Below are positions 1 to 64,000 of a stretch of DNA of 64,000 nucleotides, piece by piece. A program made the position numbers and the translations under genes. Numbering within the stretch: position 1 is the stretch's first letter; each line of letters begins with the position of its first letter. The notes under the pieces were generated by a model. The model saw only the letters and a program-made list of their open reading frames with translations. It had not been told where the DNA came from and ran no database searches. Source of the stretch: an uncultured bacterium (GTDB lineage: Bacteria > Armatimonadota > Abditibacteriia > Abditibacteriales > Abditibacteriaceae); assembly GCA_963843795.1 (NCBI GenBank), contig CAWJLW010000006.1, positions 2,802,375-2,866,374 of the forward strand. The letters run 5' to 3'.

Positions 1-1101
1 GGGGTCGCCTTCGCGTGCGCATTCGTCGTGATGGCGATTACGGGCCGCACACTTATCGCTTGGCTCAAAAGCCTGCCGGGCATGAAATGGTCGGCGCGTG
101 AAGATACGCCCGACACGCATTTGCAAAAAGCGGGTACGCCTTCGATGGGCGGTCTGGGAATTATCGGCAGCGCAATCATGGGTTATCTGGCAGTTTTGCC
201 AGTCATCATGGTTTTTCCGCAGCAGTTTTTCGCGCCTCCAAACACTGCAAATACCGGTTTGGCACAGTTCGATTGGACTCACACCATTCTCGCACTGGCG
301 TTATTACCGCTAATGACGATAACGCACATGGTTTTGGGTTACGTCGACGATTGGAGCAAAGCGACCGGTCGCGGCGGCTTGCGCGCGCGCGCCAAATTTG
401 CCGGACAAGTCGTGCTTTCGATGGCGTTTCTAGGCGCGGTCTACTGGCTCACGGCGCACCAAAACTTCAACGGAATTCGCTTTTTCGCTTCGGGAACCAA
501 CGGTGATTTTTTGTTCAATCCCGCCAATCCGTTGATTTTGTTGTTCGTGGGCGCGTTTTTGTTGCTGGTTTTATTAGCGACTTGCAACGCGGTCAACATC
601 ACCGATGGCATTGATGGCCTGGCAGCGGGTTTGGCGGCTCAGTGCGGAATCTGGCTTTACTTGGCAGGTGTCGAGAACAACAACGTGAAATTGTGGGGCG
701 ATGTGTGGTGGATGGCTTTGGCCGGTGCATGCGCGGGCTTTTTGATTTTCAACAAATACAAAGCGCAGGTTTTCATGGGCGATACCGGCTCACTGGCCCT
801 CGGCGCGGCGTTGGGCGGCGCGGCAGTTATGGGACGCGCAGTCTTTTTGTTGCCATTCATCGGTTTTGTTTTCTGGATCGAATTGTTCAGCGTGACGGCT
901 CAGGTGCTTTATTTCAAATACACCAAGCGTCAAACTGGCGAAGGTCAGCGCATTTTCCGACGCGCGCCCCTGCACCATCATTTTGAACTTGGCGGCTGGA
1001 GCGAATGGCGCGTTGTACTGACGTTTTGGGCCATCAATTTCGTGACCGGCGCGGTCGGTTTGCTTTTGTGGACAATGGGAATTTTGCCACGTTTCCCGTG
1101 A
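1..1101 (+). CDS. mraY: Phospho-N-acetylmuramoyl-pentapeptide transferase (5'-truncated by window edge)
   Basis: Motifs KAGTPSMGG, GYVDD, NAVNITDGIDGL, FMGDTGS and APLHHHFE; multi-TM; frame open from base 1; followed by murD. Confidence 0.97.
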   Translation, partial: GVAFACAFVVMAITGRTLIAWLKSLPGMKWSAREDTPDTHLQKAGTPSMGGLGIIGSAIMGYLAVLPVIMVFPQQFFAPPNTANTGLAQFDWTHTILALALLPLMTITHMVLGYVDDWSKATGRGGLRARAKFAGQVVLSMAFLGAVYWLTAHQNFNGIRFFASGTNGDFLFNPANPLILLFVGAFLLLVLLATCNAVNITDGIDGLAAGLAAQCGIWLYLAGVENNNVKLWGDVWWMALAGACAGFLIFNKYKAQVFMGDTGSLALGAALGGAAVMGRAVFLLPFIGFVFWIELFSVTAQVLYFKYTKRQTGEGQRIFRRAPLHHHFELGGWSEWRVVLTFWAINFVTGAVGLLLWTMGILPRFP

Positions 1102-1147
1102 ATTTAAAATTTTTCCTGCAAGTACTTGCAGAGTCGAATCTAGTATT

Positions 1148-2578
1148 ATGAACGAATATACGCGCGAAAAAAAATGTGCTGTCATTGGTTTGGCGCGCGC
1201 TGGTGTGCCAACCGCGCGCTTTTTGGTCGAACGCGGCAATCGCGTGGTCGGCTACGATCACAAAACACGCGAACAATTATCGCCCGAAGCGCTTGATTTG
1301 GAAAATTTGGGCGTTAAGCTGCAACTGGGCGAACACGAATTCGCCGGCATTTTAAGCTGCCATCTTATCGTGCTTTCGCCCGGTGTGCGCATTCATCACG
1401 AACCGTTGGCGAGCGTATTAGAAAAAGCGCGTGCGCGTGGTACGGAAATTATCGGCGAAATGGAACTCGCCGCGCGACATTGTCCGGCTCCGATGATCGC
1501 TGTTACTGGCACCAAAGGCAAAAGCACAACGGTAAAGCTCATTACCGAGTTGTTACAAGCCTGCGGGCAAAGAGCTTTGCGCGCGGGCAACACCGGCACG
1601 CCACTAATCGCAGAATTGCCGCAACTTTCGCCTGAAAGTTGGGCGGTGGTCGAGGTTTCGAGCTTTCAATTTGAACGCGCGCCGACTTTCAAACCTCGCA
1701 TCGCAATTTTGCTCAATTTGCTGCCCGACCATCAGGATTATCACACTTCGCTCGAACAGTATTGGCAAACCAAACTGCGCATTTTCGCGCACCAGAAAAC
1801 TGGCGATACCACAATTTGCAATCTGGATGACGCGCAAACGTTGAGCGCTATCGAAAGCAAGACCATCGGCGGCGACGGCAAATTTCTCGGCGTTTCGGGA
1901 CGCGAACTGCCGCAATTGAATGGCGAGAAAATCGACGGCGCGGGCGTGCACAACAGCATGTTGGGCTGGATCAACGCAGGTGAATGGACGCCATTGATGG
2001 CTAATGAAGAAATTGCCTTGCGCGGCGAGCATAATCGCGCTAATGTCGCGGCGGCTATTTGCGCGCTCATCGCGGCTCTGGGCAGCACGCAAGTACTTGC
2101 CCAACGCGAAACAATTGTAAGAACCATTCGCGAGTTCCAAAGTTTGCCGCATCGACTGGAATTTGTGGCAGAACGGAACGGTGTGCGCTGGATCAACGAT
2201 TCGCAGGCCACAATTCCCGACGCTGCCATCGCCGCATTGAACGCGTTTGAAGCGCCGATTGCGCTCATCGCGGGTGGTAAAAACAAGCTCGATGATCCGA
2301 CAGCTTACGACGCTTTGGGCCGCGCGGTTGCCGAACGTGCCGCGCACTTGTTCTGTATCGGCGAAACCGCGCCGATTTTAGCTCGAGCCGCGCGCGAGGC
2401 GGGCATGAACGAGGAGAAAATCGTTGAAGCGGGCACCTTACAAAATGCAGTGCGCGAGGCGAATGACCGGATGCAAAGCGGCACGGTCGTGATGTCGCCC
2501 GCGTGCGCATCGTTCGATCAATTCAAATCGTTTGAAGATCGCGGCGAGCAGTTCCGGCGCGCGGTTGAGGAATTATAA
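1148..2578 (+). CDS. murD: UDP-N-acetylmuramoyl-L-alanine--D-glutamate ligase
   Basis: GLARAG N-terminus, VTGTKGKSTT P-loop, EVSSFQ, PHRLE, SPACASFDQF..FEDRG; dcw context. Confidence 0.96.
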   Translation: MNEYTREKKCAVIGLARAGVPTARFLVERGNRVVGYDHKTREQLSPEALDLENLGVKLQLGEHEFAGILSCHLIVLSPGVRIHHEPLASVLEKARARGTEIIGEMELAARHCPAPMIAVTGTKGKSTTVKLITELLQACGQRALRAGNTGTPLIAELPQLSPESWAVVEVSSFQFERAPTFKPRIAILLNLLPDHQDYHTSLEQYWQTKLRIFAHQKTGDTTICNLDDAQTLSAIESKTIGGDGKFLGVSGRELPQLNGEKIDGAGVHNSMLGWINAGEWTPLMANEEIALRGEHNRANVAAAICALIAALGSTQVLAQRETIVRTIREFQSLPHRLEFVAERNGVRWINDSQATIPDAAIAALNAFEAPIALIAGGKNKLDDPTAYDALGRAVAERAAHLFCIGETAPILARAAREAGMNEEKIVEAGTLQNAVREANDRMQSGTVVMSPACASFDQFKSFEDRGEQFRRAVEEL

Positions 2579-2720
2579 GGAGCTGCAGATATTTGTATGG
2601 TTTTTGAAATTACCAGGCAGGGACTTGCAGCTTGCCACTTATAATATCGACACTAACAGCTTCATTGTTTTAACATCAAAGCCGATTCATCACAGCCCCC
2701 ATTGCAGCACAGGAGACACC

Positions 2721-4409
2721 ATGCCAACACGCACTTCTCACCCGACAACCTCACGCGCGGCTTCTGAACGCCAGCAGCGCACTACTTCGCCCAACAACGG
2801 CGAAGAATTGTCGCAACTGCGTCGCGGACGTTCGCGACGTTCTTCAGCGCGCGTGCAGGAATTACAGCGCCGCGCCGCGCGTCGTTTGGAAGCACAATCG
2901 CGCGCTGAACAAAGCGACATCGAGTATGCACCGCTGGACGAACACGTTTTCGATAACGTTGTCGATCTCAACGCCGCGCGCCGTGCCCGCCTGGACGCCA
3001 TGCGTCATCCGCGCACGCGTTATGAAGAACGACCTGCTGTGGAACGTTCCACGGAACGTCCATCTCTCGAGCGCAGTCGCAGTGAACGCAGCGGCCTCCA
3101 TTTCGCTCCAGCTTTCGATCTGGATAAGCCAGTGCGAAGCGATAACTTCGCCAGTGGACGCATTGAGCCAGCCGTTCGCAATCTCGAAGCACCTGCAGAG
3201 GAAAGCCAAGCGACGAAGACCAAAGTACGACGCGACGCAGCAACTTCCAATTGCCCACCCTGCCATTGGGGTTTGGCGATTTTGTCGTTGCTATTAACTC
3301 TCGCTTCGATTCCACTGGTTTATTCGGCTTCGACGGCGATTGCTTTAGACCATCATGGTCGGCCCGACTTTTTCCTGGTGCGCCAATTTATGTATGCGGG
3401 CATCGGTGCGGCGGTTTTGGTGCTGGCCTCGCGCTTGTCTTCGCGCAGCCTGCGCTGGACGGTACGCGCGCTTTACGTTGTGACACTCATCGGATTGTTC
3501 GCCACCGACTTTACCCCGCTGGGCCTGGTAATGGGCGGCGTGCGGCGCTGGATGAAAATCGGGCCGATTCAATTGCAGTTTTCCGAATTGGCAAAAATTG
3601 CGCTTTTGGGCATCATGGCCGAATTTTGGAGCCACGCCGGACGTAATGCGCCACGTTCGTTTGGCCCGTGGCTGATGACCGCGCTTCTGTCGATGCCACT
3701 GGTCGCGCTCGTGTTTTTGCAACCGCATTTATCGGCGGCTTCGCTGTTATTTTTGCTGCCATTTTTTGTAGCGTTTTACGCGGGCTGCGCTTGGCAAAAC
3801 ATCGCCAAAATCGCTGCACCACTGTTATTGGGAGCAGTTGTTGTTGTCGCATTGTGCCAGACACACAAGATGCCGTTGCTCAAAGAATATCAACAAGATC
3901 GCATTGCATCGCATTTCAGCGGCGCGGGAGAAGGTAGCGAGGGCGGCAACTACCAGTCGTTACAAGGCCAGCGTGCTTTGATGCGCGGCGGCATTCTAGG
4001 GACGGGGCCGGGCGGTTCGTTGTATAAACAGGGCCATTTGCCCGCGCCGCACACCGACTTTATCTTGGCTGTTATCGGCGAAGAGTGGGGCATGATTGGC
4101 GTACTGAGTTTGTTGGGCGTTTACGGCGTGATGATCTTTTTCTGCTTCCACACCGGCCACAGTTCCAACGACACCTTTGAAGGTTTATTGTGTGCTGGAA
4201 TCGGCACCTTACTGGGCGTGCAGGTAATTTGTAACGTCGGCGTGGTGACGGGCGTTTTGCCAGTCACGGGAATGCCATTGCCTTTGCTGTCGTATGGTGG
4301 TTCGGGCATGATTTGCACACTGCTCGGCTTGGGTTTGGTGCTCAGCGTATCGCGCCGTTACAACTGCGACACGCCCAAAGAATCGCTTCAAGAAGCGATG
4401 GCCGCTTAA
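2721..4409 (+). CDS. ftsW: SEDS family cell division protein FtsW with long Arg/Ser-rich N-terminal extension
   Basis: VYSAS, RRW, QFSELAK, LQPHL, YQSLQ, LPAPHTDFI, LPLLSYGGS motifs; start re-assigned to ATG 2721 behind AGGAG. Confidence 0.92.
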   Translation: MPTRTSHPTTSRAASERQQRTTSPNNGEELSQLRRGRSRRSSARVQELQRRAARRLEAQSRAEQSDIEYAPLDEHVFDNVVDLNAARRARLDAMRHPRTRYEERPAVERSTERPSLERSRSERSGLHFAPAFDLDKPVRSDNFASGRIEPAVRNLEAPAEESQATKTKVRRDAATSNCPPCHWGLAILSLLLTLASIPLVYSASTAIALDHHGRPDFFLVRQFMYAGIGAAVLVLASRLSSRSLRWTVRALYVVTLIGLFATDFTPLGLVMGGVRRWMKIGPIQLQFSELAKIALLGIMAEFWSHAGRNAPRSFGPWLMTALLSMPLVALVFLQPHLSAASLLFLLPFFVAFYAGCAWQNIAKIAAPLLLGAVVVVALCQTHKMPLLKEYQQDRIASHFSGAGEGSEGGNYQSLQGQRALMRGGILGTGPGGSLYKQGHLPAPHTDFILAVIGEEWGMIGVLSLLGVYGVMIFFCFHTGHSSNDTFEGLLCAGIGTLLGVQVICNVGVVTGVLPVTGMPLPLLSYGGSGMICTLLGLGLVLSVSRRYNCDTPKESLQEAMAA

Positions 4410-4430
4410 GATAATCTGCAAGTACTTGCC

Positions 4431-5309
4431 ATGTCATATTCACGCCTCAACGATGGTTCGAACAACGCGCCGCGCGTGCGCTTTCAGCACGCGCTATGGT
4501 CGCTTATCGGTTTGCCGATGAACGCCGAGTCGGATGGTAAAGCGGAATGGACGCTCGACGAAAAATGTGCGCGCGTCAAAGCCGCTGGCTTTGAAAGCCT
4601 CGAATGCTGGCTGAGCGATAAGGACGAAGACGAAGTTTCACACGCGTTGCAACGCCACGATTTGGGCCTTGTGCTCGGCCATCGTCCCTTTTCGGTGGAC
4701 GATACGAAAGCCACGATAAAGCGTGCGCAACGCTTGAATGCAGAATTTATTTTTGCGCAACCGGCTTCGGCGTTCACACCCTTCGAGGACGTCGTACATT
4801 TGGTGACAGAAGGGCGCAAAATGGCCAACGATGCAGGTTTGCATTTCTGGGTCGAAACCCATCGCAATAACTGGACAGAAAATTTGCCGCAAACTCTGCA
4901 GTTAATCGAAGCCATACCCGAGATTCGCTTCACCGCCGATTTATCGCATTTTGTTGTCGTCGGAGAGTTTTACGGCTGGGAGAACGAAGGCGCGATTGAA
5001 CGATTGCGTCCAATTTTGGAACGTTCATCGCACGCGCACGGCCGGATTTCTAACGGCGAACAAGTGCAAGTCGATGTCGGCGATGGCAGCGGACAAACCG
5101 CGCAATTTTTCGTGAGCCTGTGGACGGAAATGCTGCGCGCATGGCGCAAAGAAGCGCAGGCGGGCGATATTTTCCCGTTCGCACCGGAACTCGGCCCGCC
5201 GCGATACGCGATTACCCTACCCGATGGCCGCGAATTTTCTGACCGATGGGAACAAAGTCTGGTCATGAAAAAGTTGTTTGAAAGCGCCTGGCAACGTAGC
5301 GCCGCATGA
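4431..5309 (+). CDS. Sugar phosphate isomerase/epimerase-like TIM-barrel protein
   Basis: AAGFESLE, ETHR, TADLSHF, HAHGRI and PELGPP pattern of the xylose-isomerase-like family. Confidence 0.7.
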   Translation: MSYSRLNDGSNNAPRVRFQHALWSLIGLPMNAESDGKAEWTLDEKCARVKAAGFESLECWLSDKDEDEVSHALQRHDLGLVLGHRPFSVDDTKATIKRAQRLNAEFIFAQPASAFTPFEDVVHLVTEGRKMANDAGLHFWVETHRNNWTENLPQTLQLIEAIPEIRFTADLSHFVVVGEFYGWENEGAIERLRPILERSSHAHGRISNGEQVQVDVGDGSGQTAQFFVSLWTEMLRAWRKEAQAGDIFPFAPELGPPRYAITLPDGREFSDRWEQSLVMKKLFESAWQRSAA

Positions 5310-5419
5310 AAGAAAGAGGAAAGAAAACTCTCGTCTTTTGTAAACTTCCCCGCAAGTACTTGCAGTATCAATTCTTTCCTTAGTTCTTTCCTGCCCCTAA
5401 CATCTCCTCTCTGAATTTT

Positions 5420-6424
5420 ATGCAATATTACATTGGTATTGATGGCGGCGGCACCAACACGCGCGCGGTAATTCTTAGCGATACGCTGGAAGTTATCGGG
5501 CGCGGGCATTCTGGCCCGAGCAATCATTATCGCGTTGGCGCGCCTCAGGCCGCCGAAAACTGTGTGCGCGCTGCCGAAGAAGCATTCGCAGAAGCCAGCC
5601 GCATGGTGCCCGGATTAACGCGCGACGAACTCGCCGCGTGGGGTTTTGGTTTGGCGGGCGTACGTCGCGAAAATGACGCGCGTTTGATGCGCGCGCAGCT
5701 TGGGCCGGTCGCCAATGGTTTGCCGTGGGTTTTAGATACCGACGCCGTCGCTGCGCATCGCGGCGCGTTCGATGGCAAAACCGGACTGGTTTTATCAGTC
5801 GGAACAGGCGCGATTTGCTTGGGTATCGACGACGGCGAAAGTTTCTACGGTGATGGCTGGGGGCCGCTTCTGGGCGACGAAGGCTCTGGTTATTGGATGG
5901 GATTGGAAGCGATTCGCACCGTTTGCCGCGCTCACGATGGTCGCGCGCCGCGCACGGCTCTCACTCAAGCTGTATTAAGCGAACTACGATTGAACGAAGC
6001 GCCACAATTGATTCCGCTGTTACAAGGCGGAAAATTAGAGCCGGAGCGCATCGCTGAATTGGCGCGCATGGTTTTAATCGAAGCCGAAACCGGCGTCAGC
6101 AGCGCAGTCGATATTCGTGAACGCGCTATCGCTTGCTTGTCACTGACCGTTGGCTCGGTCACGCACGCGATGCTTTCGCGCCGCCGCGACCGCGTCGCAC
6201 CCAACGCCGCGCCCAACATCGACTTGAACATCGCGCTGCGCGGCGGCTTGTTCGACGACGACTTTTTCCGCGCCAGCGTCGGTTATGCCATCGGCGAACA
6301 CATGGTCGAAATGAAGCGCGATTTTCTGCCTCTGGGCGCGTGGAACGTGATTCGTCCGCAGTCCGACGCCGCTTACGGTGCTGCACTGATGGCGCGTCAC
6401 GCAGCCGAAAAAGCCGCTGATTAA
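5420..6424 (+). CDS. BadF/BadG/BcrA/BcrD-family sugar kinase (GlcNAc/MurNAc kinase-like)
   Basis: GIDGGGTNT, GLAG, DTDA, VGTGA and GWGPLLGDEGSGYWMG motifs. Confidence 0.85.
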   Translation: MQYYIGIDGGGTNTRAVILSDTLEVIGRGHSGPSNHYRVGAPQAAENCVRAAEEAFAEASRMVPGLTRDELAAWGFGLAGVRRENDARLMRAQLGPVANGLPWVLDTDAVAAHRGAFDGKTGLVLSVGTGAICLGIDDGESFYGDGWGPLLGDEGSGYWMGLEAIRTVCRAHDGRAPRTALTQAVLSELRLNEAPQLIPLLQGGKLEPERIAELARMVLIEAETGVSSAVDIRERAIACLSLTVGSVTHAMLSRRRDRVAPNAAPNIDLNIALRGGLFDDDFFRASVGYAIGEHMVEMKRDFLPLGAWNVIRPQSDAAYGAALMARHAAEKAAD

Positions 6425-6429
6425 CGCTC

Positions 6430-6813
6430 ATGGCCATCGAAAACCGCGAATGTTTTCTGACTAATTGGCGCGACGCCTTGAAATGTCGCGTATGCGGACG
6501 CGGCCCGAATGCGCGCGAAACTTATCATCGCGGCTTTGAATATCATCATCTGCAACACCAAGCGCATGGCGGCCCTGGCATCGTGGAAAATTTGATTCTG
6601 CTGTGTCACGATTGCCACACGCGCCATCATCAAAATCAGCTGCATTTGCCCGATTTCAGCGATGAAGAATTGCAAATCGAAGAATCATTAATCTGCGCGC
6701 AATGCCAAGCGCCCAACGATCCGCGCACGATTGAAATGAACTGCGGCTGGTATCGCTGCGGACAATGCCGACAACGCGTGCATTTGTTCGACCATTTCTG
6801 TTACGAGGATTGA
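6430..6813 (+). CDS. Small HNH endonuclease-like protein with an extra C-terminal Cys4 zinc ribbon
   Basis: CRVC...HH.....GG....NLILLCHDCH..HH core followed by CAQC...CGQC. Confidence 0.8.
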   Translation: MAIENRECFLTNWRDALKCRVCGRGPNARETYHRGFEYHHLQHQAHGGPGIVENLILLCHDCHTRHHQNQLHLPDFSDEELQIEESLICAQCQAPNDPRTIEMNCGWYRCGQCRQRVHLFDHFCYED

Positions 6814-6880
6814 GCAAATGCCACACTTTTGAAATTGAATTTACAATGCCCTGCAAGCACTTGCAGGGCATTCTGAACGA

Positions 6881-6974
6881 CGCGATTATTGTATGTCGGC
6901 GGCAAGCGCGGCTTGGAAGGCGAACTGGTCAAACGCGCGAGCGGGCCGTTTGTCGGCGTGGAAACTGGAAAATT
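6881..6974 (+). pseudogene. Non-coding 94-bp duplicate of the murG 5' coding region (12252-12345)
   Basis: Manual alignment gives 89/94 identical bases, no indels, same strand. Confidence 0.93.
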
Positions 6975-7019
6975 TGTGAATTTATAACAAGAAGTCGATT
7001 TTCTTGCAGAGTTCGTGGT

Positions 7020-8048
7020 TTACGCTATGGCATGAGGAACTTTAGTGACTTTGCAAATTGTACTTAAGAACGCCTCTACAATGGTTGGATCGAACTGAGT
7101 GCCACTTTGTCGTTGAATTTCCGCAACAGCCTGTTCCACTGGCCATGGCCTTTTGTAAGGGCGATCATGAGTTAGTGCATCGAAGACATCGGCAACTGTG
7201 ACGATGCGTCCTACCAAGGGAATATTTTCTCCCGCTAATCCCAACGGGTACCCCTGCCCATCCCACTGTTCATGATGGGTAAGAGCAATTTCTTCTGCCA
7301 GTTGCAGCCAGGGAGAAATGCTGCCAGAAAGCATTTTTGCGCCGATGACGGTGTGTTGCTGCATAATAGCGAACTCCTCGCCAGTTAATTTGCTCTGCTT
7401 GAGCAAAATGTTATCGGGAACTCCAATTTTCCCGATATCGTGCAGCGGTGCCGTGCGCAAAATCAAATCTACCTGGTCTGAAGGCAAGCCCAGCGCTTCC
7501 GCGATTTGTGCCGCCATCGCGCCCACGCGTTTGGTATGTAGACCTGTATCATCATCGCGATACTCAGCAGCCAGCGCCAGACGCTGCAATGTTTCTAACT
7601 GCGCTGTTTGCAAATCTATCGTGCGCTCTCTGACTTTGGTTTCTAATGAGAGATGAGAAAAACGGGTTTCCAAAAGATTTTGGATGCGCAATAGTACTTC
7701 CGTTTCATCGAGCGGTTTGGTCAGAAAATCTTTTGCACCTGCTTTCAAGGCTTCGTGCCGGGTTGCTAAAGTAACATCAGCCGTGAGAACCAAAATAGGA
7801 ACCAAGTAATCAGTAAGTTCCAGTCGCAGCTGTTGCATAACGCCAAACCCATCCAAGTGCGGCATCGATAAATCTAACAACACAATGTCAGGTTGAATGC
7901 TGCGAAAAAGCGCGAGTGACTGGCGAGAATCGATAGTACTATAAACGTTGTCATAGCCAGCTTGTTGAAGAATCATCTCCAACAAACGCACATTGGCTTT
8001 TTCGTCGTCAACAATGAGGACTTTGCCTTGGAGAATGGTATCTGACAT
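7020..8048 (-). CDS. Response regulator with REC + HD-GYP domain (putative cyclic di-GMP phosphodiesterase, RpfG-like)
   Basis: LIVDD / LLDLSMP / KP receiver motifs; [27 protein letters not shown]; start overlaps the kinase stop (TGATG). Confidence 0.95.
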
Positions 8049-11000
8049 CAGGCGGTCACCTCTGCATCAACAATGGTCGGTTGAAGCAGTTCATCTAAGG
8101 TTTCAAGGAATTGTTCAACGTCTAAGGGTTTGGTTAGATAAGCGTTGGCTCCAGCGTTTAACAGCCGCTCAATTTGTTTCGAAGTGGCGTCGGCGCTGAC
8201 AACGATAACAGGAATATCTCGAGTGAGTGCCGATTGTTGCAAGCGCGCCAAGATTTCCTGACCGTGCATATCGGGCAAATTCAGATCGAGCAAAATCAGA
8301 TTCGGTTCGTGTTGACGTGCCAAGTCTAAACCGACACTGCCTTGAATAGCAGACAGTAATTCGATTTCTGGTCGGCTTCGCAAGATGGTTTGGATCAAGC
8401 GAAAATTGGATGGGTTGTCTTCAATACAGAGAATCCTATAGCTCTGCTGAAGGGCATCCGCAGTTTGTGCAGGAGCAAAATTCTGGGCAAAATTCGTCAG
8501 TTGCATTTCAGGCGCAGAGGTATGCGGTAAATCAATAGTGAAAGTTGTGCCTTCACCCAAAGTACTTGTGACACTTAGAATCCCACCCATTGCGGTCACT
8601 AAGCGCTGCGACAAAACCAGGCCTAGGCCAGTCCCTTCAATGGCGGAATTCTCTGCGTTCAAACGCTCGAATGCCGTGAATAACTTGGCCAGATCTTGAG
8701 GTGCGATGCCAGGCCCCGTGTCATGCACAGAAAGAAGCATTCGTCCGTCTTCTTTGTGTTGACAAGAAACATTCACCTTACCACCCACGCGATTATATTT
8801 GATGGCATTGGAAAGCAGATTGATAAGCGCCTGTTTCAGCCGCTGCCTGTCCGCTAAGATGTAAACATTTTCTAATTGAGAAAAATTTTCCTCCAAATGA
8901 ATACCACGTTCTGTGGCCAATGAGCGCACCAGTACACAAGTTTCACTCACCACTTCATCGAGCGCGATCGGCTCCAGTGAAACTTCCAAACGTCCGGATT
9001 CGACACGCGCGATGTCTAACACTTCGTTGATAAGATTGAGCAGATGACGCCCGCCATGGAGAATATAACCGACACTTTCTTTGGCCATCGGATCGAGTTC
9101 TTCTTTATCAAGAAGCTGACCAAAGCCCAGAATCGCGTTGAGCGGCGTGCGGAGCTCGTGACTCATGCGCGAAAGGAATTCGCTCTTCGCGGCATTGGCC
9201 CGATCAGCTTCTGCTCTGGCACCTTGCATAGCTTCTAGGGCCAGATGGCGCTCTGTAATGTCCTCTGCGATGCCCACAACTCGATAAATATCTCCGGCCT
9301 CATTTTGAATGGGAAAAGCTCGATCGTGAATCCAGCGGATTTCTCCGTTAGGACGCAGAATGCGATATTCTTCATTATATTCGCCTCGCGTTTGCTTGGA
9401 TGTCATCGCTAACTGGACACGTTGCCGGTCTTCGGGAACAATAGCTTCCGTCCAGATACGTGGCGACTCGTAGAGGTCGCTACATCTCCGTCCCCATACT
9501 GCCTCGTAAGCCGGGCTAATATAAAGCATGCTGTTCTTTTCTACGTCGGTCATCCAGAAAACTTCCCGCACATGTTCGGTGACTTGACGGAATCTCTGCT
9601 CGCTTTCTTGCATTCTTTCTTGCGCTTCTTGTGCAGATTGCAGCGCGAGACCAGTCTCATGTACTTGTTGCTCAAGCTCAACGTTAGTTTGAGTCAGGGC
9701 GCTACGAGCCTCGCGCAGGCCTTCCCTCGCGCCGTCAAGACCGACAGTGGCACGCTCGATTTCCTGTTGCAAAACATTGAAACTCGCCGCCATCGCACCA
9801 ATCTCATCGCGCGAATTGATATTTATAGGCGACGCGCTTACGCGAGCGTGTGCGCTATCCAAATCGCCCGCCGCAAGCGACTGCATGGCTCGCGAAAAAT
9901 CCTTCATCGTCCCATGGGCCAAATCCTTAGCAGCATAAGAAAGGTCTTCAGCGGCATGTGTAATAATACCGGGTAACACCAAACCCACTCCAATCGTCAA
10001 AAGAGCAACAAGAACGAAAATATCTTCTAAAGCTGTTCGAAGCGCGAGTTGCTCATGTTTTATCTGAGAAACAGCGAGCAAATAGCCGATGGCGTCCAGG
10101 GTCAAGACCGCGATCATGGCGCCAGTCAACTTAAAATGCAAAGAGCGAGTAAGTCCGGCTGTACCTGTGCGCCTTCGGTCTTCCCAGCGCCGCCAGGTGT
10201 AAAGCAACGAACACGAATAGGCTAATGCGACACCAATGATGATGGCTGGAAGCCCGTACTGCTGAAAGCCAAAGACTGCGGATATACCCCAAATGATCGC
10301 TGCAGCAAAACCCATATTGATTGCCCATGGCGCAGCTCGATACGGACGCTTCATATCCGGGGCACTTCCACGCAGTAGCCACACGGCAACGCTGGGCATA
10401 CAAATGCCAATGAGATAACAAAAGTTGGCGGCTGCAATCAGCCACACAGGATCATCGAAGAGAAGAAATATAATCGCGCATGCCGCTGTAAAGCAGGTCG
10501 TCACCCACGGGGCATCGTTGCGATTGCGACGCGAAAATACGCGCGGCACTAAACCGTCTTCGGCAAGCTGCGAAAAAGTCCGTGCTGCGCCCGCTAAAGG
10601 AGCCAGAGTGCCATGAAACATGTTAAATACCATGAACCAGACACCGGCAGCCGCGCCCAAGTGCAGAAAAACAGGCGAGAAAGTTGGGCCCAAAACATCT
10701 TGCAATTCCCCGGCGAGACCTGTGGCAGGTCCCACGCCCAGAACTCCCAGCCACACTATCGGAAGAACCAAGAAATACAACGTGGCCATGATGGCGCTGG
10801 CATACATCGCCCGCGGAACGTTACGCTCTGGATCAATGGTTTCTCCCACATGCGAGGCCGCCTGCTCAAAAGCGGGCGCAGCGAAACCTATTAAGTAAAG
10901 ACCCGACATTGCGCTCGTCCAACTGCCAAACCAGCCCTTAAAGGGAGTTAATAACTGATAGGAAGTCGCTTGATTCCAATCCACGCGCCCCGTTAAAATC

Positions 11001-11569
11001 GGAATTAAACCCGAGAGCAGTGCCAGTAACGCGGATATCGTGGCGATGGGTATCGCAAGACGCACTGTCCAGCGGATTCCGCACAAATTGACCCAGGTAA
11101 AAAGCAGGATAATTCCTACGGCCAAAGGCTTGTCCGGAATTCCGGGTAGGTAAAAGGCATGAATCGCCTTCGCAGATAACCAAGCAGTGAGACCACAAGT
11201 GGGAATCCAGCCCCACCAGTAGCAGATACCTGTAAGGTTAGAAAGTACGGGGCTTATGGGACGAAAAGCTTCGGAGCAAGTGGCCGCAATGCCACCAACT
11301 CGATTGGGCCACATCAGCACTAACTCAGTCCATCCAGGCAAAGCCATCCAACTCAGGATTAGCCCTAAAACCAACAAAGGCACTGCCGCACTGCCTTGAG
11401 TGGCAATGAGTCCGGTGGCGCCGCCGATAAGGAACAGGCTCTGATTACTACCGCCCATAGCAAGGGCAGTCGTCCCCAGCCATTCAATCGTGCGAGGATG
11501 AGGAGCAGGAATTTCCTCGTTGTCGCGTCCAACATGTGCTCTGTCGCTTGAATTATCCCGATTCATCAT
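8048..11569 (-). CDS. Hybrid sensor kinase: APC amino-acid permease - 2TM/HAMP - PAS/PAC - HisKA - HATPase - REC
   Basis: About 460-aa multi-TM N-terminus with APC features ([28 protein letters not shown]); [20 protein letters not shown] ending [35 protein letters not shown]-terminal receiver. Confidence 0.92.
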
Positions 11570-12142
11570 GTTGGCTCCTGAGTAAGACCACCCGCTTATG
11601 CCTTAACTTCATTTTATTAATTAGATAAGGTTGAAATACCATATTGGGTTCAACCTTTGATTTCGTTCCCGTGCGCTGTCACGGTGTCTGGCGTAAGTGC
11701 CGGAATTTTCAATTGTTTAAGACAAAACGGATTTAATTTATGATGAAAACGGTTCAAGTCGCGGTCGTAATTGCAAAGAAAAAGCCGAATGACAACTTTT
11801 CCTCATGCGATGTCCACAAAAGAATTCTTTGCAGAACAGTGACTTGATACATGAGGAAAGCTTGAGAAAAATCTGTTCCGAGAGTTCGATAATTGGCCGT
11901 ATCACGCTTGCAAACAGTTGCACATGATTTGCCAATTAAGCGCTTCCCCTGAAAAATTCCAGCCGCTAACTTGTCCTTATCTCACAAATCGAGATGAAGC
12001 TTGAAATCTCATCATGTGTGTCATATGTGTCATAAAGTCCACTGCAAGTACTTGCAGCGGGCAAAGATTTCGACACATGATTTAAAATGTCCTGCAAGTA
12101 CTTGCAGGACAGTCTTTGTGTGCTGCAAATGATTTGATTTTT

Positions 12143-13318
12143 ATGCACGAATTGAAAATTCTCGTTACCGGCGGCGGCAGCAGCGGGCACATTTCGCCCG
12201 CGCTGGCGATTATCGACGCCATTCAAAACTTCAATGCAACCGATTGGACGCCGCGTTTTTTGTATGTCGGCGGCAAGCGCGGCTTAGAAGGCGAACTGGT
12301 CAAACGCGCGGGCGTGCCGTTTGTCGGCGTGGAAACTGGAAAATTGCGGCGTTATCTTTCGCGCGAGAACTTTACCGATATGGCGCGCGTGCCGGTCGGC
12401 GTCGTGCAAGCGATGCGACATGTGCGCAATTTCGCGCCCGATGTGGTTCTGGCGACCGGCGGTTATGTGGCTGTGCCGCCGGTTCTGGCGGCAGCCGTGC
12501 GGCGCGTGCCGATTGTGACGCACGAGCAAACCGTGCAAATCGGGCTGGCCAATCGCATCAACGCGCGTTTCGCCGCGCGCATCGGTTTGTCATTCGAAAG
12601 CGCCTTGCAAGAATTGCCACCGAAGCAGCGCCCTAAAGCGTTCGTGGTCGGCAATCCGGTGCGCGCGCAGATTTTCGGCGGCGACAAAAAGCGCGCGGTC
12701 GAATATTGCGGTTTTGATACTGCAGACGATAACTTACCGACAATTTACGTGACCGGCGGCAGCCAGGGCGCGCGCATTTTGAATCTCGCGGTCGAGGAAG
12801 TTTTGCCACAGTTGCTCGAAGTCGTGCGCGTGGTTCATCAGTGCGGACAGCAACCGGCGAATGATGAACAGGATTTCGACCGGCTCGAACGCGCTTCAGA
12901 AAAGCTCGATGCCCGCTTGCGCAAGCGTTACTTCCTGACGCGTTTTGTGCGCGATGAAATTAACGATGTTTTTGCCTTAGCCGATTTGGTCGTCGGGCGC
13001 GCCGGAGCCGGAACCGTCACCGAATTGTGCGCGCTGGGCAAACCCGCGTTGTATGTTCCGCTCGTGCCAACTGGTGGCGACGAACAAACGCGCAACGCGC
13101 AGATGTGTGCCCAAATCGGCGCGGCACAAATCATCAAACAAAGCGAATTTGGTGGCACGCGTTTGCTGGAAGCGGTGCAAGTACTTGCAGCCGACAAAAC
13201 GCGCTTGCAAGAGATGGGCGCCTCAGCTTTGACGCTGGCCAAACCCAACGCGGCGCACGATATGGCGCGCACGGTTGTCGAACTGGGCTTGCAACATCGC
13301 AATCGCAAAAAAACGTGA
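12143..13318 (+). CDS. murG: Lipid II GlcNAc transferase MurG
   Basis: TGGGSSGHISP, TGGYV, HEQ, GNPVR, GGSQGA, RAGAGT and QTRNA motifs; start re-assigned to ATG 12143. Confidence 0.96.
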   Translation: MHELKILVTGGGSSGHISPALAIIDAIQNFNATDWTPRFLYVGGKRGLEGELVKRAGVPFVGVETGKLRRYLSRENFTDMARVPVGVVQAMRHVRNFAPDVVLATGGYVAVPPVLAAAVRRVPIVTHEQTVQIGLANRINARFAARIGLSFESALQELPPKQRPKAFVVGNPVRAQIFGGDKKRAVEYCGFDTADDNLPTIYVTGGSQGARILNLAVEEVLPQLLEVVRVVHQCGQQPANDEQDFDRLERASEKLDARLRKRYFLTRFVRDEINDVFALADLVVGRAGAGTVTELCALGKPALYVPLVPTGGDEQTRNAQMCAQIGAAQIIKQSEFGGTRLLEAVQVLAADKTRLQEMGASALTLAKPNAAHDMARTVVELGLQHRNRKKT

Positions 13319-13394
13319 GGCGCGCACTTCGATGGAATGCGCGTTGCAAGTACTTGCGCCGGTTCTGCCGCAGGTTTGGGCAAAGGAATAAATT

Positions 13395-14513
13395 ATGAAC
13401 GATTCACGTTACGATAAATTAGCCGCTCAACTGGTCTCGCACTCGACCGAACTGCAATCTGGAGAAAATGTGCTCATCGAAGCTTTCGATGTGCCGCCGG
13501 AAATGACGGTTGCTCTGGTGCGCGCGGCGCAGAAAGTCGGCGCCAATCCGGTGATTAATATTCGTCAAGGCAGCGTCACGCGCGCTTTGTTGCAAGGCGC
13601 GACCGAAGCCAGCATGAAGGCCAACGCCGAAGTCGCGCTGCATCAAATGGAAAAAATGCAGGCTTATATCGGCGTGCGCGGCGGTCACAATTCGGCGGAA
13701 TTATCCGATGTGCCCGACGATAAAATGAAACTGTTCGCGCGACACTGGTCGCATCCGGTGCATTTGGAACAGCGCGTCAAGAAAACGCGCTGGGTGGTTT
13801 TGCGTTTTCCGAATCCTTCGATGGCACAAGAAGCCAAAATGTCGACCGAAGCCTTTGAAGATTTTTACTTCGACGTTTGCATGATGGATTATTCGAAAAT
13901 GCAAAAAGCCTGCGAACCGCTGCAAGAAGCGATGGAAAAAGCCGACCGCGTTCACATCAAAGGTCCGGGCACCGACTTGGAATTTTCGATCAAAGATATC
14001 GGCGTGATTCCGTGCTTTGGCCTGCGCAATATTCCCGATGGCGAGTGTTTCACCGCGCCGGTCAAAGATTCGATTAACGGCACTCTGCTCTACAATTGCC
14101 CGACGATTCAGAATGGCGTCACGCACGAAAATGTGAGTTTGACCCTGAAAGACGGCAAAATCATTCAAGCCACCAGTTCGCAAACCGAAGCGTTGAACGA
14201 AGTTTTGGACACCGATGAAGGCGCGCGTTATATCGGCGAATGGAGTTTGGGCTTCAATCCGTACATCACGCAGCCGATGAAAGACACCTTGTTCGACGAG
14301 AAAATTGCCGGCAGTTTTCATTTCACGCCCGGTCAGGCGTATGAAGCGGCGGATAACGGCAATCGTAGCGAAATTCACTGGGATATGGTCTGTATTCAGC
14401 GCGCTGATTTTGGCGGCGGCGAAATCTGGTTCGATGACGAATTGGTGCGCAAAGACGGCATTTTCGTGCCCGAAAAACTGCAGGGTTTGAATCCCGAAAA
14501 TCTCAAGTCATAG
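13395..14513 (+). CDS. Aminopeptidase, peptidase M29 (AmpS/AmpT-like)
   Basis: NIPDGECFTAP, YIGE, LFDEKIAGSFHFTPG and SEIHWDMV motifs. Confidence 0.9.
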   Translation: MNDSRYDKLAAQLVSHSTELQSGENVLIEAFDVPPEMTVALVRAAQKVGANPVINIRQGSVTRALLQGATEASMKANAEVALHQMEKMQAYIGVRGGHNSAELSDVPDDKMKLFARHWSHPVHLEQRVKKTRWVVLRFPNPSMAQEAKMSTEAFEDFYFDVCMMDYSKMQKACEPLQEAMEKADRVHIKGPGTDLEFSIKDIGVIPCFGLRNIPDGECFTAPVKDSINGTLLYNCPTIQNGVTHENVSLTLKDGKIIQATSSQTEALNEVLDTDEGARYIGEWSLGFNPYITQPMKDTLFDEKIAGSFHFTPGQAYEAADNGNRSEIHWDMVCIQRADFGGGEIWFDDELVRKDGIFVPEKLQGLNPENLKS

Positions 14514-14554
14514 AATTTCATTCAAGCACTGGTCAAAAATTTCATCCCCTTTCT

Positions 14555-16036
14555 ATGAAAAATTCTCTCTATGCCGCCATTGATTTGGGCGCCGAATCTG
14601 GGCGCGTCATTCGCGGCGCGTTCGATGGCGAAAAGTTGCAACTCGATGTGCTGAATCGTTTCGCCAATACGCCAGTGCAAACTTTGGGCACGCTGCAATG
14701 GGATATTTTGCGTTTGTGGAACGATATTCAAGACGGATTGAGCCAACTCGCTACGAACGATGCCGAAGAATTGAAAAGCATCGGCGTCGATACGTGGGGC
14801 GTCGATTTCGGTTTATTGGACGAACGCGACCAGTTGCTGGGCAATCCGGTTCATTATCGCGACGCGCGCCACACGGGCATGATGGAATTGGCCGTCGAAC
14901 GCATCGGCGGTGAAAAGTTATTTGCGCGCACTGGCTTGCAACTAATGCCGTTCAACACCCTATTTCAATTGCTGGCTTTGAAAGAAAAAGCATCGCCGCA
15001 ATTAGAAATCGCGCGCAGTTTGTTGTTCACGCCCGATTTGCTGCATTTCTGGCTCAGCGGCGAGAAAAAAAGCGAATATTCCATCGCCTCGACTTCGCAA
15101 ATGCTGAGCGTTCAAGCGCGCGATTGGGACAGAGAATTGTTGAGCGAACTCGATTTGCCGCTGCAAGTACTTGCGCCCATCGTCGCGCCCGGCAGCGAAT
15201 TGGGAAATTTGCATCCGAGCGTGGTTAAACGCATCGGATTGAAAGCGCATACAAAAATCGTCGTGCCCGCCAGCCACGACACGGCTTCGGCGGTTTTGGC
15301 CGTGCCCGCGCAAGGCGAAAACTGGGCGTATTTGTCGAGCGGAACGTGGAGTTTGATGGGCATCGAAATTCCCCAACCGCTTTTGGACGAACGCGTGCGC
15401 GAATGGAATTTTACTAACGAGGGCGGCGTCGGCAACACAATTCGCTTGCTAAAAAACATTGCTGGATTGTGGCTGGTTCAGGGCTGCAGGCGTTCGTTTA
15501 TCAAAAGCGGCCACGATTTTTCCTATTCGGCGCTCACCGAAATGGCCACCAAGTCTGCGCCACTGCAAAGCCTTGTCGAACCCGACGATTCAACTTTCGC
15601 TGCGCCCGACGACATGGCGCAAGCAATTCGCAACTGGTGCCAGAAAACCGCTCAAAAAGTGCCGGAAAGCGAAGGCGAATTGGTGCGCTGTTGCTTGGAA
15701 TCATTGGCGCTGAAATATCGTTGGACACTGGAGCGGTTGGAACAACTGCGCGGGCATCGTATCGACACCTTGCATATCGTCGGCGGTGGCGTGCAAAACG
15801 AACTGCTGTGCCAACTGACCGCCGATTGCTTGCAAAGAACTGTCGTCGCTGGCCCGATTGAAGCGACCGCAGCTGGCAACGTTCTCACGCAAATGCTGGG
15901 CTTGGGCGCAATCGAAAACATCGCGCAAGCGCGCGCAATCGTGCGCCATTCGTTCGAACTCAAAACCTACGAACCGGTTGCAAGTACTTGCGATGCATGG
16001 GACGCAGCTTATGCGCGTTTTGAAAGTTGGCTGTGA
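14555..16036 (+). CDS. rhaB: Rhamnulokinase-family FGGY sugar kinase
   Basis: AIDLGAESGR, IGVDTWGVDF, HDTASAV, SSGTWSL, FTNEGG, KNIAGLW, EATAAGN; substrate not certain. Confidence 0.85.
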   Translation: MKNSLYAAIDLGAESGRVIRGAFDGEKLQLDVLNRFANTPVQTLGTLQWDILRLWNDIQDGLSQLATNDAEELKSIGVDTWGVDFGLLDERDQLLGNPVHYRDARHTGMMELAVERIGGEKLFARTGLQLMPFNTLFQLLALKEKASPQLEIARSLLFTPDLLHFWLSGEKKSEYSIASTSQMLSVQARDWDRELLSELDLPLQVLAPIVAPGSELGNLHPSVVKRIGLKAHTKIVVPASHDTASAVLAVPAQGENWAYLSSGTWSLMGIEIPQPLLDERVREWNFTNEGGVGNTIRLLKNIAGLWLVQGCRRSFIKSGHDFSYSALTEMATKSAPLQSLVEPDDSTFAAPDDMAQAIRNWCQKTAQKVPESEGELVRCCLESLALKYRWTLERLEQLRGHRIDTLHIVGGGVQNELLCQLTADCLQRTVVAGPIEATAAGNVLTQMLGLGAIENIAQARAIVRHSFELKTYEPVASTCDAWDAAYARFESWL

Positions 16037-16088
16037 ATTACAATCTTGCGTTTCGTGTTTTTCATAAAAAGGTGGCAAAGTAAGTCTT

Positions 16089-16616
16089 ATGAAAAAACCA
16101 ATTAAGATTGTTGCGTTGTTTGTTCCGATTGTTGCTCTGGTATTTCTGGGCTTTTTTCTCAGTGCGCGCTCGAAAGCTCAGATGAATCAAGCGATGTTTT
16201 TGGCAGCGGGCGAAGGCGATAATACCCGTGTTAAAGAACTCATTGAAAGCGGTGCGAATCCCAGCGCTGAAAGAAAAGATGATAAAGCGGGTGGTGAATT
16301 CTTACCGCTACACATCGCCGCGATGGAAGGGCACGATGATGTCGTTCAAACTCTACTCGCTCACGGAGCAGACGCGAACGCACCGTCTTTTAAACATCAA
16401 ATTACGCCATTGCAAATGGCCGTGACGCGTGGCCGGGCTTCCACTATCAGAATATTGCTTGCCAAAGGTGCCGATCCGAATCGCAAAGATAAGCATGGCC
16501 GCACGGCGCTGGATAATGCGCTGTCAATTCTAAAATTGCCTTCCATAGCTCGCAGTCCACATCCTGAATACCAAGAATCCGTTCGTATACTTCAACAAGC
16601 CAACGGCCAGAAATAA
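16089..16616 (+). CDS. Ankyrin-repeat protein with N-terminal membrane anchor or signal
   Basis: PLHIAA..GH..VV..LL..GADAN, TPLQMA and GRTAL repeats; hydrophobic N-terminus. Confidence 0.9.
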   Translation: MKKPIKIVALFVPIVALVFLGFFLSARSKAQMNQAMFLAAGEGDNTRVKELIESGANPSAERKDDKAGGEFLPLHIAAMEGHDDVVQTLLAHGADANAPSFKHQITPLQMAVTRGRASTIRILLAKGADPNRKDKHGRTALDNALSILKLPSIARSPHPEYQESVRILQQANGQK

Positions 16617-16630
16617 CCGTTCAGAAATGC

Positions 16631-16668
16631 CAAACAGCCGGATATTCTATAGAATATCCGGCTGTTTG
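16631..16668. terminator. Perfect 38-bp palindrome between convergent genes, probable bidirectional terminator
   Basis: CAAACAGCCGGATATTCTA|TAGAATATCCGGCTGTTTG between the ankyrin stop (16616) and the sod stop (16697). Confidence 0.8.
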
Positions 16669-16696
16669 TATATGCAAGTACTTGCAGACTGTGTTT

Positions 16697-17461
16697 TTAC
16701 GCTTTCCAGTTGCTTTGCATCCAGCGCAGGCGCGAATTGACTTCGTCCCAGTTCACGACATTCCACCACGCTTTGAGATAATCGGCACGCTTGTTTTTGT
16801 ATTTCAGATAGTAAGCGTGCTCCCACACATCGTTGCCCATCACGGGGAACATGCCCATCGAAATCGGGTTGTCTTGGTTGGGCGTCGAAATGATTTTCAT
16901 GCGACCGCCATCATTGACTAACCACACCCAACCGCTGCCGAAACGCTTTTCGCCCGCCGAATTGAACGCCGTTTTGAAAGCGCTGAACGAACCGAAGCTC
17001 GAAGCGATGATGCGCGCGATTTCGCCTTTGGGCGCGCCGCCACCGTTCGGACTCATCAAGGGCCAAAACATCGAGTGATTGACGTGGCCGCCCGCGTTGT
17101 TGCGCACTTTGTCGCGAATCGCGGCAGGCAATTTGTCCAAGCTCATCAGCATGGTTTGCGGTGTCAGGCTGGCATATTGAGGATAGGCCTTCACGACTTC
17201 GTTGAGTTTGGCCACATAGCCCGCGTGATGCTTGTCGTGGTGCGTACGCATCGTCGTGGTGTCGATATACGGGTTCAATGCACTGTAAGAATATGGCAGG
17301 GGCGGCAAATCGAATGGGCCAACCGGTGCGGCTTCGGCGCGGGTTTCCAAATGGCCGGTAAATTTGGCAGCGGCAGCAACCAAAGGTGCGGCCATCGCGT
17401 AGCCGAGCAACGAACGGCGCGAAAGTTGGGCGTTACGAGCAGTGGTTTCGATGAGATTCAT
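16697..17461 (-). CDS. sodA: Mn/Fe superoxide dismutase (Mn-type signature) with Tat-like signal peptide
   Basis: [36 protein letters not shown]-terminal SRRSLL plus hydrophobic stretch and AEA. Confidence 0.92.
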
Positions 17462-17523
17462 AAGTTGTCCTCCAGATTTTCATTTCACATGCGTTCATTT
17501 TTTGTGCCGCGCTGGCCAAAAAC

Positions 17524-17562
17524 AAAAAACCGCTTACATCGAGAAGAATCGATGACAAGCGG
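17524..17562 (-). terminator. Intrinsic terminator downstream of the lipoprotein gene
   Basis: Minus strand CCGCTTGTCATCGA-loop-TCGATGTAAGCGG followed by TTTTTT. Confidence 0.65.
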
Positions 17563-17592
17563 AAGGTTAGTGTTGAAATGATTTTTCGGATT

Positions 17593-18051
17593 TCACTCCG
17601 TCTTGATGAAAATCATGCCGTTGGTACCAGCGCCGGACGGGTTTTGCAATGTCATTCGCGAATTATCAGGAGCAATTTGCAAATTCAGTGGTCGGCTTTG
17701 AGCGTTGGCCGATTTGCTGACATCAACTTTGTTCAATGTAGTGATGGTCAAAACGACCAGGTTCTTTTCTTCATCAAGAGTCCATGTGCCGCTCGAAGGA
17801 AACAGCAAATTCATCGCGAAAGTTTTATCGGCTTTGAGGTCGAGCGTGATGCTGCCCATCATTTCCTTCATCGACTCGGCCATCGCTTTGGCTTGCACAT
17901 CGCCGGGCTTGGTTGCGGGCAGTTTCATATTGCTGTTGTCGGCCTTCCATTTTCCTACCAACTGCGCCGCGCGATCAACTTTGGTGTTGCAGCCCGCCAT
18001 CAGCACAATTGCCAATAGCGCCCACCAGCGCCATTTTGCTTGATATTTCAT
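17593..18051 (-). CDS. Hypothetical lipoprotein (lipocalin-like beta protein possible)
   Basis: MKYQAKWRWWALLAIVLMAGC lipobox; LVGKW and GTW motifs; start re-assigned to 18051. Confidence 0.7.
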   Translation of the reverse strand: MKYQAKWRWWALLAIVLMAGCNTKVDRAAQLVGKWKADNSNMKLPATKPGDVQAKAMAESMKEMMGSITLDLKADKTFAMNLLFPSSGTWTLDEEKNLVVLTITTLNKVDVSKSANAQSRPLNLQIAPDNSRMTLQNPSGAGTNGMIFIKTE

Positions 18052-18103
18052 AATTTTCCTAATTTGGTTGCAATTTGATTCGGCAAGTACTTGCGGGGCG
18101 ATT

Positions 18104-18679
18104 TCAAGCGTCGAGATGATTTTCGATGCGCTTATCGGGCACGAACCAGATGAGCGCGACGGCCACATACACTGCGAGCGCAAGCCAGCGATTGACAAAA
18201 GCCAGCGGAATAGCAACGCAATACAACAGAACGGAAACTTTGCCCTTGAAATCGCTGCGAAAAGCGCGTGCTATTATGGAATCTGGCCCTTCGGCGCGCA
18301 TTAAAGCGCGCACCAAAATCGCATAAGCGACGCCACACATCATTAAATTTGCGCCATAAACCGCGACTGGCAAAGTCGCGAAGGAATTTTCGCCCATCCA
18401 ACCGGTCGTGAACGGCACCAGAGAAAGCCAGAACAGCAAATGCAAATTCGCCCACAAAGTCGCCCCATTGATTTTTTCGACCGCATGCATCATGTGATGA
18501 TGGTTGTTCCAGTAAATGCCGATATAGATAAACGACAACACATAGCTAATTGCCACGCCGCTTAAACTTTGCAGAGCGTGCCAATCGGCACCGTGAGGCA
18601 CTTTGAATTCCAACACCATGATGGTGATGATGATTGCAATCACGCCATCGCTAAACGCTTCCAAACGATCAGTTGACAT
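18104..18679 (-). CDS. TMEM175-family (DUF1211) potassium channel
   Basis: RLEAFSDGVIAIIITIMVL, YWNNHH and LVPFTT signatures. Confidence 0.92.
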   Translation of the reverse strand: MSTDRLEAFSDGVIAIIITIMVLEFKVPHGADWHALQSLSGVAISYVLSFIYIGIYWNNHHHMMHAVEKINGATLWANLHLLFWLSLVPFTTGWMGENSFATLPVAVYGANLMMCGVAYAILVRALMRAEGPDSIIARAFRSDFKGKVSVLLYCVAIPLAFVNRWLALAVYVAVALIWFVPDKRIENHLDA

Positions 18680-18728
18680 AGAATGGGTTTCACGTCGCCC
18701 TGCAAGTACTTGCCGCATCGTTTGAACT

Positions 18729-20978
18729 TTATTGAATGCCGTCGCGCGACCAGCGGTTCCACAGTTGGCCGCTGTCCAAACCCAACACGTTCACAAAAGC
18801 AGTGTCGGGCGGCACATCGCGTCCGATTTGGCGCAGAATATTTAAAACCGCTTCGTTGCCCCAGTGCGCGACAATGTAATCTAAAATCGAATTGGCCTGT
18901 GAATAGGCCAAGAATGCACGTTCGCCATCGACGTTCCATTCGCGCATCGCCGCCATCGATAGCAGCCGCTTGGCTTCGCGCGCATCGCGCACGCGTTGCA
19001 AATAGCCGTCGTAACCGCCTTCGACCAGCGTCGCAATTCCCTCATTAAACCAGACCGGAACATTGCGCCCGTTCGAAATCTGACGCACAGCGACGTGACC
19101 GTATTCGTGAGCCAGCGTGCCAAAAGTTGCCTGACGCAAACGATCATCGACAAAAGCATTGACTTCTTCGCCCAAAACCAAAGGCCCGCGTTCGGTCGCG
19201 ATAAGTTTGGTAAGGGTTAAAGCCGCGACAAATTCGCTGCTGCCCTGCGAAGAAAAGCGCGTGGTATAAGATTGAAATTCTGCCTGCGTGCGCCACAAAA
19301 CCACTTCGGTCGTGCCCATCGGAATTCCAAAATCGGTGTAAACCGTGTGCTGTGCTGCTTCGAGAGCTGCCAGTAGCGGTAACGCGCTGACATCATCTAA
19401 GCGGCAGCGCACGGTGAACAATTGCGAGCGAATCAGGTTCGGAGGCTTAATCGGCGCGAGTTCGCGGCGCTGGTCGAGATGATCGGACAAAACTTGAACC
19501 CACGCTGCATCATCGGCACTCATGCGCGCGAAAGCGCCCTGTCGTAGCAAAATGCGCGATTGTTCGAGATAGCGCGCGGCGGTGTCGTCGTCGCCAAGTT
19601 TGGAAAATTCCATGCCCAGTCGCAGCGCGCGCAGCGGCGTCGGCGCCAGCTTTTGTTCGCGATTGAGCGCGCTAATGACAAAAGTCGGATGATCGGCGAC
19701 CAAGCCAACTTTGGCTTCCTTGCTCAATTGCGTGCGCGCGCGGTTGGCCGGATCGAGCGGACGGCGCTCTTCAGCCGCCGCCAACCTGCGCGCATCGACT
19801 CGGTTGGGTTCGAGCCACGCGACTTTTTGATATTCGTCCGCAGCCTCATCGAAAACGCCGCCGGCTTCCAATGCGCGCGCGAAATCGAGGTGCGCGGTCG
19901 GGCTGTCGAAAGCCTGCGGGCTTTGATTAATCGCTTCGCGCAACATCAGCGCGCGCGCGGCAATTTCCGGGCTTTCATCCAAAGGTGCGGGCTTGTCGAT
20001 TTCCATCGGCTGCGCATCGCTGAGATGCGGTTCCCACACTCCATCCAGCCCAACCCAGTTGCGCGCGCCCGGCTGTAACAACAAGTGCAGCGTGCCACCC
20101 GCGCTATCACCGCTTTTGCTGCGCGCCATTAATTGCGACAAAATCCACGCGCGCACGGCACTATCACCTTCCGAAGCACTGGCTGCGGGCACGCCGGTCG
20201 GCGAAGCGATCCCGTTTTGGGCGCTCTCACGCCGTGCAAGTACTTGCGACGACAAAACGCGACCATTCCAGCGCGAACGCCGCAACGCAATCCAGCGTCC
20301 GCCGCGTCGCTCGACAACCAAGTGCAAAAGGACTTCGTCGGGTCGTGCATTAGGGTTGGCCGCGCTGCTAAGTTCGTCCCATTCATCGCGCGCCGTCGAA
20401 GCTAAAATTTGCAGCGCATCGAAAGTCGCGTCGGCCACGCTCCACGTCGTGCCGCTCAGGTTCCAGCTTCCATCGCGCTCGCGCTGGAGCGCAATGTCCT
20501 GCGCGCCGGTTTTTAATAACTGCGCCGTGCGCTGGCCCGTGCGCGCCATATCAACCGTAACGCCGCTAATTTCCAAGTTCTGGCGCGCTAAGGCATGATC
20601 ACCACGAATCGACAAACGCCGCAAACGCAAACGCGCGGAAAGCGAAACATAGCGGGCGGGCGGTTGCAAACCCACGATTTGCAGAGCGTTGGCATCCAAC
20701 GCATTAACCGCCGCTTCCAAGCGTCCCAGCGTCGATTCAATCGCCGCCGCATCGTTTTGGGGCGCAATTTGAGGTAGCACAACCTGCGGCGCGGGCGCGA
20801 GATTGGGCGGGATATCTGGCGTTTCCGAAGCGGGAAAATCGCCGGAAGACTCAATTTTCTGCGCGGTTCGCGGCGGCGGTAAATTCGGCGAAACCGGAAA
20901 TTGTGGTAAGCCGTTCTGAGCGTGAGCGGCGCTAGCGCCCAGCGACCAAACAAGCGCGATTAGGAGCGGATATTTCAT
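18729..20978 (-). CDS. Secreted protein with TPR-like region and C-terminal peptidase MA-like (gluzincin) domain
   Basis: Signal peptide ending AHA; HEYGH followed by PVWFNEGIA. Confidence 0.7.
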   Translation of the reverse strand: MKYPLLIALVWSLGASAAHAQNGLPQFPVSPNLPPPRTAQKIESSGDFPASETPDIPPNLAPAPQVVLPQIAPQNDAAAIESTLGRLEAAVNALDANALQIVGLQPPARYVSLSARLRLRRLSIRGDHALARQNLEISGVTVDMARTGQRTAQLLKTGAQDIALQRERDGSWNLSGTTWSVADATFDALQILASTARDEWDELSSAANPNARPDEVLLHLVVERRGGRWIALRRSRWNGRVLSSQVLARRESAQNGIASPTGVPAASASEGDSAVRAWILSQLMARSKSGDSAGGTLHLLLQPGARNWVGLDGVWEPHLSDAQPMEIDKPAPLDESPEIAARALMLREAINQSPQAFDSPTAHLDFARALEAGGVFDEAADEYQKVAWLEPNRVDARRLAAAEERRPLDPANRARTQLSKEAKVGLVADHPTFVISALNREQKLAPTPLRALRLGMEFSKLGDDDTAARYLEQSRILLRQGAFARMSADDAAWVQVLSDHLDQRRELAPIKPPNLIRSQLFTVRCRLDDVSALPLLAALEAAQHTVYTDFGIPMGTTEVVLWRTQAEFQSYTTRFSSQGSSEFVAALTLTKLIATERGPLVLGEEVNAFVDDRLRQATFGTLAHEYGHVAVRQISNGRNVPVWFNEGIATLVEGGYDGYLQRVRDAREAKRLLSMAAMREWNVDGERAFLAYSQANSILDYIVAHWGNEAVLNILRQIGRDVPPDTAFVNVLGLDSGQLWNRWSRDGIQ

Positions 20979-21036
20979 GAAGAAAAGAAATTATGATCTC
21001 GAAAATGTGCGCGGCAAGTACTTGCCGTGCACATTT

Positions 21037-22395
21037 TCAGTCGGAGCTTTTTTTGTCACTCACTTCTTTGACATCTTTTTCGTCGCCGGTTTTGCGGCGT
21101 TTGTTGCGGCGCAGGCGCTTGCCGCGATGATAGGCGACTGTGCGGCGCGCGATCTGACAATCGTATTCCTCGCGTAATCTGCTGACGATTTCCTGATCGG
21201 TCAACTTCGGCGATTCGGAAATCACGCGCGCCACGACATCGGTTTTGCTTTGGCACAAAAACAAAAGCGGAATTTTGCCCCATGGCGTTTCGATAGTCTT
21301 TTTGCGAATCAGGCGCGAAACTGTTGACGGGTGCTCGCCCATTTCGCGCGCCAGTTCGGCCTGCGCCAAAGGCTTCAGCTGCTTCATATCGCCGGTTTTT
21401 AGATAATCGACCTGCTGAGCGCACAAACTGGTAATTAAGCGCGAGAGGGCTGACAAACGCTGATTGATTAAACGCGCGCGCAACAATAAATCGCGCGCGG
21501 TTTCTTCGCCTTCTGCGGTTTTGATTTTGGGAGTGCCTGGCAAACGAATGTGATAGCGCTGCGCGTAAACAGAATCTTGATGGAATTGAATCGAAGGCTT
21601 GTCGTCAATAATTTCGACCCACGCAATCGGTGTGTCGGTCGTAATCGTGCTCGTCGAAACTGTCGAACGCGGCGCGGTGGTATCGGTTTCGTAGCTTTGC
21701 GCCAAGTAAACGCGGTCGGCGGCTTCCAACACTTCTTCGGCTTCGAGTAAGGAGCACTCGAAACGCTCGGCCAATTCTTCGGCGGTCGAATCGCCACCCA
21801 GAATTAAATCCAAAAATTCCTGTTCCGAAACTTCATAGCGCGTCACGAATTCGCGCGTGGTTTCGATAATATCGGTCAAATCGACGCGCGCTTCGCTGCC
21901 TGTATTATCCAGCGCGCGCTCATCAGGCGATGGGCCATCACTAACCGGAGCGCGCGCCATATCGACCCAGCCCGCTTGTCCGTTGCCCAGCGTCGAGGAA
22001 CGAATGTAACGCAGATGGCGCACCAAATCACCGGGCGAAACTTCGTATTTTTCGGCCAATTCCGCCACGCGATCCAAGGCGTGGGGCGCGAGAAAATCGC
22101 GCTCCCAGTTGGCTTTTTCGGTGATTTTACTGTCGCGCAGAAAATCGACGAGAGCGCGATCCATATATTCTTCATAACGCTCGCGCGGAATACGTCCGTG
22201 CAAACGAACGCGCGCAATTGCTCCTTCTTTCACCAAACGCTGGAACAAAGGATGTTTTTCAAAATTGATGACAAAGTCGCGAAAATCCGGCTCGCTCTGC
22301 GACAAAAGCGTGACAAATTCTTCCGGCGGACGCCGCATCCGCAACGTCATATCTTCGCGCTGAATTGCCCGTCCGCTGCTCATCATAGCCGCCAT
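21037..22395 (-). CDS. Divergent sigma-54 (RpoN)-like protein
   Basis: LKPL..AELA..MGEHPSTVSR HTH, KTIETPWG, LTDQEI and RpoN-box-like ARRTVAYHR; N-terminal and central regions atypical; GGAG RBS. Confidence 0.78.
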   Translation of the reverse strand: MAAMMSSGRAIQREDMTLRMRRPPEEFVTLLSQSEPDFRDFVINFEKHPLFQRLVKEGAIARVRLHGRIPRERYEEYMDRALVDFLRDSKITEKANWERDFLAPHALDRVAELAEKYEVSPGDLVRHLRYIRSSTLGNGQAGWVDMARAPVSDGPSPDERALDNTGSEARVDLTDIIETTREFVTRYEVSEQEFLDLILGGDSTAEELAERFECSLLEAEEVLEAADRVYLAQSYETDTTAPRSTVSTSTITTDTPIAWVEIIDDKPSIQFHQDSVYAQRYHIRLPGTPKIKTAEGEETARDLLLRARLINQRLSALSRLITSLCAQQVDYLKTGDMKQLKPLAQAELAREMGEHPSTVSRLIRKKTIETPWGKIPLLFLCQSKTDVVARVISESPKLTDQEIVSRLREEYDCQIARRTVAYHRGKRLRRNKRRKTGDEKDVKEVSDKKSSD

Positions 22396-22451
22396 ATTTT
22401 CTGCTCCCGCTCGTTGGATACTGAATTTTCGCTAACTCAATTATAAATCGC

Positions 22452-22468
22452 TGGCAATTGTGTTGCCT
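22452..22468. promoter_or_regulatory. Candidate sigma-54 -24/-12 motif readable on both strands
   Basis: Plus strand TGGCAATTGTGTTGC; minus strand AGGCAACACAATTGC; both are GG-N10-GC ending in TTGC; about 57 bp upstream of the rpoN-like start. Confidence 0.45.
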
Positions 22469-22623
22469 GAAAGTCGCTTTTCTGAGGATGCTTCAATTTG
22501 TCCTACGTTCACGCCAATTGCGAAATTGTCGTCGAAATGATTCTTGCGTGCAAGCGCTGCGAAAATGAGTTAAGCTGTGAAGTCGCAGATTAAGTTCTAA
22601 TAAGTTGGAAGCGGAGGAAAATT

Positions 22624-22785
22624 ATGGCCAAGAAAGGCAACAACCAAATCATCAAATTGCGTTCAAGTGAAAGCGATTATCGTTATTACACGACCAAAAA
22701 TAAGCGCAACACCAGCGGTCGTTTGGAATTGAAGAAATACGACCCCGTTGTGCGCCGTCACGTTTCATTCAAAGAAGAACGCTAA
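22624..22785 (+). CDS. rpmG: 50S ribosomal protein L33, Cys-free form (53 aa; absent from the ORF track)
   Basis: Own translation [61 protein letters not shown]. Confidence 0.96.
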
Positions 22786-22803
22786 ACAATCCAAACATCG
22801 AAC

Positions 22804-22845
22804 CACAAACCGCGCCCTGCAAGTACTTGCAGGGCGCGGTTTGTG
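22804..22845. terminator. Perfect 42-bp inverted repeat centred on the iterated palindrome; probable rpmG terminator
   Basis: CACAAACCGCGCCCTGCAAGT|ACTTGCAGGGCGCGGTTTGTG, 18 bp after the rpmG stop. Confidence 0.75.
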
Positions 22846-22968
22846 CTTTGGGTTTCCAGCATTTTAATGATTACGATGGCATCTTGTAAGGTGCGGTTCT
22901 CTGACCCGCACCTTACAATTTCAAATCAATAAGGCGAGCGCGCTGCATGTACTTGCAGCGCGCTCGTC

Positions 22969-23964
22969 TTATTTGGCAGCGAGCGGATCGTAATTCTCGG
23001 GAGTTTTTTTAGCTTTTTTCTGGCGTGCTTCGTCTAACTTTTGCTTGGCCTCTTGAAATTCCTGCGATCTGGCCCAGCGCGAAATCGCGTGAATGCGTTC
23101 TTCCAAAGCGCTGTTTTCGTGCATCGCCGAACCGAGTTTGTAAGTCGTGGAAATCTCGCCGCCTTCCAATTGCAAAACACCGCCCTGACGCAGAAAATTA
23201 TCGACGTCCTGATTGGTAATTTGCTGCATTTGCATCACCGGATCGCCCGCCAGATGTTGCTTGAGAACAGCGGCCATCAGCAATTTTTCATCGGGCTTCA
23301 ACAACAAAGCCATGCGGTCGGCGCTGCGTTGTGCGGCATCGAACCAGCCCAAACGCAGCAGCGTGCCATAAATTGCGATTGGCCAGCACAAAAAGCGCAA
23401 CAAAGGTTGCATCTGATTGAGAAACGTCAGCAAATTCAGGCGCGCGACCTGGTTTTCGCGTGCCTGAATCAGAGCGCGAATCGTCAATAAGTTCAGTTCG
23501 GCTTCGTTCAAAGTTTCCTGCGCCGCTTTGGAAACCACGAAGAAATGCGCCCTTTTGCGTCCCAACATTTGTAACCGAAAATCGCCCGTTTTCTCGAAAA
23601 ATCCTTCAGGTTCTCGAATGCCCAGCAACGCGCTGCCTTTGCTCAGCAGCGTTTTCAAGCGCGGCTGCGTGCGCGAACTGATTTTCGCCTCAGCGCCCAA
23701 TGCGTTCAAACGCTGCTTAATTGAACTGGGCGCGACCACGAAAAAGCCCAGCACGCAGGCCAGCCACCAGCCCAAGAGAATGAACGAAATTTGCCGCGTC
23801 GCGGGCCAGATGGCGAAAAAACCAGAAATGGCGAAAACGATGGCAAGCCAGATTACCAGCGCGCGTGTGCCTTCGCTTTTTTCGTGCGGATCGGCGTAAT
23901 CGCTGAGTTGTGCGGCGCTGACAACCTGCAAATTACGGTCGGGAATATTGACGGTGACGGGCAT
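22969..23964 (-). CDS. Membrane protein resembling M48 peptidases but lacking HExxH
   Basis: Two N-terminal TMs; LNEAEL (cf. L...EL..V..HE..H), SADRMALL and LEERI; no zinc motif. Confidence 0.5.
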   Translation of the reverse strand: MPVTVNIPDRNLQVVSAAQLSDYADPHEKSEGTRALVIWLAIVFAISGFFAIWPATRQISFILLGWWLACVLGFFVVAPSSIKQRLNALGAEAKISSRTQPRLKTLLSKGSALLGIREPEGFFEKTGDFRLQMLGRKRAHFFVVSKAAQETLNEAELNLLTIRALIQARENQVARLNLLTFLNQMQPLLRFLCWPIAIYGTLLRLGWFDAAQRSADRMALLLKPDEKLLMAAVLKQHLAGDPVMQMQQITNQDVDNFLRQGGVLQLEGGEISTTYKLGSAMHENSALEERIHAISRWARSQEFQEAKQKLDEARQKKAKKTPENYDPLAAK

Positions 23965-24013
23965 AATTCAATCGCTTTGAAAGAAGGGATATCGCAAGGA
24001 CTGACCGTAGAAT

Positions 24014-25351
24014 TTAGATTTTTGCTTGCGTCTCATTTTGGATTTCGAGCGCGGCAGTGCGTTGCACCAGAATCTTGTGCGGGCGGCGTCCGCGCACGGC
24101 TTGCACCGTGAGTTTCGCGCTTTCAGTTTCGACCAGATCGCCCACAAGGGGCGCGCGGCCCAGCGTTTCGATGACGAAACCACCAACGGTTTCAAACTCG
24201 CCACCGGGCAACACCAAATTCCAATCGTCGGCCAGATCGTCGATGTGCAAAAGTGCATCGACCAGCGCAGAGTTCTCGTCCAGAATAACCAACGGCTCGT
24301 GATGAGCGTCGTGCTCATCAGCGATTTCGCCGACCAGTTCTTCCAAAATATCTTCAATAGTGAGCAAGCCTGCCGTGCCACCGAATTCGTCGATGATTAA
24401 GGCCAGATGCGAGCGGCGCGCGCGCATGGTTTCTAAGGCTTCGTCGATTTTGCGCGCTTCGGGCAAAAAAACCGGTTCGCGCATCAAATCGTGCAGGGAA
24501 ATTTGGGCCAAATCTTCGTCCGCATCCATTCGCAGCAACAAATCTTTAGCGTGCAATACGCCCAACACGCGGTCGATATTCTCTTCAAAAATCGGCAAGC
24601 GCGATAAACCACTTTTCTGCATCGTATCCAGCACTTCGTCCAAAGTGCTATCGACCGAAAGCGCGATGATGTCAGGGCGCGGAATCATCACTTCATGAAC
24701 GCGCGTGTCACCGAACGAAAAAATGCTTTCGATAAGTTCGTGATTGTCTTGCAAAGCACCCGACGATTGCGCCGATTCCACCAGATCGCGAATTTCGCTG
24801 GCGTTTTCCAAACCGCTTTCGCTGTCACCGGTTTTATTGGGCGCAGCAATTGGTAGAAGGCCAAGAGGCCGCAGAATTAGCGTGCCCACTCCCAGAAACA
24901 GTGACACGAATGGCCGCAGCAGCGAAACCGATACGCGCGCCGGACGCACCCACCACAATTTCATCAGTGTGCCGCGTCGCGCCGCTAATAAGCGCGGCAC
25001 AATTTGAAAAATCGGCACCACAATTAATGCGACAATCGCGCACACGATGCCGATTTGCGGGCCTTCGAGCACGCTATCGCGCGCCAGCCATACGCACAAC
25101 GCGGCAGCCACGACGAGCGGCACATTGGCGGCGATAGTGACCGTTGCCAGATAACGCTGCTCGTCGTCGGATAAAGAAGCGGCGAAATTTTTATCGACGC
25201 CATTCCTGTCATCGTCGCTGGCGTGAGATTGCGAACGCATCAGTTGGCGCAGTCGCACGCGATTGGTAGCCGCCAAGGCGGCTTCCGAAGCGGCAAAAAG
25301 CGCAACGAGCAGCAGGCAAACCAGAAAAGCAATGTAACAAAGAGTGAACAT
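24014..25351 (-). CDS. CNNM/DUF21-CBS-CorC (hemolysin C-like) Mg/Co transporter family protein
   Basis: FAASEAAL, EVMIPR, SRLPIF, IIDEFGGTAGLLTIEDILEELVGEI, ETVGGF. Confidence 0.92.
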   Translation of the reverse strand: MFTLCYIAFLVCLLLVALFAASEAALAATNRVRLRQLMRSQSHASDDDRNGVDKNFAASLSDDEQRYLATVTIAANVPLVVAAALCVWLARDSVLEGPQIGIVCAIVALIVVPIFQIVPRLLAARRGTLMKLWWVRPARVSVSLLRPFVSLFLGVGTLILRPLGLLPIAAPNKTGDSESGLENASEIRDLVESAQSSGALQDNHELIESIFSFGDTRVHEVMIPRPDIIALSVDSTLDEVLDTMQKSGLSRLPIFEENIDRVLGVLHAKDLLLRMDADEDLAQISLHDLMREPVFLPEARKIDEALETMRARRSHLALIIDEFGGTAGLLTIEDILEELVGEIADEHDAHHEPLVILDENSALVDALLHIDDLADDWNLVLPGGEFETVGGFVIETLGRAPLVGDLVETESAKLTVQAVRGRRPHKILVQRTAALEIQNETQAKI

Positions 25352-25395
25352 ATTTTGGTGACATATGACGCTGCAAGTACTTGCAGCGCGCGATT

Positions 25396-26937
25396 TTAAC
25401 TATTTTCGGTATTGTCCAATGCAACTTTTTCGATGCGCATTTCTTCGATGCGCGGCCCATTCATCGCGCTGACCTGCAAATCGAGTGCAGCCAGCGCCGC
25501 TAAACTTTCAGGCTTTTCGCGGTCGGGCGCGACCGAAAAAATTTGTCCTAGCACCACACGGTCGCCGGTTTGAGGCACGCCATCGAACAATTCCAAAGCC
25601 AGCGAAGCCAGCGATTGCGAAGGTGTGGCCGCTGCGAATGTTGCATTTTCCTCCCGCGCTGGCACGCCGCACAAAAGCGCGTGTTCACCAAACGCATGAA
25701 GCCAGAATTTCTCCACTTCGCGCACCGTTTTTGCGCCCGGTGCCAAAATCGCTGCGCCTTGAACATCGACAGTTGCGGTTACGGGTTCACCTTCGCCGTT
25801 CAGATTAACTGCGGCGGCTTCGAGCGCGGCAGCAGTGTCGGGCGCAACGCGCAGTTCGGCGCTGATCTCGTCGTATTCGTCTTCGATTTCGCCAACAATC
25901 TCTTCGAGCAAATCTTCCAAAGTTACCACACCCGCCGTGCCGCCATCCGCATCGACGATGACCGCCAGCAGCGTGCGCTGGCGACGCAAATCTTCCAATG
26001 CCGAAGCTATGCGCTTGGTTTCAGGCAGATAAAACACCGGGCGCACCACATCACACGCGCGCAACGCCGTCGTTGAAGGCGAGTTTTGCGCGTCGGGACG
26101 CAGATGAGGAATCAAGTCTTTGGTAGCGATGATGCCAATGACTTTATCTAATGAACCTTCATAGACCGGCAGGCGCGAGTGCCCAGCTTTCATAGCGACG
26201 CGCAACACTTCGCGCAGCGGCAAATCGGCGGAAACGCCCACGATATCGATGCGTGGCGTCATCACTTCATGCACAGTTTTATCGCGAAAATCTAGCGCGC
26301 CCTGCAACATTTCGCGCTCTTCCGATTGAATTACGCCTTCTTCGACTGCCGCTTGCAACGCTTGACGAAGCTCGCCCGCCGAAACCTGCGGCGAACTATC
26401 GCTGTTTACGCCCCATAAGCGCGCCACGCCACGCGCCACGCCGCCCAACAGCCAAATTAGCGGCGTCAGGAGGCTGACGCTGCGCTCGATAAGTCCGACA
26501 CAGCGCAGCGCGATGCCTTCGGGGTTGCGACCGGCGACCAGCAGCGGCAGCACTTCGGCCACGAATAACGCAAAAATTAACAATAACGGCAAACTCCACA
26601 GAGGCCAGCCGGCGCTTAAAACCTGCCATGTCAACAGCGCGCCCGCCGCCCATAGCGAAAGCGAAGTGACGATGATGAAAGCCAGCGTCAGGTTTTCGCT
26701 GTGTTCGAGCAAAAGAAGCAATCGTCCGGCGCGGTGGCGTATCGCGGCAGCGGCTGTCGCGTTGGCTTCGTTTTTTTCGGTGTTACGATTATCGCTGCTG
26801 CGATTTTCGTCTTCGTCTTCAATTAAAGCGCGTAAGCGTGCACGCGACAGCGCTCCCAGCGCGACTTCCATCGCGGTGAATAGCGCTTCGCAAATGGCAC
26901 AAATAATGGCTAAAGCAATCAGCATAAGTTGGGTCAT
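25396..26937 (-). CDS. Second CNNM/DUF21-CBS family protein
   Basis: FTAMEVAL, AEVLP, EVMTPR, HSRLPVY, GVVTLEDLLEEIVGEIEDEYD; start re-assigned to 26937. Confidence 0.9.
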   Translation of the reverse strand: MTQLMLIALAIICAICEALFTAMEVALGALSRARLRALIEDEDENRSSDNRNTEKNEANATAAAAIRHRAGRLLLLLEHSENLTLAFIIVTSLSLWAAGALLTWQVLSAGWPLWSLPLLLIFALFVAEVLPLLVAGRNPEGIALRCVGLIERSVSLLTPLIWLLGGVARGVARLWGVNSDSSPQVSAGELRQALQAAVEEGVIQSEEREMLQGALDFRDKTVHEVMTPRIDIVGVSADLPLREVLRVAMKAGHSRLPVYEGSLDKVIGIIATKDLIPHLRPDAQNSPSTTALRACDVVRPVFYLPETKRIASALEDLRRQRTLLAVIVDADGGTAGVVTLEDLLEEIVGEIEDEYDEISAELRVAPDTAAALEAAAVNLNGEGEPVTATVDVQGAAILAPGAKTVREVEKFWLHAFGEHALLCGVPAREENATFAAATPSQSLASLALELFDGVPQTGDRVVLGQIFSVAPDREKPESLAALAALDLQVSAMNGPRIEEMRIEKVALDNTENS

Positions 26938-26973
26938 GGAGCGATGCAAAACGCCCTGCAAGTACTTGCAGGG

Positions 26974-27636
26974 CTATTTTTTCTGCGTGGCAAGTTCGAA
27001 TATCCTTTCCTGCGCGCGCCACATCACACGGCGCTGTGTTGAATTTTGGTGGTCGTAGCCCAATAGATGCAGCGTGCCATGAATTGCCAAAAAGCACACT
27101 TCGGTCGAGACAGCGTGCGCGCGTTCAATTGCCTGACGCTGCGCGGTTTCCACTGCGATTACCAAATCGCCCCACACGATTTCATCGGACGCACCAAAAG
27201 CGAAAACGGTGTCCTTTTCATCGCCAGTTTCATCGACAAAATTTGCCTCGCCATCGTCTTCGCTTTGGGCGAAAGATAGTACGTCAGTCGAGCGATTTTT
27301 GCCGCGATAACGTGCGTTAAGTTCGGTCATTTCGTGGTCGCTGACAAAAGTCGCGTCGATTTTCCAAGTGGCGTTGTCGGGGTGGCGTTTCACATAGCGC
27401 GCTGCGTGCGCGTGAGGCTGGGCTTGCACGCACGTCAAAGCGATGGCGCTGCGCAGCGCCCGATTCCAGGCGCGCACATTTTGGGGTTGAACCGAAAGCT
27501 CATTTTGTGCTGAGCTTTGCTGAAATGAGCTTTGCAAAGCCGCACGCGCGCCAGCCGTCCACGTCACGTCAATGACGACACGGGGCGCGGGCGTAGGCGA
27601 AGGTAAGTCGGGGTCGGTCTGGGCAGAAGTGGACAT
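26974..27636 (-). CDS. ybeY: rRNA maturation RNase YbeY
   Basis: LNARYRGKNRSTDVLSF, GDLVI and HGTLHLLGYDH. Confidence 0.95.
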   Translation of the reverse strand: MSTSAQTDPDLPSPTPAPRVVIDVTWTAGARAALQSSFQQSSAQNELSVQPQNVRAWNRALRSAIALTCVQAQPHAHAARYVKRHPDNATWKIDATFVSDHEMTELNARYRGKNRSTDVLSFAQSEDDGEANFVDETGDEKDTVFAFGASDEIVWGDLVIAVETAQRQAIERAHAVSTEVCFLAIHGTLHLLGYDHQNSTQRRVMWRAQERIFELATQKK

Positions 27637-27679
27637 AAAAAGTCGAATCGGTGTTATGAAGGAGAATTATGAAAGCGAA

Positions 27680-30600
27680 TTATGAAAGCGAATTGCCACG
27701 CTGCCTATCATGTTGATGCGCTTCCTGATGAGTAGCAGCGCCGTTGGAATTGTTGCTCACGCGAGCACCGTTGAGAGATTTCCCCTTTCTAACGTTTTCA
27801 TCAATCGATTTCGCATTGGTCGCCGTTGTTCCATTGGCGGAAGTTCCGTTCTGAATCATGCCATTTTTGGTTTCACCGTTTTGGGGTTTTGCTACGGCAT
27901 CGCGTTTTTCGACGCGGCCCGCACGAAAACGCAGCGGCTGACGACGCGGCGCGATTGCGGGCGTCCCTTCTTCATTATGACCGTTTTGTCTCGGTGCGTT
28001 TTGCGAAGAGGTTGGCGAACTGCAAGTACCTGCTGGCGCTTTTTCGTTCACGGTTGTAGCCTTGCGTCGTTTGGAACGTGAACGCGCCGGGCGCGACTTG
28101 GCCTTATTAGCAGACGCATCCTTGCGATTCCCCTCTTCCATCGTTTCTTCAACAGCTTTGGGATAAGCGATGCGTTGATGGAGCACACCGCGTAAAACAT
28201 GAGCGAAAGTACTTTCAATAATTTGCAAATCGCGCAAGGTCAGGTCGCAATCCGATAGCTCGTCTTCGCGCAAACGCTGGGAAACCATACTGGCGATGTG
28301 TGCCTGCAAGCGTTCGGGCGTTGGGTCGGACAACACGCGCGACGAAGCCTCGACGGTATCGGCCAACATTACAATCGCGGCTTCCTTGCTTTGCGGGCGC
28401 GGCCCGGCATACCGGAACAAACGTTCATCTATCATTGGGCTTTCAAAGGTCTGAAGTTCTGGAGCGTTTTCTTCTTTCATTTCAGCTTTGTCTTGTTCCA
28501 CTTTAGCTTTGGCTTGTTCCAAGGCGCGGGCATAGAAAAACGCGTGCAGACTGGTGCCATGATGTTGGGAGATAATTTCGAGAACCGGACGCGGCAAACG
28601 CAGAGCGCGGCCCAGTTCCAAGCCATCTTTGACGTGCGCCATAATCACCAGTGCCGAAAGCTGGGGCGTGAGATGATCGTGGATATTATCGCCGTTCTGA
28701 TTTTCGATAAAACACTGCGGGCGATGCAATTTACCGATGTCGTGATAAATTCCTCCCACGCGACACAGCAATGGATCGGCATCGCCGATGGCTTTGGCGG
28801 CGGCTTCGCTGAGATTGGCGACCATCATCGAATGCGTGTAAGTTCCGGGCGCTTCACCCTGCATCCGCTGAATTACATTCTCGGCAGGCGATAACAATTC
28901 CAGCAAACGCAGATGCGTGGTGATGCCGAAAGGACGTTCCAAGAACATCGCCAAACCGGCCATCGCCAGAGTCGCGATAACGCCCGAAGCACCGCCCCAG
29001 ATTGCCATCGACAACACATCATCGAGCGAGATTTCGCGCATCAAGCCAACCATCGCCATCAGCGCTGAGGAACACAAAGCCAGTCCGGCACCGGCGCGCA
29101 CGAGTTGACCACGCGAACCCAAATTCGCCACGCCCAGAGTACCCATCCACGCCGTCAGGGCGCTGGCCAAAAACAATCCCACATCGGAATTCGCCATCAC
29201 TGCGCAAATTGCCGCGACCGAAAAACCGGTCAAAATGCCCACGCGCGCATTGAGCAAAACCGTGAGCAGCATCGCGGCAGTCGAGGCCAGCGGAATCGCA
29301 GCGCTATCGGCGTGCGGCACGCGCAGCACCAGACGAAACACCAACAGAAACAAAAGCGGAATTGCGGCTGTGAGCCACAGTTGCGTTGGGTCGTTGAACA
29401 AGCGCGCATCAAAGCGCGCGATAAAGCCCGCCGACAAAGCGACCAAAGCCAAACACAGCAGCGCACGCGACAGACTGGTGCGCCAGTTGAAGCGCGGCGC
29501 GACGATATCCAGATCTTGCATCTGCGCCCATTTTTCTTCGCTAATGGTTTCACCGGCACGCACGATGGGCGCGCTGGCCGGAATTTGCAGATAAACGTCG
29601 CGCACATCTTCGCGCGCTGCCTGACGCGCTTTATTTGTGGCAGCCTCATCGACCACCAGATTGGGACGCCGCGCCACATAACGGGCGGCCTCGATTGCTG
29701 CCGCGCGACCTTGCACCGAGAGCGGCAGCGTATCTTCCATACGCACGACAGCGCTTTCGATGCGATTACGCGCCGCTTTCAAGTCATCGGCCACATCCGA
29801 GCGCACCTGGCCTCGCACATAAACCGCATCGACGCCAGCGCGCGCCGCGCGCTCGACAATCGCCCAATCGTTAGTATTCAGACGTGCCAACGCTGTAACC
29901 AACTGCGGCGGCAATGTGCTTTCCCAACTCGTGCGCAAACGCGCTTCGATTTGCTGCTGGCGCGCTTGCAATTGGCGCTGACGTGCGGTTGGCGACAAAG
30001 CCTTCGCATTGGAAGTTGCACCATCAGCAGCATTGGCTGGCGTCGCGTTGCCCACTGGCGTTGTTGGAGGGGGAAGCGCTGCAGCCACGCGGCTGGTATT
30101 GATCAGCGCGCGCAATTGATTCACTGCGCGCGGCTGGGCCGAAGGGTCGGGGTCGTAAACCGGCGGCACCAGAGCCGCAGCGGCATCGCGGCGAGTGTCA
30201 GTTTCACTACGGTCGAGCAGCATGGCGGCATGAGGCGCGAGAATATCGCGCGGAGCGACCTGTCCGCTTTTAAGCGCATCACTTTGCCACGTCGGCAGCG
30301 AAGTGATCGCCCACAACACGAACACGCTCAGCACGAAAAGCAGCAAATGGTGCTTGCCCATCACGCCCGCCAAGCGGGCTGCCAATGGTTCGCGCATCGG
30401 CAAAAGCGGCGCGGAATCGAGAATTGGATGACCAAATTCCAGCTTTGCCAACTCGCCCTGCAACGCCACGGCCTGCCCGTGTTCCTGCTGAGTCTGCGCG
30501 ACTTTTTCGCTGACAACTTTTTCGCTGAGGTTTTTCTCGCTGACGATTTTTTCGTTCGATTCAGCACTGGGCGCGGTAGCAATTTCGACTAACGCGCCCA

Positions 30601-30718
30601 GCCGATTGACCATGCCAACATCGTTGGGCATTCCACGAGCGACGCGCTCTGTGGAACGCTCGTCGCGCGGCACGGAAGGCTCAGCGGGAGAAGTAGGATC
30701 AGTGGGATCGAAAGACAT
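27680..30718 (-). CDS. 7TM-HD phosphohydrolase (PgpH-like, putative cyclic di-AMP phosphodiesterase)
   Basis: Extracytoplasmic domain plus 7TM; APGTYTHS, YHDIGK, FIENQ, HVKDG, QHHGT, MLADTVEA; lies between phoH and ybeY. Confidence 0.88.
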   Translation of the reverse strand: MSFDPTDPTSPAEPSVPRDERSTERVARGMPNDVGMVNRLGALVEIATAPSAESNEKIVSEKNLSEKVVSEKVAQTQQEHGQAVALQGELAKLEFGHPILDSAPLLPMREPLAARLAGVMGKHHLLLFVLSVFVLWAITSLPTWQSDALKSGQVAPRDILAPHAAMLLDRSETDTRRDAAAALVPPVYDPDPSAQPRAVNQLRALINTSRVAAALPPPTTPVGNATPANAADGATSNAKALSPTARQRQLQARQQQIEARLRTSWESTLPPQLVTALARLNTNDWAIVERAARAGVDAVYVRGQVRSDVADDLKAARNRIESAVVRMEDTLPLSVQGRAAAIEAARYVARRPNLVVDEAATNKARQAAREDVRDVYLQIPASAPIVRAGETISEEKWAQMQDLDIVAPRFNWRTSLSRALLCLALVALSAGFIARFDARLFNDPTQLWLTAAIPLLFLLVFRLVLRVPHADSAAIPLASTAAMLLTVLLNARVGILTGFSVAAICAVMANSDVGLFLASALTAWMGTLGVANLGSRGQLVRAGAGLALCSSALMAMVGLMREISLDDVLSMAIWGGASGVIATLAMAGLAMFLERPFGITTHLRLLELLSPAENVIQRMQGEAPGTYTHSMMVANLSEAAAKAIGDADPLLCRVGGIYHDIGKLHRPQCFIENQNGDNIHDHLTPQLSALVIMAHVKDGLELGRALRLPRPVLEIISQHHGTSLHAFFYARALEQAKAKVEQDKAEMKEENAPELQTFESPMIDERLFRYAGPRPQSKEAAIVMLADTVEASSRVLSDPTPERLQAHIASMVSQRLREDELSDCDLTLRDLQIIESTFAHVLRGVLHQRIAYPKAVEETMEEGNRKDASANKAKSRPARSRSKRRKATTVNEKAPAGTCSSPTSSQNAPRQNGHNEEGTPAIAPRRQPLRFRAGRVEKRDAVAKPQNGETKNGMIQNGTSANGTTATNAKSIDENVRKGKSLNGARVSNNSNGAATHQEAHQHDRQRGNSLS

Positions 30719-30949
30719 GAGGAGCGGCGGCTTCGGCGCTTAGCAGGCGCGCCAATAGCGAATATTTCGAAGGACGATTAATGTTTGTTTCTATTCGTTA
30801 CGCAGCGAGCACTTACTGCGCGATTTGACCGGGTGAATTGTTTGCAAAATGACCAGCGATTAAGCGTGCCCTGACCTGCAAGTACTTGCAGGCCAGTTTA
30901 ACGACGCTTGACCCGCTTGGCAGGCGGCTTCACAATTCTTTGCGTTGGT

Positions 30950-32038
30950 TCAATTGCGGCGCGGACTTTCCACCGCGCGAAATTCGTTGCTATCTTCGGC
31001 TTCATACGCTTCAATAATGCGCTGCACCAGTGAGTGACGCACTACGTCTTCTTTGCCCAGATGAACGAACTCCAATCCCTTCACGCCCGGCAACAAACGT
31101 TCGGCCACGCGCAAACCCGATTCCTGACCGGGCGGCAAATCGGTCTGCGTCACGTCGCCAGTCACCACCATCTTCGAACCGAAACCCAAACGCGTCAAAA
31201 ACATTTTCATCTGCGCTGGTGTCGTGTTCTGCGCTTCGTCCAGAATCACGAACGCTTCGTTGAGGGTGCGACCGCGCATATACGCCAGAGGCGCGATTTC
31301 GATGATGCGACGTTCGAACATTTTCTGCGCTTTTTCGGTATCGAACATATCGTAAAGCGCATCATACAAAGGCCGCAAATACGGATCGACTTTGGCTTCT
31401 AAATCACCCGGCAAAAAGCCCAATCGTTCGCCCGCTTCAACGGCTGGACGCGTAAGAATGATACGCGCGACTTTTTTCGATTTAAGGGCTTCTGCCGCCG
31501 CCGCAACCGCGAGATAAGTTTTGCCCGTGCCCGCCGGCCCGATTACAAACGCCAGATCGTTGCGTCTCAAAGCATCGACGTAATTCTTCTGACCTGCGGT
31601 GCGCGGCCCAATGGGTTTGCCGCGCTCGGTCGTGACCAGCGTATCGCCAAAAAGTGCGCGCGCGTTGATGGTTTTTTCACCGCTTCTGCCATCACTTTTG
31701 CTGCTATCGCTGGCGCTGCCGTTAGCATTCGCGCCCGCTTTGGCTTGTTGCACGAAGTAGGACACATCTTGTGCTTGCAAGTCGCGCCCGCCGCGCAAGC
31801 TGCTCAAAGCCGCGTCCATCAATTGTTGGAGCAGCGCTTTGACAATCGCGACATCTCCAGCGCTGCCGCCGACGACAAGTTCATCACCGCGCACGCCGAC
31901 GCGCACCGGCCATTCGCGCTCGATCAGTCGGCGCGTAGAATCTTGATGACCCAGCAAAATGCGAAGCGCTTCAGCATCGGCAACGGCGATGGTCGCTTCG
32001 AGATTGGACGTTGAATTTTGAATGGAATTTGCGTTCAT
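30950..32038 (-). CDS. phoH: PhoH-family ATPase (PhoH/YbeZ)
   Basis: GPAGTGKT, RPAVEAGERLGFLPG, AYMRGRTL, DEAQN, GDVTQ; start re-assigned to 32038. Confidence 0.96.
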   Translation of the reverse strand: MNANSIQNSTSNLEATIAVADAEALRILLGHQDSTRRLIEREWPVRVGVRGDELVVGGSAGDVAIVKALLQQLMDAALSSLRGGRDLQAQDVSYFVQQAKAGANANGSASDSSKSDGRSGEKTINARALFGDTLVTTERGKPIGPRTAGQKNYVDALRRNDLAFVIGPAGTGKTYLAVAAAAEALKSKKVARIILTRPAVEAGERLGFLPGDLEAKVDPYLRPLYDALYDMFDTEKAQKMFERRIIEIAPLAYMRGRTLNEAFVILDEAQNTTPAQMKMFLTRLGFGSKMVVTGDVTQTDLPPGQESGLRVAERLLPGVKGLEFVHLGKEDVVRHSLVQRIIEAYEAEDSNEFRAVESPRRN

Positions 32039-32148
32039 ATAATCAAAGAAAATGGCCTGCAAGTACTTGCAGGCCATTTTAACACGACTGTCGACTGTTT
32101 CGGTTTGCCAAAATTACGCTGCAAGTACTTGCAAGACGCTTTTCAGGT

Positions 32149-35100
32149 TTAAAAACGTAGGGTCGCACCCGCTGTAATATCGTTGGAGCGGAAGTTCGAC
32201 GAGCGCACCAGTCCGCCGTTGAGGAATAATTCCAGCAAATCGCTGGCATCGTAGTTATAGTAGCCAAACAAGGTGTCGGCGGTGCGGTTTTCGCCGTTGG
32301 CTCCCACGCTATTGGTCAGCGGATGCTGGCCGAAAATGCCATAGCGCGCACGTCCGGTCGCAACTACATAATCGGCCAAGACCGAAAGCGCACCGTAGCT
32401 TTGGGGCGTGTAATAAAGCGGCGAGAAAAACTTCGTATTGTCACGCACATAGCCTAAACCAACGCGCAAAGTCGGCGCGTTTTGCTGCAAGCGATAATAA
32501 AGGCTCGCGCCCGCTGTAGTGCGCGTGTTGGAATCGGAGTATTTGTAACGAGCTAAACGAGCTTCCAAATCGAATTGGCGTGCAATCGGCAAGTCGATTC
32601 CAGCACGATATTGCTGCGCTGTGATGCCTGCCAGAACCGCTCCTGCCGATTCAAAAACATCCAATTTCGACGCGCCCACAAAATAGCGCTGACGAGAGTT
32701 CACGGTGCGACCCAGATTGAGATCATACAAATTCTTGTCCGGCGCACCATCGTAATTTAAGCGCGTCAAAACCAAACGCGCAGCCACTGGCCCGATTTGT
32801 TTAGCGAGCAACACATTGAACGCTTGACGGCGCAGGCTTACGTTGTCGTCTTTAAAACGACCTGTTTCAGCACTGAAGCCAAACGTGCCGCTGCGCGTAA
32901 CGAAAGTCGGCCCAGCACTAATGCCAGTTACACGCACGCCGTTGCTATCGCTGTAACGCCGACCGGCGACTGTCAGCAAGCTCAAAGTTTCGCGGTTGGC
33001 CAAACGTAAGCCTTCGCGCGCGTTGTCATTGGCCGGGTCCAAGCGCAGCACGCGATTGTAGGTGTCGCGCGAATCGAAAAACCCACCCGAAAAACGCTGG
33101 GTTTCGGCCAAGGCATACAACGCCTCGACATCTTGCGGCGAACTTGCCAGCACCTGATTTAGCTCGGCGCGCGATTCTTTGTAGCGGCCTTCGTAAGACA
33201 AAACGCGTCCCAGACCGGTGCGCGCTCGCGCATTGTTGGGCTGGGCTTCCAGCACGGCGCGATAAATGTCGATGGCTTCGCCGCGGCCTTTATCGCGACC
33301 CGAATTGGTGAGGATTTCGGCCAATGCCAGACGCGCTTCGACGTTGTCCGGCTCGGCACGCACAATCGGACGCAGGGCATTAATCGCCTCGTCGGTGCGA
33401 CGCGCATAACCCAGAGTGCGCGCACGCGCCACGCCATAAGCCGAATTTTCCGGCGCGCTCGCGACCAAAGCGTCATACGTCTCAATCGCTTCGGGATAAC
33501 GACGGCCATAAACCAGCGCTTCGGCCAAACCCTGTCGTGCGCGCACATTGCCCGCATCACTCTTTAAAATAGTGTTGTAAATCGCGATAGATTCATCGAT
33601 GCGACGCGCGCGCGCCAACACGCTGGCGCGGCCAATTTGCGCATTGACGTTTTGCGGCGCAGCGGCCACAACTGCATCCAGTTCGTTCAAGGCTTCGGGA
33701 TAACGACCGGCATATGAGAGGGCTAAGCCCAACTCAGTGCGTCCCTTGATGTTCTGCGGGTCGCGCGCCAGAGCCGCACGATAATTAGCGATAGATTCGT
33801 CGTATTGACCGGCGTAGCTTTGCACTTCGGCCAGTCCGAATTGCGCCGTCAGGCTCTGGGGTGCGATTTCCAGTGCGCGCTTCAAATCGGCCAGACCTTC
33901 CTGATACTGACCGCGCTGTCCACGCAAAATTCCGCGCTCGGTCAGAGCCTCGGCATTGCGCGTATCGCCCACCAAAATCGTGTTCAACTCGGTGAGGGAA
34001 TCGTCGTAATTTTCGCTGTAACGCAGTACACGTGCGAGTTCTAAGCGCGATTTGGAATCGTCTGGTGTCTTTTCCAGCGCGCTACGATACAACGCAACCG
34101 ACTCGCGGTAGTTGCCGCGTCGGGAAAGAATATCGGCAAGTTCCACGGTGGCCTGCGAGTTGTCGGCCTCTTGTGCCAGAACGCGGCGATAAGCGGTTTC
34201 GGCGTCAGCGAGCGCATCGGAGTAATTGAAAACGCGCGCGCGACCCAGAAGCGCATCGGTGTCTTGCGGATCGGCTTGTAACAACGCATCATAAGCCGCC
34301 GTGGCTTCGGGATAACGGCGCGCGGCCAACAGAATTTCGGCCTGAGCGCGCTGCAAAACTGCTTCGCCCGGATAACGTTGCTGAGCCACTGCGAGCAGTT
34401 GCAGCGCTGCATCATAATTATCGACCGAGGCAAAAGCACTGGACACAATCTGATAATCTTCGACCGAAGGCTTGCCATTATCCAAGTCGGTGGCCAGCGC
34501 GTTCAAAGCAGTTTGCGAGTCGTCTTTGCGTCCGACATCGCTCAATAATTGTGCCTTGAGAATGCGCGCCGAAAGGTTTTCGGGCGCGATGCCCAGCACA
34601 CGGTCGGTTTCTTCCAAGGCGAGCACAAATTTCTGCTGTCCGCGCAGTGCTTGCGCCAATCCCAAACGCGCGCCGACTGAAGTCGAATCCAAAGCTAAAG
34701 CGCTTTGAAAATAGTCTACTGCCTCGTCAAAACGGCCCTGACGACGACGAATCTCGCCCAAACCCCGCAGGGCAAGTACTTGCTGGTCGTCGGTTCCACT
34801 TTCGACATTCAACGCTTGGGGCACAAGCGAGGAATCGCCATTTGCTGGCGGAACGGTCGCTTGCGCCAAACGCAGCGCGGTGTGCTGCAACTGCGGTGCA
34901 AGTACTTGCGGCGAGCTTTGCAACACGTTGTCGCGTCGCGCGTTGGGGCGAAACGGCGCGCCCAATGTAGCGGCCAGATTGGCGTTGGCTTTGAAAGCGA
35001 CTTTGCCGCCGACCAGAGGCGGCAAGATCGCGCGGCGCGCGGCCACGACTTGCTTGAATAAGGCTTCGGCATCGCTCAAACGGTTGCGGTCAAGATAAAC

Positions 35101-37764
35101 CTGCGCCAGCTCCAATTTGAGCTGATTATCCCCGGGCGACAGCGTCAGCAAATTCTGATATTCGCCAATGGCTTCATCGACTTGACGTGCGTAATACAGA
35201 TTGCGCGCCAAACCCAGCCGCGCTTCCAAATTGTCGGGTTTGACCTTGAGTGCAGCGCGATACAGCTCGACCGCTTCAGCATATTTCTTGCGCAGCGACA
35301 ACAGTTCTCCACTGCCGGCCAACGCCTGTGCGTTGTTTGGATCGGTTTTAAGTACTGCGGCCAATTCGCTTTCTGCGCTGTTGAGCGCATCGTTCGTTCC
35401 CTGACGACTCAGAATTTTAGCCAGCAACACGCGGGCCGGAACGCTTTGAGGCGTGCGCTCCAATACATAATTCAACTGTTCCTGTGCCGCAGGTAATTTC
35501 TGCTGCCACGTCAACACTTCGGCCAGATGAACGCGCGCGTTGAGATCGTTAGGATTGTTTGCGATGAACTGCTCGTATAATGTCGTGGCGGCCACAAAAT
35601 CGCCGCTATCACGCACCGCGTCGATAACTTGCAACGCTTGCGCAGGATCGGCGGGTAAATTACGAGCCAGACTTTCCACGATGCGGCGTGCAGCGGGCGC
35701 ATTGCCCGCATCCAACAGCGCGCTCGCCAGTTGCAGCGCATCAGCGGGTGTTTCAGGCACGCTGTTTTCTAGAGGGCGCGCAAGGGCAATCGCGCGCTCT
35801 TTATTACCCAAACGATTTTCAACGACAACTTGCAAAATGCGAGCGCGCTGATTGCCCGGTTCGCGTTGCAACGCTTTTTCAATTACGTCGCGCGCCGCGC
35901 CAATTTCGCCCTGCCCAATCAACAACTGCGCGTAATTTACGCTCAACTCACCACTTTGCGGAGCCAGCTCAATCGCGCGTTCGAACGCCGCGCGCGCTTC
36001 GTTCAAATTCCCGTCCTGATCTTCCAAATAACCGATTTGCGCCAGAGTTTGAGCTTGATCGACTGGCGACTTTTGACGCGCCAGCAAAGCGCGATACGTT
36101 TCCAGAGCGGCCTGATTATTGGCGCCCGGAGAGCCATTACGTCCGGCTTGCGCGATGGCCAGCAAACGCAAGGCTTCATCGCTAGCGGGCTGATTGCGCA
36201 CGGCGCGCTGCAATTCCGACAGCGCTTGCTCGTAGCGGCGCGCGAACACCAGTGCGCGTCCCAAGCCCAAACGCGCCGGAACGCTGTTGCCGTCGATGGC
36301 CAGTGCCGCCTGATAAGCGGGCACGGCTTCCGAAGGTTGCTGCACATAAGTCAGCACATCGCCCAATCCAATTTGCGCTTCCAGATTCTTGGGATCAAGC
36401 GCAAGTACTTGCCGATACGCGGTTGCGGCCTCGTCGTATTCGCCGTTCCACGCCAGCAAATTGGCCAGCGCCAGTCGCGCGCGTATGCTGTTGGGCGCCA
36501 GTTGCAAAGCGCGTGTGAGAGCGCCACGCGCGGTTTCGCCTTCGCCCTGATACGTCAAGGCTTCGCCCCATTCCGTCCACACTTCACCGTTGTTGGGCTG
36601 CGCTGTGAGCGCGCGTCGATAATAAGGCGCAGCTTCAGCTTCGCGCTTGCCCCATGTCAGCAGCTGCGCCAGACGATAGTTGGCCGTGAAGTCGCGAGGA
36701 TTGGCAGCGACCAGAGAGCGAAAAGTTTTTTCTGCACCCGCAAAATCGCTGCGAATAATTTGCACTTCGCCCAGATTGCGCAACGCGGCGCTATCTTTGG
36801 GCTGTGCGGATAAAACTTTTTGATAAGCGGTGGCGGCTTCAGCGTAACGATTCATCGAAAACAACGAATCAGCCACACCTTTTTGCGCACGCACATCTTT
36901 AGGGTTGTAATTCAGAGCGCGCTGATAATAAGTCAATGCCGCGCCGGAATTATTTTCATCCAGCGCCTTACCGGCTTCGATAATTTGAATTTCGCCCAGA
37001 TTGCGTAGCGCCTTGACATCTTTGGGCTGCGCCAGCAGAATACGACGATAAGCGGTTTCGGCTTCGGCGTAGCGCTTCAAAATCAACAGAGCATCGGCCA
37101 AACCACTTTGCGCATAGGGATTATTGGGATCAATCGCCAAAGCGCTTTTATAAAAAGTGAGTGCCGCAGTGGCGTTGCCCGCCTCAAGCGCCTTGCCCGC
37201 TTTCTCAACCCAAGGCCACGCTTTGGCCTGTTGCGTTTTGGAAACTGTGGGCGCGCGCTTAATAATTGGAAGCGCGCGCGCTGGAGCGCCAGTTGCGACT
37301 TTAACCGGCGTTTGGGGCGCACTGGGCGGCGCACTAACAGCTTTGGCAGCGCGAGCGTTGGCGGCGTTGGCGGCCAGCGCCTGGCCGGCGCTGGCTTGTA
37401 CTCGCAGTGTTACCGCTTTTTCTCCCAGCTCGCTGATGGGCGCAGCCGCTTTAACGACAACAGGCGCTTTTCCGGCCACTGCTTCCACACCAGAATTCGA
37501 CTCGACAGTCGTGTCGGTGGCCGCAGCAAATTTGGGTGCATTTTGGGCGGCTATGTTTTCCTGAGCGCGCGCGATTTCGGGCTGCGCGACCAGCGCAAGC
37601 GGCATAGCAAACGCAGCCACAACAGCAGCGCGCAACAAGGCGGCGCGCGCGCCGTGACTGCCAACTCCCTTGCTATCGAAACGCTCTTGGCGCTCGATCA
37701 GCAAGCGCGGCGCGCCAGGACGAAATTTGTGATAACGAGACGAGGGAATGCTCATAACTTCCAT
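32149..37764 (-). CDS. Very large TPR-repeat protein with C-terminal outer-membrane beta-barrel-like domain (BcsC/PgaA-like)
   Basis: Signal-like region ending ARA-Q; dozens of TPR units; last ~280 aa amphipathic beta strands with YSDSN.R and YYTPQSY, terminal Phe; exact start uncertain (37764 or 37755). Confidence 0.8.
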   Translation of the reverse strand: MEVMSIPSSRYHKFRPGAPRLLIERQERFDSKGVGSHGARAALLRAAVVAAFAMPLALVAQPEIARAQENIAAQNAPKFAAATDTTVESNSGVEAVAGKAPVVVKAAAPISELGEKAVTLRVQASAGQALAANAANARAAKAVSAPPSAPQTPVKVATGAPARALPIIKRAPTVSKTQQAKAWPWVEKAGKALEAGNATAALTFYKSALAIDPNNPYAQSGLADALLILKRYAEAETAYRRILLAQPKDVKALRNLGEIQIIEAGKALDENNSGAALTYYQRALNYNPKDVRAQKGVADSLFSMNRYAEAATAYQKVLSAQPKDSAALRNLGEVQIIRSDFAGAEKTFRSLVAANPRDFTANYRLAQLLTWGKREAEAAPYYRRALTAQPNNGEVWTEWGEALTYQGEGETARGALTRALQLAPNSIRARLALANLLAWNGEYDEAATAYRQVLALDPKNLEAQIGLGDVLTYVQQPSEAVPAYQAALAIDGNSVPARLGLGRALVFARRYEQALSELQRAVRNQPASDEALRLLAIAQAGRNGSPGANNQAALETYRALLARQKSPVDQAQTLAQIGYLEDQDGNLNEARAAFERAIELAPQSGELSVNYAQLLIGQGEIGAARDVIEKALQREPGNQRARILQVVVENRLGNKERAIALARPLENSVPETPADALQLASALLDAGNAPAARRIVESLARNLPADPAQALQVIDAVRDSGDFVAATTLYEQFIANNPNDLNARVHLAEVLTWQQKLPAAQEQLNYVLERTPQSVPARVLLAKILSRQGTNDALNSAESELAAVLKTDPNNAQALAGSGELLSLRKKYAEAVELYRAALKVKPDNLEARLGLARNLYYARQVDEAIGEYQNLLTLSPGDNQLKLELAQVYLDRNRLSDAEALFKQVVAARRAILPPLVGGKVAFKANANLAATLGAPFRPNARRDNVLQSSPQVLAPQLQHTALRLAQATVPPANGDSSLVPQALNVESGTDDQQVLALRGLGEIRRRQGRFDEAVDYFQSALALDSTSVGARLGLAQALRGQQKFVLALEETDRVLGIAPENLSARILKAQLLSDVGRKDDSQTALNALATDLDNGKPSVEDYQIVSSAFASVDNYDAALQLLAVAQQRYPGEAVLQRAQAEILLAARRYPEATAAYDALLQADPQDTDALLGRARVFNYSDALADAETAYRRVLAQEADNSQATVELADILSRRGNYRESVALYRSALEKTPDDSKSRLELARVLRYSENYDDSLTELNTILVGDTRNAEALTERGILRGQRGQYQEGLADLKRALEIAPQSLTAQFGLAEVQSYAGQYDESIANYRAALARDPQNIKGRTELGLALSYAGRYPEALNELDAVVAAAPQNVNAQIGRASVLARARRIDESIAIYNTILKSDAGNVRARQGLAEALVYGRRYPEAIETYDALVASAPENSAYGVARARTLGYARRTDEAINALRPIVRAEPDNVEARLALAEILTNSGRDKGRGEAIDIYRAVLEAQPNNARARTGLGRVLSYEGRYKESRAELNQVLASSPQDVEALYALAETQRFSGGFFDSRDTYNRVLRLDPANDNAREGLRLANRETLSLLTVAGRRYSDSNGVRVTGISAGPTFVTRSGTFGFSAETGRFKDDNVSLRRQAFNVLLAKQIGPVAARLVLTRLNYDGAPDKNLYDLNLGRTVNSRQRYFVGASKLDVFESAGAVLAGITAQQYRAGIDLPIARQFDLEARLARYKYSDSNTRTTAGASLYYRLQQNAPTLRVGLGYVRDNTKFFSPLYYTPQSYGALSVLADYVVATGRARYGIFGQHPLTNSVGANGENRTADTLFGYYNYDASDLLELFLNGGLVRSSNFRSNDITAGATLRF

Positions 37765-37926
37765 TAAATTTGATTTGCCAGACCAGAAGCGCTTTGGTTC
37801 GCGCCCGCAGTCAAATTTCTGCGTTCAACTTTGAATTTGAAATTTTGCGCCCTAAATGCGCTATTTCTACGGGCAAGTACCTGCCATTTTTTTGCGTAGA
37901 TTTGCTTTTTTTGACCCAAATACATC

Positions 37927-39225
37927 TCAACCGTCGATTTTTTTAGCGCCGTTAATTTCGATATGCACAATATCGTTCAACCATTTTTGTTGGCGCTGCA
38001 TCGACAGTAAGCGTGCTTGCTCGCGACTCGAATCCAGCGCTACATTCGTCTCCGCAATTGCGGTTTCGCCTACAGTGGCGTTCTGTTTCTCAGCATTTTG
38101 CTTCTCAGCATTTGGCGGGCGCAGCTTTGACAACGAATTGACTAGGACATCGAAGTGCAGTTCGTGGAAAAAATTCTGGCTTGGAGGTGGCGCAGCGACC
38201 ACGTTTCCTATGGCGCTTTTTGCCACTGCGGCTTTGGGTTCCGGCGTCGCAGCGACCATCGGCGCCACGGCTGGCGCCGAGGCTTGAGATGTGGTGTTGG
38301 CCAGCGCAGTCGACGTTCGGGCGACATGGATAGTGCTGGACAGTTTCACGGGTAAGGTGCTGTGCGCGACGGGATTTTTCGAATCGGAACCCAGCGTCAC
38401 GACGTTTGGCACCTGCCAGAAAGCCAGCAACTGGTTTTGTGCTGCGCGCATTTCGCGCGTGGCTTCGTCGCGCCACAGCTCAACCTGTGCGGTTTCGAGC
38501 GGCACATTGCTCTGGGTTTGCAATTGATACAAAACTTCGCGCCACTGCGCGGCGGCTTCGGGCCACTGTTCGTGCTGCGATGTCCACTGCGCCAGCGCGC
38601 GCCGCGAAGCGATGTCATCCGGTGCCAGCGACACCGCACGCTGCAGTTGAGCGACCGCCATTACCGAAACGCCGGCTTTTTCCAGCAACATCGCGCGTTC
38701 AACGGCGATTTTAGCAGCCTCCTGAGTGCGCACCGAAATTTGACCATCGGTATTTTTGGTTTTGATGTTCTCTGCCGTGCGCGATGACGACAACCGCTTT
38801 GGCAACGAAGGTTCGGGTTGCGCGGGCAAAATTTCAATTTCAAAACCCTCGGTTTGCGGCGGCGCATCTAGCAACTGCACATCGGAATTATTGATCCACC
38901 CACCACGATTGGTCTGCGCTTTCAAAAGCGGATTTTCAATCCACTGCGGCGCACGCTTTTGAGGCGCACGCGTTTGAGGTGTGAGCGTGCGCGATGAAGT
39001 CGCTTTAGATGAAGTCGCTTTATTAGTCGCAGGCGCAACGCCGGGCGCAAAAGTGGGAACGAGAAAATCGGGCGCGACTTCAGAAGAAATCTGCAAAGTA
39101 GGACGCGTTTCCTCAGCCGCCGGAATAGACGGTGGCGCCACTTCCTCGGCGCGTACGCTAGGGGCCAACAGGCACACGACGCCCGCACCACTCATTAGAA
39201 CGGCAGAAATTGTCTTAGATTTCAT
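37927..39225 (-). CDS. Secreted low-complexity protein with short TPR-like segment
   Basis: GAGGAG RBS, signal peptide ending VRA; LQRAVSLAPDD..SRRALA TPR-like unit. Confidence 0.6.
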   Translation of the reverse strand: MKSKTISAVLMSGAGVVCLLAPSVRAEEVAPPSIPAAEETRPTLQISSEVAPDFLVPTFAPGVAPATNKATSSKATSSRTLTPQTRAPQKRAPQWIENPLLKAQTNRGGWINNSDVQLLDAPPQTEGFEIEILPAQPEPSLPKRLSSSRTAENIKTKNTDGQISVRTQEAAKIAVERAMLLEKAGVSVMAVAQLQRAVSLAPDDIASRRALAQWTSQHEQWPEAAAQWREVLYQLQTQSNVPLETAQVELWRDEATREMRAAQNQLLAFWQVPNVVTLGSDSKNPVAHSTLPVKLSSTIHVARTSTALANTTSQASAPAVAPMVAATPEPKAAVAKSAIGNVVAAPPPSQNFFHELHFDVLVNSLSKLRPPNAEKQNAEKQNATVGETAIAETNVALDSSREQARLLSMQRQQKWLNDIVHIEINGAKKIDG

Positions 39226-39326
39226 ATCGGCTCCTCGCTGACTGGCTTTTCTCAAACTTCTTTGGGTAACACCACACCGCAAGTACTTGCAGCGCGATTT
39301 CAGGCTCTGCAAGTACTTGCCTGCGT

Positions 39327-42300
39327 TTATTTGGCGTTGTAGCGAACAGCGCCATTGCTTTTGATTACGTTGCGCAACAGCGGCTGATAATAGTTCCAGT
39401 AGTATTGCGCCGGAAATGGGCCGGTGCGATGGCTCAGGAAATAGTTGATCGCGCCAGTCGCAGGAATCATTTCCGCGATGCGTGGCACTAGAGAATAATC
39501 CGAAGCGTCGCCCGCGAAATAAAACGATTGCAACTTATTATCGGGACGATAAGCAATTGAAGCGGGAAAGATGATCTGCGCATTACCTTTGCCATCATCT
39601 TTGAGATAATTGGCGGGGAAGTTGGCGTCGCGCAGTTTCTGGATGCCCGAAGGTTTCACCAACAATTTGTAATAGGTCAGCACTTCGCCGCCCGGTTTGG
39701 CCTGCACCACATCAAACCAGTAACGACACGGCACCTGAGCATCAACATCGTTGAGCAACGGATCGTTTTTGTATTTTTCGTCGTTGCGATTGATGGTCGC
39801 CAATTGTGTCGTGTTGGTATCGCGCAAATCTTCCTGAGTCAAAATCACCGGACGCGCGAACGGGTTTTCTTCTTCCTTGCCAGTTTCCGGATTGATAATT
39901 GTTGAGGGGCCATCGCGATAAAACACAAAACCCGCACCTTTGGGATCGTTATTGTTACCGCGTCGCACCATGTCGTCTTTGACGTTTTTCCATAAACGGA
40001 AGTCGTATTCGCGCTCTTCTTCAAACTTATCGACGTAACGTCCATACCAACCCAGATAATTGACGTGCAGCACTTCCTGCAAACGACGCTGAGCGGCAAT
40101 TTGATCGGCAGTTTCGCCCGCCGCGACCAACTTACGCTGTAATTCGGCGATGTCGGCTTTGGATTTGGTGATGCTGTCTTGCGAAAGTTTGATGTTATCG
40201 CGCAGGGTTTTCAGCAAAGCTTGATCGTTGCTTTCTTTGGAAACTTCCAAATCCTTCAAGCGACGGGGCAGCTCAACTTCCTGTACATATTTCAAACCGG
40301 CGCGCGCCGCCTTGAGACCTCGCTGCCAGCCTTCCACGTCTTCGTAAGTCGTGGGAAGTGTCGGATAACCGATGGTGTTCCATTCGCCAATTACCAGACC
40401 GCCGCGCTTGGAAAAGTCGGTGATGCTATCGACTTCATCGGGCTTGATGCCGCGAACTTCGCTGCGATAGCGCACATATTTGTCCTTGCGATAATCGAAC
40501 TCGACGAACTCACCGTAGGTATCGGCCAGCATCAAAACGCCCGGCGTTTTCAGTTGACCCGGCAAAGCAACGTTGCTGCCACCGACCACCAAATCACCCT
40601 GATTGGTTTCGTCGGCAATCGCCGTTGAAGGATCGCCGGGAATAAAACCGTAGAAATCGTTGGCGTAGTTGTAAGCGCGACTGCCGGTGTTGGGCGTTGG
40701 CCCAAAATCGGCTTCTTTGCGCATTTTAAGATAATTCAGCGTCCAGACCAGCGCGCGGTGTTCTTGATAATCGCGACCCGTTGTGCGATCCAGCACATAA
40801 ACATTGACCGGAATTGTGGGCGCGAGATACCAGCTCGCAATCGACCAACCGCCCGCCAACAAAAGCACTAGCGAGAACAACATGATGACCAGAGCCACGC
40901 GCGCGCCTCTTCCGGTCGGAGCGCGATGCGAACGCATCGAAGGCGGCGCAATCACGCTGCCATCACCCCGAGAAGTGGCGAAAACGGGAACAGTGGCGCG
41001 GGTCTGCGAAGCGCGAACACCGGCAACTGTTGCGCCTCCGGCAGTGGCCGCCGCAACCGTGCCGGGCGCGGGAATCGTGGTGCGGCCAGTTGTCGCCACG
41101 CCAGGTTCACGTTCGATTTGAACGCCATCAACGGTCTCGCCTTTGTCATTGAAATAACGACTGCGATTGGCATCGCGGACGGGACGATTCAACCGGAAAA
41201 TACCCGACAGCAAAAAGACATGATACAACGCCCACAGCGCATTAATCACAATCGCTGATGTATTGCGGTCGCTGCCAACAAAATAACGATAAAAGCCCCA
41301 CACTGCCGCAACCGCAGACAACACCAGCATCAACAATTGGAACCACAACGAAAGCCAGTTCGCCGCGCCACTATCACCTTTGGGCGTTACGCCAAAAGGC
41401 CGCTTCAAGCGCAGTAAGCCAGAAACGCTGGCCGCCATCTGCACGGGAAACGATAAAAAGCCGAGCTGTTGTCCGCGAATCATATCGCCGACTTTGTAGC
41501 CGCGCTCTTCCATGCCTTGATAAAACATGTTCATCGTGAACACGAGATAAGGAATGAAAATCGCCAGATAAGTGAACACATCCTGACGCAACGGCTTGAT
41601 GCCGAAAAAGATATACAGCATCGGCAGCAGCAGGAAGAAAAAGTTGACCCAACCAATCCAGTAATAAGTCGAGGAAAGGAAATACTCCCACCACTGACCG
41701 GGCCGCAACTGGAACAACTTGGGCAATACGCTCCAGCCCGCGCCTGTTGTGCCAAACGCCCAGCGACTTTGCTGCGTGAAGTACGCGGGCAAGGTTTCGG
41801 GCGCCATCGAATACACGTAAATTTGGTTGTAGTAAGTCGAGTCGTAGCCTTTGGCATGGAGCTTCAAAGAAGTCACAAAATCTTCGGTGACGCTCCCTTC
41901 ATCGAAGCCATCGACATCTTTCAAAGCCTCGGTACGAAACACGACGTTGGTGCCACAGCAAAACGCCGCGCGCGAATAACTTTTGCCTTCCATGATGTAT
42001 TCATAGAAAACCGACTGTTGCCGGCTCGCGGCCAAAGCCACGCTCGACACATCGGTGTTGGCATAATGCTGCGGAGTTTGCACGAAAGCCAACTTCGGAT
42101 TTTCTTCGATCATCGGCACTACGTCGCGCAAAAAGTTGTGCGCGGGCAAAGCGTCCGCATCGAAAATCGCCACAAAAGGCGCATCGCTGGTTTTGAGATA
42201 ATCGTTGATGGCACCAGCTTTGTAGCCACGACGATTGGTGCGCTGCACAATGGTCGCGCCAAAAGCGGCTGCGGCGTCGCGCATCGCCTGACGCGATTCT

Positions 42301-42953
42301 TCGCGTGTCGAGTCGTCCAACAAAATCACGCGTTTGTTGGCGTAATCGAGATTGGTCAGAGCAGCCAAAGTCTCTTCTACGACTTCGCGCGGTTCGTTGA
42401 ACGTCGCGATAATACAATCGACAACCGGTGCAGATTGCGGCGTAAAAACGCGCCGTTTGACTTCGTCGTAACCCCACGAGGCTTTAATCATCGAGTTCGC
42501 GTAGCCCAAGCCGTGCATCATGATGAAAGTGATGCCCAGCAAAAGCAGAATCGAAGCCAAGCGGTCGGGCAAGGTGTAGCCGGGCGCGAACAACGCCAGA
42601 ATCATCGACAGAGCATACAAGCCCATCGAAAACACACCGATCCAGGTGAAAGCTAAGACGCGCTTTTGCACTGGCGAGCTGCGACGCGTCGGTTCGGGAG
42701 CGCGCTCATCGTGACGCGTGAAAACCGTGCTTTCGGGCGGCACTTCGCGCGGCGGAACATCGGCCACAACGGGTACAGCTTCGACTCCAGTGCCTTCGGG
42801 CGTCACTACAGTCTCCCTCGCGCCCACAACTTCTGAAGTTGCCGCACTTTCGGGCGTAACAACGTTTTCACCTTCCACCACATTATCTGTGACGGGTGGA
42901 TTGACGACCGGTCGTTTCGGTGCTCCGCCGGACGGCGGCACGAGACGTTCCAT
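39327..42953 (-). CDS. Cellulose-synthase-like processive GT2 glycosyltransferase fused to a ~500-aa membrane-anchored C-terminal domain
   Basis: LLDD, YKAG, FDAD, QTPQ, FCCGT, TED, QQSRW and FGVTPK motifs; no PilZ barrel; GGAGG RBS before ATG 42953. Confidence 0.9.
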   Translation of the reverse strand: MERLVPPSGGAPKRPVVNPPVTDNVVEGENVVTPESAATSEVVGARETVVTPEGTGVEAVPVVADVPPREVPPESTVFTRHDERAPEPTRRSSPVQKRVLAFTWIGVFSMGLYALSMILALFAPGYTLPDRLASILLLLGITFIMMHGLGYANSMIKASWGYDEVKRRVFTPQSAPVVDCIIATFNEPREVVEETLAALTNLDYANKRVILLDDSTREESRQAMRDAAAAFGATIVQRTNRRGYKAGAINDYLKTSDAPFVAIFDADALPAHNFLRDVVPMIEENPKLAFVQTPQHYANTDVSSVALAASRQQSVFYEYIMEGKSYSRAAFCCGTNVVFRTEALKDVDGFDEGSVTEDFVTSLKLHAKGYDSTYYNQIYVYSMAPETLPAYFTQQSRWAFGTTGAGWSVLPKLFQLRPGQWWEYFLSSTYYWIGWVNFFFLLLPMLYIFFGIKPLRQDVFTYLAIFIPYLVFTMNMFYQGMEERGYKVGDMIRGQQLGFLSFPVQMAASVSGLLRLKRPFGVTPKGDSGAANWLSLWFQLLMLVLSAVAAVWGFYRYFVGSDRNTSAIVINALWALYHVFLLSGIFRLNRPVRDANRSRYFNDKGETVDGVQIEREPGVATTGRTTIPAPGTVAAATAGGATVAGVRASQTRATVPVFATSRGDGSVIAPPSMRSHRAPTGRGARVALVIMLFSLVLLLAGGWSIASWYLAPTIPVNVYVLDRTTGRDYQEHRALVWTLNYLKMRKEADFGPTPNTGSRAYNYANDFYGFIPGDPSTAIADETNQGDLVVGGSNVALPGQLKTPGVLMLADTYGEFVEFDYRKDKYVRYRSEVRGIKPDEVDSITDFSKRGGLVIGEWNTIGYPTLPTTYEDVEGWQRGLKAARAGLKYVQEVELPRRLKDLEVSKESNDQALLKTLRDNIKLSQDSITKSKADIAELQRKLVAAGETADQIAAQRRLQEVLHVNYLGWYGRYVDKFEEEREYDFRLWKNVKDDMVRRGNNNDPKGAGFVFYRDGPSTIINPETGKEEENPFARPVILTQEDLRDTNTTQLATINRNDEKYKNDPLLNDVDAQVPCRYWFDVVQAKPGGEVLTYYKLLVKPSGIQKLRDANFPANYLKDDGKGNAQIIFPASIAYRPDNKLQSFYFAGDASDYSLVPRIAEMIPATGAINYFLSHRTGPFPAQYYWNYYQPLLRNVIKSNGAVRYNAK

Positions 42954-43200
42954 GCAAAAATTCCTCCGCTCGCAACCGCGCATCAATAGCACGTCACGAC
43001 GCCAAAATAAACAGCAAAATTATAAATAGCAAAGTATTGACAACAAAACTGATACAGACTTAAAACGCCTCTATTAATCAATTTCGCCAAATCATACGAG
43101 AAAAGCGCGCTGCACGATATTCCGGCTTATGTTTACCCGATTCTCTTCACACTTGCGCTTTTTACTCAAATTTCAGCATTTATTATGGCAAAGTGCACAA

Positions 43201-43240
43201 GTAAAAACCGCCCTGCAAGTACTTGCAGGGCGGTTTTTAC
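43201..43240. terminator. Perfect 40-bp inverted repeat centred on the iterated palindrome
   Basis: GTAAAAACCGCCCTGCAAGT|ACTTGCAGGGCGGTTTTTAC with T-tracts on both strands, downstream of the response regulator. Confidence 0.8.
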
Positions 43241-43278
43241 GAATTATTTTGATTTTCTTTTGAATTCAATTTTTGAAC

Positions 43279-43989
43279 TTAGCCTTTGAATTTGTAACCG
43301 ACACCGCGCACGGTGAGAATGTGTTGCGGCTGCGAGGGCGTGGCTTCGAGCTTTTCGCGCAGCCAGCGAATGTGCACATCCAACGTGCGTTCATCGCCGA
43401 AAAAGTCGCTGCCCCACACGTTTTCCAATAAGGTTTCGCGCGCTACGGCTTTGCCCTGCTGGGTCATTAACGCGCGCAGCAATTCAAATTCTTTCAGCGA
43501 TAATTTCACTTCTCGCTCATCGCTGGCTTCCTCTTTTAAACGCACTTCGTGACGCGCAATGTCGAGAGAAAGCGGGCCACCGCGCAGCAACTGCTTGTCG
43601 TCGATTTCTTCGGTCGCCGAACGGCGTAGCAAAGCGCGCACACGAGCGATCAGTTCGCGCATTCCGAACGGCTTGACCAAATAATCGTCGGCACCCATTT
43701 CTAACCCGACGACTTTATCCGATTCCTCGCCGCGCGCCGTCAGCATTAAAATCGGCGAAGACAAACGAAATTCGGGGTCTTCGCGCAAGGCGCGGCATAC
43801 TTCCCATCCGGAAATCTTGGGGAGCATCAAATCCAAAACTACCAGTTGTGGTTGATGAGCTTTGGCCTGCGCCAGCGCAGTTTCGCCATCGAAAGCCGTT
43901 ACAGTCGCAAAACCGGCTTTTTGCAAGTTATATTCGATGGTTTCGACCAGCATTCGCTCGTCGTCCACAATTAAAATCGGCGCATTCAT
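43279..43989 (-). CDS. OmpR/PhoB-family response regulator (no adjacent kinase)
   Basis: LIVDD, LDLMLP, GADDYLVKPF, KEFELL, RTLDVHIRWLREK, TVRGVGY. Confidence 0.95.
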   Translation of the reverse strand: MNAPILIVDDERMLVETIEYNLQKAGFATVTAFDGETALAQAKAHQPQLVVLDLMLPKISGWEVCRALREDPEFRLSSPILMLTARGEESDKVVGLEMGADDYLVKPFGMRELIARVRALLRRSATEEIDDKQLLRGGPLSLDIARHEVRLKEEASDEREVKLSLKEFELLRALMTQQGKAVARETLLENVWGSDFFGDERTLDVHIRWLREKLEATPSQPQHILTVRGVGYKFKG

Positions 43990-44081
43990 AGGGCGCAGTG
44001 TAAAACAGCACGCGTTAAGCACAGATTAAAAAACGCCCTGCAAGTATCTGCGGCAAGTATTTGCAGGGCATTTTAAGCATT

Positions 44082-44669
44082 TTATCCACGGCGGCGTTCG
44101 AGCAGAAGCAGCATCATTGCGCTCAGCAAACACAATCGCGCTTCATCATCACTGGTCTCGCCCAACACTTCGACGGCGAAGCGGCCTTCAAAAAACGCGG
44201 GCTTCTTTTGTACGCGAAATACTTCGGTCCCATCGAGCCGCGAAATGATATAAGCCGGATGCAAAAAATAACCGGTAAACATTCCTACAACGGGAACCTC
44301 GCCCAGAATGCCATCCAGCACTTTGACCCAGGCGTTGGCCTCCTTGATGGAAAACACGTCGCGGTCGTTGGCATCGCGAATTTCGTATTGCGCTTTCCAC
44401 AAACTTTTCATGCCTTTACGCTGCACCGCGCCCATCGGCTGCCCGTTGGCTTGGGTGATGCGATAAGTGGCGGAAAAATCGAGAATGCGGTCGGCCTTGA
44501 TTTCGTAAAGCAACTGATTTTGGTCGGCGTTGCTATAAACCTTGACCGCTTCTTTGAGCTTGAACATCTGCTGCTTCACATACAACAGCGGCTGTCCGTT
44601 GGCATCATTAACCGAAAACTGCTGCGCCAATGCTAAAACTTTGAACGTGATCTCCAGCGGATAAAACAT
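44082..44669 (-). CDS. LURP-one/scramblase (Tubby C-like) family protein
   Basis: YVKQQMFKLKE and repeated beta-hairpins with a terminal hydrophobic helix; AAGGAG RBS. Confidence 0.65.
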   Translation of the reverse strand: MFYPLEITFKVLALAQQFSVNDANGQPLLYVKQQMFKLKEAVKVYSNADQNQLLYEIKADRILDFSATYRITQANGQPMGAVQRKGMKSLWKAQYEIRDANDRDVFSIKEANAWVKVLDGILGEVPVVGMFTGYFLHPAYIISRLDGTEVFRVQKKPAFFEGRFAVEVLGETSDDEARLCLLSAMMLLLLERRRG

Positions 44670-44762
44670 AAAACTCCTTTTTCCCGTTGTTGAAACCCAA
44701 AATGTCCCGCAAGTAACTTGCGGCAAGTACTTGCACTGCCTGCTATCAGCGCATCTGGCACG

Positions 44763-45725
44763 TTAAGTCAGCAAAACGATTTTGCCGTGCGAATTGTTCT
44801 GCATCACCACTTGATGCGCGCGTGAGGCTTCACTCAGCGGAATTTCTTCACCCACCACTGGACGCAGTGAGCCATTTTTCAAACCCGCCACAATCGCCGC
44901 ATGAATCGAAACCAGTTCCGAATCGCTGGCATTCATCAAAGTCATGCCACAAACACTGGCTTCGCGCGCCATCATTTCGCGCGGATTAATCTCCACCGTG
45001 CCACGATTGCCAATCACCACGACGCGTCCCCCATTAGCCAAGAGAGTCAAATCGTGCCCCAGATTTTCGTTGGCTAGCATTTCCAAAATCACGTCCACGC
45101 CGCGCCCACAGGTCGCGCCCAGAATATCGGACAGATAACCGCTGTCGTTGTGATTTACAATATATTCGACGCCCTGCTCTTCAATTAATTGGCGCCCGCG
45201 CACACTGCCGCCCGTGCCGATAACCGTCATACCATGCGCCAGTGCAGTTTGCACTGCGGCGATGCCGACGCCACCACTCGCGCCATGGACCAAAACAGTC
45301 TCACCCGCTTGGGCGTGCGCCTTGTGTATCAGCGCGCGATACGCCGTCGCATACGCTACATAAACCGCCGCGCCCTGAGCAAAGCTAATGTTGTCGGGCA
45401 AAGGTTGCACTTGATTGACGTTGCACAGCGCTTCTTCGGCATAAGTGCCGCTTTGAGAGCCAGCGATATAAACGCGGTCGCCCACGCGCCAGTTTTTTAC
45501 CTTGCTCCCCACGCGCTCGATGACGCCTGCGCCTTCCATTCCAGGCGTATAAGGCAAGGATGGCTTGATGACATAAGTGCCACTGCGAATGTAAGTATCG
45601 ACCGGATTGACACCAATAGCGCGCACATCGACCACGACTTGATCCGGACCGGGCTGCAAATCCGGCACATCTTGCAACTGCATCACTTCCGGCCCGCCCG
45701 CTGCTTCGACTCGTATCGCTTTCAT
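44763..45725 (-). CDS. NADPH:quinone reductase (zeta-crystallin/MDR family)
   Basis: GVNPVD, PYTPGMEGAG, VLVHGASGGVG and GKIVL. Confidence 0.92.
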   Translation of the reverse strand: MKAIRVEAAGGPEVMQLQDVPDLQPGPDQVVVDVRAIGVNPVDTYIRSGTYVIKPSLPYTPGMEGAGVIERVGSKVKNWRVGDRVYIAGSQSGTYAEEALCNVNQVQPLPDNISFAQGAAVYVAYATAYRALIHKAHAQAGETVLVHGASGGVGIAAVQTALAHGMTVIGTGGSVRGRQLIEEQGVEYIVNHNDSGYLSDILGATCGRGVDVILEMLANENLGHDLTLLANGGRVVVIGNRGTVEINPREMMAREASVCGMTLMNASDSELVSIHAAIVAGLKNGSLRPVVGEEIPLSEASRAHQVVMQNNSHGKIVLLT

Positions 45726-45779
45726 ATTTCTCTTTTCCAATGGCCAAAGGCGTGGCAAGTTGTTGCCACGCCTTTGGGA

Positions 45780-46658
45780 TTATTTCAACGCATCTTTGAG
45801 CAAGCCAGGCACTTGCGAGGGCAATTCGGCCACGCGTGCGCCAGCACGCTCCAGCGCTTCGATTTTCGCCTGTGCCGTGCCTGCGCTGCCGCTGACGATT
45901 GCACCGGCGTGGCCCATCTGCTTGCCTTTGGGCGCGGTTTTTCCGGCAATAAAACCAACGACGGGTTTCGTCATCGTAGCGATAAATTCCGCCGCTTTTT
46001 CTTCATCGTTGCCGCCAATTTCGCCGGACAAAACGACAGCTTTGGTATCGGGATCTGCTTCAAACCATTTCAAAACATCGACGAAACTACTGCCGATAAT
46101 CGGGTCGCCGCCAATACCGACGCAAGTGCTTTGGCCCATGCCCGCGCGCGTTAATTCGTCAACAATTTCATAAGTCAGGGTGCCAGAACGCGAGACGACA
46201 CCGATATCGCCGGGCAGAAAAATATCGGCGGGCACGATACCGATTTTACATTCGCCGGGCGTAATTAAGCCCGGACAGTTCGGTCCGATCATCCAGCCGT
46301 GGCGCGCTTGCAAAAAGCTATAGCACTTCATCATATCCTGAATTGGAATGCCTTCGGTGATGCATACAATGCCATTCACGCCCGCATCGACCGCCTCGAA
46401 AATAGCATCCGCGCCAAACGGCGGCGGCACAAAAATTACGCTCGTATCGGCGCCGGTCATTTTGACCGCTTCTTTCACGGTATTGAAAACCGGCACCGTA
46501 TCATCTTCGTGATCGATGAACTGTCCGCCCTTGCCCGGCGTGACGCCAGCGACGATATTGGTGCCATAATCCAACATTTGGCGCGTATGGAATTCGCCTT
46601 CGCGCCCGGTAACACCCTGCACCAAAACTTTGGTGTTCTTGTTAATTAAAATGCTCAT
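45780..46658 (-). CDS. sucD: Succinyl-CoA synthetase alpha subunit
   Basis: [35 protein letters not shown] and MGHAGAI. Confidence 0.98.
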
Positions 46659-46679
46659 GACTTTTCCTTTAAACCCGCT

Positions 46680-47110
46680 TCATCTAATGCGCGCCTTAAT
46701 AATTCTTTGCTTGCCAACTCCGCGGCCCAATTCGAGATAATCGAAATCAAGCGCGAATTGATTGACTGCTACACTGGCCTGAATGTCGTTCCACTGGCGA
46801 TCCAAAACCTGATTTTCTACCATGAACCATTGCAACTTCGATAGAACTAAATCTTCAGCAGTTTGCACATAAAAAGCTGGAGTCCCATCTAATTCCTCAC
46901 TATATTGAACGCCTACCCATTCGATTTGCAATTCTGTTTCGCTCGAATCGAGAGGCGAATTGCGCAACGAGCGCCGCATTAGCTGTATCACATTGGCTGC
47001 CTCGCTTCATCTGCACGCAGCAACTTACGCATTACACGCTCTTTGTGCCCTAAACGGCGCAAGTGTTCGAACTGCATTTCTTCGACAATCGGATGTGTGG
47101 TGTTGGGTAT
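46680..47110 (-). pseudogene. Decayed remnant of a small-protein / nucleotidyltransferase-like gene pair
   Basis: Fragment THPIVEEMQFEHLRR, then a stop/frame change, then SSETELQ...YSEELD joined directly to TAEDLVLSKLQWF...RQWNDI...LDFDYL with no N-terminal catalytic part. Confidence 0.5.
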
Positions 47111-47136
47111 AAGGAAAATCCACAACCGTTCATCAC

Positions 47137-47517
47137 TCAATCGCGTTGAAAACCTTCCATGCGCCGCCGATCTTTCTTGGTCGGTCGTCCCGCACCACGT
47201 TCACGAGCAGGCGCTTTTTTCATCGCGGCCATCAGCCAATCTTCGCTGTCTTTGGGTGGCGGAGGAGGCGTCTCGTCGCGATACATTTCGCGCGCCTGTT
47301 CTTTGGAAATGTTGCCCTGTGGCAAATCCAAAATCACCAACTTGCGCTCGTGCGTGCCGGTGATTTCAATCGTATCGCCGATTTTGATTGCCGCTGACGG
47401 CTTGGCACGTTGACCGTTGATTTTGACGTGACCGCTTTCGCACGCGCGACTCGCCTGCGCGCGCTGTTTGTAAATGCAACACAAATTCAACCAGTGATCG
47501 ACACGATAACGTTCCAT
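47137..47517 (-). CDS. hslR: RNA-binding S4-domain protein, Hsp15-like
   Basis: RVDHWL...KQRAQA..AC..GHVKING..AKPS and RERGAGRPTKKDRR; start re-assigned to 47517. Confidence 0.9.
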   Translation of the reverse strand: MERYRVDHWLNLCCIYKQRAQASRACESGHVKINGQRAKPSAAIKIGDTIEITGTHERKLVILDLPQGNISKEQAREMYRDETPPPPPKDSEDWLMAAMKKAPARERGAGRPTKKDRRRMEGFQRD

Positions 47518-47572
47518 TTGGTCACAACTGATGATAAGATTTGGCTCTGCAAGTACTTGCAGAGCCAAAATT

Positions 47573-48328
47573 TTATTTCCCCATTGCCCGTACATTCTCC
47601 AGACTTTCGCGCGCGCAATCCAGCGGAGGTTTGGGATACTGCTCGACTTCCACGATATACCATTGCGTGCCGCCGACGCTTTCGCAGCTTTGGAAAACCT
47701 GCTGCCAATCGACTTCGCCTTTACCGACAAAGGCATCTTTATCGGTCGAAGAGTATTCTTTCAAGTGGATGGTTTTTGAGCGGCCCGGAAACTCTTCAAT
47801 CAGTGGAATCGCACTCGAACCACCTTCCAACGCGTTGCCGGTGTCGAGCTGCAAAATCACATTCTCCGGCGTGTTCTGAAACAGATAACGCATCGGAAGC
47901 GTGCCATCTTCAAAAGGCTGAAAATCGAAGTTGTGATTGTGATAGCCCACAAACGCCCCATGCTCGCGCGCCACATCAGCGGCTTTGGTCAAGGCAGCGG
48001 CAAAACGATCTAGATTTTCTTTCGAGCCGTGATATTCGCCGCCGACACTGGGCACAATCAGATATGGATTATCAAAAGTCTGATTGAATTCGATGGTACG
48101 CTTGATGTTTTCGGGGTTGAGCGTGTCCAAGCCTGTGTGCGTGCCGGCGCATTTCAGGTTATTGTCGTCCAGCAACTGCTTGATTTGCTGCGCCGAATGA
48201 TCGTAATATCCGGCGAATTCGACGCCGTCATAACCCATTTCAGCGACGGCTTTCACTGTAGCAGGGAAGTCTTTCGCGCAAGCTTCGCGCACTGAGTACA
48301 ACTGCAGGGCAACGGGAATTTTCGACAT
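47573..48328 (-). CDS. Sugar phosphate isomerase/epimerase
   Basis: LQLYSVR, GYDGVEFAG, YHNH, LDTG, HLKE and IVE motifs. Confidence 0.88.
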   Translation of the reverse strand: MSKIPVALQLYSVREACAKDFPATVKAVAEMGYDGVEFAGYYDHSAQQIKQLLDDNNLKCAGTHTGLDTLNPENIKRTIEFNQTFDNPYLIVPSVGGEYHGSKENLDRFAAALTKAADVAREHGAFVGYHNHNFDFQPFEDGTLPMRYLFQNTPENVILQLDTGNALEGGSSAIPLIEEFPGRSKTIHLKEYSSTDKDAFVGKGEVDWQQVFQSCESVGGTQWYIVEVEQYPKPPLDCARESLENVRAMGK

Positions 48329-48391
48329 ATTTTCCTTTAAATTTGATTCTAACCGCCCTGCAAGTACTTGCAGGGCGGTTATGAGTTTCTA

Positions 48392-49528
48392 TTAGGCCGC
48401 ATTCACTAAAGCGACAATTTTCTGCGCGCCTTCCTGCATTGTTGCGGCAGGAGTCAACTTCGAGCCTTCGAGCAATTGCAAACCTTCGGTCGCACGCGTG
48501 CCAGTCAAGCGCACCACAATCGGCACTTTGATGTCCATTGTGTCAATCGCTTCCAACATTCCCTTTGCGACCTCATCGCCGCGCGTGATGCCGCCGAAAA
48601 TGTTGAAGAAAATGCCTTTCACATTTGGATCGAGCAAAACGGTATCAATGGCTTTGGTTACGACTTCAGCCTTCGCGCCGCCGCCAATATCTAAAAAGTT
48701 CGCCGGATGGCCGCCTTCGCGCTGCACTACGTCTAAGGTCGTCATTACCAGACCAGCACCGTTGCCAATAATACCGATGTCGCCTTCCAAACGCACATAC
48801 GTAAGGCCACGCTTATGCGCTTCAGCTTCGATGGGATCGTCTTCCTGCGCTTCTTGAAACTGCGCCATATCTTTGTGACGGAACAAGGCGTTATCGTCCA
48901 AGACGATTTTGGCATCGGCAGCGATGAGAGTGCCCTCGCCAGTGAGCACTAAGGGATTGATTTCTGCCAGAGAACAATCGTAGTCACTGTAGGTTTTATA
49001 CAAGGCTTTCAAAAATGGGCCGATGCCTTTCACAGCAGCAGTCGGTAGTTTGGCTTCAAAAGCCAGCTGGCGAATTTGAAAATCTTGCAAACCCAGCGCA
49101 GGATCAAGATGCAGGCGCGCGATTTTTTCGGGTGTTTCCGCCGCGACCTCTTCGATATCGATGCCGCCCGCCGCGCTCACCATAACGATGTTGCGACGCG
49201 CTTCGCGGTCGGTCGTGATGCCGATGTAATATTCTTCTTTGATATCGGCGGCCTGTTCGACCAGAACTTCCTCGACCGTCAAACCTTTGATATCCATGCC
49301 CAAAATTTTCTCGGCGGCTGCGCGCGCTTCATCGGGCGTTTTCACCACTTTGATGCCGCCCGCTTTTCCACGTCCACCGGCGTGGACTTGAGCTTTAACG
49401 ACAACAGTGCCGCCGATCTCCTGCGCGACCTCTGCGGCTTCATCGGGCGTGCGCGCGACGCGGCCTTTGGGGATCGGCACGCCATATTTCGCAAAAATTT
49501 CCTTCGCCTGATACTCGTGAATTTTCAT
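48392..49528 (-). CDS. sucC: Succinyl-CoA synthetase beta subunit
   Basis: MKIHEYQAK, KAQVHAGGRGKAGG, EINPL, NGAGL, NFLDIGGG and NIFGGI. Confidence 0.98.
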   Translation of the reverse strand: MKIHEYQAKEIFAKYGVPIPKGRVARTPDEAAEVAQEIGGTVVVKAQVHAGGRGKAGGIKVVKTPDEARAAAEKILGMDIKGLTVEEVLVEQAADIKEEYYIGITTDREARRNIVMVSAAGGIDIEEVAAETPEKIARLHLDPALGLQDFQIRQLAFEAKLPTAAVKGIGPFLKALYKTYSDYDCSLAEINPLVLTGEGTLIAADAKIVLDDNALFRHKDMAQFQEAQEDDPIEAEAHKRGLTYVRLEGDIGIIGNGAGLVMTTLDVVQREGGHPANFLDIGGGAKAEVVTKAIDTVLLDPNVKGIFFNIFGGITRGDEVAKGMLEAIDTMDIKVPIVVRLTGTRATEGLQLLEGSKLTPAATMQEGAQKIVALVNAA

Positions 49529-49603
49529 AGTGTCCTTTTTATTTCGCGTCTTTGGCGCCTGGCAAGTACTTGCAGAGCGCTATTGTGCTGGCTTTATCGA
49601 GGG

Positions 49604-49792
49604 CTATCGAGGGCTGATGCCGTAATCGTCATCGTTGCTATCGCTGGGCGGTTTATCGCCCAAACGTTTATATTGCTGCGCATCAAATTTCAAACTGCGA
49701 GTGATGAACAACAGCGCTCCAGTCGCGATAAGCGCGTACATCACAACACCGATGATGACCGGGCTACCCAGAAAAAAATTTACTAAGCTCAT
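49604..49792 (-). CDS. Small single-TM hypothetical protein (62 aa)
   Basis: One hydrophobic helix plus charged tail; AGGA RBS; fills the gap between co-oriented genes. Confidence 0.6.
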   Translation of the reverse strand: MSLVNFFLGSPVIIGVVMYALIATGALLFITRSLKFDAQQYKRLGDKPPSDSNDDDYGISPR

Positions 49793-49823
49793 GGTTTTCC
49801 TTGATAAAAGTTAATATTCCAAT

Positions 49824-50117
49824 TTACTGATTTTCCAATTTACGCATTTCAATTCCCACGCGCACGGCATCTTCAACGAACTCGGCAATTTGCGCTTCTT
49901 CTTTTAAAATCGCAATCTGCTCGCGCACTTTTTTGAGATCGCGTTCGATACGTTTTTTTTGTTCGGGATCATCTTCACTTTTCAGATCGGCTTCCATGCC
50001 TTCATAGCGCGCCACCAAAACTGCGATCAGGCGGCGCAAATCATCGGCCCGCTCGCCACCTTCGAGTGCTTCTTCCATCGCGTTTTGATACGATTCTTCT
50101 TCGTTTTTCCGGGACAT
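49824..50117 (-). CDS. Hypothetical coiled-coil protein
   Basis: Charged helical 97-aa ORF starting MSRKNEEESY. Confidence 0.65.
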   Translation of the reverse strand: MSRKNEEESYQNAMEEALEGGERADDLRRLIAVLVARYEGMEADLKSEDDPEQKKRIERDLKKVREQIAILKEEAQIAEFVEDAVRVGIEMRKLENQ

Positions 50118-50196
50118 AATTCTCGACCTTTTAAGGGCAAACTCGGCAAGTATAGCGCTCGAAATGCCCTGCAAGTACTTGCAGGGCATTTCGTCT

Positions 50197-50817
50197 TCAT
50201 TTCTGCTTCAATTTATGGGCCAGTCCTAAGAGCCAGTCGCGCATCACACCCAAGGCCTCGCGCAACGTCCAACGCGCACGCCACCAGAAGCGCGAATCAA
50301 TGCGCGCATCGGGGACACCAGAAACGGTCGCTTGCAAACCAAAGCGTTTGGCATCGCGCGATGCGCGCCACAGATGAAACGGCTGCGACACCAGTATTAC
50401 GCTCTGCCAGCCGTGTTCGCGACAAATTTGCGCCGCGAATTCCAAATTCTCGCGCGTGCTCGTCGAACGATTTTCAATCAACACTTTATCTGCGGGCACA
50501 CCCTGGCGAATCGCTAATTGCGCCGCGACCTCGCCTTCTGCGGGCGCATAATCACCCACGCCACCGGTCGTGATGAGAATCGGAGCCAAACCGCGTTGTT
50601 GTAAACTGACTGCGTGCAAAACACGCTCGCGTAGGGTAATCGAAGCCTGCCCGCTTTCCAAAACGCGCGTGCCCAGCACAATAATTACATCGGATTTTTG
50701 CGCGCTATCACAATGGCCGAAAGTGTCAATTTCACGCATCAGCCATAACAAACCCATAATTGGAACGGCGGCAACCAGCGCTCCCACGCAGTAGATTTTT
50801 TTGGGCATCGATTTCAT
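50197..50817 (-). CDS. YdcF/DUF218 family protein
   Basis: IIVLG, TGG, E..STSTREN, VSQPFHLWRA and LRE motifs; N-terminal TM. Confidence 0.9.
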   Translation of the reverse strand: MKSMPKKIYCVGALVAAVPIMGLLWLMREIDTFGHCDSAQKSDVIIVLGTRVLESGQASITLRERVLHAVSLQQRGLAPILITTGGVGDYAPAEGEVAAQLAIRQGVPADKVLIENRSTSTRENLEFAAQICREHGWQSVILVSQPFHLWRASRDAKRFGLQATVSGVPDARIDSRFWWRARWTLREALGVMRDWLLGLAHKLKQK

Positions 50818-50865
50818 GGCAAGAAAAAGTGTGCTGCGCAAGCACTTGCAGCACACTTTCCGGGT

Positions 50866-51753
50866 TTAAAATTTCAAGCCCGCTCGTGTAAATTGATAGG
50901 GATCGACGGGTTCCCAGCCGATGCGCATTTCCCAATGCAGGTGCGCGCCAGTAACGAAACCGGTCGCGCCGACTTTGCCGATAACTTGTCCGCGCGCCAC
51001 TTCGTCTCCCACGCTCACATCGCGCTTTGACATATGCATATAAATCGAAAAAACATTGCAGCCGTGATCGATTACTACGCAATTGCCCCGCAATGCGGGC
51101 AACATTTCGCTGAGTACGACGCGCCCGCTATTGCTGGCTTTGATGGGCGCGCCCGTTGGCGCTTTGATGTCGCTGCCGTTGTGCTGGCCCCACCATTTGC
51201 CATTAATCCAGCGTTTGCGGCCATAGGGCGAACTGGGCGTGCCATTGCTGGGCACAATCCAATCGCCGCTCCATAAGGGCGTGGGCGCAGAATTTTTCAT
51301 TTTGCTCTGCACATAAATTTTCTCTTTGCGTAGCGCTTCTTTTTTATCCATCGTCGAAGCCATCGAGCCTTTCATTGAAAAGCGCTGCGTCGGATAATCG
51401 CGTTCGCGCGCATTAAGAACCGTGCTTAAAATCTGCTCGCTGCTCTGCCCGTTTTTTGTCACTTGAACGCGCGCTTTAAGCGTTTGCGCGCCGCCGTGAC
51501 GGTCGAAGGGAAAACCCACAAAAGCGCGCGCGGTGCGATTGTCTTTCATCGAGAATTTCAATTGTTCGGTGTCCCACGCGCTCATACCGATACCTTCAAT
51601 GGTTTCTCCGGCAGCCGGATAAACCGTGACCGTAACTACATCGCCGGGCCGGGCATTGACCGGCCACGCTTTGAGCGTCGCGGCCTGAGATTGAATGGAG
51701 CTGCCCATTAAAGCTGCACCGCATAGAAAAGAGTAAATTAGTTTTTTCTGCAT
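50866..51753 (-). CDS. Secreted M23 family metallopeptidase
   Basis: HNGSD (HxxxD), GNCVVIDHG, YMHM and GAHLHWE; signal peptide; start re-assigned to 51753. Confidence 0.92.
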   Translation of the reverse strand: MQKKLIYSFLCGAALMGSSIQSQAATLKAWPVNARPGDVVTVTVYPAAGETIEGIGMSAWDTEQLKFSMKDNRTARAFVGFPFDRHGGAQTLKARVQVTKNGQSSEQILSTVLNARERDYPTQRFSMKGSMASTMDKKEALRKEKIYVQSKMKNSAPTPLWSGDWIVPSNGTPSSPYGRKRWINGKWWGQHNGSDIKAPTGAPIKASNSGRVVLSEMLPALRGNCVVIDHGCNVFSIYMHMSKRDVSVGDEVARGQVIGKVGATGFVTGAHLHWEMRIGWEPVDPYQFTRAGLKF

Positions 51754-51815
51754 AAATTGTTGAAGTAAATAATTTGGCCTCCCACAAAAAGAGGATAACA
51801 TTCTCCCGATTGGCT

Positions 51816-54047
51816 TCAACGCACGCGCGCTTTCCAACGCGGCGCGCTGCGTTCCTCGTCGAGCGCTTTCTGATTTTGTGCGAAAGCCAAAAAAGTCCAG
51901 TCGTTGGGCGGCAGGGTAAGATCAGCTTCAACGCGCAAACCGCGCACACGCGAAGGTAAAACCAGTTCGTGGCGCAAATCAAACGCATTTTCGGCCAGCG
52001 CTTGCACGCTTAAGGCCAATGAACGTGCGCGATTGGTCTGGTTGAACAACCCCACTAATAGTGTGCCGCGACTCGAAGCGCGCACCGCCACACGCACTCC
52101 GCGCGCGGAGTGATTATTCTTGACATCGCGTTCGCGCACTTGTACCAGAGCGGGTGCGAGATACGCGGCCAGAGCGCTTTCTAATTCCGCGCTTTGCTCG
52201 GCGGACGGTTGCTCGACAGCCGATAACGAATGCGGCAGCCAAACAATTTCGCCGCGCGCGCGTCCCAATTGCAAGTCGCCCGGTTTTGTCGATGGCACGA
52301 TTAAAACGCCAGCCGAATCGTCATCTAAAGTCGCGACTACACGCGGTGCGACGATTTCATCGCTGATTTTCTTGGGTTTAGGTGCATCGTCGGGCGCGGG
52401 CGTAACCGTTGGCGTGATGACCTGACTTTGCGCGACCGCGATTTTCTCGCCGCTTATCGTCCCAAAAACCCAGGGATCTCGCGGCGTTAGCAGCGCCTGG
52501 CGCGGGTCAATCGCGCGCGATTTCGCCAACAACAATTTTTCCCACGACGCGCGTAGAGGCGACGCATCAGCGCCCGAAAACGGATTGCCGACGAGCAAAA
52601 CGCGATTGCCGCGTTCTACAGCTTCGCGTATCGCTTGCAACGTCGTTTCAGGCTCGCCAGATTGCACCGCAACGGCGAACGATTCACCCTGACTACGATT
52701 TTTGTTGTTGGAATCGGTGGAACGATTGCGTTTCGCCTCGCTTGGCGTACGCGCCAGCAAAGGCACGCGGCCCAACGCGCGCCAATTCTCGAACAAATTC
52801 AGCCCGCCAACGGGCGCATTGTCAGCGTTCCAAGGCGGCATCCACAAACCACTATCTTCCAAAGTCACGCTGCCAACCAGCAGATTGATATTGGCCGCAA
52901 ATAAATCGCGCGCCGCATCATCGGTTTGCGCGGGCGCTGCAAGTACTTGCAGCGCGTCATCAGCCGCCACAATTCCAGTCGCACCGCTGAGCAAAGCTTG
53001 CCACCACAACGTTTGTGGTGCGTTTGCGCTTACCTGCGCCCAGATAGGCAGATCGTAATTGTCGCTTTCCTCTGCGACGCGACGCGCGGCTTTGAGCGGC
53101 CACAAACTTAATTCATCATTCGAAATCGCCACGGTCACCGCATCGGCGTCCGGAGCCAATCGGTCGATTAAGCGCGCTGCCATTGCAAAATTCGTATTGC
53201 TGGTAACTGAAGTTTCAATGTGCAAAAACAGCGCGGCTTCGGGCGTCACGTTTTGAATCGCCGCGCGCGCCAAACGCCATTGCTGTTCCCAACGATTGAT
53301 ATCCGATTCGGCTTTCAGATTGGCCGCATCAATCACCAAATTCCAGCCCAACAAATCGTGTTGATTGGCCACGCGCGCGGCATTGGCAGCATCGCGCAGG
53401 CGCGCGCGCAAGGCGGCGGCATCGAGATCGGGAGGCACGTTCACTGGCACTGGTAAGGTTTGAAATCTGAGCGGTGTTGGCGTCGAAATTTGCGTGTCGT
53501 TGCGGTCGGCGCGCCTTAAACCTGACAAAAACAATTTGCCTGGAATTTTGCTATTTGTCGGCGAAACTTCGTTCGCACCGCGCGCGAAAATCGCCGTGCC
53601 GTTGAGCAAACGCCAACCGGCCTGACGTTCCAAACCGCTGACGACCAGCGGCGCGGCTTGCGTCAAAGGCGTGCGCGCTTTGTCATCGGTCAACAAACGC
53701 CATTGATAACGCCCCGGCTCGGCATCGACGCGCAGTTCGATTTGAGCGTGCCCGTTGACAATTGAAAGCGAACGCCGCACATCGGCCACACGCGCGTCGC
53801 GTCCGGCTTCAAACAAGCCGATGCGCACGCGCTGTGGCGGCACGATGCCAGGCGCCAAACGCAAAACCACAGTTCCGTCACCGCCACTCAAAGTTGCGGG
53901 CACGGCTTCGAGAACAGGTAACTTTTTAGGAGGCGCAATCGGCGCTGTGGGCGCGGAATTTTGCGCGCGCGCGAATGGTAACGCGCTGCAAGTACTTGCA
54001 ACGGCCAAAAGCGCGATAGAAGCGCGGTAAAGAAAGGAGAATTTCAT
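51816..54047 (-). CDS. Secreted hypothetical protein
   Basis: Long ORF with signal peptide ending ARA-Q; no motif recognised. Confidence 0.65.
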   Translation of the reverse strand: MKFSFLYRASIALLAVASTCSALPFARAQNSAPTAPIAPPKKLPVLEAVPATLSGGDGTVVLRLAPGIVPPQRVRIGLFEAGRDARVADVRRSLSIVNGHAQIELRVDAEPGRYQWRLLTDDKARTPLTQAAPLVVSGLERQAGWRLLNGTAIFARGANEVSPTNSKIPGKLFLSGLRRADRNDTQISTPTPLRFQTLPVPVNVPPDLDAAALRARLRDAANAARVANQHDLLGWNLVIDAANLKAESDINRWEQQWRLARAAIQNVTPEAALFLHIETSVTSNTNFAMAARLIDRLAPDADAVTVAISNDELSLWPLKAARRVAEESDNYDLPIWAQVSANAPQTLWWQALLSGATGIVAADDALQVLAAPAQTDDAARDLFAANINLLVGSVTLEDSGLWMPPWNADNAPVGGLNLFENWRALGRVPLLARTPSEAKRNRSTDSNNKNRSQGESFAVAVQSGEPETTLQAIREAVERGNRVLLVGNPFSGADASPLRASWEKLLLAKSRAIDPRQALLTPRDPWVFGTISGEKIAVAQSQVITPTVTPAPDDAPKPKKISDEIVAPRVVATLDDDSAGVLIVPSTKPGDLQLGRARGEIVWLPHSLSAVEQPSAEQSAELESALAAYLAPALVQVRERDVKNNHSARGVRVAVRASSRGTLLVGLFNQTNRARSLALSVQALAENAFDLRHELVLPSRVRGLRVEADLTLPPNDWTFLAFAQNQKALDEERSAPRWKARVR

Positions 54048-54112
54048 GGCGTAAAAGTAAAAGAAAACAAGAAATTTTAACGCCGCGCGCGCCGTTACGT
54101 TCTCAAAATAGA

Positions 54113-54156
54113 ACGACAAAAAGGCGCTGCAAGTACTTGCAGCGCCTTTTTGTCGT
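54113..54156. terminator. Perfect 44-bp inverted repeat centred on the iterated palindrome
   Basis: ACGACAAAAAGGCGCTGCAAGT|ACTTGCAGCGCCTTTTTGTCGT, 5 bp from the deacetylase stop. Confidence 0.8.
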
Positions 54157-54161
54157 AATTT

Positions 54162-55100
54162 TCATTGCAAACCGGCTTGCGATGGCGGCATGGAAGTTTG
54201 CAGCGCTTTGATTTTTGACGGCTTGATTTTTACCGGTTTTTTGGGCGGCGCTTTGGGCGCGACGTAACGCAGGCGTAGAAGTTCGGGCACCGTCACAAAA
54301 CGATAGCCGCGTTCGCGCAGCGTGTCGATAATCACTGGCAATGCCGCGACACTTTGAGCGCGCGAACCACCGCCATCGTGCATCAGTGAAATGCCGCCGG
54401 GGCGCGCCTGCGCTATGATGCGCTGCGCGATTTTGTTGGCGCCGGGCTTATGCCAGTCACCGCTATCTGCCGACCACAACAAAACTGCATCGCCCTGGGC
54501 CTGAGAAATTCTCGCCATTGAAGCCATAATTCCATAAGGCGGCCGAAAAATCGTGGGACGAAAGCCAACAGCTTTTTCAATGGCGCTATCGGTGCGCTGC
54601 ACTTGCATTTTCGGGTCGCGCGGACGTGAAGGATGATCCCACGAATGGTTGCCAATCGCGTGACCGGCATCGCGCACTTCACGTGCGATTTCCGGGCGGC
54701 GCGACACTTCCTGACCAACCATAAAAAAAGTCGCTTTCACGTCTTTTTCAGCTAATATCGCCAGCATCTGCCGCGTATATTCGGGCCACGGGCCGTCATC
54801 GAACGTGAGGGCGAACACTTTGTCAGTTTTGCGCACTGGGACTTCGCTGAACTTTTTGCCGTGCGACCATTGAGGAATCGTCGCCTGATCTTTCCAGATA
54901 GGCGTGGGCTTGGGTGTCGGACGCTGCGTTACCGTCGGCGCGGCTGCCGCTGCAGAAACCATCAAATCGCCGTCGGCCGCTCCATCAGCTTGGGTTGTTC
55001 TGGAGGTAGAACCGCCGCAACCCGCTAAAATTGCGGTTATCAGCGCCGCCAGGGAAATGCCCGACACAAACTTGCAGGGCACATTGAATTTTAATTTCAT
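54162..55100 (-). CDS. Polysaccharide deacetylase (CE4/NodB), lipoprotein
   Basis: LAGC lipobox; TFDDGP, HSWDH, FRPPYG and LMHD. Confidence 0.93.
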   Translation of the reverse strand: MKLKFNVPCKFVSGISLAALITAILAGCGGSTSRTTQADGAADGDLMVSAAAAAPTVTQRPTPKPTPIWKDQATIPQWSHGKKFSEVPVRKTDKVFALTFDDGPWPEYTRQMLAILAEKDVKATFFMVGQEVSRRPEIAREVRDAGHAIGNHSWDHPSRPRDPKMQVQRTDSAIEKAVGFRPTIFRPPYGIMASMARISQAQGDAVLLWSADSGDWHKPGANKIAQRIIAQARPGGISLMHDGGGSRAQSVAALPVIIDTLRERGYRFVTVPELLRLRYVAPKAPPKKPVKIKPSKIKALQTSMPPSQAGLQ

Positions 55101-55323
55101 TTTTGCTCTTTTCGCATGAGATTATCGAGCTTGACCATTGCCATTATACGAATTCGATAGCAGTTTCAGGGCGATTTCAACAGTTTATCAAGACAAAACC
55201 AAAGTTTTCCTGAGAATTTGCCCATAGAAAACGCGAATTATCCCATAGCGCGCAATTATGGATATAAACTGAGTGTGTGGTTCGCAGAATAAGCAGCGGA
55301 ACCAACGATTGAGGAGTGGAAGG

Positions 55324-55911
55324 ATGCGCTGGACACGCAAAGGAATTTTGGCCGAAATCAAACGATTACAGCAAGCCGGAGCCGAACTTAATTACGCTTC
55401 GGCTTCGGATAATCATTTGAATCTGGTGCGCGCCGCGTGCTGGCACTTCGGTTCGTGGGAGCACGCCATCGAAAAAGCTGGCTTGAATTACGACGAAGTG
55501 TCACGCTATCAGCGCTGGACGCGCGAGCGTATTATTGCGCGCATCGGCGAATTGCACGCTCAGGGCCACGATCTCAGTTGGCGCGCCGTCTCGACGCGCC
55601 TCGATCCCGCGCTCGCCGCGGCGGCCTTGCGCCCGCACCATTTTCAAAGCTGGCGCGAAGCCATCAGTGCGGCTGGCCTCGATATTGATTCCATCGCGCG
55701 CTACCGTCACTGGAACGAGGTGCGCGTGTGCGAAGAAATTCGCGCGCTGCACGAAGCGGGCGAACCATTATCTTCCAAAATTTTGCAAGAAAATAATCAG
55801 GCGCTCTTTTGCGCCGCGCGCCGCCGTTTCGGTTCGTGGGATAACGCCTTGCAAGCCGCTGGCATCGACGCCGATACCATTCGCATCCGGCGCGCGAAAA
55901 ATAGTTCGTAA
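55324..55911 (+). CDS. Three-repeat helical protein (homing-endonuclease-associated-repeat-like), possible DNA-binding protein
   Basis: Three ~64-aa units RW....I..EI..L...G..L.......L..AA...FGSW..A...AG; GAGGAG RBS. Confidence 0.65.
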   Translation: MRWTRKGILAEIKRLQQAGAELNYASASDNHLNLVRAACWHFGSWEHAIEKAGLNYDEVSRYQRWTRERIIARIGELHAQGHDLSWRAVSTRLDPALAAAALRPHHFQSWREAISAAGLDIDSIARYRHWNEVRVCEEIRALHEAGEPLSSKILQENNQALFCAARRRFGSWDNALQAAGIDADTIRIRRAKNSS

Positions 55912-56010
55912 AAAACTCATAAAAACAAGTTTTGAAACGCATTTCGCGAAGATTGCTGTTGCAAGTACTTGCAGGGCACGAAAACGCTAAACTGCGTGTC
56001 TCAACTTCTT

Positions 56011-56847
56011 ATGAAAATCATTGTCGCGCACTCGCCCGATTCGGACGACGCATTCATGCATTACGCTCTCGCCAAAAATCTCATTGATACTGGCGACCTA
56101 GAATTCGATCACGTCCTGAAAGACATTCAAACTTTGAACGAGGAAGCCCATAAAGGCACCTACGAAGTCACCGCGATTTCAACGCACGCTTTTGCCTACG
56201 TTTCCGATAAATACGCACTTTTGCCGCACGGCGCTTCGATGGGCGAAAATTATGGCCCGATGATCGTCGCGCGCGAGCCTTTTTCACATCAGGATATTCA
56301 AGGGCGCACCATCGGCGTGCCGGGCTTAATGACTTCGGCTTATCTCGCGCTGAAATTGTGGGCGCCTGAGATCAAAACTGAAGTAATGCCGTTTGACGAA
56401 ATTCTGCCCGCTGTGGTCGATGGACGACTCGATGCCGGCCTGTTAATTCACGAAGGCCAATTGACTTTCGGCGATTTCGATTTACACGAAATCGTGAATT
56501 TGGGCGTGTGGTGGGCGCAGCAAACCGATGGTTTGCCCTTGCCGCTGGGTTCAAACGCGATTCGGCGCGATCTGGGACCGGAAATCATGACGCGCGTGTC
56601 GCACATTTTGCGCGATAGCATCGCTTACGCCTTGAATCATCGCGAAGAAGCCTTAGATTACGCGCTGGAATTTGCGCGCGATATGGAAGAGCGCCGCCAC
56701 CTGGCCGACGAGTTTGTCGGAATGTATGTTAATCAGCGTACGCTGGATTACGGCGAAGATGGACGACGCAGTGTGGAACTGTTTCTGCAACGCGGCGTGC
56801 AGCAAGGTTTAATTCCCAAACAAGTTCACGTCGATTTTGTCGATTAA
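56011..56847 (+). CDS. mqnD: 1,4-dihydroxy-6-naphthoate synthase (futalosine menaquinone pathway)
   Basis: AHSPDSDDAFMHYAL, DIQTLN, YGP, LIHEGQL, PLPLG and MYVN. Confidence 0.88.
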   Translation: MKIIVAHSPDSDDAFMHYALAKNLIDTGDLEFDHVLKDIQTLNEEAHKGTYEVTAISTHAFAYVSDKYALLPHGASMGENYGPMIVAREPFSHQDIQGRTIGVPGLMTSAYLALKLWAPEIKTEVMPFDEILPAVVDGRLDAGLLIHEGQLTFGDFDLHEIVNLGVWWAQQTDGLPLPLGSNAIRRDLGPEIMTRVSHILRDSIAYALNHREEALDYALEFARDMEERRHLADEFVGMYVNQRTLDYGEDGRRSVELFLQRGVQQGLIPKQVHVDFVD

Positions 56848-56933
56848 AACGGCGCGGCAAATACTTTATATCATCAAATACTTGATGCAAGTACTTGCCA
56901 AGCGAATTTAGGCGCGCACGAGGAGAAAATTTT

Positions 56934-57701
56934 ATGGCACGGGTTGGAGTTTTGTTGTCGGGCTGTGGCTATCAGGATGGTAGCGAAGTTTACGAAGCAG
57001 TTCTGACGCTTCTGGCTTTGGAAAAGGCCGGGGCGCAAGTGCAAGCGATGGCACCCGACATCGCGCAGGCCGAAGTCGTCGATCATTACCGCGGCGAAGA
57101 AGATCGTAACGCAACCAATCGTGAAACCAACGGCCATTCGCGCAACGTGTTAGCTGAATCGGCGCGCATCGTGCGCGGCAAAATTATCGCGGCGGGTGAA
57201 GTTTCTGCTCACGAACTCGACGCGTTAATTATCATTGGCGGCTGGGGCGCAGTAAAAAACCTGTGTTCGTTTTACAGCGATGGAGCCAAAGCCAAAGTCA
57301 ATCCCGCTGTCGCCCGATTGATTCGCGAAGTGCATGGTCTAGGCAAGCCGATTGGCGCAATGTGCGCTGGTCCGATTCTGGTCGCCGTCGCGCTCAATGA
57401 TGTCAAGCTCGACTATCCGCTTTCGCTGACCATCGGCAACGATGCAGAAACGATCATTCAACTCAAAGCGATGGGTGTTGAAGCTGTCGTCGCGGGTGTG
57501 GATGAAATCCATACCGATACTGCCAACCATCTCATCACGACGCCCGCTTTCATGCTGGCCAAAACCGCCGGACAAGCCGAAGCTGGAATCAACGCGCTGG
57601 TTGCGCGCGTGATGGAAATGACGCGCGAAATTAGCTATAAGATGCCCGCGGGCGGCAAAGGCAACGCGGTTCCCGGCGTCACGCCGGATTTGGGGCTGTA
57701 A
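56934..57701 (+). CDS. elbB: ElbB-like glyoxalase (DJ-1/PfpI superfamily)
   Basis: LSGCGYQDGSEVYEAV, RNVLAESARIVRG, GGWGAVKNL, MCAGP and TTPAFM; AGGAG RBS. Confidence 0.88.
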   Translation: MARVGVLLSGCGYQDGSEVYEAVLTLLALEKAGAQVQAMAPDIAQAEVVDHYRGEEDRNATNRETNGHSRNVLAESARIVRGKIIAAGEVSAHELDALIIIGGWGAVKNLCSFYSDGAKAKVNPAVARLIREVHGLGKPIGAMCAGPILVAVALNDVKLDYPLSLTIGNDAETIIQLKAMGVEAVVAGVDEIHTDTANHLITTPAFMLAKTAGQAEAGINALVARVMEMTREISYKMPAGGKGNAVPGVTPDLGL

Positions 57702-57756
57702 ATTTATCTCAATCAAGCGCTGCAAGTACTTGCAGCGCTTGATTTGTGTTGGAATT

Positions 57757-58089
57757 ATGCAATTTGCAATTGATCTCAATTACTTGCCGCAAACTGAAGG
57801 CGAAGCGGTACGCGTCACCGAAGGCGAACACGACATCGCGATTTTTCGCATCGGCGAAAGCTGGCGTGCTATCGGCAACGAATGTCCCCATCAGGGCGCG
57901 TCACTATGCGATGGCTGGATTGACGATGGCGTGGTCGCGTGTCCGCTGCATGCGTGGCAATTTAGCACGAAAACCGGCGAATGTTTGAGCGTTCCCAACC
58001 TCAGCGTTCCGGTCTACCAGATCGTTATTCAGGACGAACAAGCCCTGATTCAGCAAATCGAAACTCCTGAATCATCGAGCGAACAGTGA
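57757..58089 (+). CDS. Rieske [2Fe-2S] ferredoxin
   Basis: CPH...CPLH motif. Confidence 0.92.
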   Translation: MQFAIDLNYLPQTEGEAVRVTEGEHDIAIFRIGESWRAIGNECPHQGASLCDGWIDDGVVACPLHAWQFSTKTGECLSVPNLSVPVYQIVIQDEQALIQQIETPESSSEQ

Positions 58090-58090
58090 A

Positions 58091-58480
58091 ATGGCACAAG
58101 TTAAAATCTACGGCGTGCGCAGTGAATTGAATGCCATTAAAAGCCAGCTTTCCGAAATCATCCAAGCGTGCTTGGTGGACGCCCTGCAAATTCCGCCCAA
58201 CAAACGTTTCCAACGTTTTTTCGCCCTTGAACCGGAAGATTTTTGGTTTCCCAACGACCGCAGCGCGCGCTACACCATCATTGAAATCTCGATGTTTGAA
58301 GGCCGCAGCATTACGGCGAAAAAACAACTGATTCGCTTGCTTTATGAGCGCACACAAAGCGAATTGAATTTGGAGGCCAACGATTTGGAAATCACGATTT
58401 TTGAAACGCCGCGCTGCAACTGGGGCATTCGCGGTCAGAACGGCGATGAAATCGGCTTGAATTATTCGGTTATCGTGTGA
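58091..58480 (+). CDS. Tautomerase superfamily protein
   Basis: KRFQRF, IEISMFEGRS...KK.L and NWGIRG; begins MAQ, so no Pro1. Confidence 0.8.
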   Translation: MAQVKIYGVRSELNAIKSQLSEIIQACLVDALQIPPNKRFQRFFALEPEDFWFPNDRSARYTIIEISMFEGRSITAKKQLIRLLYERTQSELNLEANDLEITIFETPRCNWGIRGQNGDEIGLNYSVIV

Positions 58481-58491
58481 AATGAACCTAA

Positions 58492-58529
58492 GAAAAAGCG
58501 CGCTGCAAGTACTTGCAGCGCGCTTTTTC
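58492..58529. terminator. Perfect 38-bp inverted repeat centred on the iterated palindrome between convergent genes
   Basis: GAAAAAGCGCGCTGCAAGT|ACTTGCAGCGCGCTTTTTC. Confidence 0.82.
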
Positions 58530-58561
58530 GTTTTGTGAAAATGTTATATCTACCAGCAGCA

Positions 58562-61500
58562 TTATTTCCAGTTGCCAATAAGAATGAAAGGCGCCCAAAA
58601 ATAAGGATGAGCAAAAGGTGCCTGCGGATCGGCTTTGAATTCGGGTTGTGAGCTGGCAGCACCGACATCTCCACCACCGAAGCGGGCGCCGCGCTGGGTG
58701 GCAGTTTCCGAAGTTTTGGCTTCGCCATGAAGCAACGCCATCTGTGCCAAGCGTAATGCTTCGGCTTTGGACGTTCCGGGCTGTGCTTCGCGGATGCGAT
58801 AAAAGTGGCGCATCAACAATTGCGTGCTTTCATCGGCGACCGGCCACAAACTGGCCATCACGGCTTTGGCGCCTTTGCGCTGCGCTACTACACCAAAACC
58901 TTCGACTTCGCGCCCATCGCCGCCAACACTCCCGGTTGCCGTGTTGCAGGCCGACAGGGTCAACAATTCGACGTTGCGAAAAAAGTTGGGAATGGCTTTG
59001 ATCTGCGATAAAGATAGATGACTGCCATCGCCCAGCAATAGAAAAGAATCGGCTTCGTTGCCGGGCACAAATTGAAAATGGCTGGCGATGTGAACTACCG
59101 AAAAACCCTGACCCAAATCATTTTTCATCGCAGCGGCAGTGAAAGCCTCATCCAAAGCCACTTTGCCCGGCAACACGCCTTTGTCTTGCGCAACCGCTTC
59201 ACTGCGTTTTACTTCAGCTTTGTTATCATCGGCTTTACCGATGATGCCGTGCAATTCTTCGACAACTCCGGGCAAAGCGCTAAAACCACTTTGCGCTTTG
59301 GAAACGCCCAATCCCAGCGCTGTCCAGTGCGCAGTTGGCTCGGCTTCCAAATTAAGTTGACTGGCGGGCGTAAAAACGACATTGCGAAAGCGTTCGGCGA
59401 GGTAAGCCTTGCCATCATAAAGCGCGCTCACCGGCAGGTAGCGGAGAGCGCCGTCCAAACTCCACATCAGCGTTTTTGCACCAGCGCCTGCCAAATCTTT
59501 GGCGATGGGCGCGATGAGAATTTCATATAATTCGTGTCCCAACGGGCGCGGATCGCGCGTCGGGTCTTGCAACACGGCGCGAAAAGCGGCGATTTTGGCG
59601 TTCAGTTCGGCAGCCGGAATCGCGTATTCTGCGGCCTTCTGAGTTTCGGCAGTGAAAAGAATGACGCGGTATTTATCTTCGCTAACCAGCGTGTACAAGG
59701 CGACGGTACCATCACCCATTTGATGTAGCGCTTGCATCATCACTTCCGAGTCTTGCAATTGGCGCAGTGTGGTGTTGGCAGCCGGTGCGTTGTCGGCTTC
59801 TTGGGCTAAAGTGTCAAGCAATTTTTGGAACGCTTGACCCGCCACTGCCAAATCATCATCAAGACTGACTAAATGCGCTTCTTCGTCAGGAGAGCGCGGG
59901 GTTTTGGCAGCTAATTGACCGCGTTCGACACCCAGAGCAGTAATTTTTTCGCTGATTTGGTCGTAGCGCTTTTCCCACGCGGACTCGTCTGGCGTTAAAG
60001 AAGCGCGAGTCGCAGTGGTGGCTTCGTTGCGGTCGCGCTGTACGAAGTCGAAGAATTCTTCTTGTTTCAGCATTCCCAGCACTTGCTGAGCTTCGGGTAA
60101 ACGACCTTGCTCGATTAGCAAATCAGCCAGCCAACGATAAATATTCGCGTTGCTTTTGAGAAAACCTTTCTGGGTTTCGCGGTCGAAACCGGTAAGAGAA
60201 GCCCGCGTTTGCTGCAAATTGTTAATCGCCTGTTTTCCGTAGAAGATTGCCAGACGCGACTGATTGGAAGCGCGCGCGATCAGCATCAAAATCGCTAAAA
60301 CATCGGCTTCGGCGCCACGACTTTTGATCTGTCGTGAAATAGCCAATGATTGTCCAGCTTCGTCGGCTGCTACCCCGATTTGACCGCCCAGCAAATGTCC
60401 CATGCTGAGCAATTTCAAACTTTGACTTTCGCCCCACACGTCGCCAATCGAGTGATCAATTTCTAACGCCTGCTGTCCATACTGCACGGCCTGAACAGGA
60501 TTTTTCAGCAAGACATCCATGCCGAGGCTGACCAAAACGGCAGCTTCGGTGCGTCGATCCTTATTGCGACGCGCCAAATCTAACGCCTGCGACGAAATTT
60601 CGTGAGCTTTATCGAGCTGATTCAAGCCGCGATAGGCGTATCCCAGCGCATCCAGCAGTCCTTGCTGGTTCACCGAAAATTCTTGCGCCCGCGAAATTTG
60701 CAGGGCTTGCTCCAAGAAAGGTAACGCTTTTTCGTGGCGACCCAGCGCGACATACGTTGCGCCCAGATTGGCCAGCGCCATCGCTTCACCTTGTTTATCA
60801 GCGTTTTGGCGACTTAGTGCCACTGCTTGCTCAAAGTAAGGCGCGGCTTTATCGGGGCGCCCCAACGATTGATAAGCGATGCCCAGATTACCGATCATCG
60901 TGCCTTCAACGTTATTCAAGCTATCGCGTGTTTCACCTGCGTAACTGGTGGCTAAAACTGCGGCTATCGCGCTTTGGAGCGGCTGGCCTCTGGTGGCGCG
61001 CGCGGCCATCAAAGCTTGCTCGGAGAATTGAATAGTTTGTTCGAAGTGGCTTTGTGCCAGATGCGATGAACCTAATGCTCCCAAAATCCACGCTTCGCCC
61101 AACGCGTCATGAGTGGCGCGCGCTAATGGCAGCGCGGCTTGCAGAGCGGTTTCGGCTTTGTCGTAGCGATTCACGGCCTGATAAGCCGTTCCCATCGCCA
61201 GTAACATAGCCGCTTCACTGCTGCGGTCTTTCAAACGCTGGTAGATTTGTTGGGCCTGCTGCCAATAATTGATGGCTTTTTCGGTTTGGCCCAGCAGATT
61301 TAAGCCCTGCCCCAGTTTGTTCAATTCATCAGCAGCGCTGGCGGGCCGCAAGGCTCGGTCGATAACTAAGGCAGCTTCGGCGTGTTCAAGCGCCGTTTCA
61401 TATTTTTGCTCTTTGAACCATAAAGCTAACGCCCAATTGAATTGCACATCGGCCAAAGCAATTTTGAGCGGCTTCTGCGCTTCAACTTCACCATTTTGTT

Positions 61501-61717
61501 GTAGCGCGCCGTTCAGCAATTGCACCGCTTCAGCGAACTGCTCGCGCTGCATCAAACCTTGCGCACGTTGAACGATATTGTCATTCTTTTGGGGTGCGCC
61601 TTGAGGCAATCCAACGCCAGAATTTTGCGGAGATGGCGGACGGGCATCTTGAGCTTGCAATACGGATACGCTCGACATCAAACACAACGCCAATAGAGAA
61701 GAAAATTTGCGCATCAT
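58562..61717 (-). CDS. Secreted TPR + CHAT (caspase-like protease) domain protein
   Basis: Signal peptide; TPR repeats; DGALRYLP, VHIASH, LSACNT, ASLWPVAD and HPYFWAPF. Confidence 0.93.
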   Translation of the reverse strand: MMRKFSSLLALCLMSSVSVLQAQDARPPSPQNSGVGLPQGAPQKNDNIVQRAQGLMQREQFAEAVQLLNGALQQNGEVEAQKPLKIALADVQFNWALALWFKEQKYETALEHAEAALVIDRALRPASAADELNKLGQGLNLLGQTEKAINYWQQAQQIYQRLKDRSSEAAMLLAMGTAYQAVNRYDKAETALQAALPLARATHDALGEAWILGALGSSHLAQSHFEQTIQFSEQALMAARATRGQPLQSAIAAVLATSYAGETRDSLNNVEGTMIGNLGIAYQSLGRPDKAAPYFEQAVALSRQNADKQGEAMALANLGATYVALGRHEKALPFLEQALQISRAQEFSVNQQGLLDALGYAYRGLNQLDKAHEISSQALDLARRNKDRRTEAAVLVSLGMDVLLKNPVQAVQYGQQALEIDHSIGDVWGESQSLKLLSMGHLLGGQIGVAADEAGQSLAISRQIKSRGAEADVLAILMLIARASNQSRLAIFYGKQAINNLQQTRASLTGFDRETQKGFLKSNANIYRWLADLLIEQGRLPEAQQVLGMLKQEEFFDFVQRDRNEATTATRASLTPDESAWEKRYDQISEKITALGVERGQLAAKTPRSPDEEAHLVSLDDDLAVAGQAFQKLLDTLAQEADNAPAANTTLRQLQDSEVMMQALHQMGDGTVALYTLVSEDKYRVILFTAETQKAAEYAIPAAELNAKIAAFRAVLQDPTRDPRPLGHELYEILIAPIAKDLAGAGAKTLMWSLDGALRYLPVSALYDGKAYLAERFRNVVFTPASQLNLEAEPTAHWTALGLGVSKAQSGFSALPGVVEELHGIIGKADDNKAEVKRSEAVAQDKGVLPGKVALDEAFTAAAMKNDLGQGFSVVHIASHFQFVPGNEADSFLLLGDGSHLSLSQIKAIPNFFRNVELLTLSACNTATGSVGGDGREVEGFGVVAQRKGAKAVMASLWPVADESTQLLMRHFYRIREAQPGTSKAEALRLAQMALLHGEAKTSETATQRGARFGGGDVGAASSQPEFKADPQAPFAHPYFWAPFILIGNWK

Positions 61718-61821
61718 AATTGCCCCTGCTTCAAGCTCTCAATTTAGCAAGATTTCAATTCATTATGATAGCACGATTACGTGGCATTCGAGCAATTCAA
61801 CAAAAGATGTACGTCTGGCTT

Positions 61822-62760
61822 TTAAGCATTCATCAGCAGACCCGCGCCACTTTCCAACAACTGCCGCGCGGCTTTTTGGCCGATAATCTGTGCGCCATCT
61901 GCCAAGGCGCCCGCAACTTCTGCGCTTAATTTTTGGCTGCCGTCGGGCGCTAAAACGACCGCGTGCAAGGTGCAAATTTCGCCTTTTACTTGCGCATATG
62001 CGCCCAAGGGCGTCGAGCAACCGGCTTGCAACGCTTCCATGCAGGCGCGTTCGGTTTCGACACAAAAGCGCGCGCTTTCATTTTCCAACCCTGCAAGTAC
62101 TTGCAGCACATTTTGATCGTCGCAGCGCGCTTCCAAAGCCAGCGCGCCCTGTCCGGGCGCGGGCACGAAATTTTGGCAATTGAAATCAAAATGCTGATGT
62201 TGCGATAAATCAATGCCAAGCCGGTTCAAGCCCGCGCGCGCCAGCAGAATCGCATCGAAACTTTCATCCAATTTGCGTAATCGAGTGTCGATGTTGCCAC
62301 GCACAGAAGAAACTTTTAAGTCGGGGCGCTGATATTTCAATTGTGCCGCGCGGCGCAAACTCGAAGTGCCTACGCGCGCACTGTGCGGCAATTGCGACCA
62401 TACAGTTTCGTTTTCCCGATCGTCCAAATCGCGGCGCAAAATGCAAGCATCGGCAGGATTTTCGCGACCGGGCACGCACGCCAGACACAAATTTTCGGGG
62501 AAAAGCGGTGGCAAATCTTTCAGGGAATGGACGGCAAAATCAATCTCGCCACTTAAAAGCGCTTGCTCGATTTCTAGCGTAAAAACGCCTTTTCCGCCAA
62601 TTTCCGGCAGGGGTTGTCCTTGCTGCTTATCGCCCGTGGTGCGAATGATAATTTCTTCGATCCGCAAATCGGGTGTCAACTGTTCCAATGCGCGTGCGGT
62701 CTGCCGAGCCTGCGCCAAAGCCAAGGCGCTGCCCCGTGTACCCATTTTCAAGATCGTCAT
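61822..62760 (-). CDS. hemC: Hydroxymethylbilane synthase
   Basis: GTRGSALA, GGKGVFT, AVHSLKD, GTSSLRR, RGNIDTR and PAPGQG. Confidence 0.97.
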   Translation of the reverse strand: MTILKMGTRGSALALAQARQTARALEQLTPDLRIEEIIIRTTGDKQQGQPLPEIGGKGVFTLEIEQALLSGEIDFAVHSLKDLPPLFPENLCLACVPGRENPADACILRRDLDDRENETVWSQLPHSARVGTSSLRRAAQLKYQRPDLKVSSVRGNIDTRLRKLDESFDAILLARAGLNRLGIDLSQHQHFDFNCQNFVPAPGQGALALEARCDDQNVLQVLAGLENESARFCVETERACMEALQAGCSTPLGAYAQVKGEICTLHAVVLAPDGSQKLSAEVAGALADGAQIIGQKAARQLLESGAGLLMNA

Positions 62761-62775
62761 ATTTATTTTGAGAAT

Positions 62776-63639
62776 TTACTGTCCGATGAGATGTGGCGCA
62801 CCCAGAAACGAAATCACCATCAGCAAAAAGCCATAAACGACGACTAAATTGGTGCGACGCCCGCGCCAGCCCAGCCACCAGCGCGCCACCAGATAAAGGG
62901 CAAAAGTTGCCCAGGTGAGGCCAGAAAATAACACTTTCGGGTCGCTCCATACCCGATATTGCGCCTGATGACGTACTTGCCACACGACGCCTAAAAACAA
63001 ACCCAGCGTTAAAAGCGCCAAACCGAACGCCGTGGCGCGATAAATCACATCGTCGGCGACTTGCAGCGAAGGCAGGCGCTGCCACAAACCGCGCAGTTGC
63101 TTGCGTTTCAATAAATGATCTTGAATCAGATAAATCAAACTCGCCGCAAAAGCGAACGCCAAAGCAACATAACCGGCCACGATCAAGACGACGTGAACTA
63201 CTAACCATTGCGTTTCCAATCCGCTCGGATTGGGCGCGTAGCGATGAAGGGGCGCAGCGGTAAGCGAATATAACGCCGCCAAAAGTGCGACCGGTGTGAC
63301 GAACGCGCCCAAAGTGGTTTGCCCGACGCGTTGCCGCCAGCCCAGATACGCCACGATAAGAGCGCAGCCAAAAACGCCAGCGACGCCCGCTTTTTCGCGC
63401 CACAACAATGCACCTTGCCCGAACATCGCCAATGTGTGTAAATTGGCCCCACAAAACAAAAGCGCAAGGGAACCGATTTCAACGATTTCGTGCCACGCGC
63501 GGCCATGTTCGCGCGGCTCATCCGAGCGTAAAAACAAATGCGCCCATAACAAAAGCATTGCCACAAAATAGCACGCGACCGCGCCCAAAAGTAGCACGCC
63601 TTCCCACGCGGCCAATGCATTGGGAGCACCATTTCTCAT
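62776..63639 (-). CDS. Cytochrome c assembly family membrane protein (CcsA/HemX-like)
   Basis: Multi-TM; WLVVH, LPSL, W.DPK and GWRGRR; between hemA and hemC; ATGA overlap with the hemA stop. Confidence 0.88.
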   Translation of the reverse strand: MRNGAPNALAAWEGVLLLGAVACYFVAMLLLWAHLFLRSDEPREHGRAWHEIVEIGSLALLFCGANLHTLAMFGQGALLWREKAGVAGVFGCALIVAYLGWRQRVGQTTLGAFVTPVALLAALYSLTAAPLHRYAPNPSGLETQWLVVHVVLIVAGYVALAFAFAASLIYLIQDHLLKRKQLRGLWQRLPSLQVADDVIYRATAFGLALLTLGLFLGVVWQVRHQAQYRVWSDPKVLFSGLTWATFALYLVARWWLGWRGRRTNLVVVYGFLLMVISFLGAPHLIGQ

Positions 63640-64000
63640 CGTGCCCCCTCGGGAGCAACCGATTGAGTTGCGCTGCTTTCTTTTTCGTTTTTGGGCGCGC
63701 TGCAAGTACTTGCAGCGCTGTTTGGGAAGGTTTCTAAATCGAAAGCGCGGCGCAAAGCTTCGACATCTTCGGGCTGCGAATCGGCGGCTTCGCGCAAATG
63801 ACGCAGCGGTGCGTGCATCAATTTTCCGCTCACCGAACGCGCCAGAGCGCGCACGATTTGCTGATCGCGCGGTGACAAATGTTGCAACTGTGCTAGCGCG
63901 ATCTCGGTTTCGCGGTCGCGCACTTCATTGGCGTGACGCGCCAAAGCTGACAAAACTGGCTGCGCGCCGCGACCTTTTATCCACTGTGCCCAGCTACGCG
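63636..64000 (-). CDS. hemA: Glutamyl-tRNA reductase, C-terminal part (truncated by window edge)
   Basis: Dimerisation-domain pattern E.E.AL..L....KLMHAP...LR; hemA-X-C order. Confidence 0.8.
   Translation of the reverse strand, partial: RSWAQWIKGRGAQPVLSALARHANEVRDRETEIALAQLQHLSPRDQQIVRALARSVSGKLMHAPLRHLREAADSQPEDVEALRRAFDLETFPNSAASTCSAPKNEKESSATQSVAPEGAR

What the first reader, a model, noticed from the sequence alone, without database searches (positions are those of the whole stretch)
1118..63713. A 12-14 bp palindrome (T)GCAAGTACTTGC(A) iterated about once per 1.5 kb: a HIP1/DUS-like genome-wide signal
Seen: 41 exact copies by manual count (29 intergenic, 12 coding), plus near-copies at 6853, 22945, 28022, 37873, 44040, 44053, 44709 and 50838. 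A given 12-mer is expected about 0.004 times in 64 kb (64000/4^12), so enrichment is roughly 10^4-fold. Most gene spacers carry a copy whatever the gene function or orientation, which does not fit an ordinary transcription-factor regulon. Established: comparable densities are known for cyanobacterial HIP1 (GCGATCGC, linked to DNA methyltransferases) and for Neisseria/Pasteurellaceae DNA uptake sequences; this motif is neither. Inference: a lineage-specific system (uptake/self-recognition signal, methylation-directed repair or recombination site, or nucleoid-protein site) creates and maintains it. The core contains GTAC and AGTACT, plausible methyltransferase targets. I do not know of a description of this motif but cannot search the literature.
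Basis: partly seen in the sequence, partly recalled or inferred. Interest (0 to 1): 0.92.

Follow-up and report, generated by a model that had tools for sequence, protein, structure and literature searches.

The report
Genome-wide AGTACT palindrome tag with dialects
This bacterium has written one 12-letter DNA palindrome into its genome about 2,500 times, evenly spaced and flanked by bend-prone DNA; relatives use differently flanked versions only where a GTAC-cutting enzyme is missing, so it looks like a species-specific 'self' label on DNA whose reader is still unknown.

Summary
Real. GCAAGTACTTGC occurs 41 times in the window and 2,567 times in the 4.3-Mb genome (order-3 Markov expectation 0.65), on all 11 contigs, about one per gene spacer, more evenly than random, sparse in mobile islands. 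New here: every class of copy, coding ones included, has A/T tracts phased at 10.5 bp on both sides out to about 46 bp, the mark of a protein that bends DNA. Five more of 27 Abditibacteriaceae genomes iterate other AGTACT-centred palindromes, and orthologous coding sites keep their position while the flanks switch dialect. The family's DPPY methyltransferase pairs in relatives with a restriction-fold nuclease whose carriers purge GTAC; that nuclease is intact in 13 of 27 genomes, none of which iterate a GTAC motif, and absent or a remnant in all 7 that do. Best reading: a HIP1/uptake-sequence-like self tag built on an orphaned GTAC methylation site and spread by biased DNA uptake (0.5); rival: chromosome-wrapping protein site (0.25). 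Not HIP1, DUS/USS or REP by sequence. Reader and methylation unproven. The scan found this motif family before on another genome (e1-5297255).

The parts
1118..63713 (.). 41 exact copies of the palindrome GCAAGTACTTGC (starts 1118, 2089, 4418, 5352, 12044, 12094, 13177, 13346, 15163, 15980, 16674, 18083, 18702, 20236, 21014, 22819, 25373, 26958, 30878, 32059, 32121, 34772, 34898, 36401, 39279, 39309, 43215, 44723, 47549, 48360, 49562, 50171, 52939, 53988, 54129, 55961, 56887, 57722, 58505, 62093, 63702); each is the core of a roughly 90-bp element with phased A/T flanks
   Evidence: flank phasing is a genome-wide average, not shown copy by copy
22804..22845 (.). copy at the axis of a perfect 42-bp palindrome in a convergent spacer; terminator-like
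   Evidence: arm extension 15 bp
32049..32080 (.). copy in a perfect 32-bp palindrome; partner copy at 32121 lies 62 bp away (six helical turns)
43201..43240 (.). copy in a 40-bp terminator-like palindrome after the response-regulator gene
47540..47569 (.). copy in a 30-bp terminator-like palindrome
48350..48381 (.). copy in a 32-bp palindrome just after the sucC stop; the sister genome G001 has its own dialect palindrome after the same gene
50160..50193 (.). copy in a 34-bp terminator-like palindrome
54113..54156 (.). copy in a 44-bp bidirectional terminator-like palindrome
57711..57744 (.). copy in a 34-bp palindrome
58492..58529 (.). copy in a 38-bp bidirectional terminator-like palindrome between convergent genes; as RNA a 17-bp stem with a GUAC loop, -30 kcal/mol, z -5.6
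12044..12105 (.). pair of copies 50 bp apart in a divergent spacer (helically in phase)
39279..39320 (.). pair of copies 30 bp apart (helically in phase)
13177..13188 (+). coding copy in the murG-like gene (reads VQVLA); aligns without a gap to orthologues in relatives, i.e. made by substitution
   Evidence: gene name from my reading of the translation
2089..62104 (.). other coding copies at 2089, 15163, 15980, 20236, 34772, 34898, 36401, 52939, 62093 (and 53988, 63702 depending on the start codon)
6853..50849 (.). near-copies with one mismatch (6853, 22945, 28022, 37873, 44053, 50838) or two (44040); as a class such variants also carry the phased flanks
44709..44721 (.). 13-bp form with an extra central base, probably a sequencing/assembly error in a true copy
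   Evidence: a public soil-run contig lacks the base; 11 of 11 scorable coding examples shift the frame and 0 occur beside 1,154 core matches in other assemblies

Best explanation
The 12-mer is the core of a roughly 90-bp double-stranded DNA tag read by a two-fold symmetric protein that bends DNA: an invariant AGTACT centre, species-specific palindromic flanks, and A/T tracts at about 15, 25, 36 and 46 bp on both sides of the axis. Most likely it is a DNA-uptake / self-recognition sequence for natural transformation, like the Pasteurellaceae USS and, as now proposed, HIP1. Steps: (1, inferred) the family carried a GTAC restriction-modification pair, and lineages with the nuclease purged GTAC; (2, shown as a correlation plus one gene remnant) some lineages lost the nuclease and kept the methyltransferase; (3, inferred) a receptor came to prefer DNA with a GTAC-centred, probably methylated, palindrome in bendable context; (4, inferred) preferential uptake and recombination then drove the tag into the cheapest positions, one per spacer and into tolerant codons in long gaps, until coverage saturated near one per 1-1.7 kb; (5, shown) old sites were rewritten into new dialects as lineages diverged; (6, shown in sequence) about a fifth were co-opted as intrinsic terminators.
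For: Phased A/T flanks in coding and non-hairpin copies, flat in controls, also in G009, G001, G012, match the 'core plus helically phased T-tracts' design of the USS (PMC3458573, passages). Co-option into terminators: 489 of 1,804 non-coding copies have perfect arms of 8 bp or more, 183 of 293 in convergent spacers. Saturating, even coverage. Scarce in IS/RM islands and mobile-looking contigs. Dialects in 6 of 27 genomes. Site positions conserved across dialects: 12 of 19 versus 31 of 443 and 25 of 32 versus 44 of 439; rewriting thousands of sites is easier by molecular drive than by site-by-site selection (inference). Four more family genomes iterate other motifs at the same density, three of them non-palindromic. 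Type IV pilus cluster, comEA, comEC, dprA present. Nuclease/methyltransferase pattern. Methylated HIP1 raises transformation (10.1101/2024.09.10.611283, abstract; PMC13756078).
Against: No receptor identified. comEA and comEC are also in G005, where no iterated motif was seen, and in G007, which iterates a GTAC-free one, so the machinery does not predict the motif. Known DUS/USS are non-palindromic and the USS tracts are one-sided; here phasing is two-sided and reaches about 46 bp, more like chromatin wrapping. 70% of copies are intergenic, against about a third for the USS (PMC3458573). Methylation of GTAC was not measured; mismatches in GTAC are no rarer than at neighbouring core positions, and the methyltransferase is also in 14 genomes that do not iterate a GTAC motif. 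The 7 iterating genomes fall in two genera, so the correlation rests on few independent events; G004 has the orphan methyltransferase and no motif was seen in 40 kb of it.
Confidence: 0.5

Rival explanations
1. Chromosome-architecture site: an abundant sequence-specific nucleoid or topology protein binds the palindrome and wraps about 90 bp, at one site per gene boundary.
For: Two-sided 10.5-bp A/T phasing, the two sides varying almost independently; neighbours 16-66 bp apart are in helical phase (99 pairs, R 0.52, 0 of 2,000 jittered sets as high); variance/mean 0.41 in 20-kb bins, long-range power about 0.45 against about 0.8-0.9 in a gene-end control; 70 gaps over 4 kb against 113 +/- 6. 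A nucleoid role is proposed for HIP1 (PMC5861425).
Against: No histone fold in 5 of 5 genomes searched with two families whose controls rang; HU is single-copy in the AGTACT iterators and unremarkable, and G017, which lacks the motif, has the same HU as its iterating congeners; no dominant kb-scale period; 21 of 27 relatives lack the AGTACT tag; dialect turnover at thousands of sites needs a drive mechanism that this model does not supply.
Confidence: 0.25
2. Methyl-directed repair signal (Elhai-type ratchet): a nicking protein reads hemimethylated GTAC in an extended context, biases repair in favour of motif-creating mutations, and saturates near one site per kb.
For: Orphan methyltransferase in 7 of 7 GTAC iterators; density and even spacing fit the model's saturation (PMC4390886 section 3.4); MutS and MutL present; copies arise by substitution.
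Against: Does not predict phased flanks, in-phase neighbours or a 14-fold intergenic bias; no homologue of the GTAC nuclease that could act as the nicking reader was found in G000 (best E 0.45); about 3,400 GTAC sites outside AAGTACTT would already give this density.
Confidence: 0.12
3. Primarily an RNA element: a GUAC-loop hairpin acting in termination or mRNA 3' end processing.
For: Copies peak 6-30 nt after stop codons; 183 of 293 convergent-spacer copies are long hairpins; strong fold.
Against: Stems do not covary: of GTAC-centred perfect 12-mer palindromes 2,567 are this one and the next has 11; 237 of 476 divergent spacers and 758 coding positions carry it; 10.5-bp phasing is a duplex-DNA property.
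Confidence: 0.06
4. Remnant of a REP/MITE or other mobile repeat spread by a transposase.
For: Mostly intergenic, palindromic, near stop codons; some tandem duplicates of the 12-mer; one RAYT-like gene in the genome.
Against: That gene is flanked by its own GTAG-type REPs of unrelated sequence; 278 different 9-nt arms among 475 long copies; no excess of 3-, 5- or 9-bp flanking duplications beyond small numbers, the even-length excess being explained by self-complementary arms (my inference); coding copies mostly align without gaps.
Confidence: 0.04
5. Sequencing or assembly artefact.
For: The assembly has motif-specific single-base insertions (66 copies of the 13-bp form) and some hundreds of apparent frameshifts.
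Against: In-frame coding copies (429 of 436 scorable keep the frame); the same or related dialects in independent genomes and metagenome assemblies; orthologous sites conserved.
Confidence: 0.01

Closest known systems
HIP1 (GCGATCGC) and alternate HIPs of cyanobacteria (PMC4390886; PMC5861425; PMC13756078)
   Same: Palindrome at about one copy per kb, built around a 4-bp methyltransferase site, with an orphan methyltransferase present, lineage variants that keep the core, and conserved positions between genomes.
   Different: Other phylum and sequence (GTAC core; none of the HIPs listed in section 2.3 of PMC4390886 has it); 12-16 bp rather than 5-8; strongly intergenic in this genome; phased A/T flanks and terminator co-option; no dominant 10-90-kb period found here; tied to loss of a specific nuclease.
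Pasteurellaceae USS (AAGTGCGGT plus two phased T-tracts; PMC3458573)
   Same: Core plus helically phased A/T tracts, about one per kb, tolerated in genes, co-opted as terminators.
   Different: USS is non-palindromic with one-sided tracts and forms terminators in pairs; here one palindromic copy is the hairpin axis, tracts are two-sided and reach about 46 bp; uptake bias not tested.
Neisseriaceae DUS and its dialects (recalled, except the short description in PMC3458573)
   Same: Species-level dialects around a conserved core; terminator co-option.
   Different: Non-palindromic, no phased flanks, no methylation site; its pilin receptor ComP (recalled) has no identified counterpart here.
REP/REPIN with RAYT transposase (PMC2817692 seen as search listing only)
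   Same: Extragenic palindromes near stop codons.
   Different: No GTAG foot, no shared arms, 30% coding and made by substitution; the genome's RAYT-like gene has other REPs.

Membership tests
HIP1 | Sequence GCGATCGC or a GATC/CGATCG-cored variant | tested here: not met
   Motif is GTAC-cored; GATC is depleted, O/E 0.47.
HIP1 | Hyper-abundant palindrome, about 0.5-2.5 per kb, genome-wide | tested here: met
   0.6 per kb for the 12-mer, 0.75 for AGTACT; range from PMC4390886 section 2.3.
HIP1 | Orphan methyltransferase specific for the core | tested here: inconclusive
   One N6/N4 methyltransferase match in G000, DPPY type, no cognate nuclease; GTAC specificity inferred from its partner nuclease in relatives, not measured.
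HIP1 | Sites conserved between genomes beyond codon constraint | tested here: met
   conditioned on compatible amino acids.
HIP1 | 10-90 kb periodicity | tested here: inconclusive
   Simple periodogram shows no dominant period (top power 5.8) but suppressed long-range variance; not the method of PMC5861425.
DNA uptake sequences (DUS/USS) | Known core (AAGTGCGGT, or the Neisseria DUS, recalled), non-palindromic | tested here: not met
   Different, palindromic word.
DNA uptake sequences (DUS/USS) | Helically phased A/T tracts beside the core (USS) | tested here: met
   two-sided here.
DNA uptake sequences (DUS/USS) | Co-option in intrinsic terminators; scarcity in recently acquired DNA | tested here: met
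DNA uptake sequences (DUS/USS) | Competence machinery present | tested here: met
   comEA, comEC by Pfam; dprA and pilus cluster by sequence signature and my reading; also present in relatives without the motif.
DNA uptake sequences (DUS/USS) | Preferential uptake of DNA bearing the motif; specific receptor | not testable with these tools
   Needs transformation assays; no receptor identified.
REP/REPIN-RAYT | GTAG-type foot with conserved hairpin, flanking a RAYT gene | tested here: not met
   The RAYT-like gene at C6:751962-752357 has its own unrelated REPs; one motif copy lies beyond them.
MITE | Shared internal sequence, insertion with target duplication | tested here: not met
   Arms differ between copies; no duplication signal; substitution origin.
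Polar or macrodomain motifs (KOPS, Chi, matS, parS; features recalled) | Strand polarity or restriction to a chromosome region | tested here: not met
   Perfect palindrome; even density along the 3.6-Mb contig.

The most novel reading that the evidence does not exclude
A switch from negative to positive self-recognition on one four-base word. The ancestor exported a GTAC-cutting nuclease and purged GTAC from its own DNA; lineages that lost the nuclease kept the methyltransferase and turned methylated GTAC into the core of species-specific, DNA-wrapping uptake tags that their phages also adopted. This would be an uptake-sequence system in a new phylum, derived from a restriction site, with both end states and a decayed intermediate visible within one genus.
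Probability: 0.3. Interest if true: 0.93.

Novelty: new variant of a known kind. Interest (0 to 1): 0.82.

Why it matters
Genome-wide iterated words at one per kb are known from few lineages, and the origin and function of HIP1 have been open for three decades. This family shows gain, loss and dialect change among close relatives, an apparent precondition (loss of a GTAC nuclease with retention of its methyltransferase), and a physical signature (phased bendable flanks) that joins HIP-like and USS-like features. That makes the question 'how does such a word start and what reads it' testable by comparison within one genus, and gives a concrete bait for a pull-down. It also predicts that adding the tag, methylated, should help deliver DNA into these hard-to-grow soil bacteria.

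Tried and rejected
Codon-bias search for an abundant small reader protein drifted to foreign genes and was discarded, with its decile table. PabI-type (PF09522) and ScaI-type (PF09569) nucleases: 0 of 5 genomes, but controls were silent, so uninformative. Histone folds PF00808 and PF09123: 0 of 5 genomes each. HU alignment recovered 9 of 20 fetched loci (G000 not among them) and showed nothing specific to iterators. Mrr-like gene beside the methyltransferase in G014, G005, G041: not followed further. Methyltransferase specificity could not be read from PDB, plasmid, phage, NCBIfam or PADLOC hits. The 13-bp GTWAC form first looked like spacer tolerance of a dimer; rejected as probable assembly error. 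Trying to use that error as a methylation read-out failed: plain GTAC shows no excess (5.3 per 1,000 against 4.1-7.7 for 11 other words). IMG/VR scan for the 16-mer gave 6 loci with one 12-mer each, i.e. chance. No RNA holder listed; contigs laid on 43000-62500 were short and 8 of 72 were listed, so they are not a copy-by-copy check. Helical phasing of neighbours is not seen beyond 66 bp (61 pairs) and close pairs in G009, G001 and the metagenome set were too few to test. Flank phasing is weak in the GC-rich metagenome relatives and unclear for the G006 and CAGCCACG motifs. Fold matches of the nuclease are middling (best Z 7.2, MutH and NhoI; Foldseek E 0.008) and show only a restriction-nuclease fold. 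No complex prediction was run, as there was no candidate pair.
Full report
OBSERVATION. The window holds 41 exact copies of GCAAGTACTTGC at the stated coordinates, 23 as the 14-mer with T/A ends. The genome (G000, 4.30 Mb, 11 contigs, 92% complete) holds 2,567, against 0.32 and 0.65 from order-2 and order-3 Markov models. There are 506 one-mismatch variants. The consensus extends to CT-core-AG (C 68%, T 66%). Best-named homologues of a core gene are from Abditibacterium utsteinense and Abditibacteriaceae, so I place the genome in that family by inference.

PLACEMENT. With my own gene calls (3,498 genes, 86% coding) 2,562 of 2,567 copies could be classed: 1,804 intergenic and 758 coding, a 14-fold density difference. 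Coding copies favour one frame (499 of 758, reading xQVLA). Of 2,613 spacers of 50 bp or more, 1,292 have exactly one copy, 171 more than one and 1,150 none; a length-proportional Poisson model gives 645 with one. The chance of a copy hardly depends on spacer length and is about one half in tandem, convergent and divergent spacers alike. Coding copies avoid the neighbourhood of intergenic ones (11 against 26 expected within 100 bp) and fill gaps: 70 gaps over 4 kb against 113 +/- 6 in 300 simulations. Counts per 20 kb have mean 12.9 and variance 5.3; no dominant kb-scale period appears. The two 26-kb motif-free stretches of the large contig are rich in transposase-like and restriction-modification-like genes, one beside a tRNA, and 32 kb of contig C3 with a contractile-injection-like cluster is empty too (labels are my reading of the translations).

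ANATOMY. The element is larger than 12 bp. In 2,860 flanks of non-hairpin copies, A+T peaks at 15 (70%), 25-27 (59%), 36-37 (56%) and 46 bp (54%) from the axis, with troughs at 8-11, 20, 31 and 41. The AA/TT/AT periodicity peaks at 10.5 bp in deep coding copies (amplitude 2.28 against 0.08 at random coding positions), in non-hairpin spacer copies and in divergent spacers; other GTAC sites and TTGCAA are flat. Left and right sides are uncorrelated in coding copies and weakly anticorrelated in spacers. The same phasing appears in G009, G001 and G012, weakly in GC-rich metagenome relatives. Neighbouring copies 16-66 bp apart are in helical phase (99 pairs, R 0.52; none of 2,000 jittered sets reached it), those 67-130 bp apart are not. 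A/T tracts at half-integral turns from the axis are the register seen in DNA wrapped round a protein centred on that axis (recalled from nucleosome geometry). Both arms are read as sequence: no other GTAC-centred 12-mer palindrome exceeds 11 copies, and GCAA-NNNN-TTGC is GTAC in 2,567 cases against 23 for the next filling. A subset of 489 non-coding copies has perfect arms of 8 bp or more, with locally different arms (278 kinds among 475) and median fold energy -25 kcal/mol; they make up 183 of 293 convergent, 283 of 1,243 tandem and 23 of 268 divergent copies, so they look like terminators built on the core.

RELATIVES. The exact 12-mer has 0-3 copies in 40 of 40 GTDB relatives, but AGTACT has 2,813-4,733 copies in 6 of 27 family genomes (G000, G001, G009, G012, G015, G019) and 1-285 in the other 21; none of 110 genomes from other families of the phylum iterates it. 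Dialects: CAAAGTACTTTG in G001, TCGAGTACTCGA in G009/G015/G019, a looser GAGTACTC in G012, and NCAAGTACTTGN in metagenome contigs about 70% identical to G000 (80 of 117 loci fetched). G006 iterates GTACGGTCG (3,173 copies, mostly as inverted pairs); G007, G016 and G018 iterate a GTAC-free, non-palindromic CAGCCACG (about 2,700-3,500 each). In aligned orthologous genes (best hits of 50% identity or more), coding copies mostly sit in gap-free but poorly conserved positions (amino-acid identity 0.30-0.45 against 0.63). Where both proteins could accommodate AGTACT, the relative has it at 12 of 19 positions where G000 has the motif and at 31 of 443 where it does not (p 3e-9); relatives without AGTACT iteration 0 of 4 and 1 of 279. 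The metagenome relatives give 25 of 32 against 44 of 439. So sites are old and their flanks have been rewritten, changing the encoded residues (SKYLQ against NEYSN). Seven contigs with no match to G000, two of them shown to carry tape-measure or primase genes, hold 29 copies in 31 kb, 14 in one 9.6-kb locus; they were selected for one copy each.

THE GTAC SYSTEM. G000 has one match to the N6/N4 methyltransferase family, a 256-aa DPPY protein at C6:2517365-2518135. Orthologues are in 21 of 27 family genomes and 0 of 4 other genomes of the class. In G020, G017 and G003 it lies next to or one gene from a 215-240-aa protein that matches a PADLOC type II restriction enzyme model (E 3e-8) and folds like restriction nucleases (pLDDT 90.5; best Z 7.2, middling). 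Its target can be read from avoidance: in 72 loci from other bacteria that carry it, nearly all Verrucomicrobiota, GTAC is the most depleted 4-mer (O/E 0.11; lowest 4-bp palindrome in 58 of 66 loci over 9 kb), and likewise in 80 viral loci (O/E 0.25; lowest in 32 of 61). These sets contain kin and duplicates, and I did not test Verrucomicrobiota that lack the gene. In the family the nuclease is found in 13 of 27 genomes (split in two of them); 11 of these have 21 or fewer AGTACT sites and none iterates a GTAC motif. It is not found in G000 or in G001, G006, G009, G012, G019 (63-95% complete), and in G015 only two decayed fragments remain, directly beside the methyltransferase. Of 9 genomes with methyltransferase but no intact nuclease, 7 iterate a GTAC motif; of the other 18, none (nominal p 4e-5). 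Kin are not independent: the 7 lie in two genera, and the methyltransferase tree is too open to count origins. G017, same genus as five iterators, has the nuclease and no iteration. Against a tight link: G004 and G007 have the orphan enzyme without a GTAC motif, G015's copy reads EPPY, and GTAC positions are not more conserved than their neighbours in the motif.

MECHANISM. Shown: a selected or driven, position-conserved, evenly spread duplex-DNA element with bendable flanks, confined to lineages without the GTAC nuclease. Inferred: that the methyltransferase marks GTAC; that a symmetric protein reads and bends the element; what that protein does. I favour uptake-biased drive (0.5) because it explains saturation, scarcity in new DNA, wholesale dialect change and terminator co-option at once, because the USS has the same core-plus-phased-tract design, because three relatives iterate non-palindromic words at the same density, and because methylated HIP1 raises transformation. 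G000 has a type IV pilus cluster, comEA, comEC and dprA, but so, as far as tested, do relatives without the motif. A nucleoid or topology protein (0.25) fits the two-sided wrap best but lacks a candidate. A repair ratchet (0.12) fits density but not phasing. These roles need not exclude each other.

ARTEFACT NOTE. A 13-bp form with an extra central base occurs 66 times, far above other insertion forms (13 or fewer). All 11 scorable coding examples shift the frame, none occurs in other assemblies, and a public soil-run contig lacks the base at window 44715: probably a sequencing error specific to the motif. Some one-mismatch variants may be errors too.

LITERATURE. Full-text search for the 12-mer: 0 papers. 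Abditibacteri* with GTAC: 1 unrelated listing. Searches on AGTACT over-representation, GTAC orphan methyltransferases, Abditibacteria repeats and uptake-sequence surveys gave no description in the listings. Seen: PMC4390886 abstract, section 2.3 and the first part of 3.4; PMC5861425 abstract and first part of the Discussion; 10.1101/2024.09.10.611283 abstract only; PMC3458573 passages; PMC13756078 abstract and Discussion, which also reports that the HIP1 methyltransferases did not pass its correlation threshold. Supplements, subscription journals and REBASE were not searched and may hold a k-mer or methylome record.

VERDICT. Real, not a member of HIP1, DUS/USS, REP or MITE families by their defining sequence features, but working like HIP1/USS as far as sequence can show. 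New variant of a known kind; interest 0.82.

Noticed in passing
L078:2414-3061 (P0121) and homologues L239-L248, L329-L408: Unnamed GTAC-associated restriction-fold nuclease family. 92 of 120 homologues have a hydrophobic N-terminal extension by a crude rule, and none of 72 non-family bacterial loci has a homologue of the partner methyltransferase within the fetched flanks, while GTAC is nearly absent there: possibly an exported nuclease whose host is protected by lacking the site.
   Followed up: partly
L249-L328; phage hits H56-H83: Distant homologues of that nuclease in cyanophages and giant-virus-like contigs, which also avoid GTAC; a few have a methyltransferase homologue next door.
   Followed up: partly
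L014, L015, L020, L021, L060, L075, L076 (G007, G016, G018): A second, GTAC-free, non-palindromic iterated motif, CAGCCACG with species-specific flanks, about 2,700-3,500 copies per genome; its reverse strand in G016 resembles Chi (recalled). Could be an uptake or Chi-like word.
   Followed up: partly
L028, L029, L068 (G006): Iterated AAGTACGGTCGA in inverted pairs, one letter from the Haemophilus USS core AAGTGCGGT; coincidence or convergence.
   Followed up: partly
L169, L182, L149, L150, L153, L160, L193: Phage- or satellite-like contigs carrying this genome's exact dialect at about one per kb with the first phased tract.
   Followed up: partly
G000 C6:751650-752460: RAYT-like tyrosine transposase gene, apparently broken at its 5' end, flanked by five GTAG-type REPs unrelated to the motif.
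   Followed up: yes
G000 C3:2634-27317: Contractile-injection-like gene cluster, free of the motif.
   Followed up: no
G000 C6:3599000-3623414: End of the large contig has VirB-like genes with foreign codon use; mobile element or contamination.
   Followed up: no
G035, G052, G065, G077 and G089, G101, G112, G121, G129: Two other families of the phylum also nearly lack AGTACT (1-40 copies); they may carry the same nuclease.
   Followed up: no
L071:4790-5584, L072:579-1376, L077:1026-1892: HARE-HTH plus Mrr_cat nuclease gene beside the methyltransferase in three GTAC-poor genomes.
   Followed up: no
G000 C2, C4, C5, C6, C9 (11 sites): Eleven copies of the sister species' dialect CAAAGTACTTTG, 10 in coding DNA; relics or imports.
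   Followed up: no
window 7020-11569: HD-GYP response regulator next to an amino-acid-permease / HAMP / PAS histidine kinase fusion (my reading), in a 5-kb stretch without the motif.
   Followed up: no

Follow-up and report, generated by a model that had tools for sequence, protein, structure and literature searches.

In DUS dialects an invariant core is combined with outer bases that are lineage-specific and follow phylogeny, as described in PMC3630211, and about 55% of Neisseria terminators are reported to contain a DUS (PMC1852404). For the USS of the Pasteurellaceae, the account in PMC2817400 describes poorly conserved residues at the coding sites, frame bias, enriched peptides, and accumulation after gene arrival.

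We describe here a 12-nt word, GCAAGTACTTGC, found in a 64-kb stretch of DNA (the window) of a 4.30 Mb genome (G000). It resembles DUS in that both systems comprise a word of 10-12 bases repeated thousands of times, in having an invariant core with lineage dialects (here GCAAGTACTTGC, CAAAGTACTTTG and TCGAGTACTCGA), and in that copies of both lie in genes as well as in hairpins past gene ends. It differs in that DUS and USS are asymmetric whereas this word is a perfect palindrome, in that DUS hairpins are formed by inverted pairs whereas here the single palindrome itself is the hairpin tip, and in that the ComP receptor and uptake bias of DUS are shown by experiment whereas any reader of the present word is putative. 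We know of no DUS parallel to the near-purge of AGTACT seen in sister genera. REP elements are abundant intergenic palindromic hairpins near gene 3' ends, are imperfect, and flank their RAYT gene; this word also forms abundant intergenic hairpins near gene 3' ends, but REPs are extragenic whereas at least 632 copies here are in genes, without indels, and the sole RAYT-like gene has another repeat, and not the word, at its borders. As for USS, we observe peptide enrichment, strong frame bias and poorly conserved sites, although the enrichment given for USS is about two-fold, compared with 15- to 36-fold here, and the frame use of USS and DUS is described as best tracking codon preference, whereas here it tracks amino-acid frequencies against codon preference (PMC2817400). 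The word shares with HIP1 (GCGATCGC) a perfectly palindromic sequence present about once per kb in genes and spacers, as reported in PMC4390886, as well as the occurrence of other palindromes in some relatives and the conservation of sites between genomes (PMC4390886, PMC5861425).

Copy number and distribution

The word occurs 41 times in the window (Table 1), compared with 0.00 expected from 100 shuffles, and all of the CAAGTACTTG 10-mers in the window belong to these 41 copies. Genome-wide there are 2,567 copies, equivalent to one every 1.68 kb (one every 1.45 kb for the AAGTACTT core), with both 12-mer and core present in genes and spacers. The exact word outnumbers the sum over all 36 one-mismatch variants (506), and a reversed control word gives no exact and 17 one-mismatch matches. 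On the main contig copies number 31.7 +/- 5.1 per 50 kb, and a few windows of odd composition are empty; the word is absent from 20-kb windows whose G+C is 0.474 and 0.668. Contig C3 is poor in the word, at 0.07 copies per kb compared with 0.63 for contig C6. With genes taken from our own prediction, 1,524 of the 2,567 fall outside genes or across a gene end, 411 near predicted gene ends were left out of the core counts, and 632 count as gene-core copies, with the predicted start at least 150 nt and the stop at least 60 nt away. GCAAGTACTTGC is a DNA-level signal and not a peptide.

The gene names assigned in the first-pass annotation agree with Pfam for MurD, MurG, HemC, the HemA tail, the peptidase and the TPR protein, while the gene called rhaB can be placed only at the level of an FGGY sugar kinase. 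A Pfam search with the 767-aa protein found no family. Four further copies at codons 2-8 of over-extended open reading frames (18702, in the QVLA frame, and 32059, 39279 and 50171, in the KYL frame) were counted as non-coding, in agreement with the first-pass annotation.

Table 1. Copies of the word in the window, with coding copies listed first
Feature	Position	Strand and gene	Frame	Remarks
MurD	2089..2100	+ 1148-2578	QVLA	Pfam; linker ahead of C-terminal domain
MurG	13177..13188	+ 12116-13318	QVLA	Pfam
FGGY sugar kinase	15163..15174	+ 14555-16036	QVLA	Pfam
FGGY kinase C-terminal tail	15980..15991		ASTC	residue 476 of 493, past FGGY_C domain (ends residue 448); no G001 coverage
Peptidase_MA_2 protein	20236..20247	- 18729-20978	QVLA	Pfam
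TPR protein (1,871 aa)	34772..34783	- 32149-37764	QVLA	Pfam
TPR protein (1,871 aa)	34898..34909		QVLA	Pfam
TPR protein (1,871 aa)	36401..36412		QVLA	Pfam
767-aa protein	52939..52950	- 51816-54119	QVLA	
767-aa ORF	53988..53999		ASTC	residue 41, 120 nt from predicted start
HemC	62093..62104	- 61822-62760	QVLA	Pfam
HemA dimerisation-domain tail	63702..63713		ASTC	Pfam; C-terminal, residue 466 of 490
Non-coding	1118..1129			bare word, perfect extension 2
Non-coding	4418..4429			bare word
Non-coding	5352..5363			bare word
Non-coding	12044..12055			upstream of murG; next copy 50 nt away
Non-coding	12094..12105			apex of 10-pair hairpin; flagged by terminator scan
Non-coding	13346..13357			bare word; murG stop 28 nt before
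Non-coding	16674..16685			bare word
Non-coding	18083..18094			bare word
TMEM175 ORF	18702..18713			codons 2-5 of over-extended ORF; Pfam domain from residue 18; probably upstream of true start
Non-coding	21014..21025			strong imperfect hairpin, 48-nt MFE -28.4
Non-coding	22819..22830			perfect palindrome, +15 nt per side; MFE -38.1
Non-coding	25373..25384			extension 4
Gene end	26958..26969			extension 5, then T-run
Non-coding	30878..30889			extension 3
Hairpin	32059..32070			extension 10, A-run and T-run; long perfect hairpin; KYL label from over-extended PhoH ORF; G001 alignment ends before copy
Non-coding	32121..32132			bare word
Over-extended ORF	39279..39290			codon 8; next copy 30 nt away
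Non-coding or partial	39309..39320			
Non-coding	43215..43226			perfect palindrome, +14 nt, A-run and T-run; two-way terminator shape
Gene end	44723..44734			degenerate near-copy gcaagtaacttgc directly before
Non-coding	47549..47560			extension 9
Non-coding	48360..48371			extension 10
Non-coding	49562..49573			imperfect hairpin, MFE -18.3
Hairpin	50171..50182			extension 11, long perfect hairpin; KYL label from over-extended ORF
Non-coding	54129..54140			perfect palindrome, +16 nt, A-run and T-run
Gene end	55961..55972			bare word
Gene end	56887..56898			bare word; G001 alignment gapped here
Gene end	57722..57733			extension 11
Non-coding	58505..58516			perfect palindrome, +13 nt, A-run and T-run

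Related words and a proposed reader

The explanation that on balance we favour is that base substitutions created the copies of GCAAGTACTTGC in genes on the spot, in each of the three frames, and that the word has likely been multiplied because a protein that recognises self DNA reads it. A putative dimeric reader would recognise the double-stranded palindrome through the half-site GCAAGT (CAAAGT or TCGAGT in relatives) and would bias which sequence variants spread, so that thousands of near-matching sites would drift to the exact word, with copies that damage proteins being removed by purifying selection. If this is true, the word would mark the cell's own DNA. The general account is put forward with considerable confidence; that the reader acts through a DUS/USS-like preference for self DNA in DNA uptake or recombination is a tentative proposal for that specific step. 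A self-DNA word of DUS/USS-like or HIP1-like kind appears to be the best fit, and the parallel with these systems drawn in the first-pass annotation is one of behaviour and does not imply membership of either family.

Related words are present in relatives. In 562 kb of the congener (G001) there are 490 copies of AAGTACTT, 208 of CAAAGTACTTTG and none of GCAAGTACTTGC, and three genomes of another genus (G009, G015 and G038) have TCGAGTACTCGA at the loci read. The same MurD codons give QVLA in G000 and RVLD, spelled TCGAGTACTCGA, in those three genomes, and at orthologous sites shared by the two dialects QVLA in G000 stands against KVLx in G001. The preferred frame also flips with the dialect, from QVLA (401 of 632) to QSTL (59 of 79) in G001. 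The relatives' words share the AGTACT core, and the flanks, hence the residues, follow the lineage's own version at orthologous sites. Among 57 ungapped G000 sites, ten have AAGTACTT at the matching place in G001 (chance about 0.04), and in the reverse direction the core is shared at 12 of 125 G001 sites (chance about 0.04), which could reflect inheritance or, alternatively, parallel gain at pre-adapted xVLx codons.

Several of these features would also be expected if a repair bias linked to methylation, or selection on chromosome or nucleoid structure, made or kept the palindrome, as may be the case for HIP1, with no role in uptake. We regard this as unlikely, albeit the most serious of the alternatives. 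The word is a perfect palindrome found every 1.5-1.7 kb or so, in spacers as well as genes, which is near the HIP density given in PMC4390886; the alternate words of relatives parallel those described in cyanobacteria (PMC4390886; PMC5861425), and the conservation of sites between genomes is far above chance, as argued for HIP1 in PMC5861425. Class-wide counts show AGTACT to be nearly purged from sister genera, suggesting enzymes that act on that hexamer, and G000 encodes a single N6/N4 methyltransferase, located amid housekeeping genes and without a recognisable adjoining endonuclease gene. However, full-length orthologues of this enzyme (56-75% identical) are present in 19 of 26 other family genomes, in AGTACT-rich and AGTACT-poor genomes alike, and its presence therefore does not track the word; a search for a C5 methyltransferase in G000 and G001 found none, a further difference from HIP1, and G000 shows no avoidance of AGTACT outside the word (ratio 1.25). 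HIP1 is 8 bp, GC-rich and centred on GATC, whereas the word here is 12-16 bp with 50% G+C and an AGTACT centre, a specificity that exceeds usual methyltransferase sites. Nor are the one-mismatch variants biased to the outer bases (110 of 506 at positions 1 and 12, and 154 of 506 at positions 4 and 9), as deviations from HIP1 are described to be (PMC4390886). HIP1 has itself been reported to raise transformation (bioRxiv 10.1101/2024.09.10.611283), and the HIP1-like and uptake explanations may therefore merge. With regard to uptake by way of the favoured self-DNA reader, G000 has ComEC, DprA and seven secretin matches over the cut-off. Because ComEC and DprA are, to our knowledge, near-universal, their presence proves little.

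Placement and folding of non-coding copies

Non-coding copies in G000 peak 20-40 nt past stop codons, and the share of gaps that contain one or more copies is 65% between convergent, 49% between tandem and 42% between divergent genes. An upstream A-run together with a downstream T-run is seen at 47% of copies in convergent gaps, and a T-run follows 59% of convergent and 30% of tandem copies. Of 400 sampled non-coding copies, 42% are predicted to fold over 36 nt with an energy of at most -15 kcal/mol, compared with 2% of random coding 36-mers, and 373 of the 1,393 non-coding copies are perfect palindromes of at least 32 nt, whose arms co-vary and are of 228 distinct kinds. These are the observations expected if the word were first of all the preferred tip of terminator or RNA-stabilising hairpins, with the gene copies arising secondarily, for instance when sequence was copied between hairpins and genes, but we consider this improbable. 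At least 632 copies lie deep in genes, where they have only weak CT/AG flanks, no conserved arms and no covariation. In tandem gaps A-runs and T-runs are equally frequent (0.29 and 0.30), and thus there is no tuning to the direction of transcription, and divergent gaps are occupied too. In the window, 18 of the 29 non-coding copies are bare words, and a canonical terminator scan of positions 1-20000 flagged one of eight (12094..12105). A hairpin moreover requires no fixed 12-base tip, and the lineage-specific flanks at orthologous coding sites would be left unexplained.

Substitution and insertion at orthologous sites

We compared coding sites with those of the congener, which is 63% complete and provided about 0.6 Mb for comparison. 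The first-pass annotation had proposed that the motif arises by substitution or conversion rather than insertion and that orthologue alignments would reveal which; consistent with the former, 57 of 63 coding sites mapped to G001 are ungapped inside the word codons. In the window this applies to MurG (KVLV in G001, spelled CAAAGTACTGGT), the FGGY kinase site at 15163 (QLLL in the protein alignment), the peptidase (ANLA, with an indel further downstream) and HemC (ELLA, GCGAGCAATTCC, four differences), and for MurD an alignment with 23 family orthologues showed no G000-specific indel. The only coding site of the window with a length difference is in the poorly conserved 767-aa protein (32% identical in G001), where the word falls within a 10-residue difference, and no orthologue of the TPR protein was found in the part of G001 compared. 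Genome-wide, extra residues on the G000 side are seen at two of the 63 mapped sites, with a 4-residue gain at one. In these alignments coding copies thus replace residues, mostly adding none.

They also lie at less conserved positions: divergence from G001 amounts to 5.96 of the 12 nt at word sites and to 4.18 across 4,424 control windows (p = 1e-7), and at 41 ungapped QVLA sites G001 has V at 20, L at 29, Q at 8 and A at 8. Gaps are somewhat more frequent than in controls, both inside the word codons (6 of 63 compared with 4.1%; p = 0.046) and within three residues (16 of 63 compared with 8.1%; p = 4e-5), and a minority of sites could therefore derive from small indels, or the sites may lie in loops whose length varies.

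This enrichment of gaps, the single IS200/RAYT-like gene of G000 (31.8 bits), and the long perfect palindromes that make up about a quarter of non-coding copies could be taken to suggest a mobile origin, in which a transposase would have inserted a tiny palindromic element, akin to REPs or MITEs, to give each copy. We consider this very improbable, given that 632 copies lie in gene cores, that 57 of the 63 mapped coding sites are ungapped against G001 with a single 4-residue gain, that the long palindromes have varied arms and not one element sequence, that the inverted repeat bordering the RAYT-like gene differs from the word, that spread along the chromosome is even with flanks that switch in place between lineages, and that coding copies retain only weak CT/AG flanks.

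Reading frame and codon choice

Our gene model returned the same 12 coding copies in the window as the first-pass annotation, in the same frames, with nine reading QVLA, three ASTC and none KYL in credible genes. The rule drawn from this, that only two of the three frames are used, does not extend to the genome, where the gene-core copies comprise 401 QVLA, 101 ASTC and 130 KYL. With a KYL share of 21%, the chance of finding none among 12 copies is about 0.06, and the window pattern is thus a small-sample effect. The KYL copies are in genuine coding frames: by coding score KYL is the best of the open frames among six at all 102 testable sites, and among 24 random segments, 15 match a Pfam family in the KYL frame with the domain spanning the word in 14. 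Families over KYL words include GHMP kinase, class-V aminotransferase, aconitase and transketolase.

The peptides are strongly over-represented, with 461 QVLA in gene cores compared with 30.9 expected from amino-acid frequencies (15-fold), and 115 ASTC compared with 3.2 (36-fold). A genome-wide count of this kind had been suggested along with the fraction encoded by the exact motif, which is far above background codon usage: 409 of the 461 QVLA (89%) are spelled CAAGTACTTGC, for which codon usage predicts 0.3%, using the rare codons GTA (7.5% of Val) and CTT (8.6% of Leu), and 101 ASTC (88%) are the exact word. That QVLA or ASTC is selected as a protein motif, with DNA identity secondary, would account for the excess in proteins but is refuted by these codon data and has next to no probability, since one exact spelling dominates, QVLA not spelled by the word number 52 against the 30.9 expected, the majority of copies are non-coding, and the same DNA yields three unrelated peptides.

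Selection at the protein level is evident instead in which frame is used, in agreement with the filter proposed in the earlier annotation. Codon-level expectation for G000 is wrong, predicting 75% KYL, and fails for G001 too. Amino-acid frequencies predict ASTC, QVLA and KYL shares of 10, 73 and 17% in G000, compared with 16, 63 and 21% observed; for the three frames of the G001 word they predict 59, 26 and 14%, compared with 75, 9 and 16% observed. How often each frame serves is set by the acceptability of the amino acids, and not by codon preference.

Reading frames of coding copies

The 12-bp palindrome GCAAGTACTTGC (the word) occurs 41 times in the window and not at all in dinucleotide-preserving shuffles, and each window occurrence of the 10-mer CAAGTACTTG falls within one of these copies; the 16-mer form of the word is CTGCAAGTACTTGCAG. 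The first-pass annotation had described 12 coding copies, nine reading QVLA and three reading ASTC, and both the number and the frames were reproduced by an independent gene model built from open reading frames with iterated codon scoring (3,059 genes, 84.6% of the genome). Pfam matches bear out the hosts named as MurD, MurG, HemC, HemA (the dimerisation tail), the TPR protein and the peptidase (Peptidase_MA_2), and the gene called rhaB is an FGGY sugar kinase at the Pfam level. Four further copies lie in codons 2–8 of ORFs over-extended upstream; since two of these form long perfect hairpins, all four were treated as non-coding.

Features and their coordinates, in the window unless a contig or locus is named
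Feature	Coordinates	Remark
QVLA-frame coding copies	2089, 13177, 15163, 20236, 34772, 34898, 36401, 52939, 62093	gene model
ASTC-frame coding copies	15980, 53988, 63702	gene model
Copies in codons 2–8 of upstream over-extended ORFs, stop-free in every frame	18702–18713, 32059–32070, 39279–39290, 50171–50182	counted non-coding; 32059 and 50171 are long perfect hairpins
Close word pair	12044–12105	50 nt apart
Close word pair	39279–39320	30 nt apart
Degenerate near-copy	44706–44734	one extra base; immediately before exact word at 44723
IS200/RAYT-like Y1 transposase ORF	L292:1378–1800 = G000:C6:751935–752357	140 aa; 31.8 bits; HVH motif
Apparently split Eco57I-type restriction-modification methylase	G000:C6:748575–751655 (partly L292:1–1100)	three adjoining ORFs (358, 383, 176 aa), a short way upstream of the RAYT-like gene
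20-kb windows without the word	G000:C6:60000–80000, 520000–540000, 3600000–3620000	two with G+C 0.474 and 0.668

The 4.30-Mb genome (G000), in which the window occupies C6:2802375–2866374, holds 2,567 copies, of which the gene model places 1,393 between genes, 131 across a gene end and 1,043 within predicted genes. Because many copies near gene ends are start-call artefacts, we set aside 411 in-gene copies lying less than 150 nt from a predicted start or less than 60 nt from a stop, leaving 632 core copies that read QVLA (401), ASTC (101) or KYL (130). The claim that only two of the three frames are used therefore fails genome-wide. Among copies with no gene end closer than 240 nt, the assigned frame outscores every other open frame among the six in 102 of 102 KYL, 301 of 301 QVLA and 68 of 69 ASTC cases. 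Of 24 KYL segments drawn at random, 15 have a Pfam match in that frame (among them GHMP kinase, class-V aminotransferase, Asp/Glu racemase, aconitase and transketolase), with the domain spanning the word in 14. KYL is a genuine third coding frame. Given its 21% share, the chance of finding no KYL among 12 copies is about 6%, so that the two-frame pattern of the window is a sampling effect.

As the word contains no stop codon in any frame, longest-ORF callers extend genes upstream across it. Over the whole genome, 165 copies are no more than 30 nt from a predicted start, and N-termini are likely to be mis-annotated here on account of the word; in annotation it also inflates the QVLA, ASTC and KYL peptides and makes false ORF extensions at gene starts. 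Close pairs are seen in the window, and spacings below 100 nt make up 6.4% of all word spacings on the main contig, C6.

A DNA signal rather than a peptide signal

The genome-wide excess of QVLA and of its exact-motif spelling, proposed as a check on the window, is pronounced: gene cores contain 461 QVLA peptides against 30.9 expected from amino-acid frequencies, and 409 of them have the spelling CAAGTACTTGC, against the 0.3% that codon usage would give (GTA accounts for 7.5% of Val codons and CTT for 8.6% of Leu codons). There are 115 ASTC peptides (3.2 expected), 101 of them encoded by the exact word, and 268 KYL peptides (93.5 expected), of which 170 are spelled AAGTACTTG against 4% expected. 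The exact word outnumbers all 36 one-mismatch variants combined (506), and two-mismatch variants (371) are barely enriched; for the reversed control word the counts at zero, one and two mismatches are 0, 17 and 213. The signal is carried by the DNA and not by the peptide.

Origin of coding copies by substitution

The closest comparison genome is a congener, G001, which is 63% complete and about 70% identical to G000 in DNA. From it we used 100 contigs (562 kb), onto which core coding sites were mapped by tblastn, with HSPs of at least 45% identity and at least 8 residues on each side of the word. Of the 632 core sites 63 were mappable, and 57 of these have no gap within the word codons; among the six gapped sites G000 is shorter in four and carries extra residues in two (4 and 2 residues). 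The window sites behave likewise: QVLA is opposed without gaps by KVLV in MurG, QLLL in the FGGY kinase, ANLA in the peptidase and ELLA in HemC, and the only site in a length difference (10 residues) belongs to a poorly conserved 767-aa protein. MurD lies outside the G001 sequence used. Compared with 12 distant homologues from many phyla (31–39% identical) it appears to have a six-residue insertion beside the word, but 23 family orthologues identify this as a family-wide variable-length linker, with no indel specific to G000.

Relative to 4,424 random windows from the same alignments, word sites are more diverged (5.96 versus 4.18 differences per 12 nt, p = 1e-7), and gaps are more frequent both within the codons (9.5% versus 4.1%, p = 0.046) and up to 3 residues away (25% versus 8.1%, p = 4e-5). 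At the 41 ungapped QVLA sites V is already present in G001 at 20 and L at 29, and Q and A at 8 each, with mostly K/E and S/R/G standing in place of these last two. The ungapped mapping, the excess divergence and the pre-existing V and L agree with the first-pass proposal of substitution without indels, and indicate that coding copies are written by substitution onto near-matching, weakly constrained sites, as uptake sequences also are (PMC2817400). This finding applies to coding copies; non-coding copies could mostly not be aligned with G001 as nucleotides, given an identity of about 70%. The only sequencing run that contains the stretch, X1 (27% of the words), consists of short low-depth contigs; 38 of 109 are at least 99% alike and represent the same strain, and the rest are other organisms.

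Dialects, reading frames and shared sites

The G001 sequence contains 490 copies of AAGTACTT, 208 of CAAAGTACTTTG and none of GCAAGTACTTGC, and thus uses another dialect, by which we mean a version with the same AGTACT core and different flanking bases. In G001 gene cores the exact G001 word reads QSTL (59), KYF (13) or KVL[C/W] (7), so the preferred frame differs by dialect, QVLA in one genome and QSTL in the other. A model using amino-acid frequencies alone, with codon choice left out, predicts 10/73/17% for ASTC/QVLA/KYL in G000 (observed 16/63/21%) and 59/26/14% for QSTL/KVL[CW]/KYF in G001 (observed 75/9/16%), whereas a codon-level expectation assigns 75% and 66%, respectively, to the KY frame and is wrong for both. 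The amino-acid model approximates the frame shares in both genomes, in keeping with the protein-level filter proposed earlier, and the word differs here from USS/DUS, for which codon preference is the best correlate of frame use (PMC2817400).

Some sites are shared. At the 57 ungapped G000 sites, AAGTACTT is found at the identical G001 position in 10 and AGTACT in 12, against a chance expectation of about 0.04 from word density, and all 12 AGTACT sites have non-G000 flanks in G001, mostly of its CA… type. The residues differ accordingly, with QVLA facing KVLS, KVLC or KVLR, and ASTC facing GSTL. In the reverse mapping the core is present in G000 at 12 of 125 ungapped G001 sites, eight of these being the exact G000 word. 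MurD reads ACG-CAA-GTA-CTT-GCC (QVLA) in G000, and the same codons in G009, G015 and G038, which all belong to one other genus, read CGA-GTA-CTC-GAT (RVLD), in line with their dialect, TCGAGTACTCGA. The shared sites may be either old sites with retuned flanks or parallel hits on permissive xVLx codons.

Non-coding copies

Word density is about ten-fold higher between genes (1.4–3.1 per kb) than in gene cores (about 0.2 per kb). Counts after stop codons are 311, 628 and 212 in the 0–20, 20–40 and 40–60 nt bins. The share of gaps with at least one copy is 65% where genes converge, 49% in tandem arrangement and 42% where they diverge. The consensus of non-coding copies is aAAA.cGCgCT-word-AGcGCg.TTTT, and in 373 of the 1,393 intergenic copies the perfect palindrome extends at least 10 nt per side, with 228 distinct arms. 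Mirrored arm positions co-vary above composition in non-coding copies (for example 0.52 versus 0.27 at -7/+7), and no such covariation was found in coding copies. An A-run and a T-run occur together at 47% of copies in convergent gaps; in tandem gaps their frequencies are equal (0.29 and 0.30), so that their placement does not follow transcriptional direction. A simple terminator scan flagged one of eight non-coding copies in positions 1–20000 of the window. The window's 29 non-coding copies comprise 11 long palindromes and 18 bare words. Many non-coding copies are thus the tips of structure-constrained hairpins, and the common unit is the bare double-stranded word. Uptake sequences are placed in terminators (PMC1852404), which resembles the copies at hairpin tips.

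AGTACT across the class

In 31 genomes of the class AGTACT was counted against the reversed control TCATGA. It is hyper-abundant in G000 (3,241 versus 626), G001 (3,117 versus 569) and four of the six genomes of genus g6 (2,813–4,733 versus 236–1,045), the AGTACT-rich genomes being G000, G001, G009, G012, G015 and G038; the two remaining g6 genomes, the AGTACT-poor G006 and G017, have 175 and 166 copies against 745 and 587. AAGTACTT is abundant only in G000 (2,965) and G001 (2,725) among the 31. AGTACT is strongly avoided in genera g2 (1–126 versus 305–1,419), g5 (1–15 versus 654–1,172) and g7 (25 versus 920), and is near neutral in two other families. Five sister genomes of 4–6 Mb (G005, G008, G011, G035 and G036) contain just 1–5 copies against 545–1,172 of the control, an avoidance that we judge to be far above expectation for ordinary restriction avoidance.

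Within G000, GTAC is depleted five-fold by a zero-order count, but once the word is masked, a Markov expectation puts it at a ratio of 0.61, similar to CATG (0.66) and GATC (0.47). AGTACT away from the word stands at 1.25, without avoidance; restriction-type avoidance is therefore not seen in this genome. CTAG (0.47) and AGATCT (0.35) are under-represented along with GATC, which may point to restriction or repair pressures of another kind.

One reading of the survey is that the whole family has an AGTACT-reading system. Some lineages would have been saturated with the 12-bp palindrome, its half-site bases shifting (GCA, CAA, TCG) and thousands of sites with their residues (QVLA, KVLx, RVLD) being carried along, and sister genera would have purged nearly all of the hexamer, as in an antagonistic self/non-self marking of DNA with a symmetric reader co-evolving with the word. 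We consider this reading doubtful; if true, such a system would be previously undescribed.

Comparison with known genome words

Hyper-abundant genome words such as DUS, USS and HIP1 are few, and whether they originate by drive, selection or repair bias is debated. The present lineage is a natural experiment, with one AGTACT core, three dialects and sister genera that avoid the hexamer. The word is like DUS and USS (PMC3630211, PMC2817400 and PMC1852404) in the number of its copies, in having dialects that share a core, in its frame bias and preference for weakly conserved residues, and in its gene-end hairpins, and unlike them in being palindromic. Like HIP1, it is a palindrome with a density near one per kb, it is replaced by other words in relatives, and its sites are conserved between genomes (PMC4390886 and PMC5861425); it differs in that its one-mismatch variants lack an outer-base bias and that a cognate methyltransferase was not found among the G000 candidates. 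HIP1 is reported to enhance transformation (bioRxiv 10.1101/2024.09.10.611283). The likeness to DUS/USS and HIP1 is one of behaviour, and the word is at most a candidate member of either family.

A literature search on GCAAGTACTTGC alone found no report of this 12-mer, and one on the other dialect words with taxon names gave taxon papers only. What is new is the frame flip with dialect, the prediction of frame shares at the amino-acid level, the dialect-dependent residues at orthologous codons, and the enrichment versus avoidance of AGTACT across the family. The three dialects beside AGTACT-avoiding sister genera, the frame flip and the residue change with dialect together directly show a DNA signal overriding codon preference and amino-acid identity, within protein limits, and covariation with dialect offers a clean route to a candidate reader.

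Candidate drivers and distribution along the genome

The ScaI endonuclease profile PF09569 matches none of the 31 genomes, but as it matches no control genome either, this absence carries no weight. Presence or absence of a methyltransferase was rejected as the driver: neither G000 nor G001 yielded a C5 enzyme, and the one N6/N4 methyltransferase of G000 (256 aa, DPPY motif, among housekeeping genes) has full-length orthologues at 56–75% identity in 19 of the 26 remaining genomes of the family, whether these are rich or poor in AGTACT. Competence-type genes in G000 include ComEC, DprA and seven secretin matches above cut-off.

A RAYT driver was likewise dismissed, as the sole, weak RAYT-like gene has on either side inverted repeats of the GGGCGGGTCGGAGACCCGC type, which bear no relation to the AGTACT word; together with the mostly ungapped coding sites, this upholds the first-pass view that the word is not a mobile element. 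The gene and its repeat may form a small separate REP-like system. The apparently split Eco57I-type methylase could be a decayed type IIG enzyme, and the word lies inside two of its ORFs, in the 358-aa one as ASTC and in the 383-aa one as both KYL and QVLA.

The word is spread evenly (31.7 +/- 5.1 per 50 kb), and this, with word-free windows of odd composition and word-poor small contigs, fits slow genome-wide accumulation. On contig C3 the density is 0.07 copies per kb, compared with 0.63 on C6; this contig and the word-free windows probably represent recent acquisitions or mis-binning.
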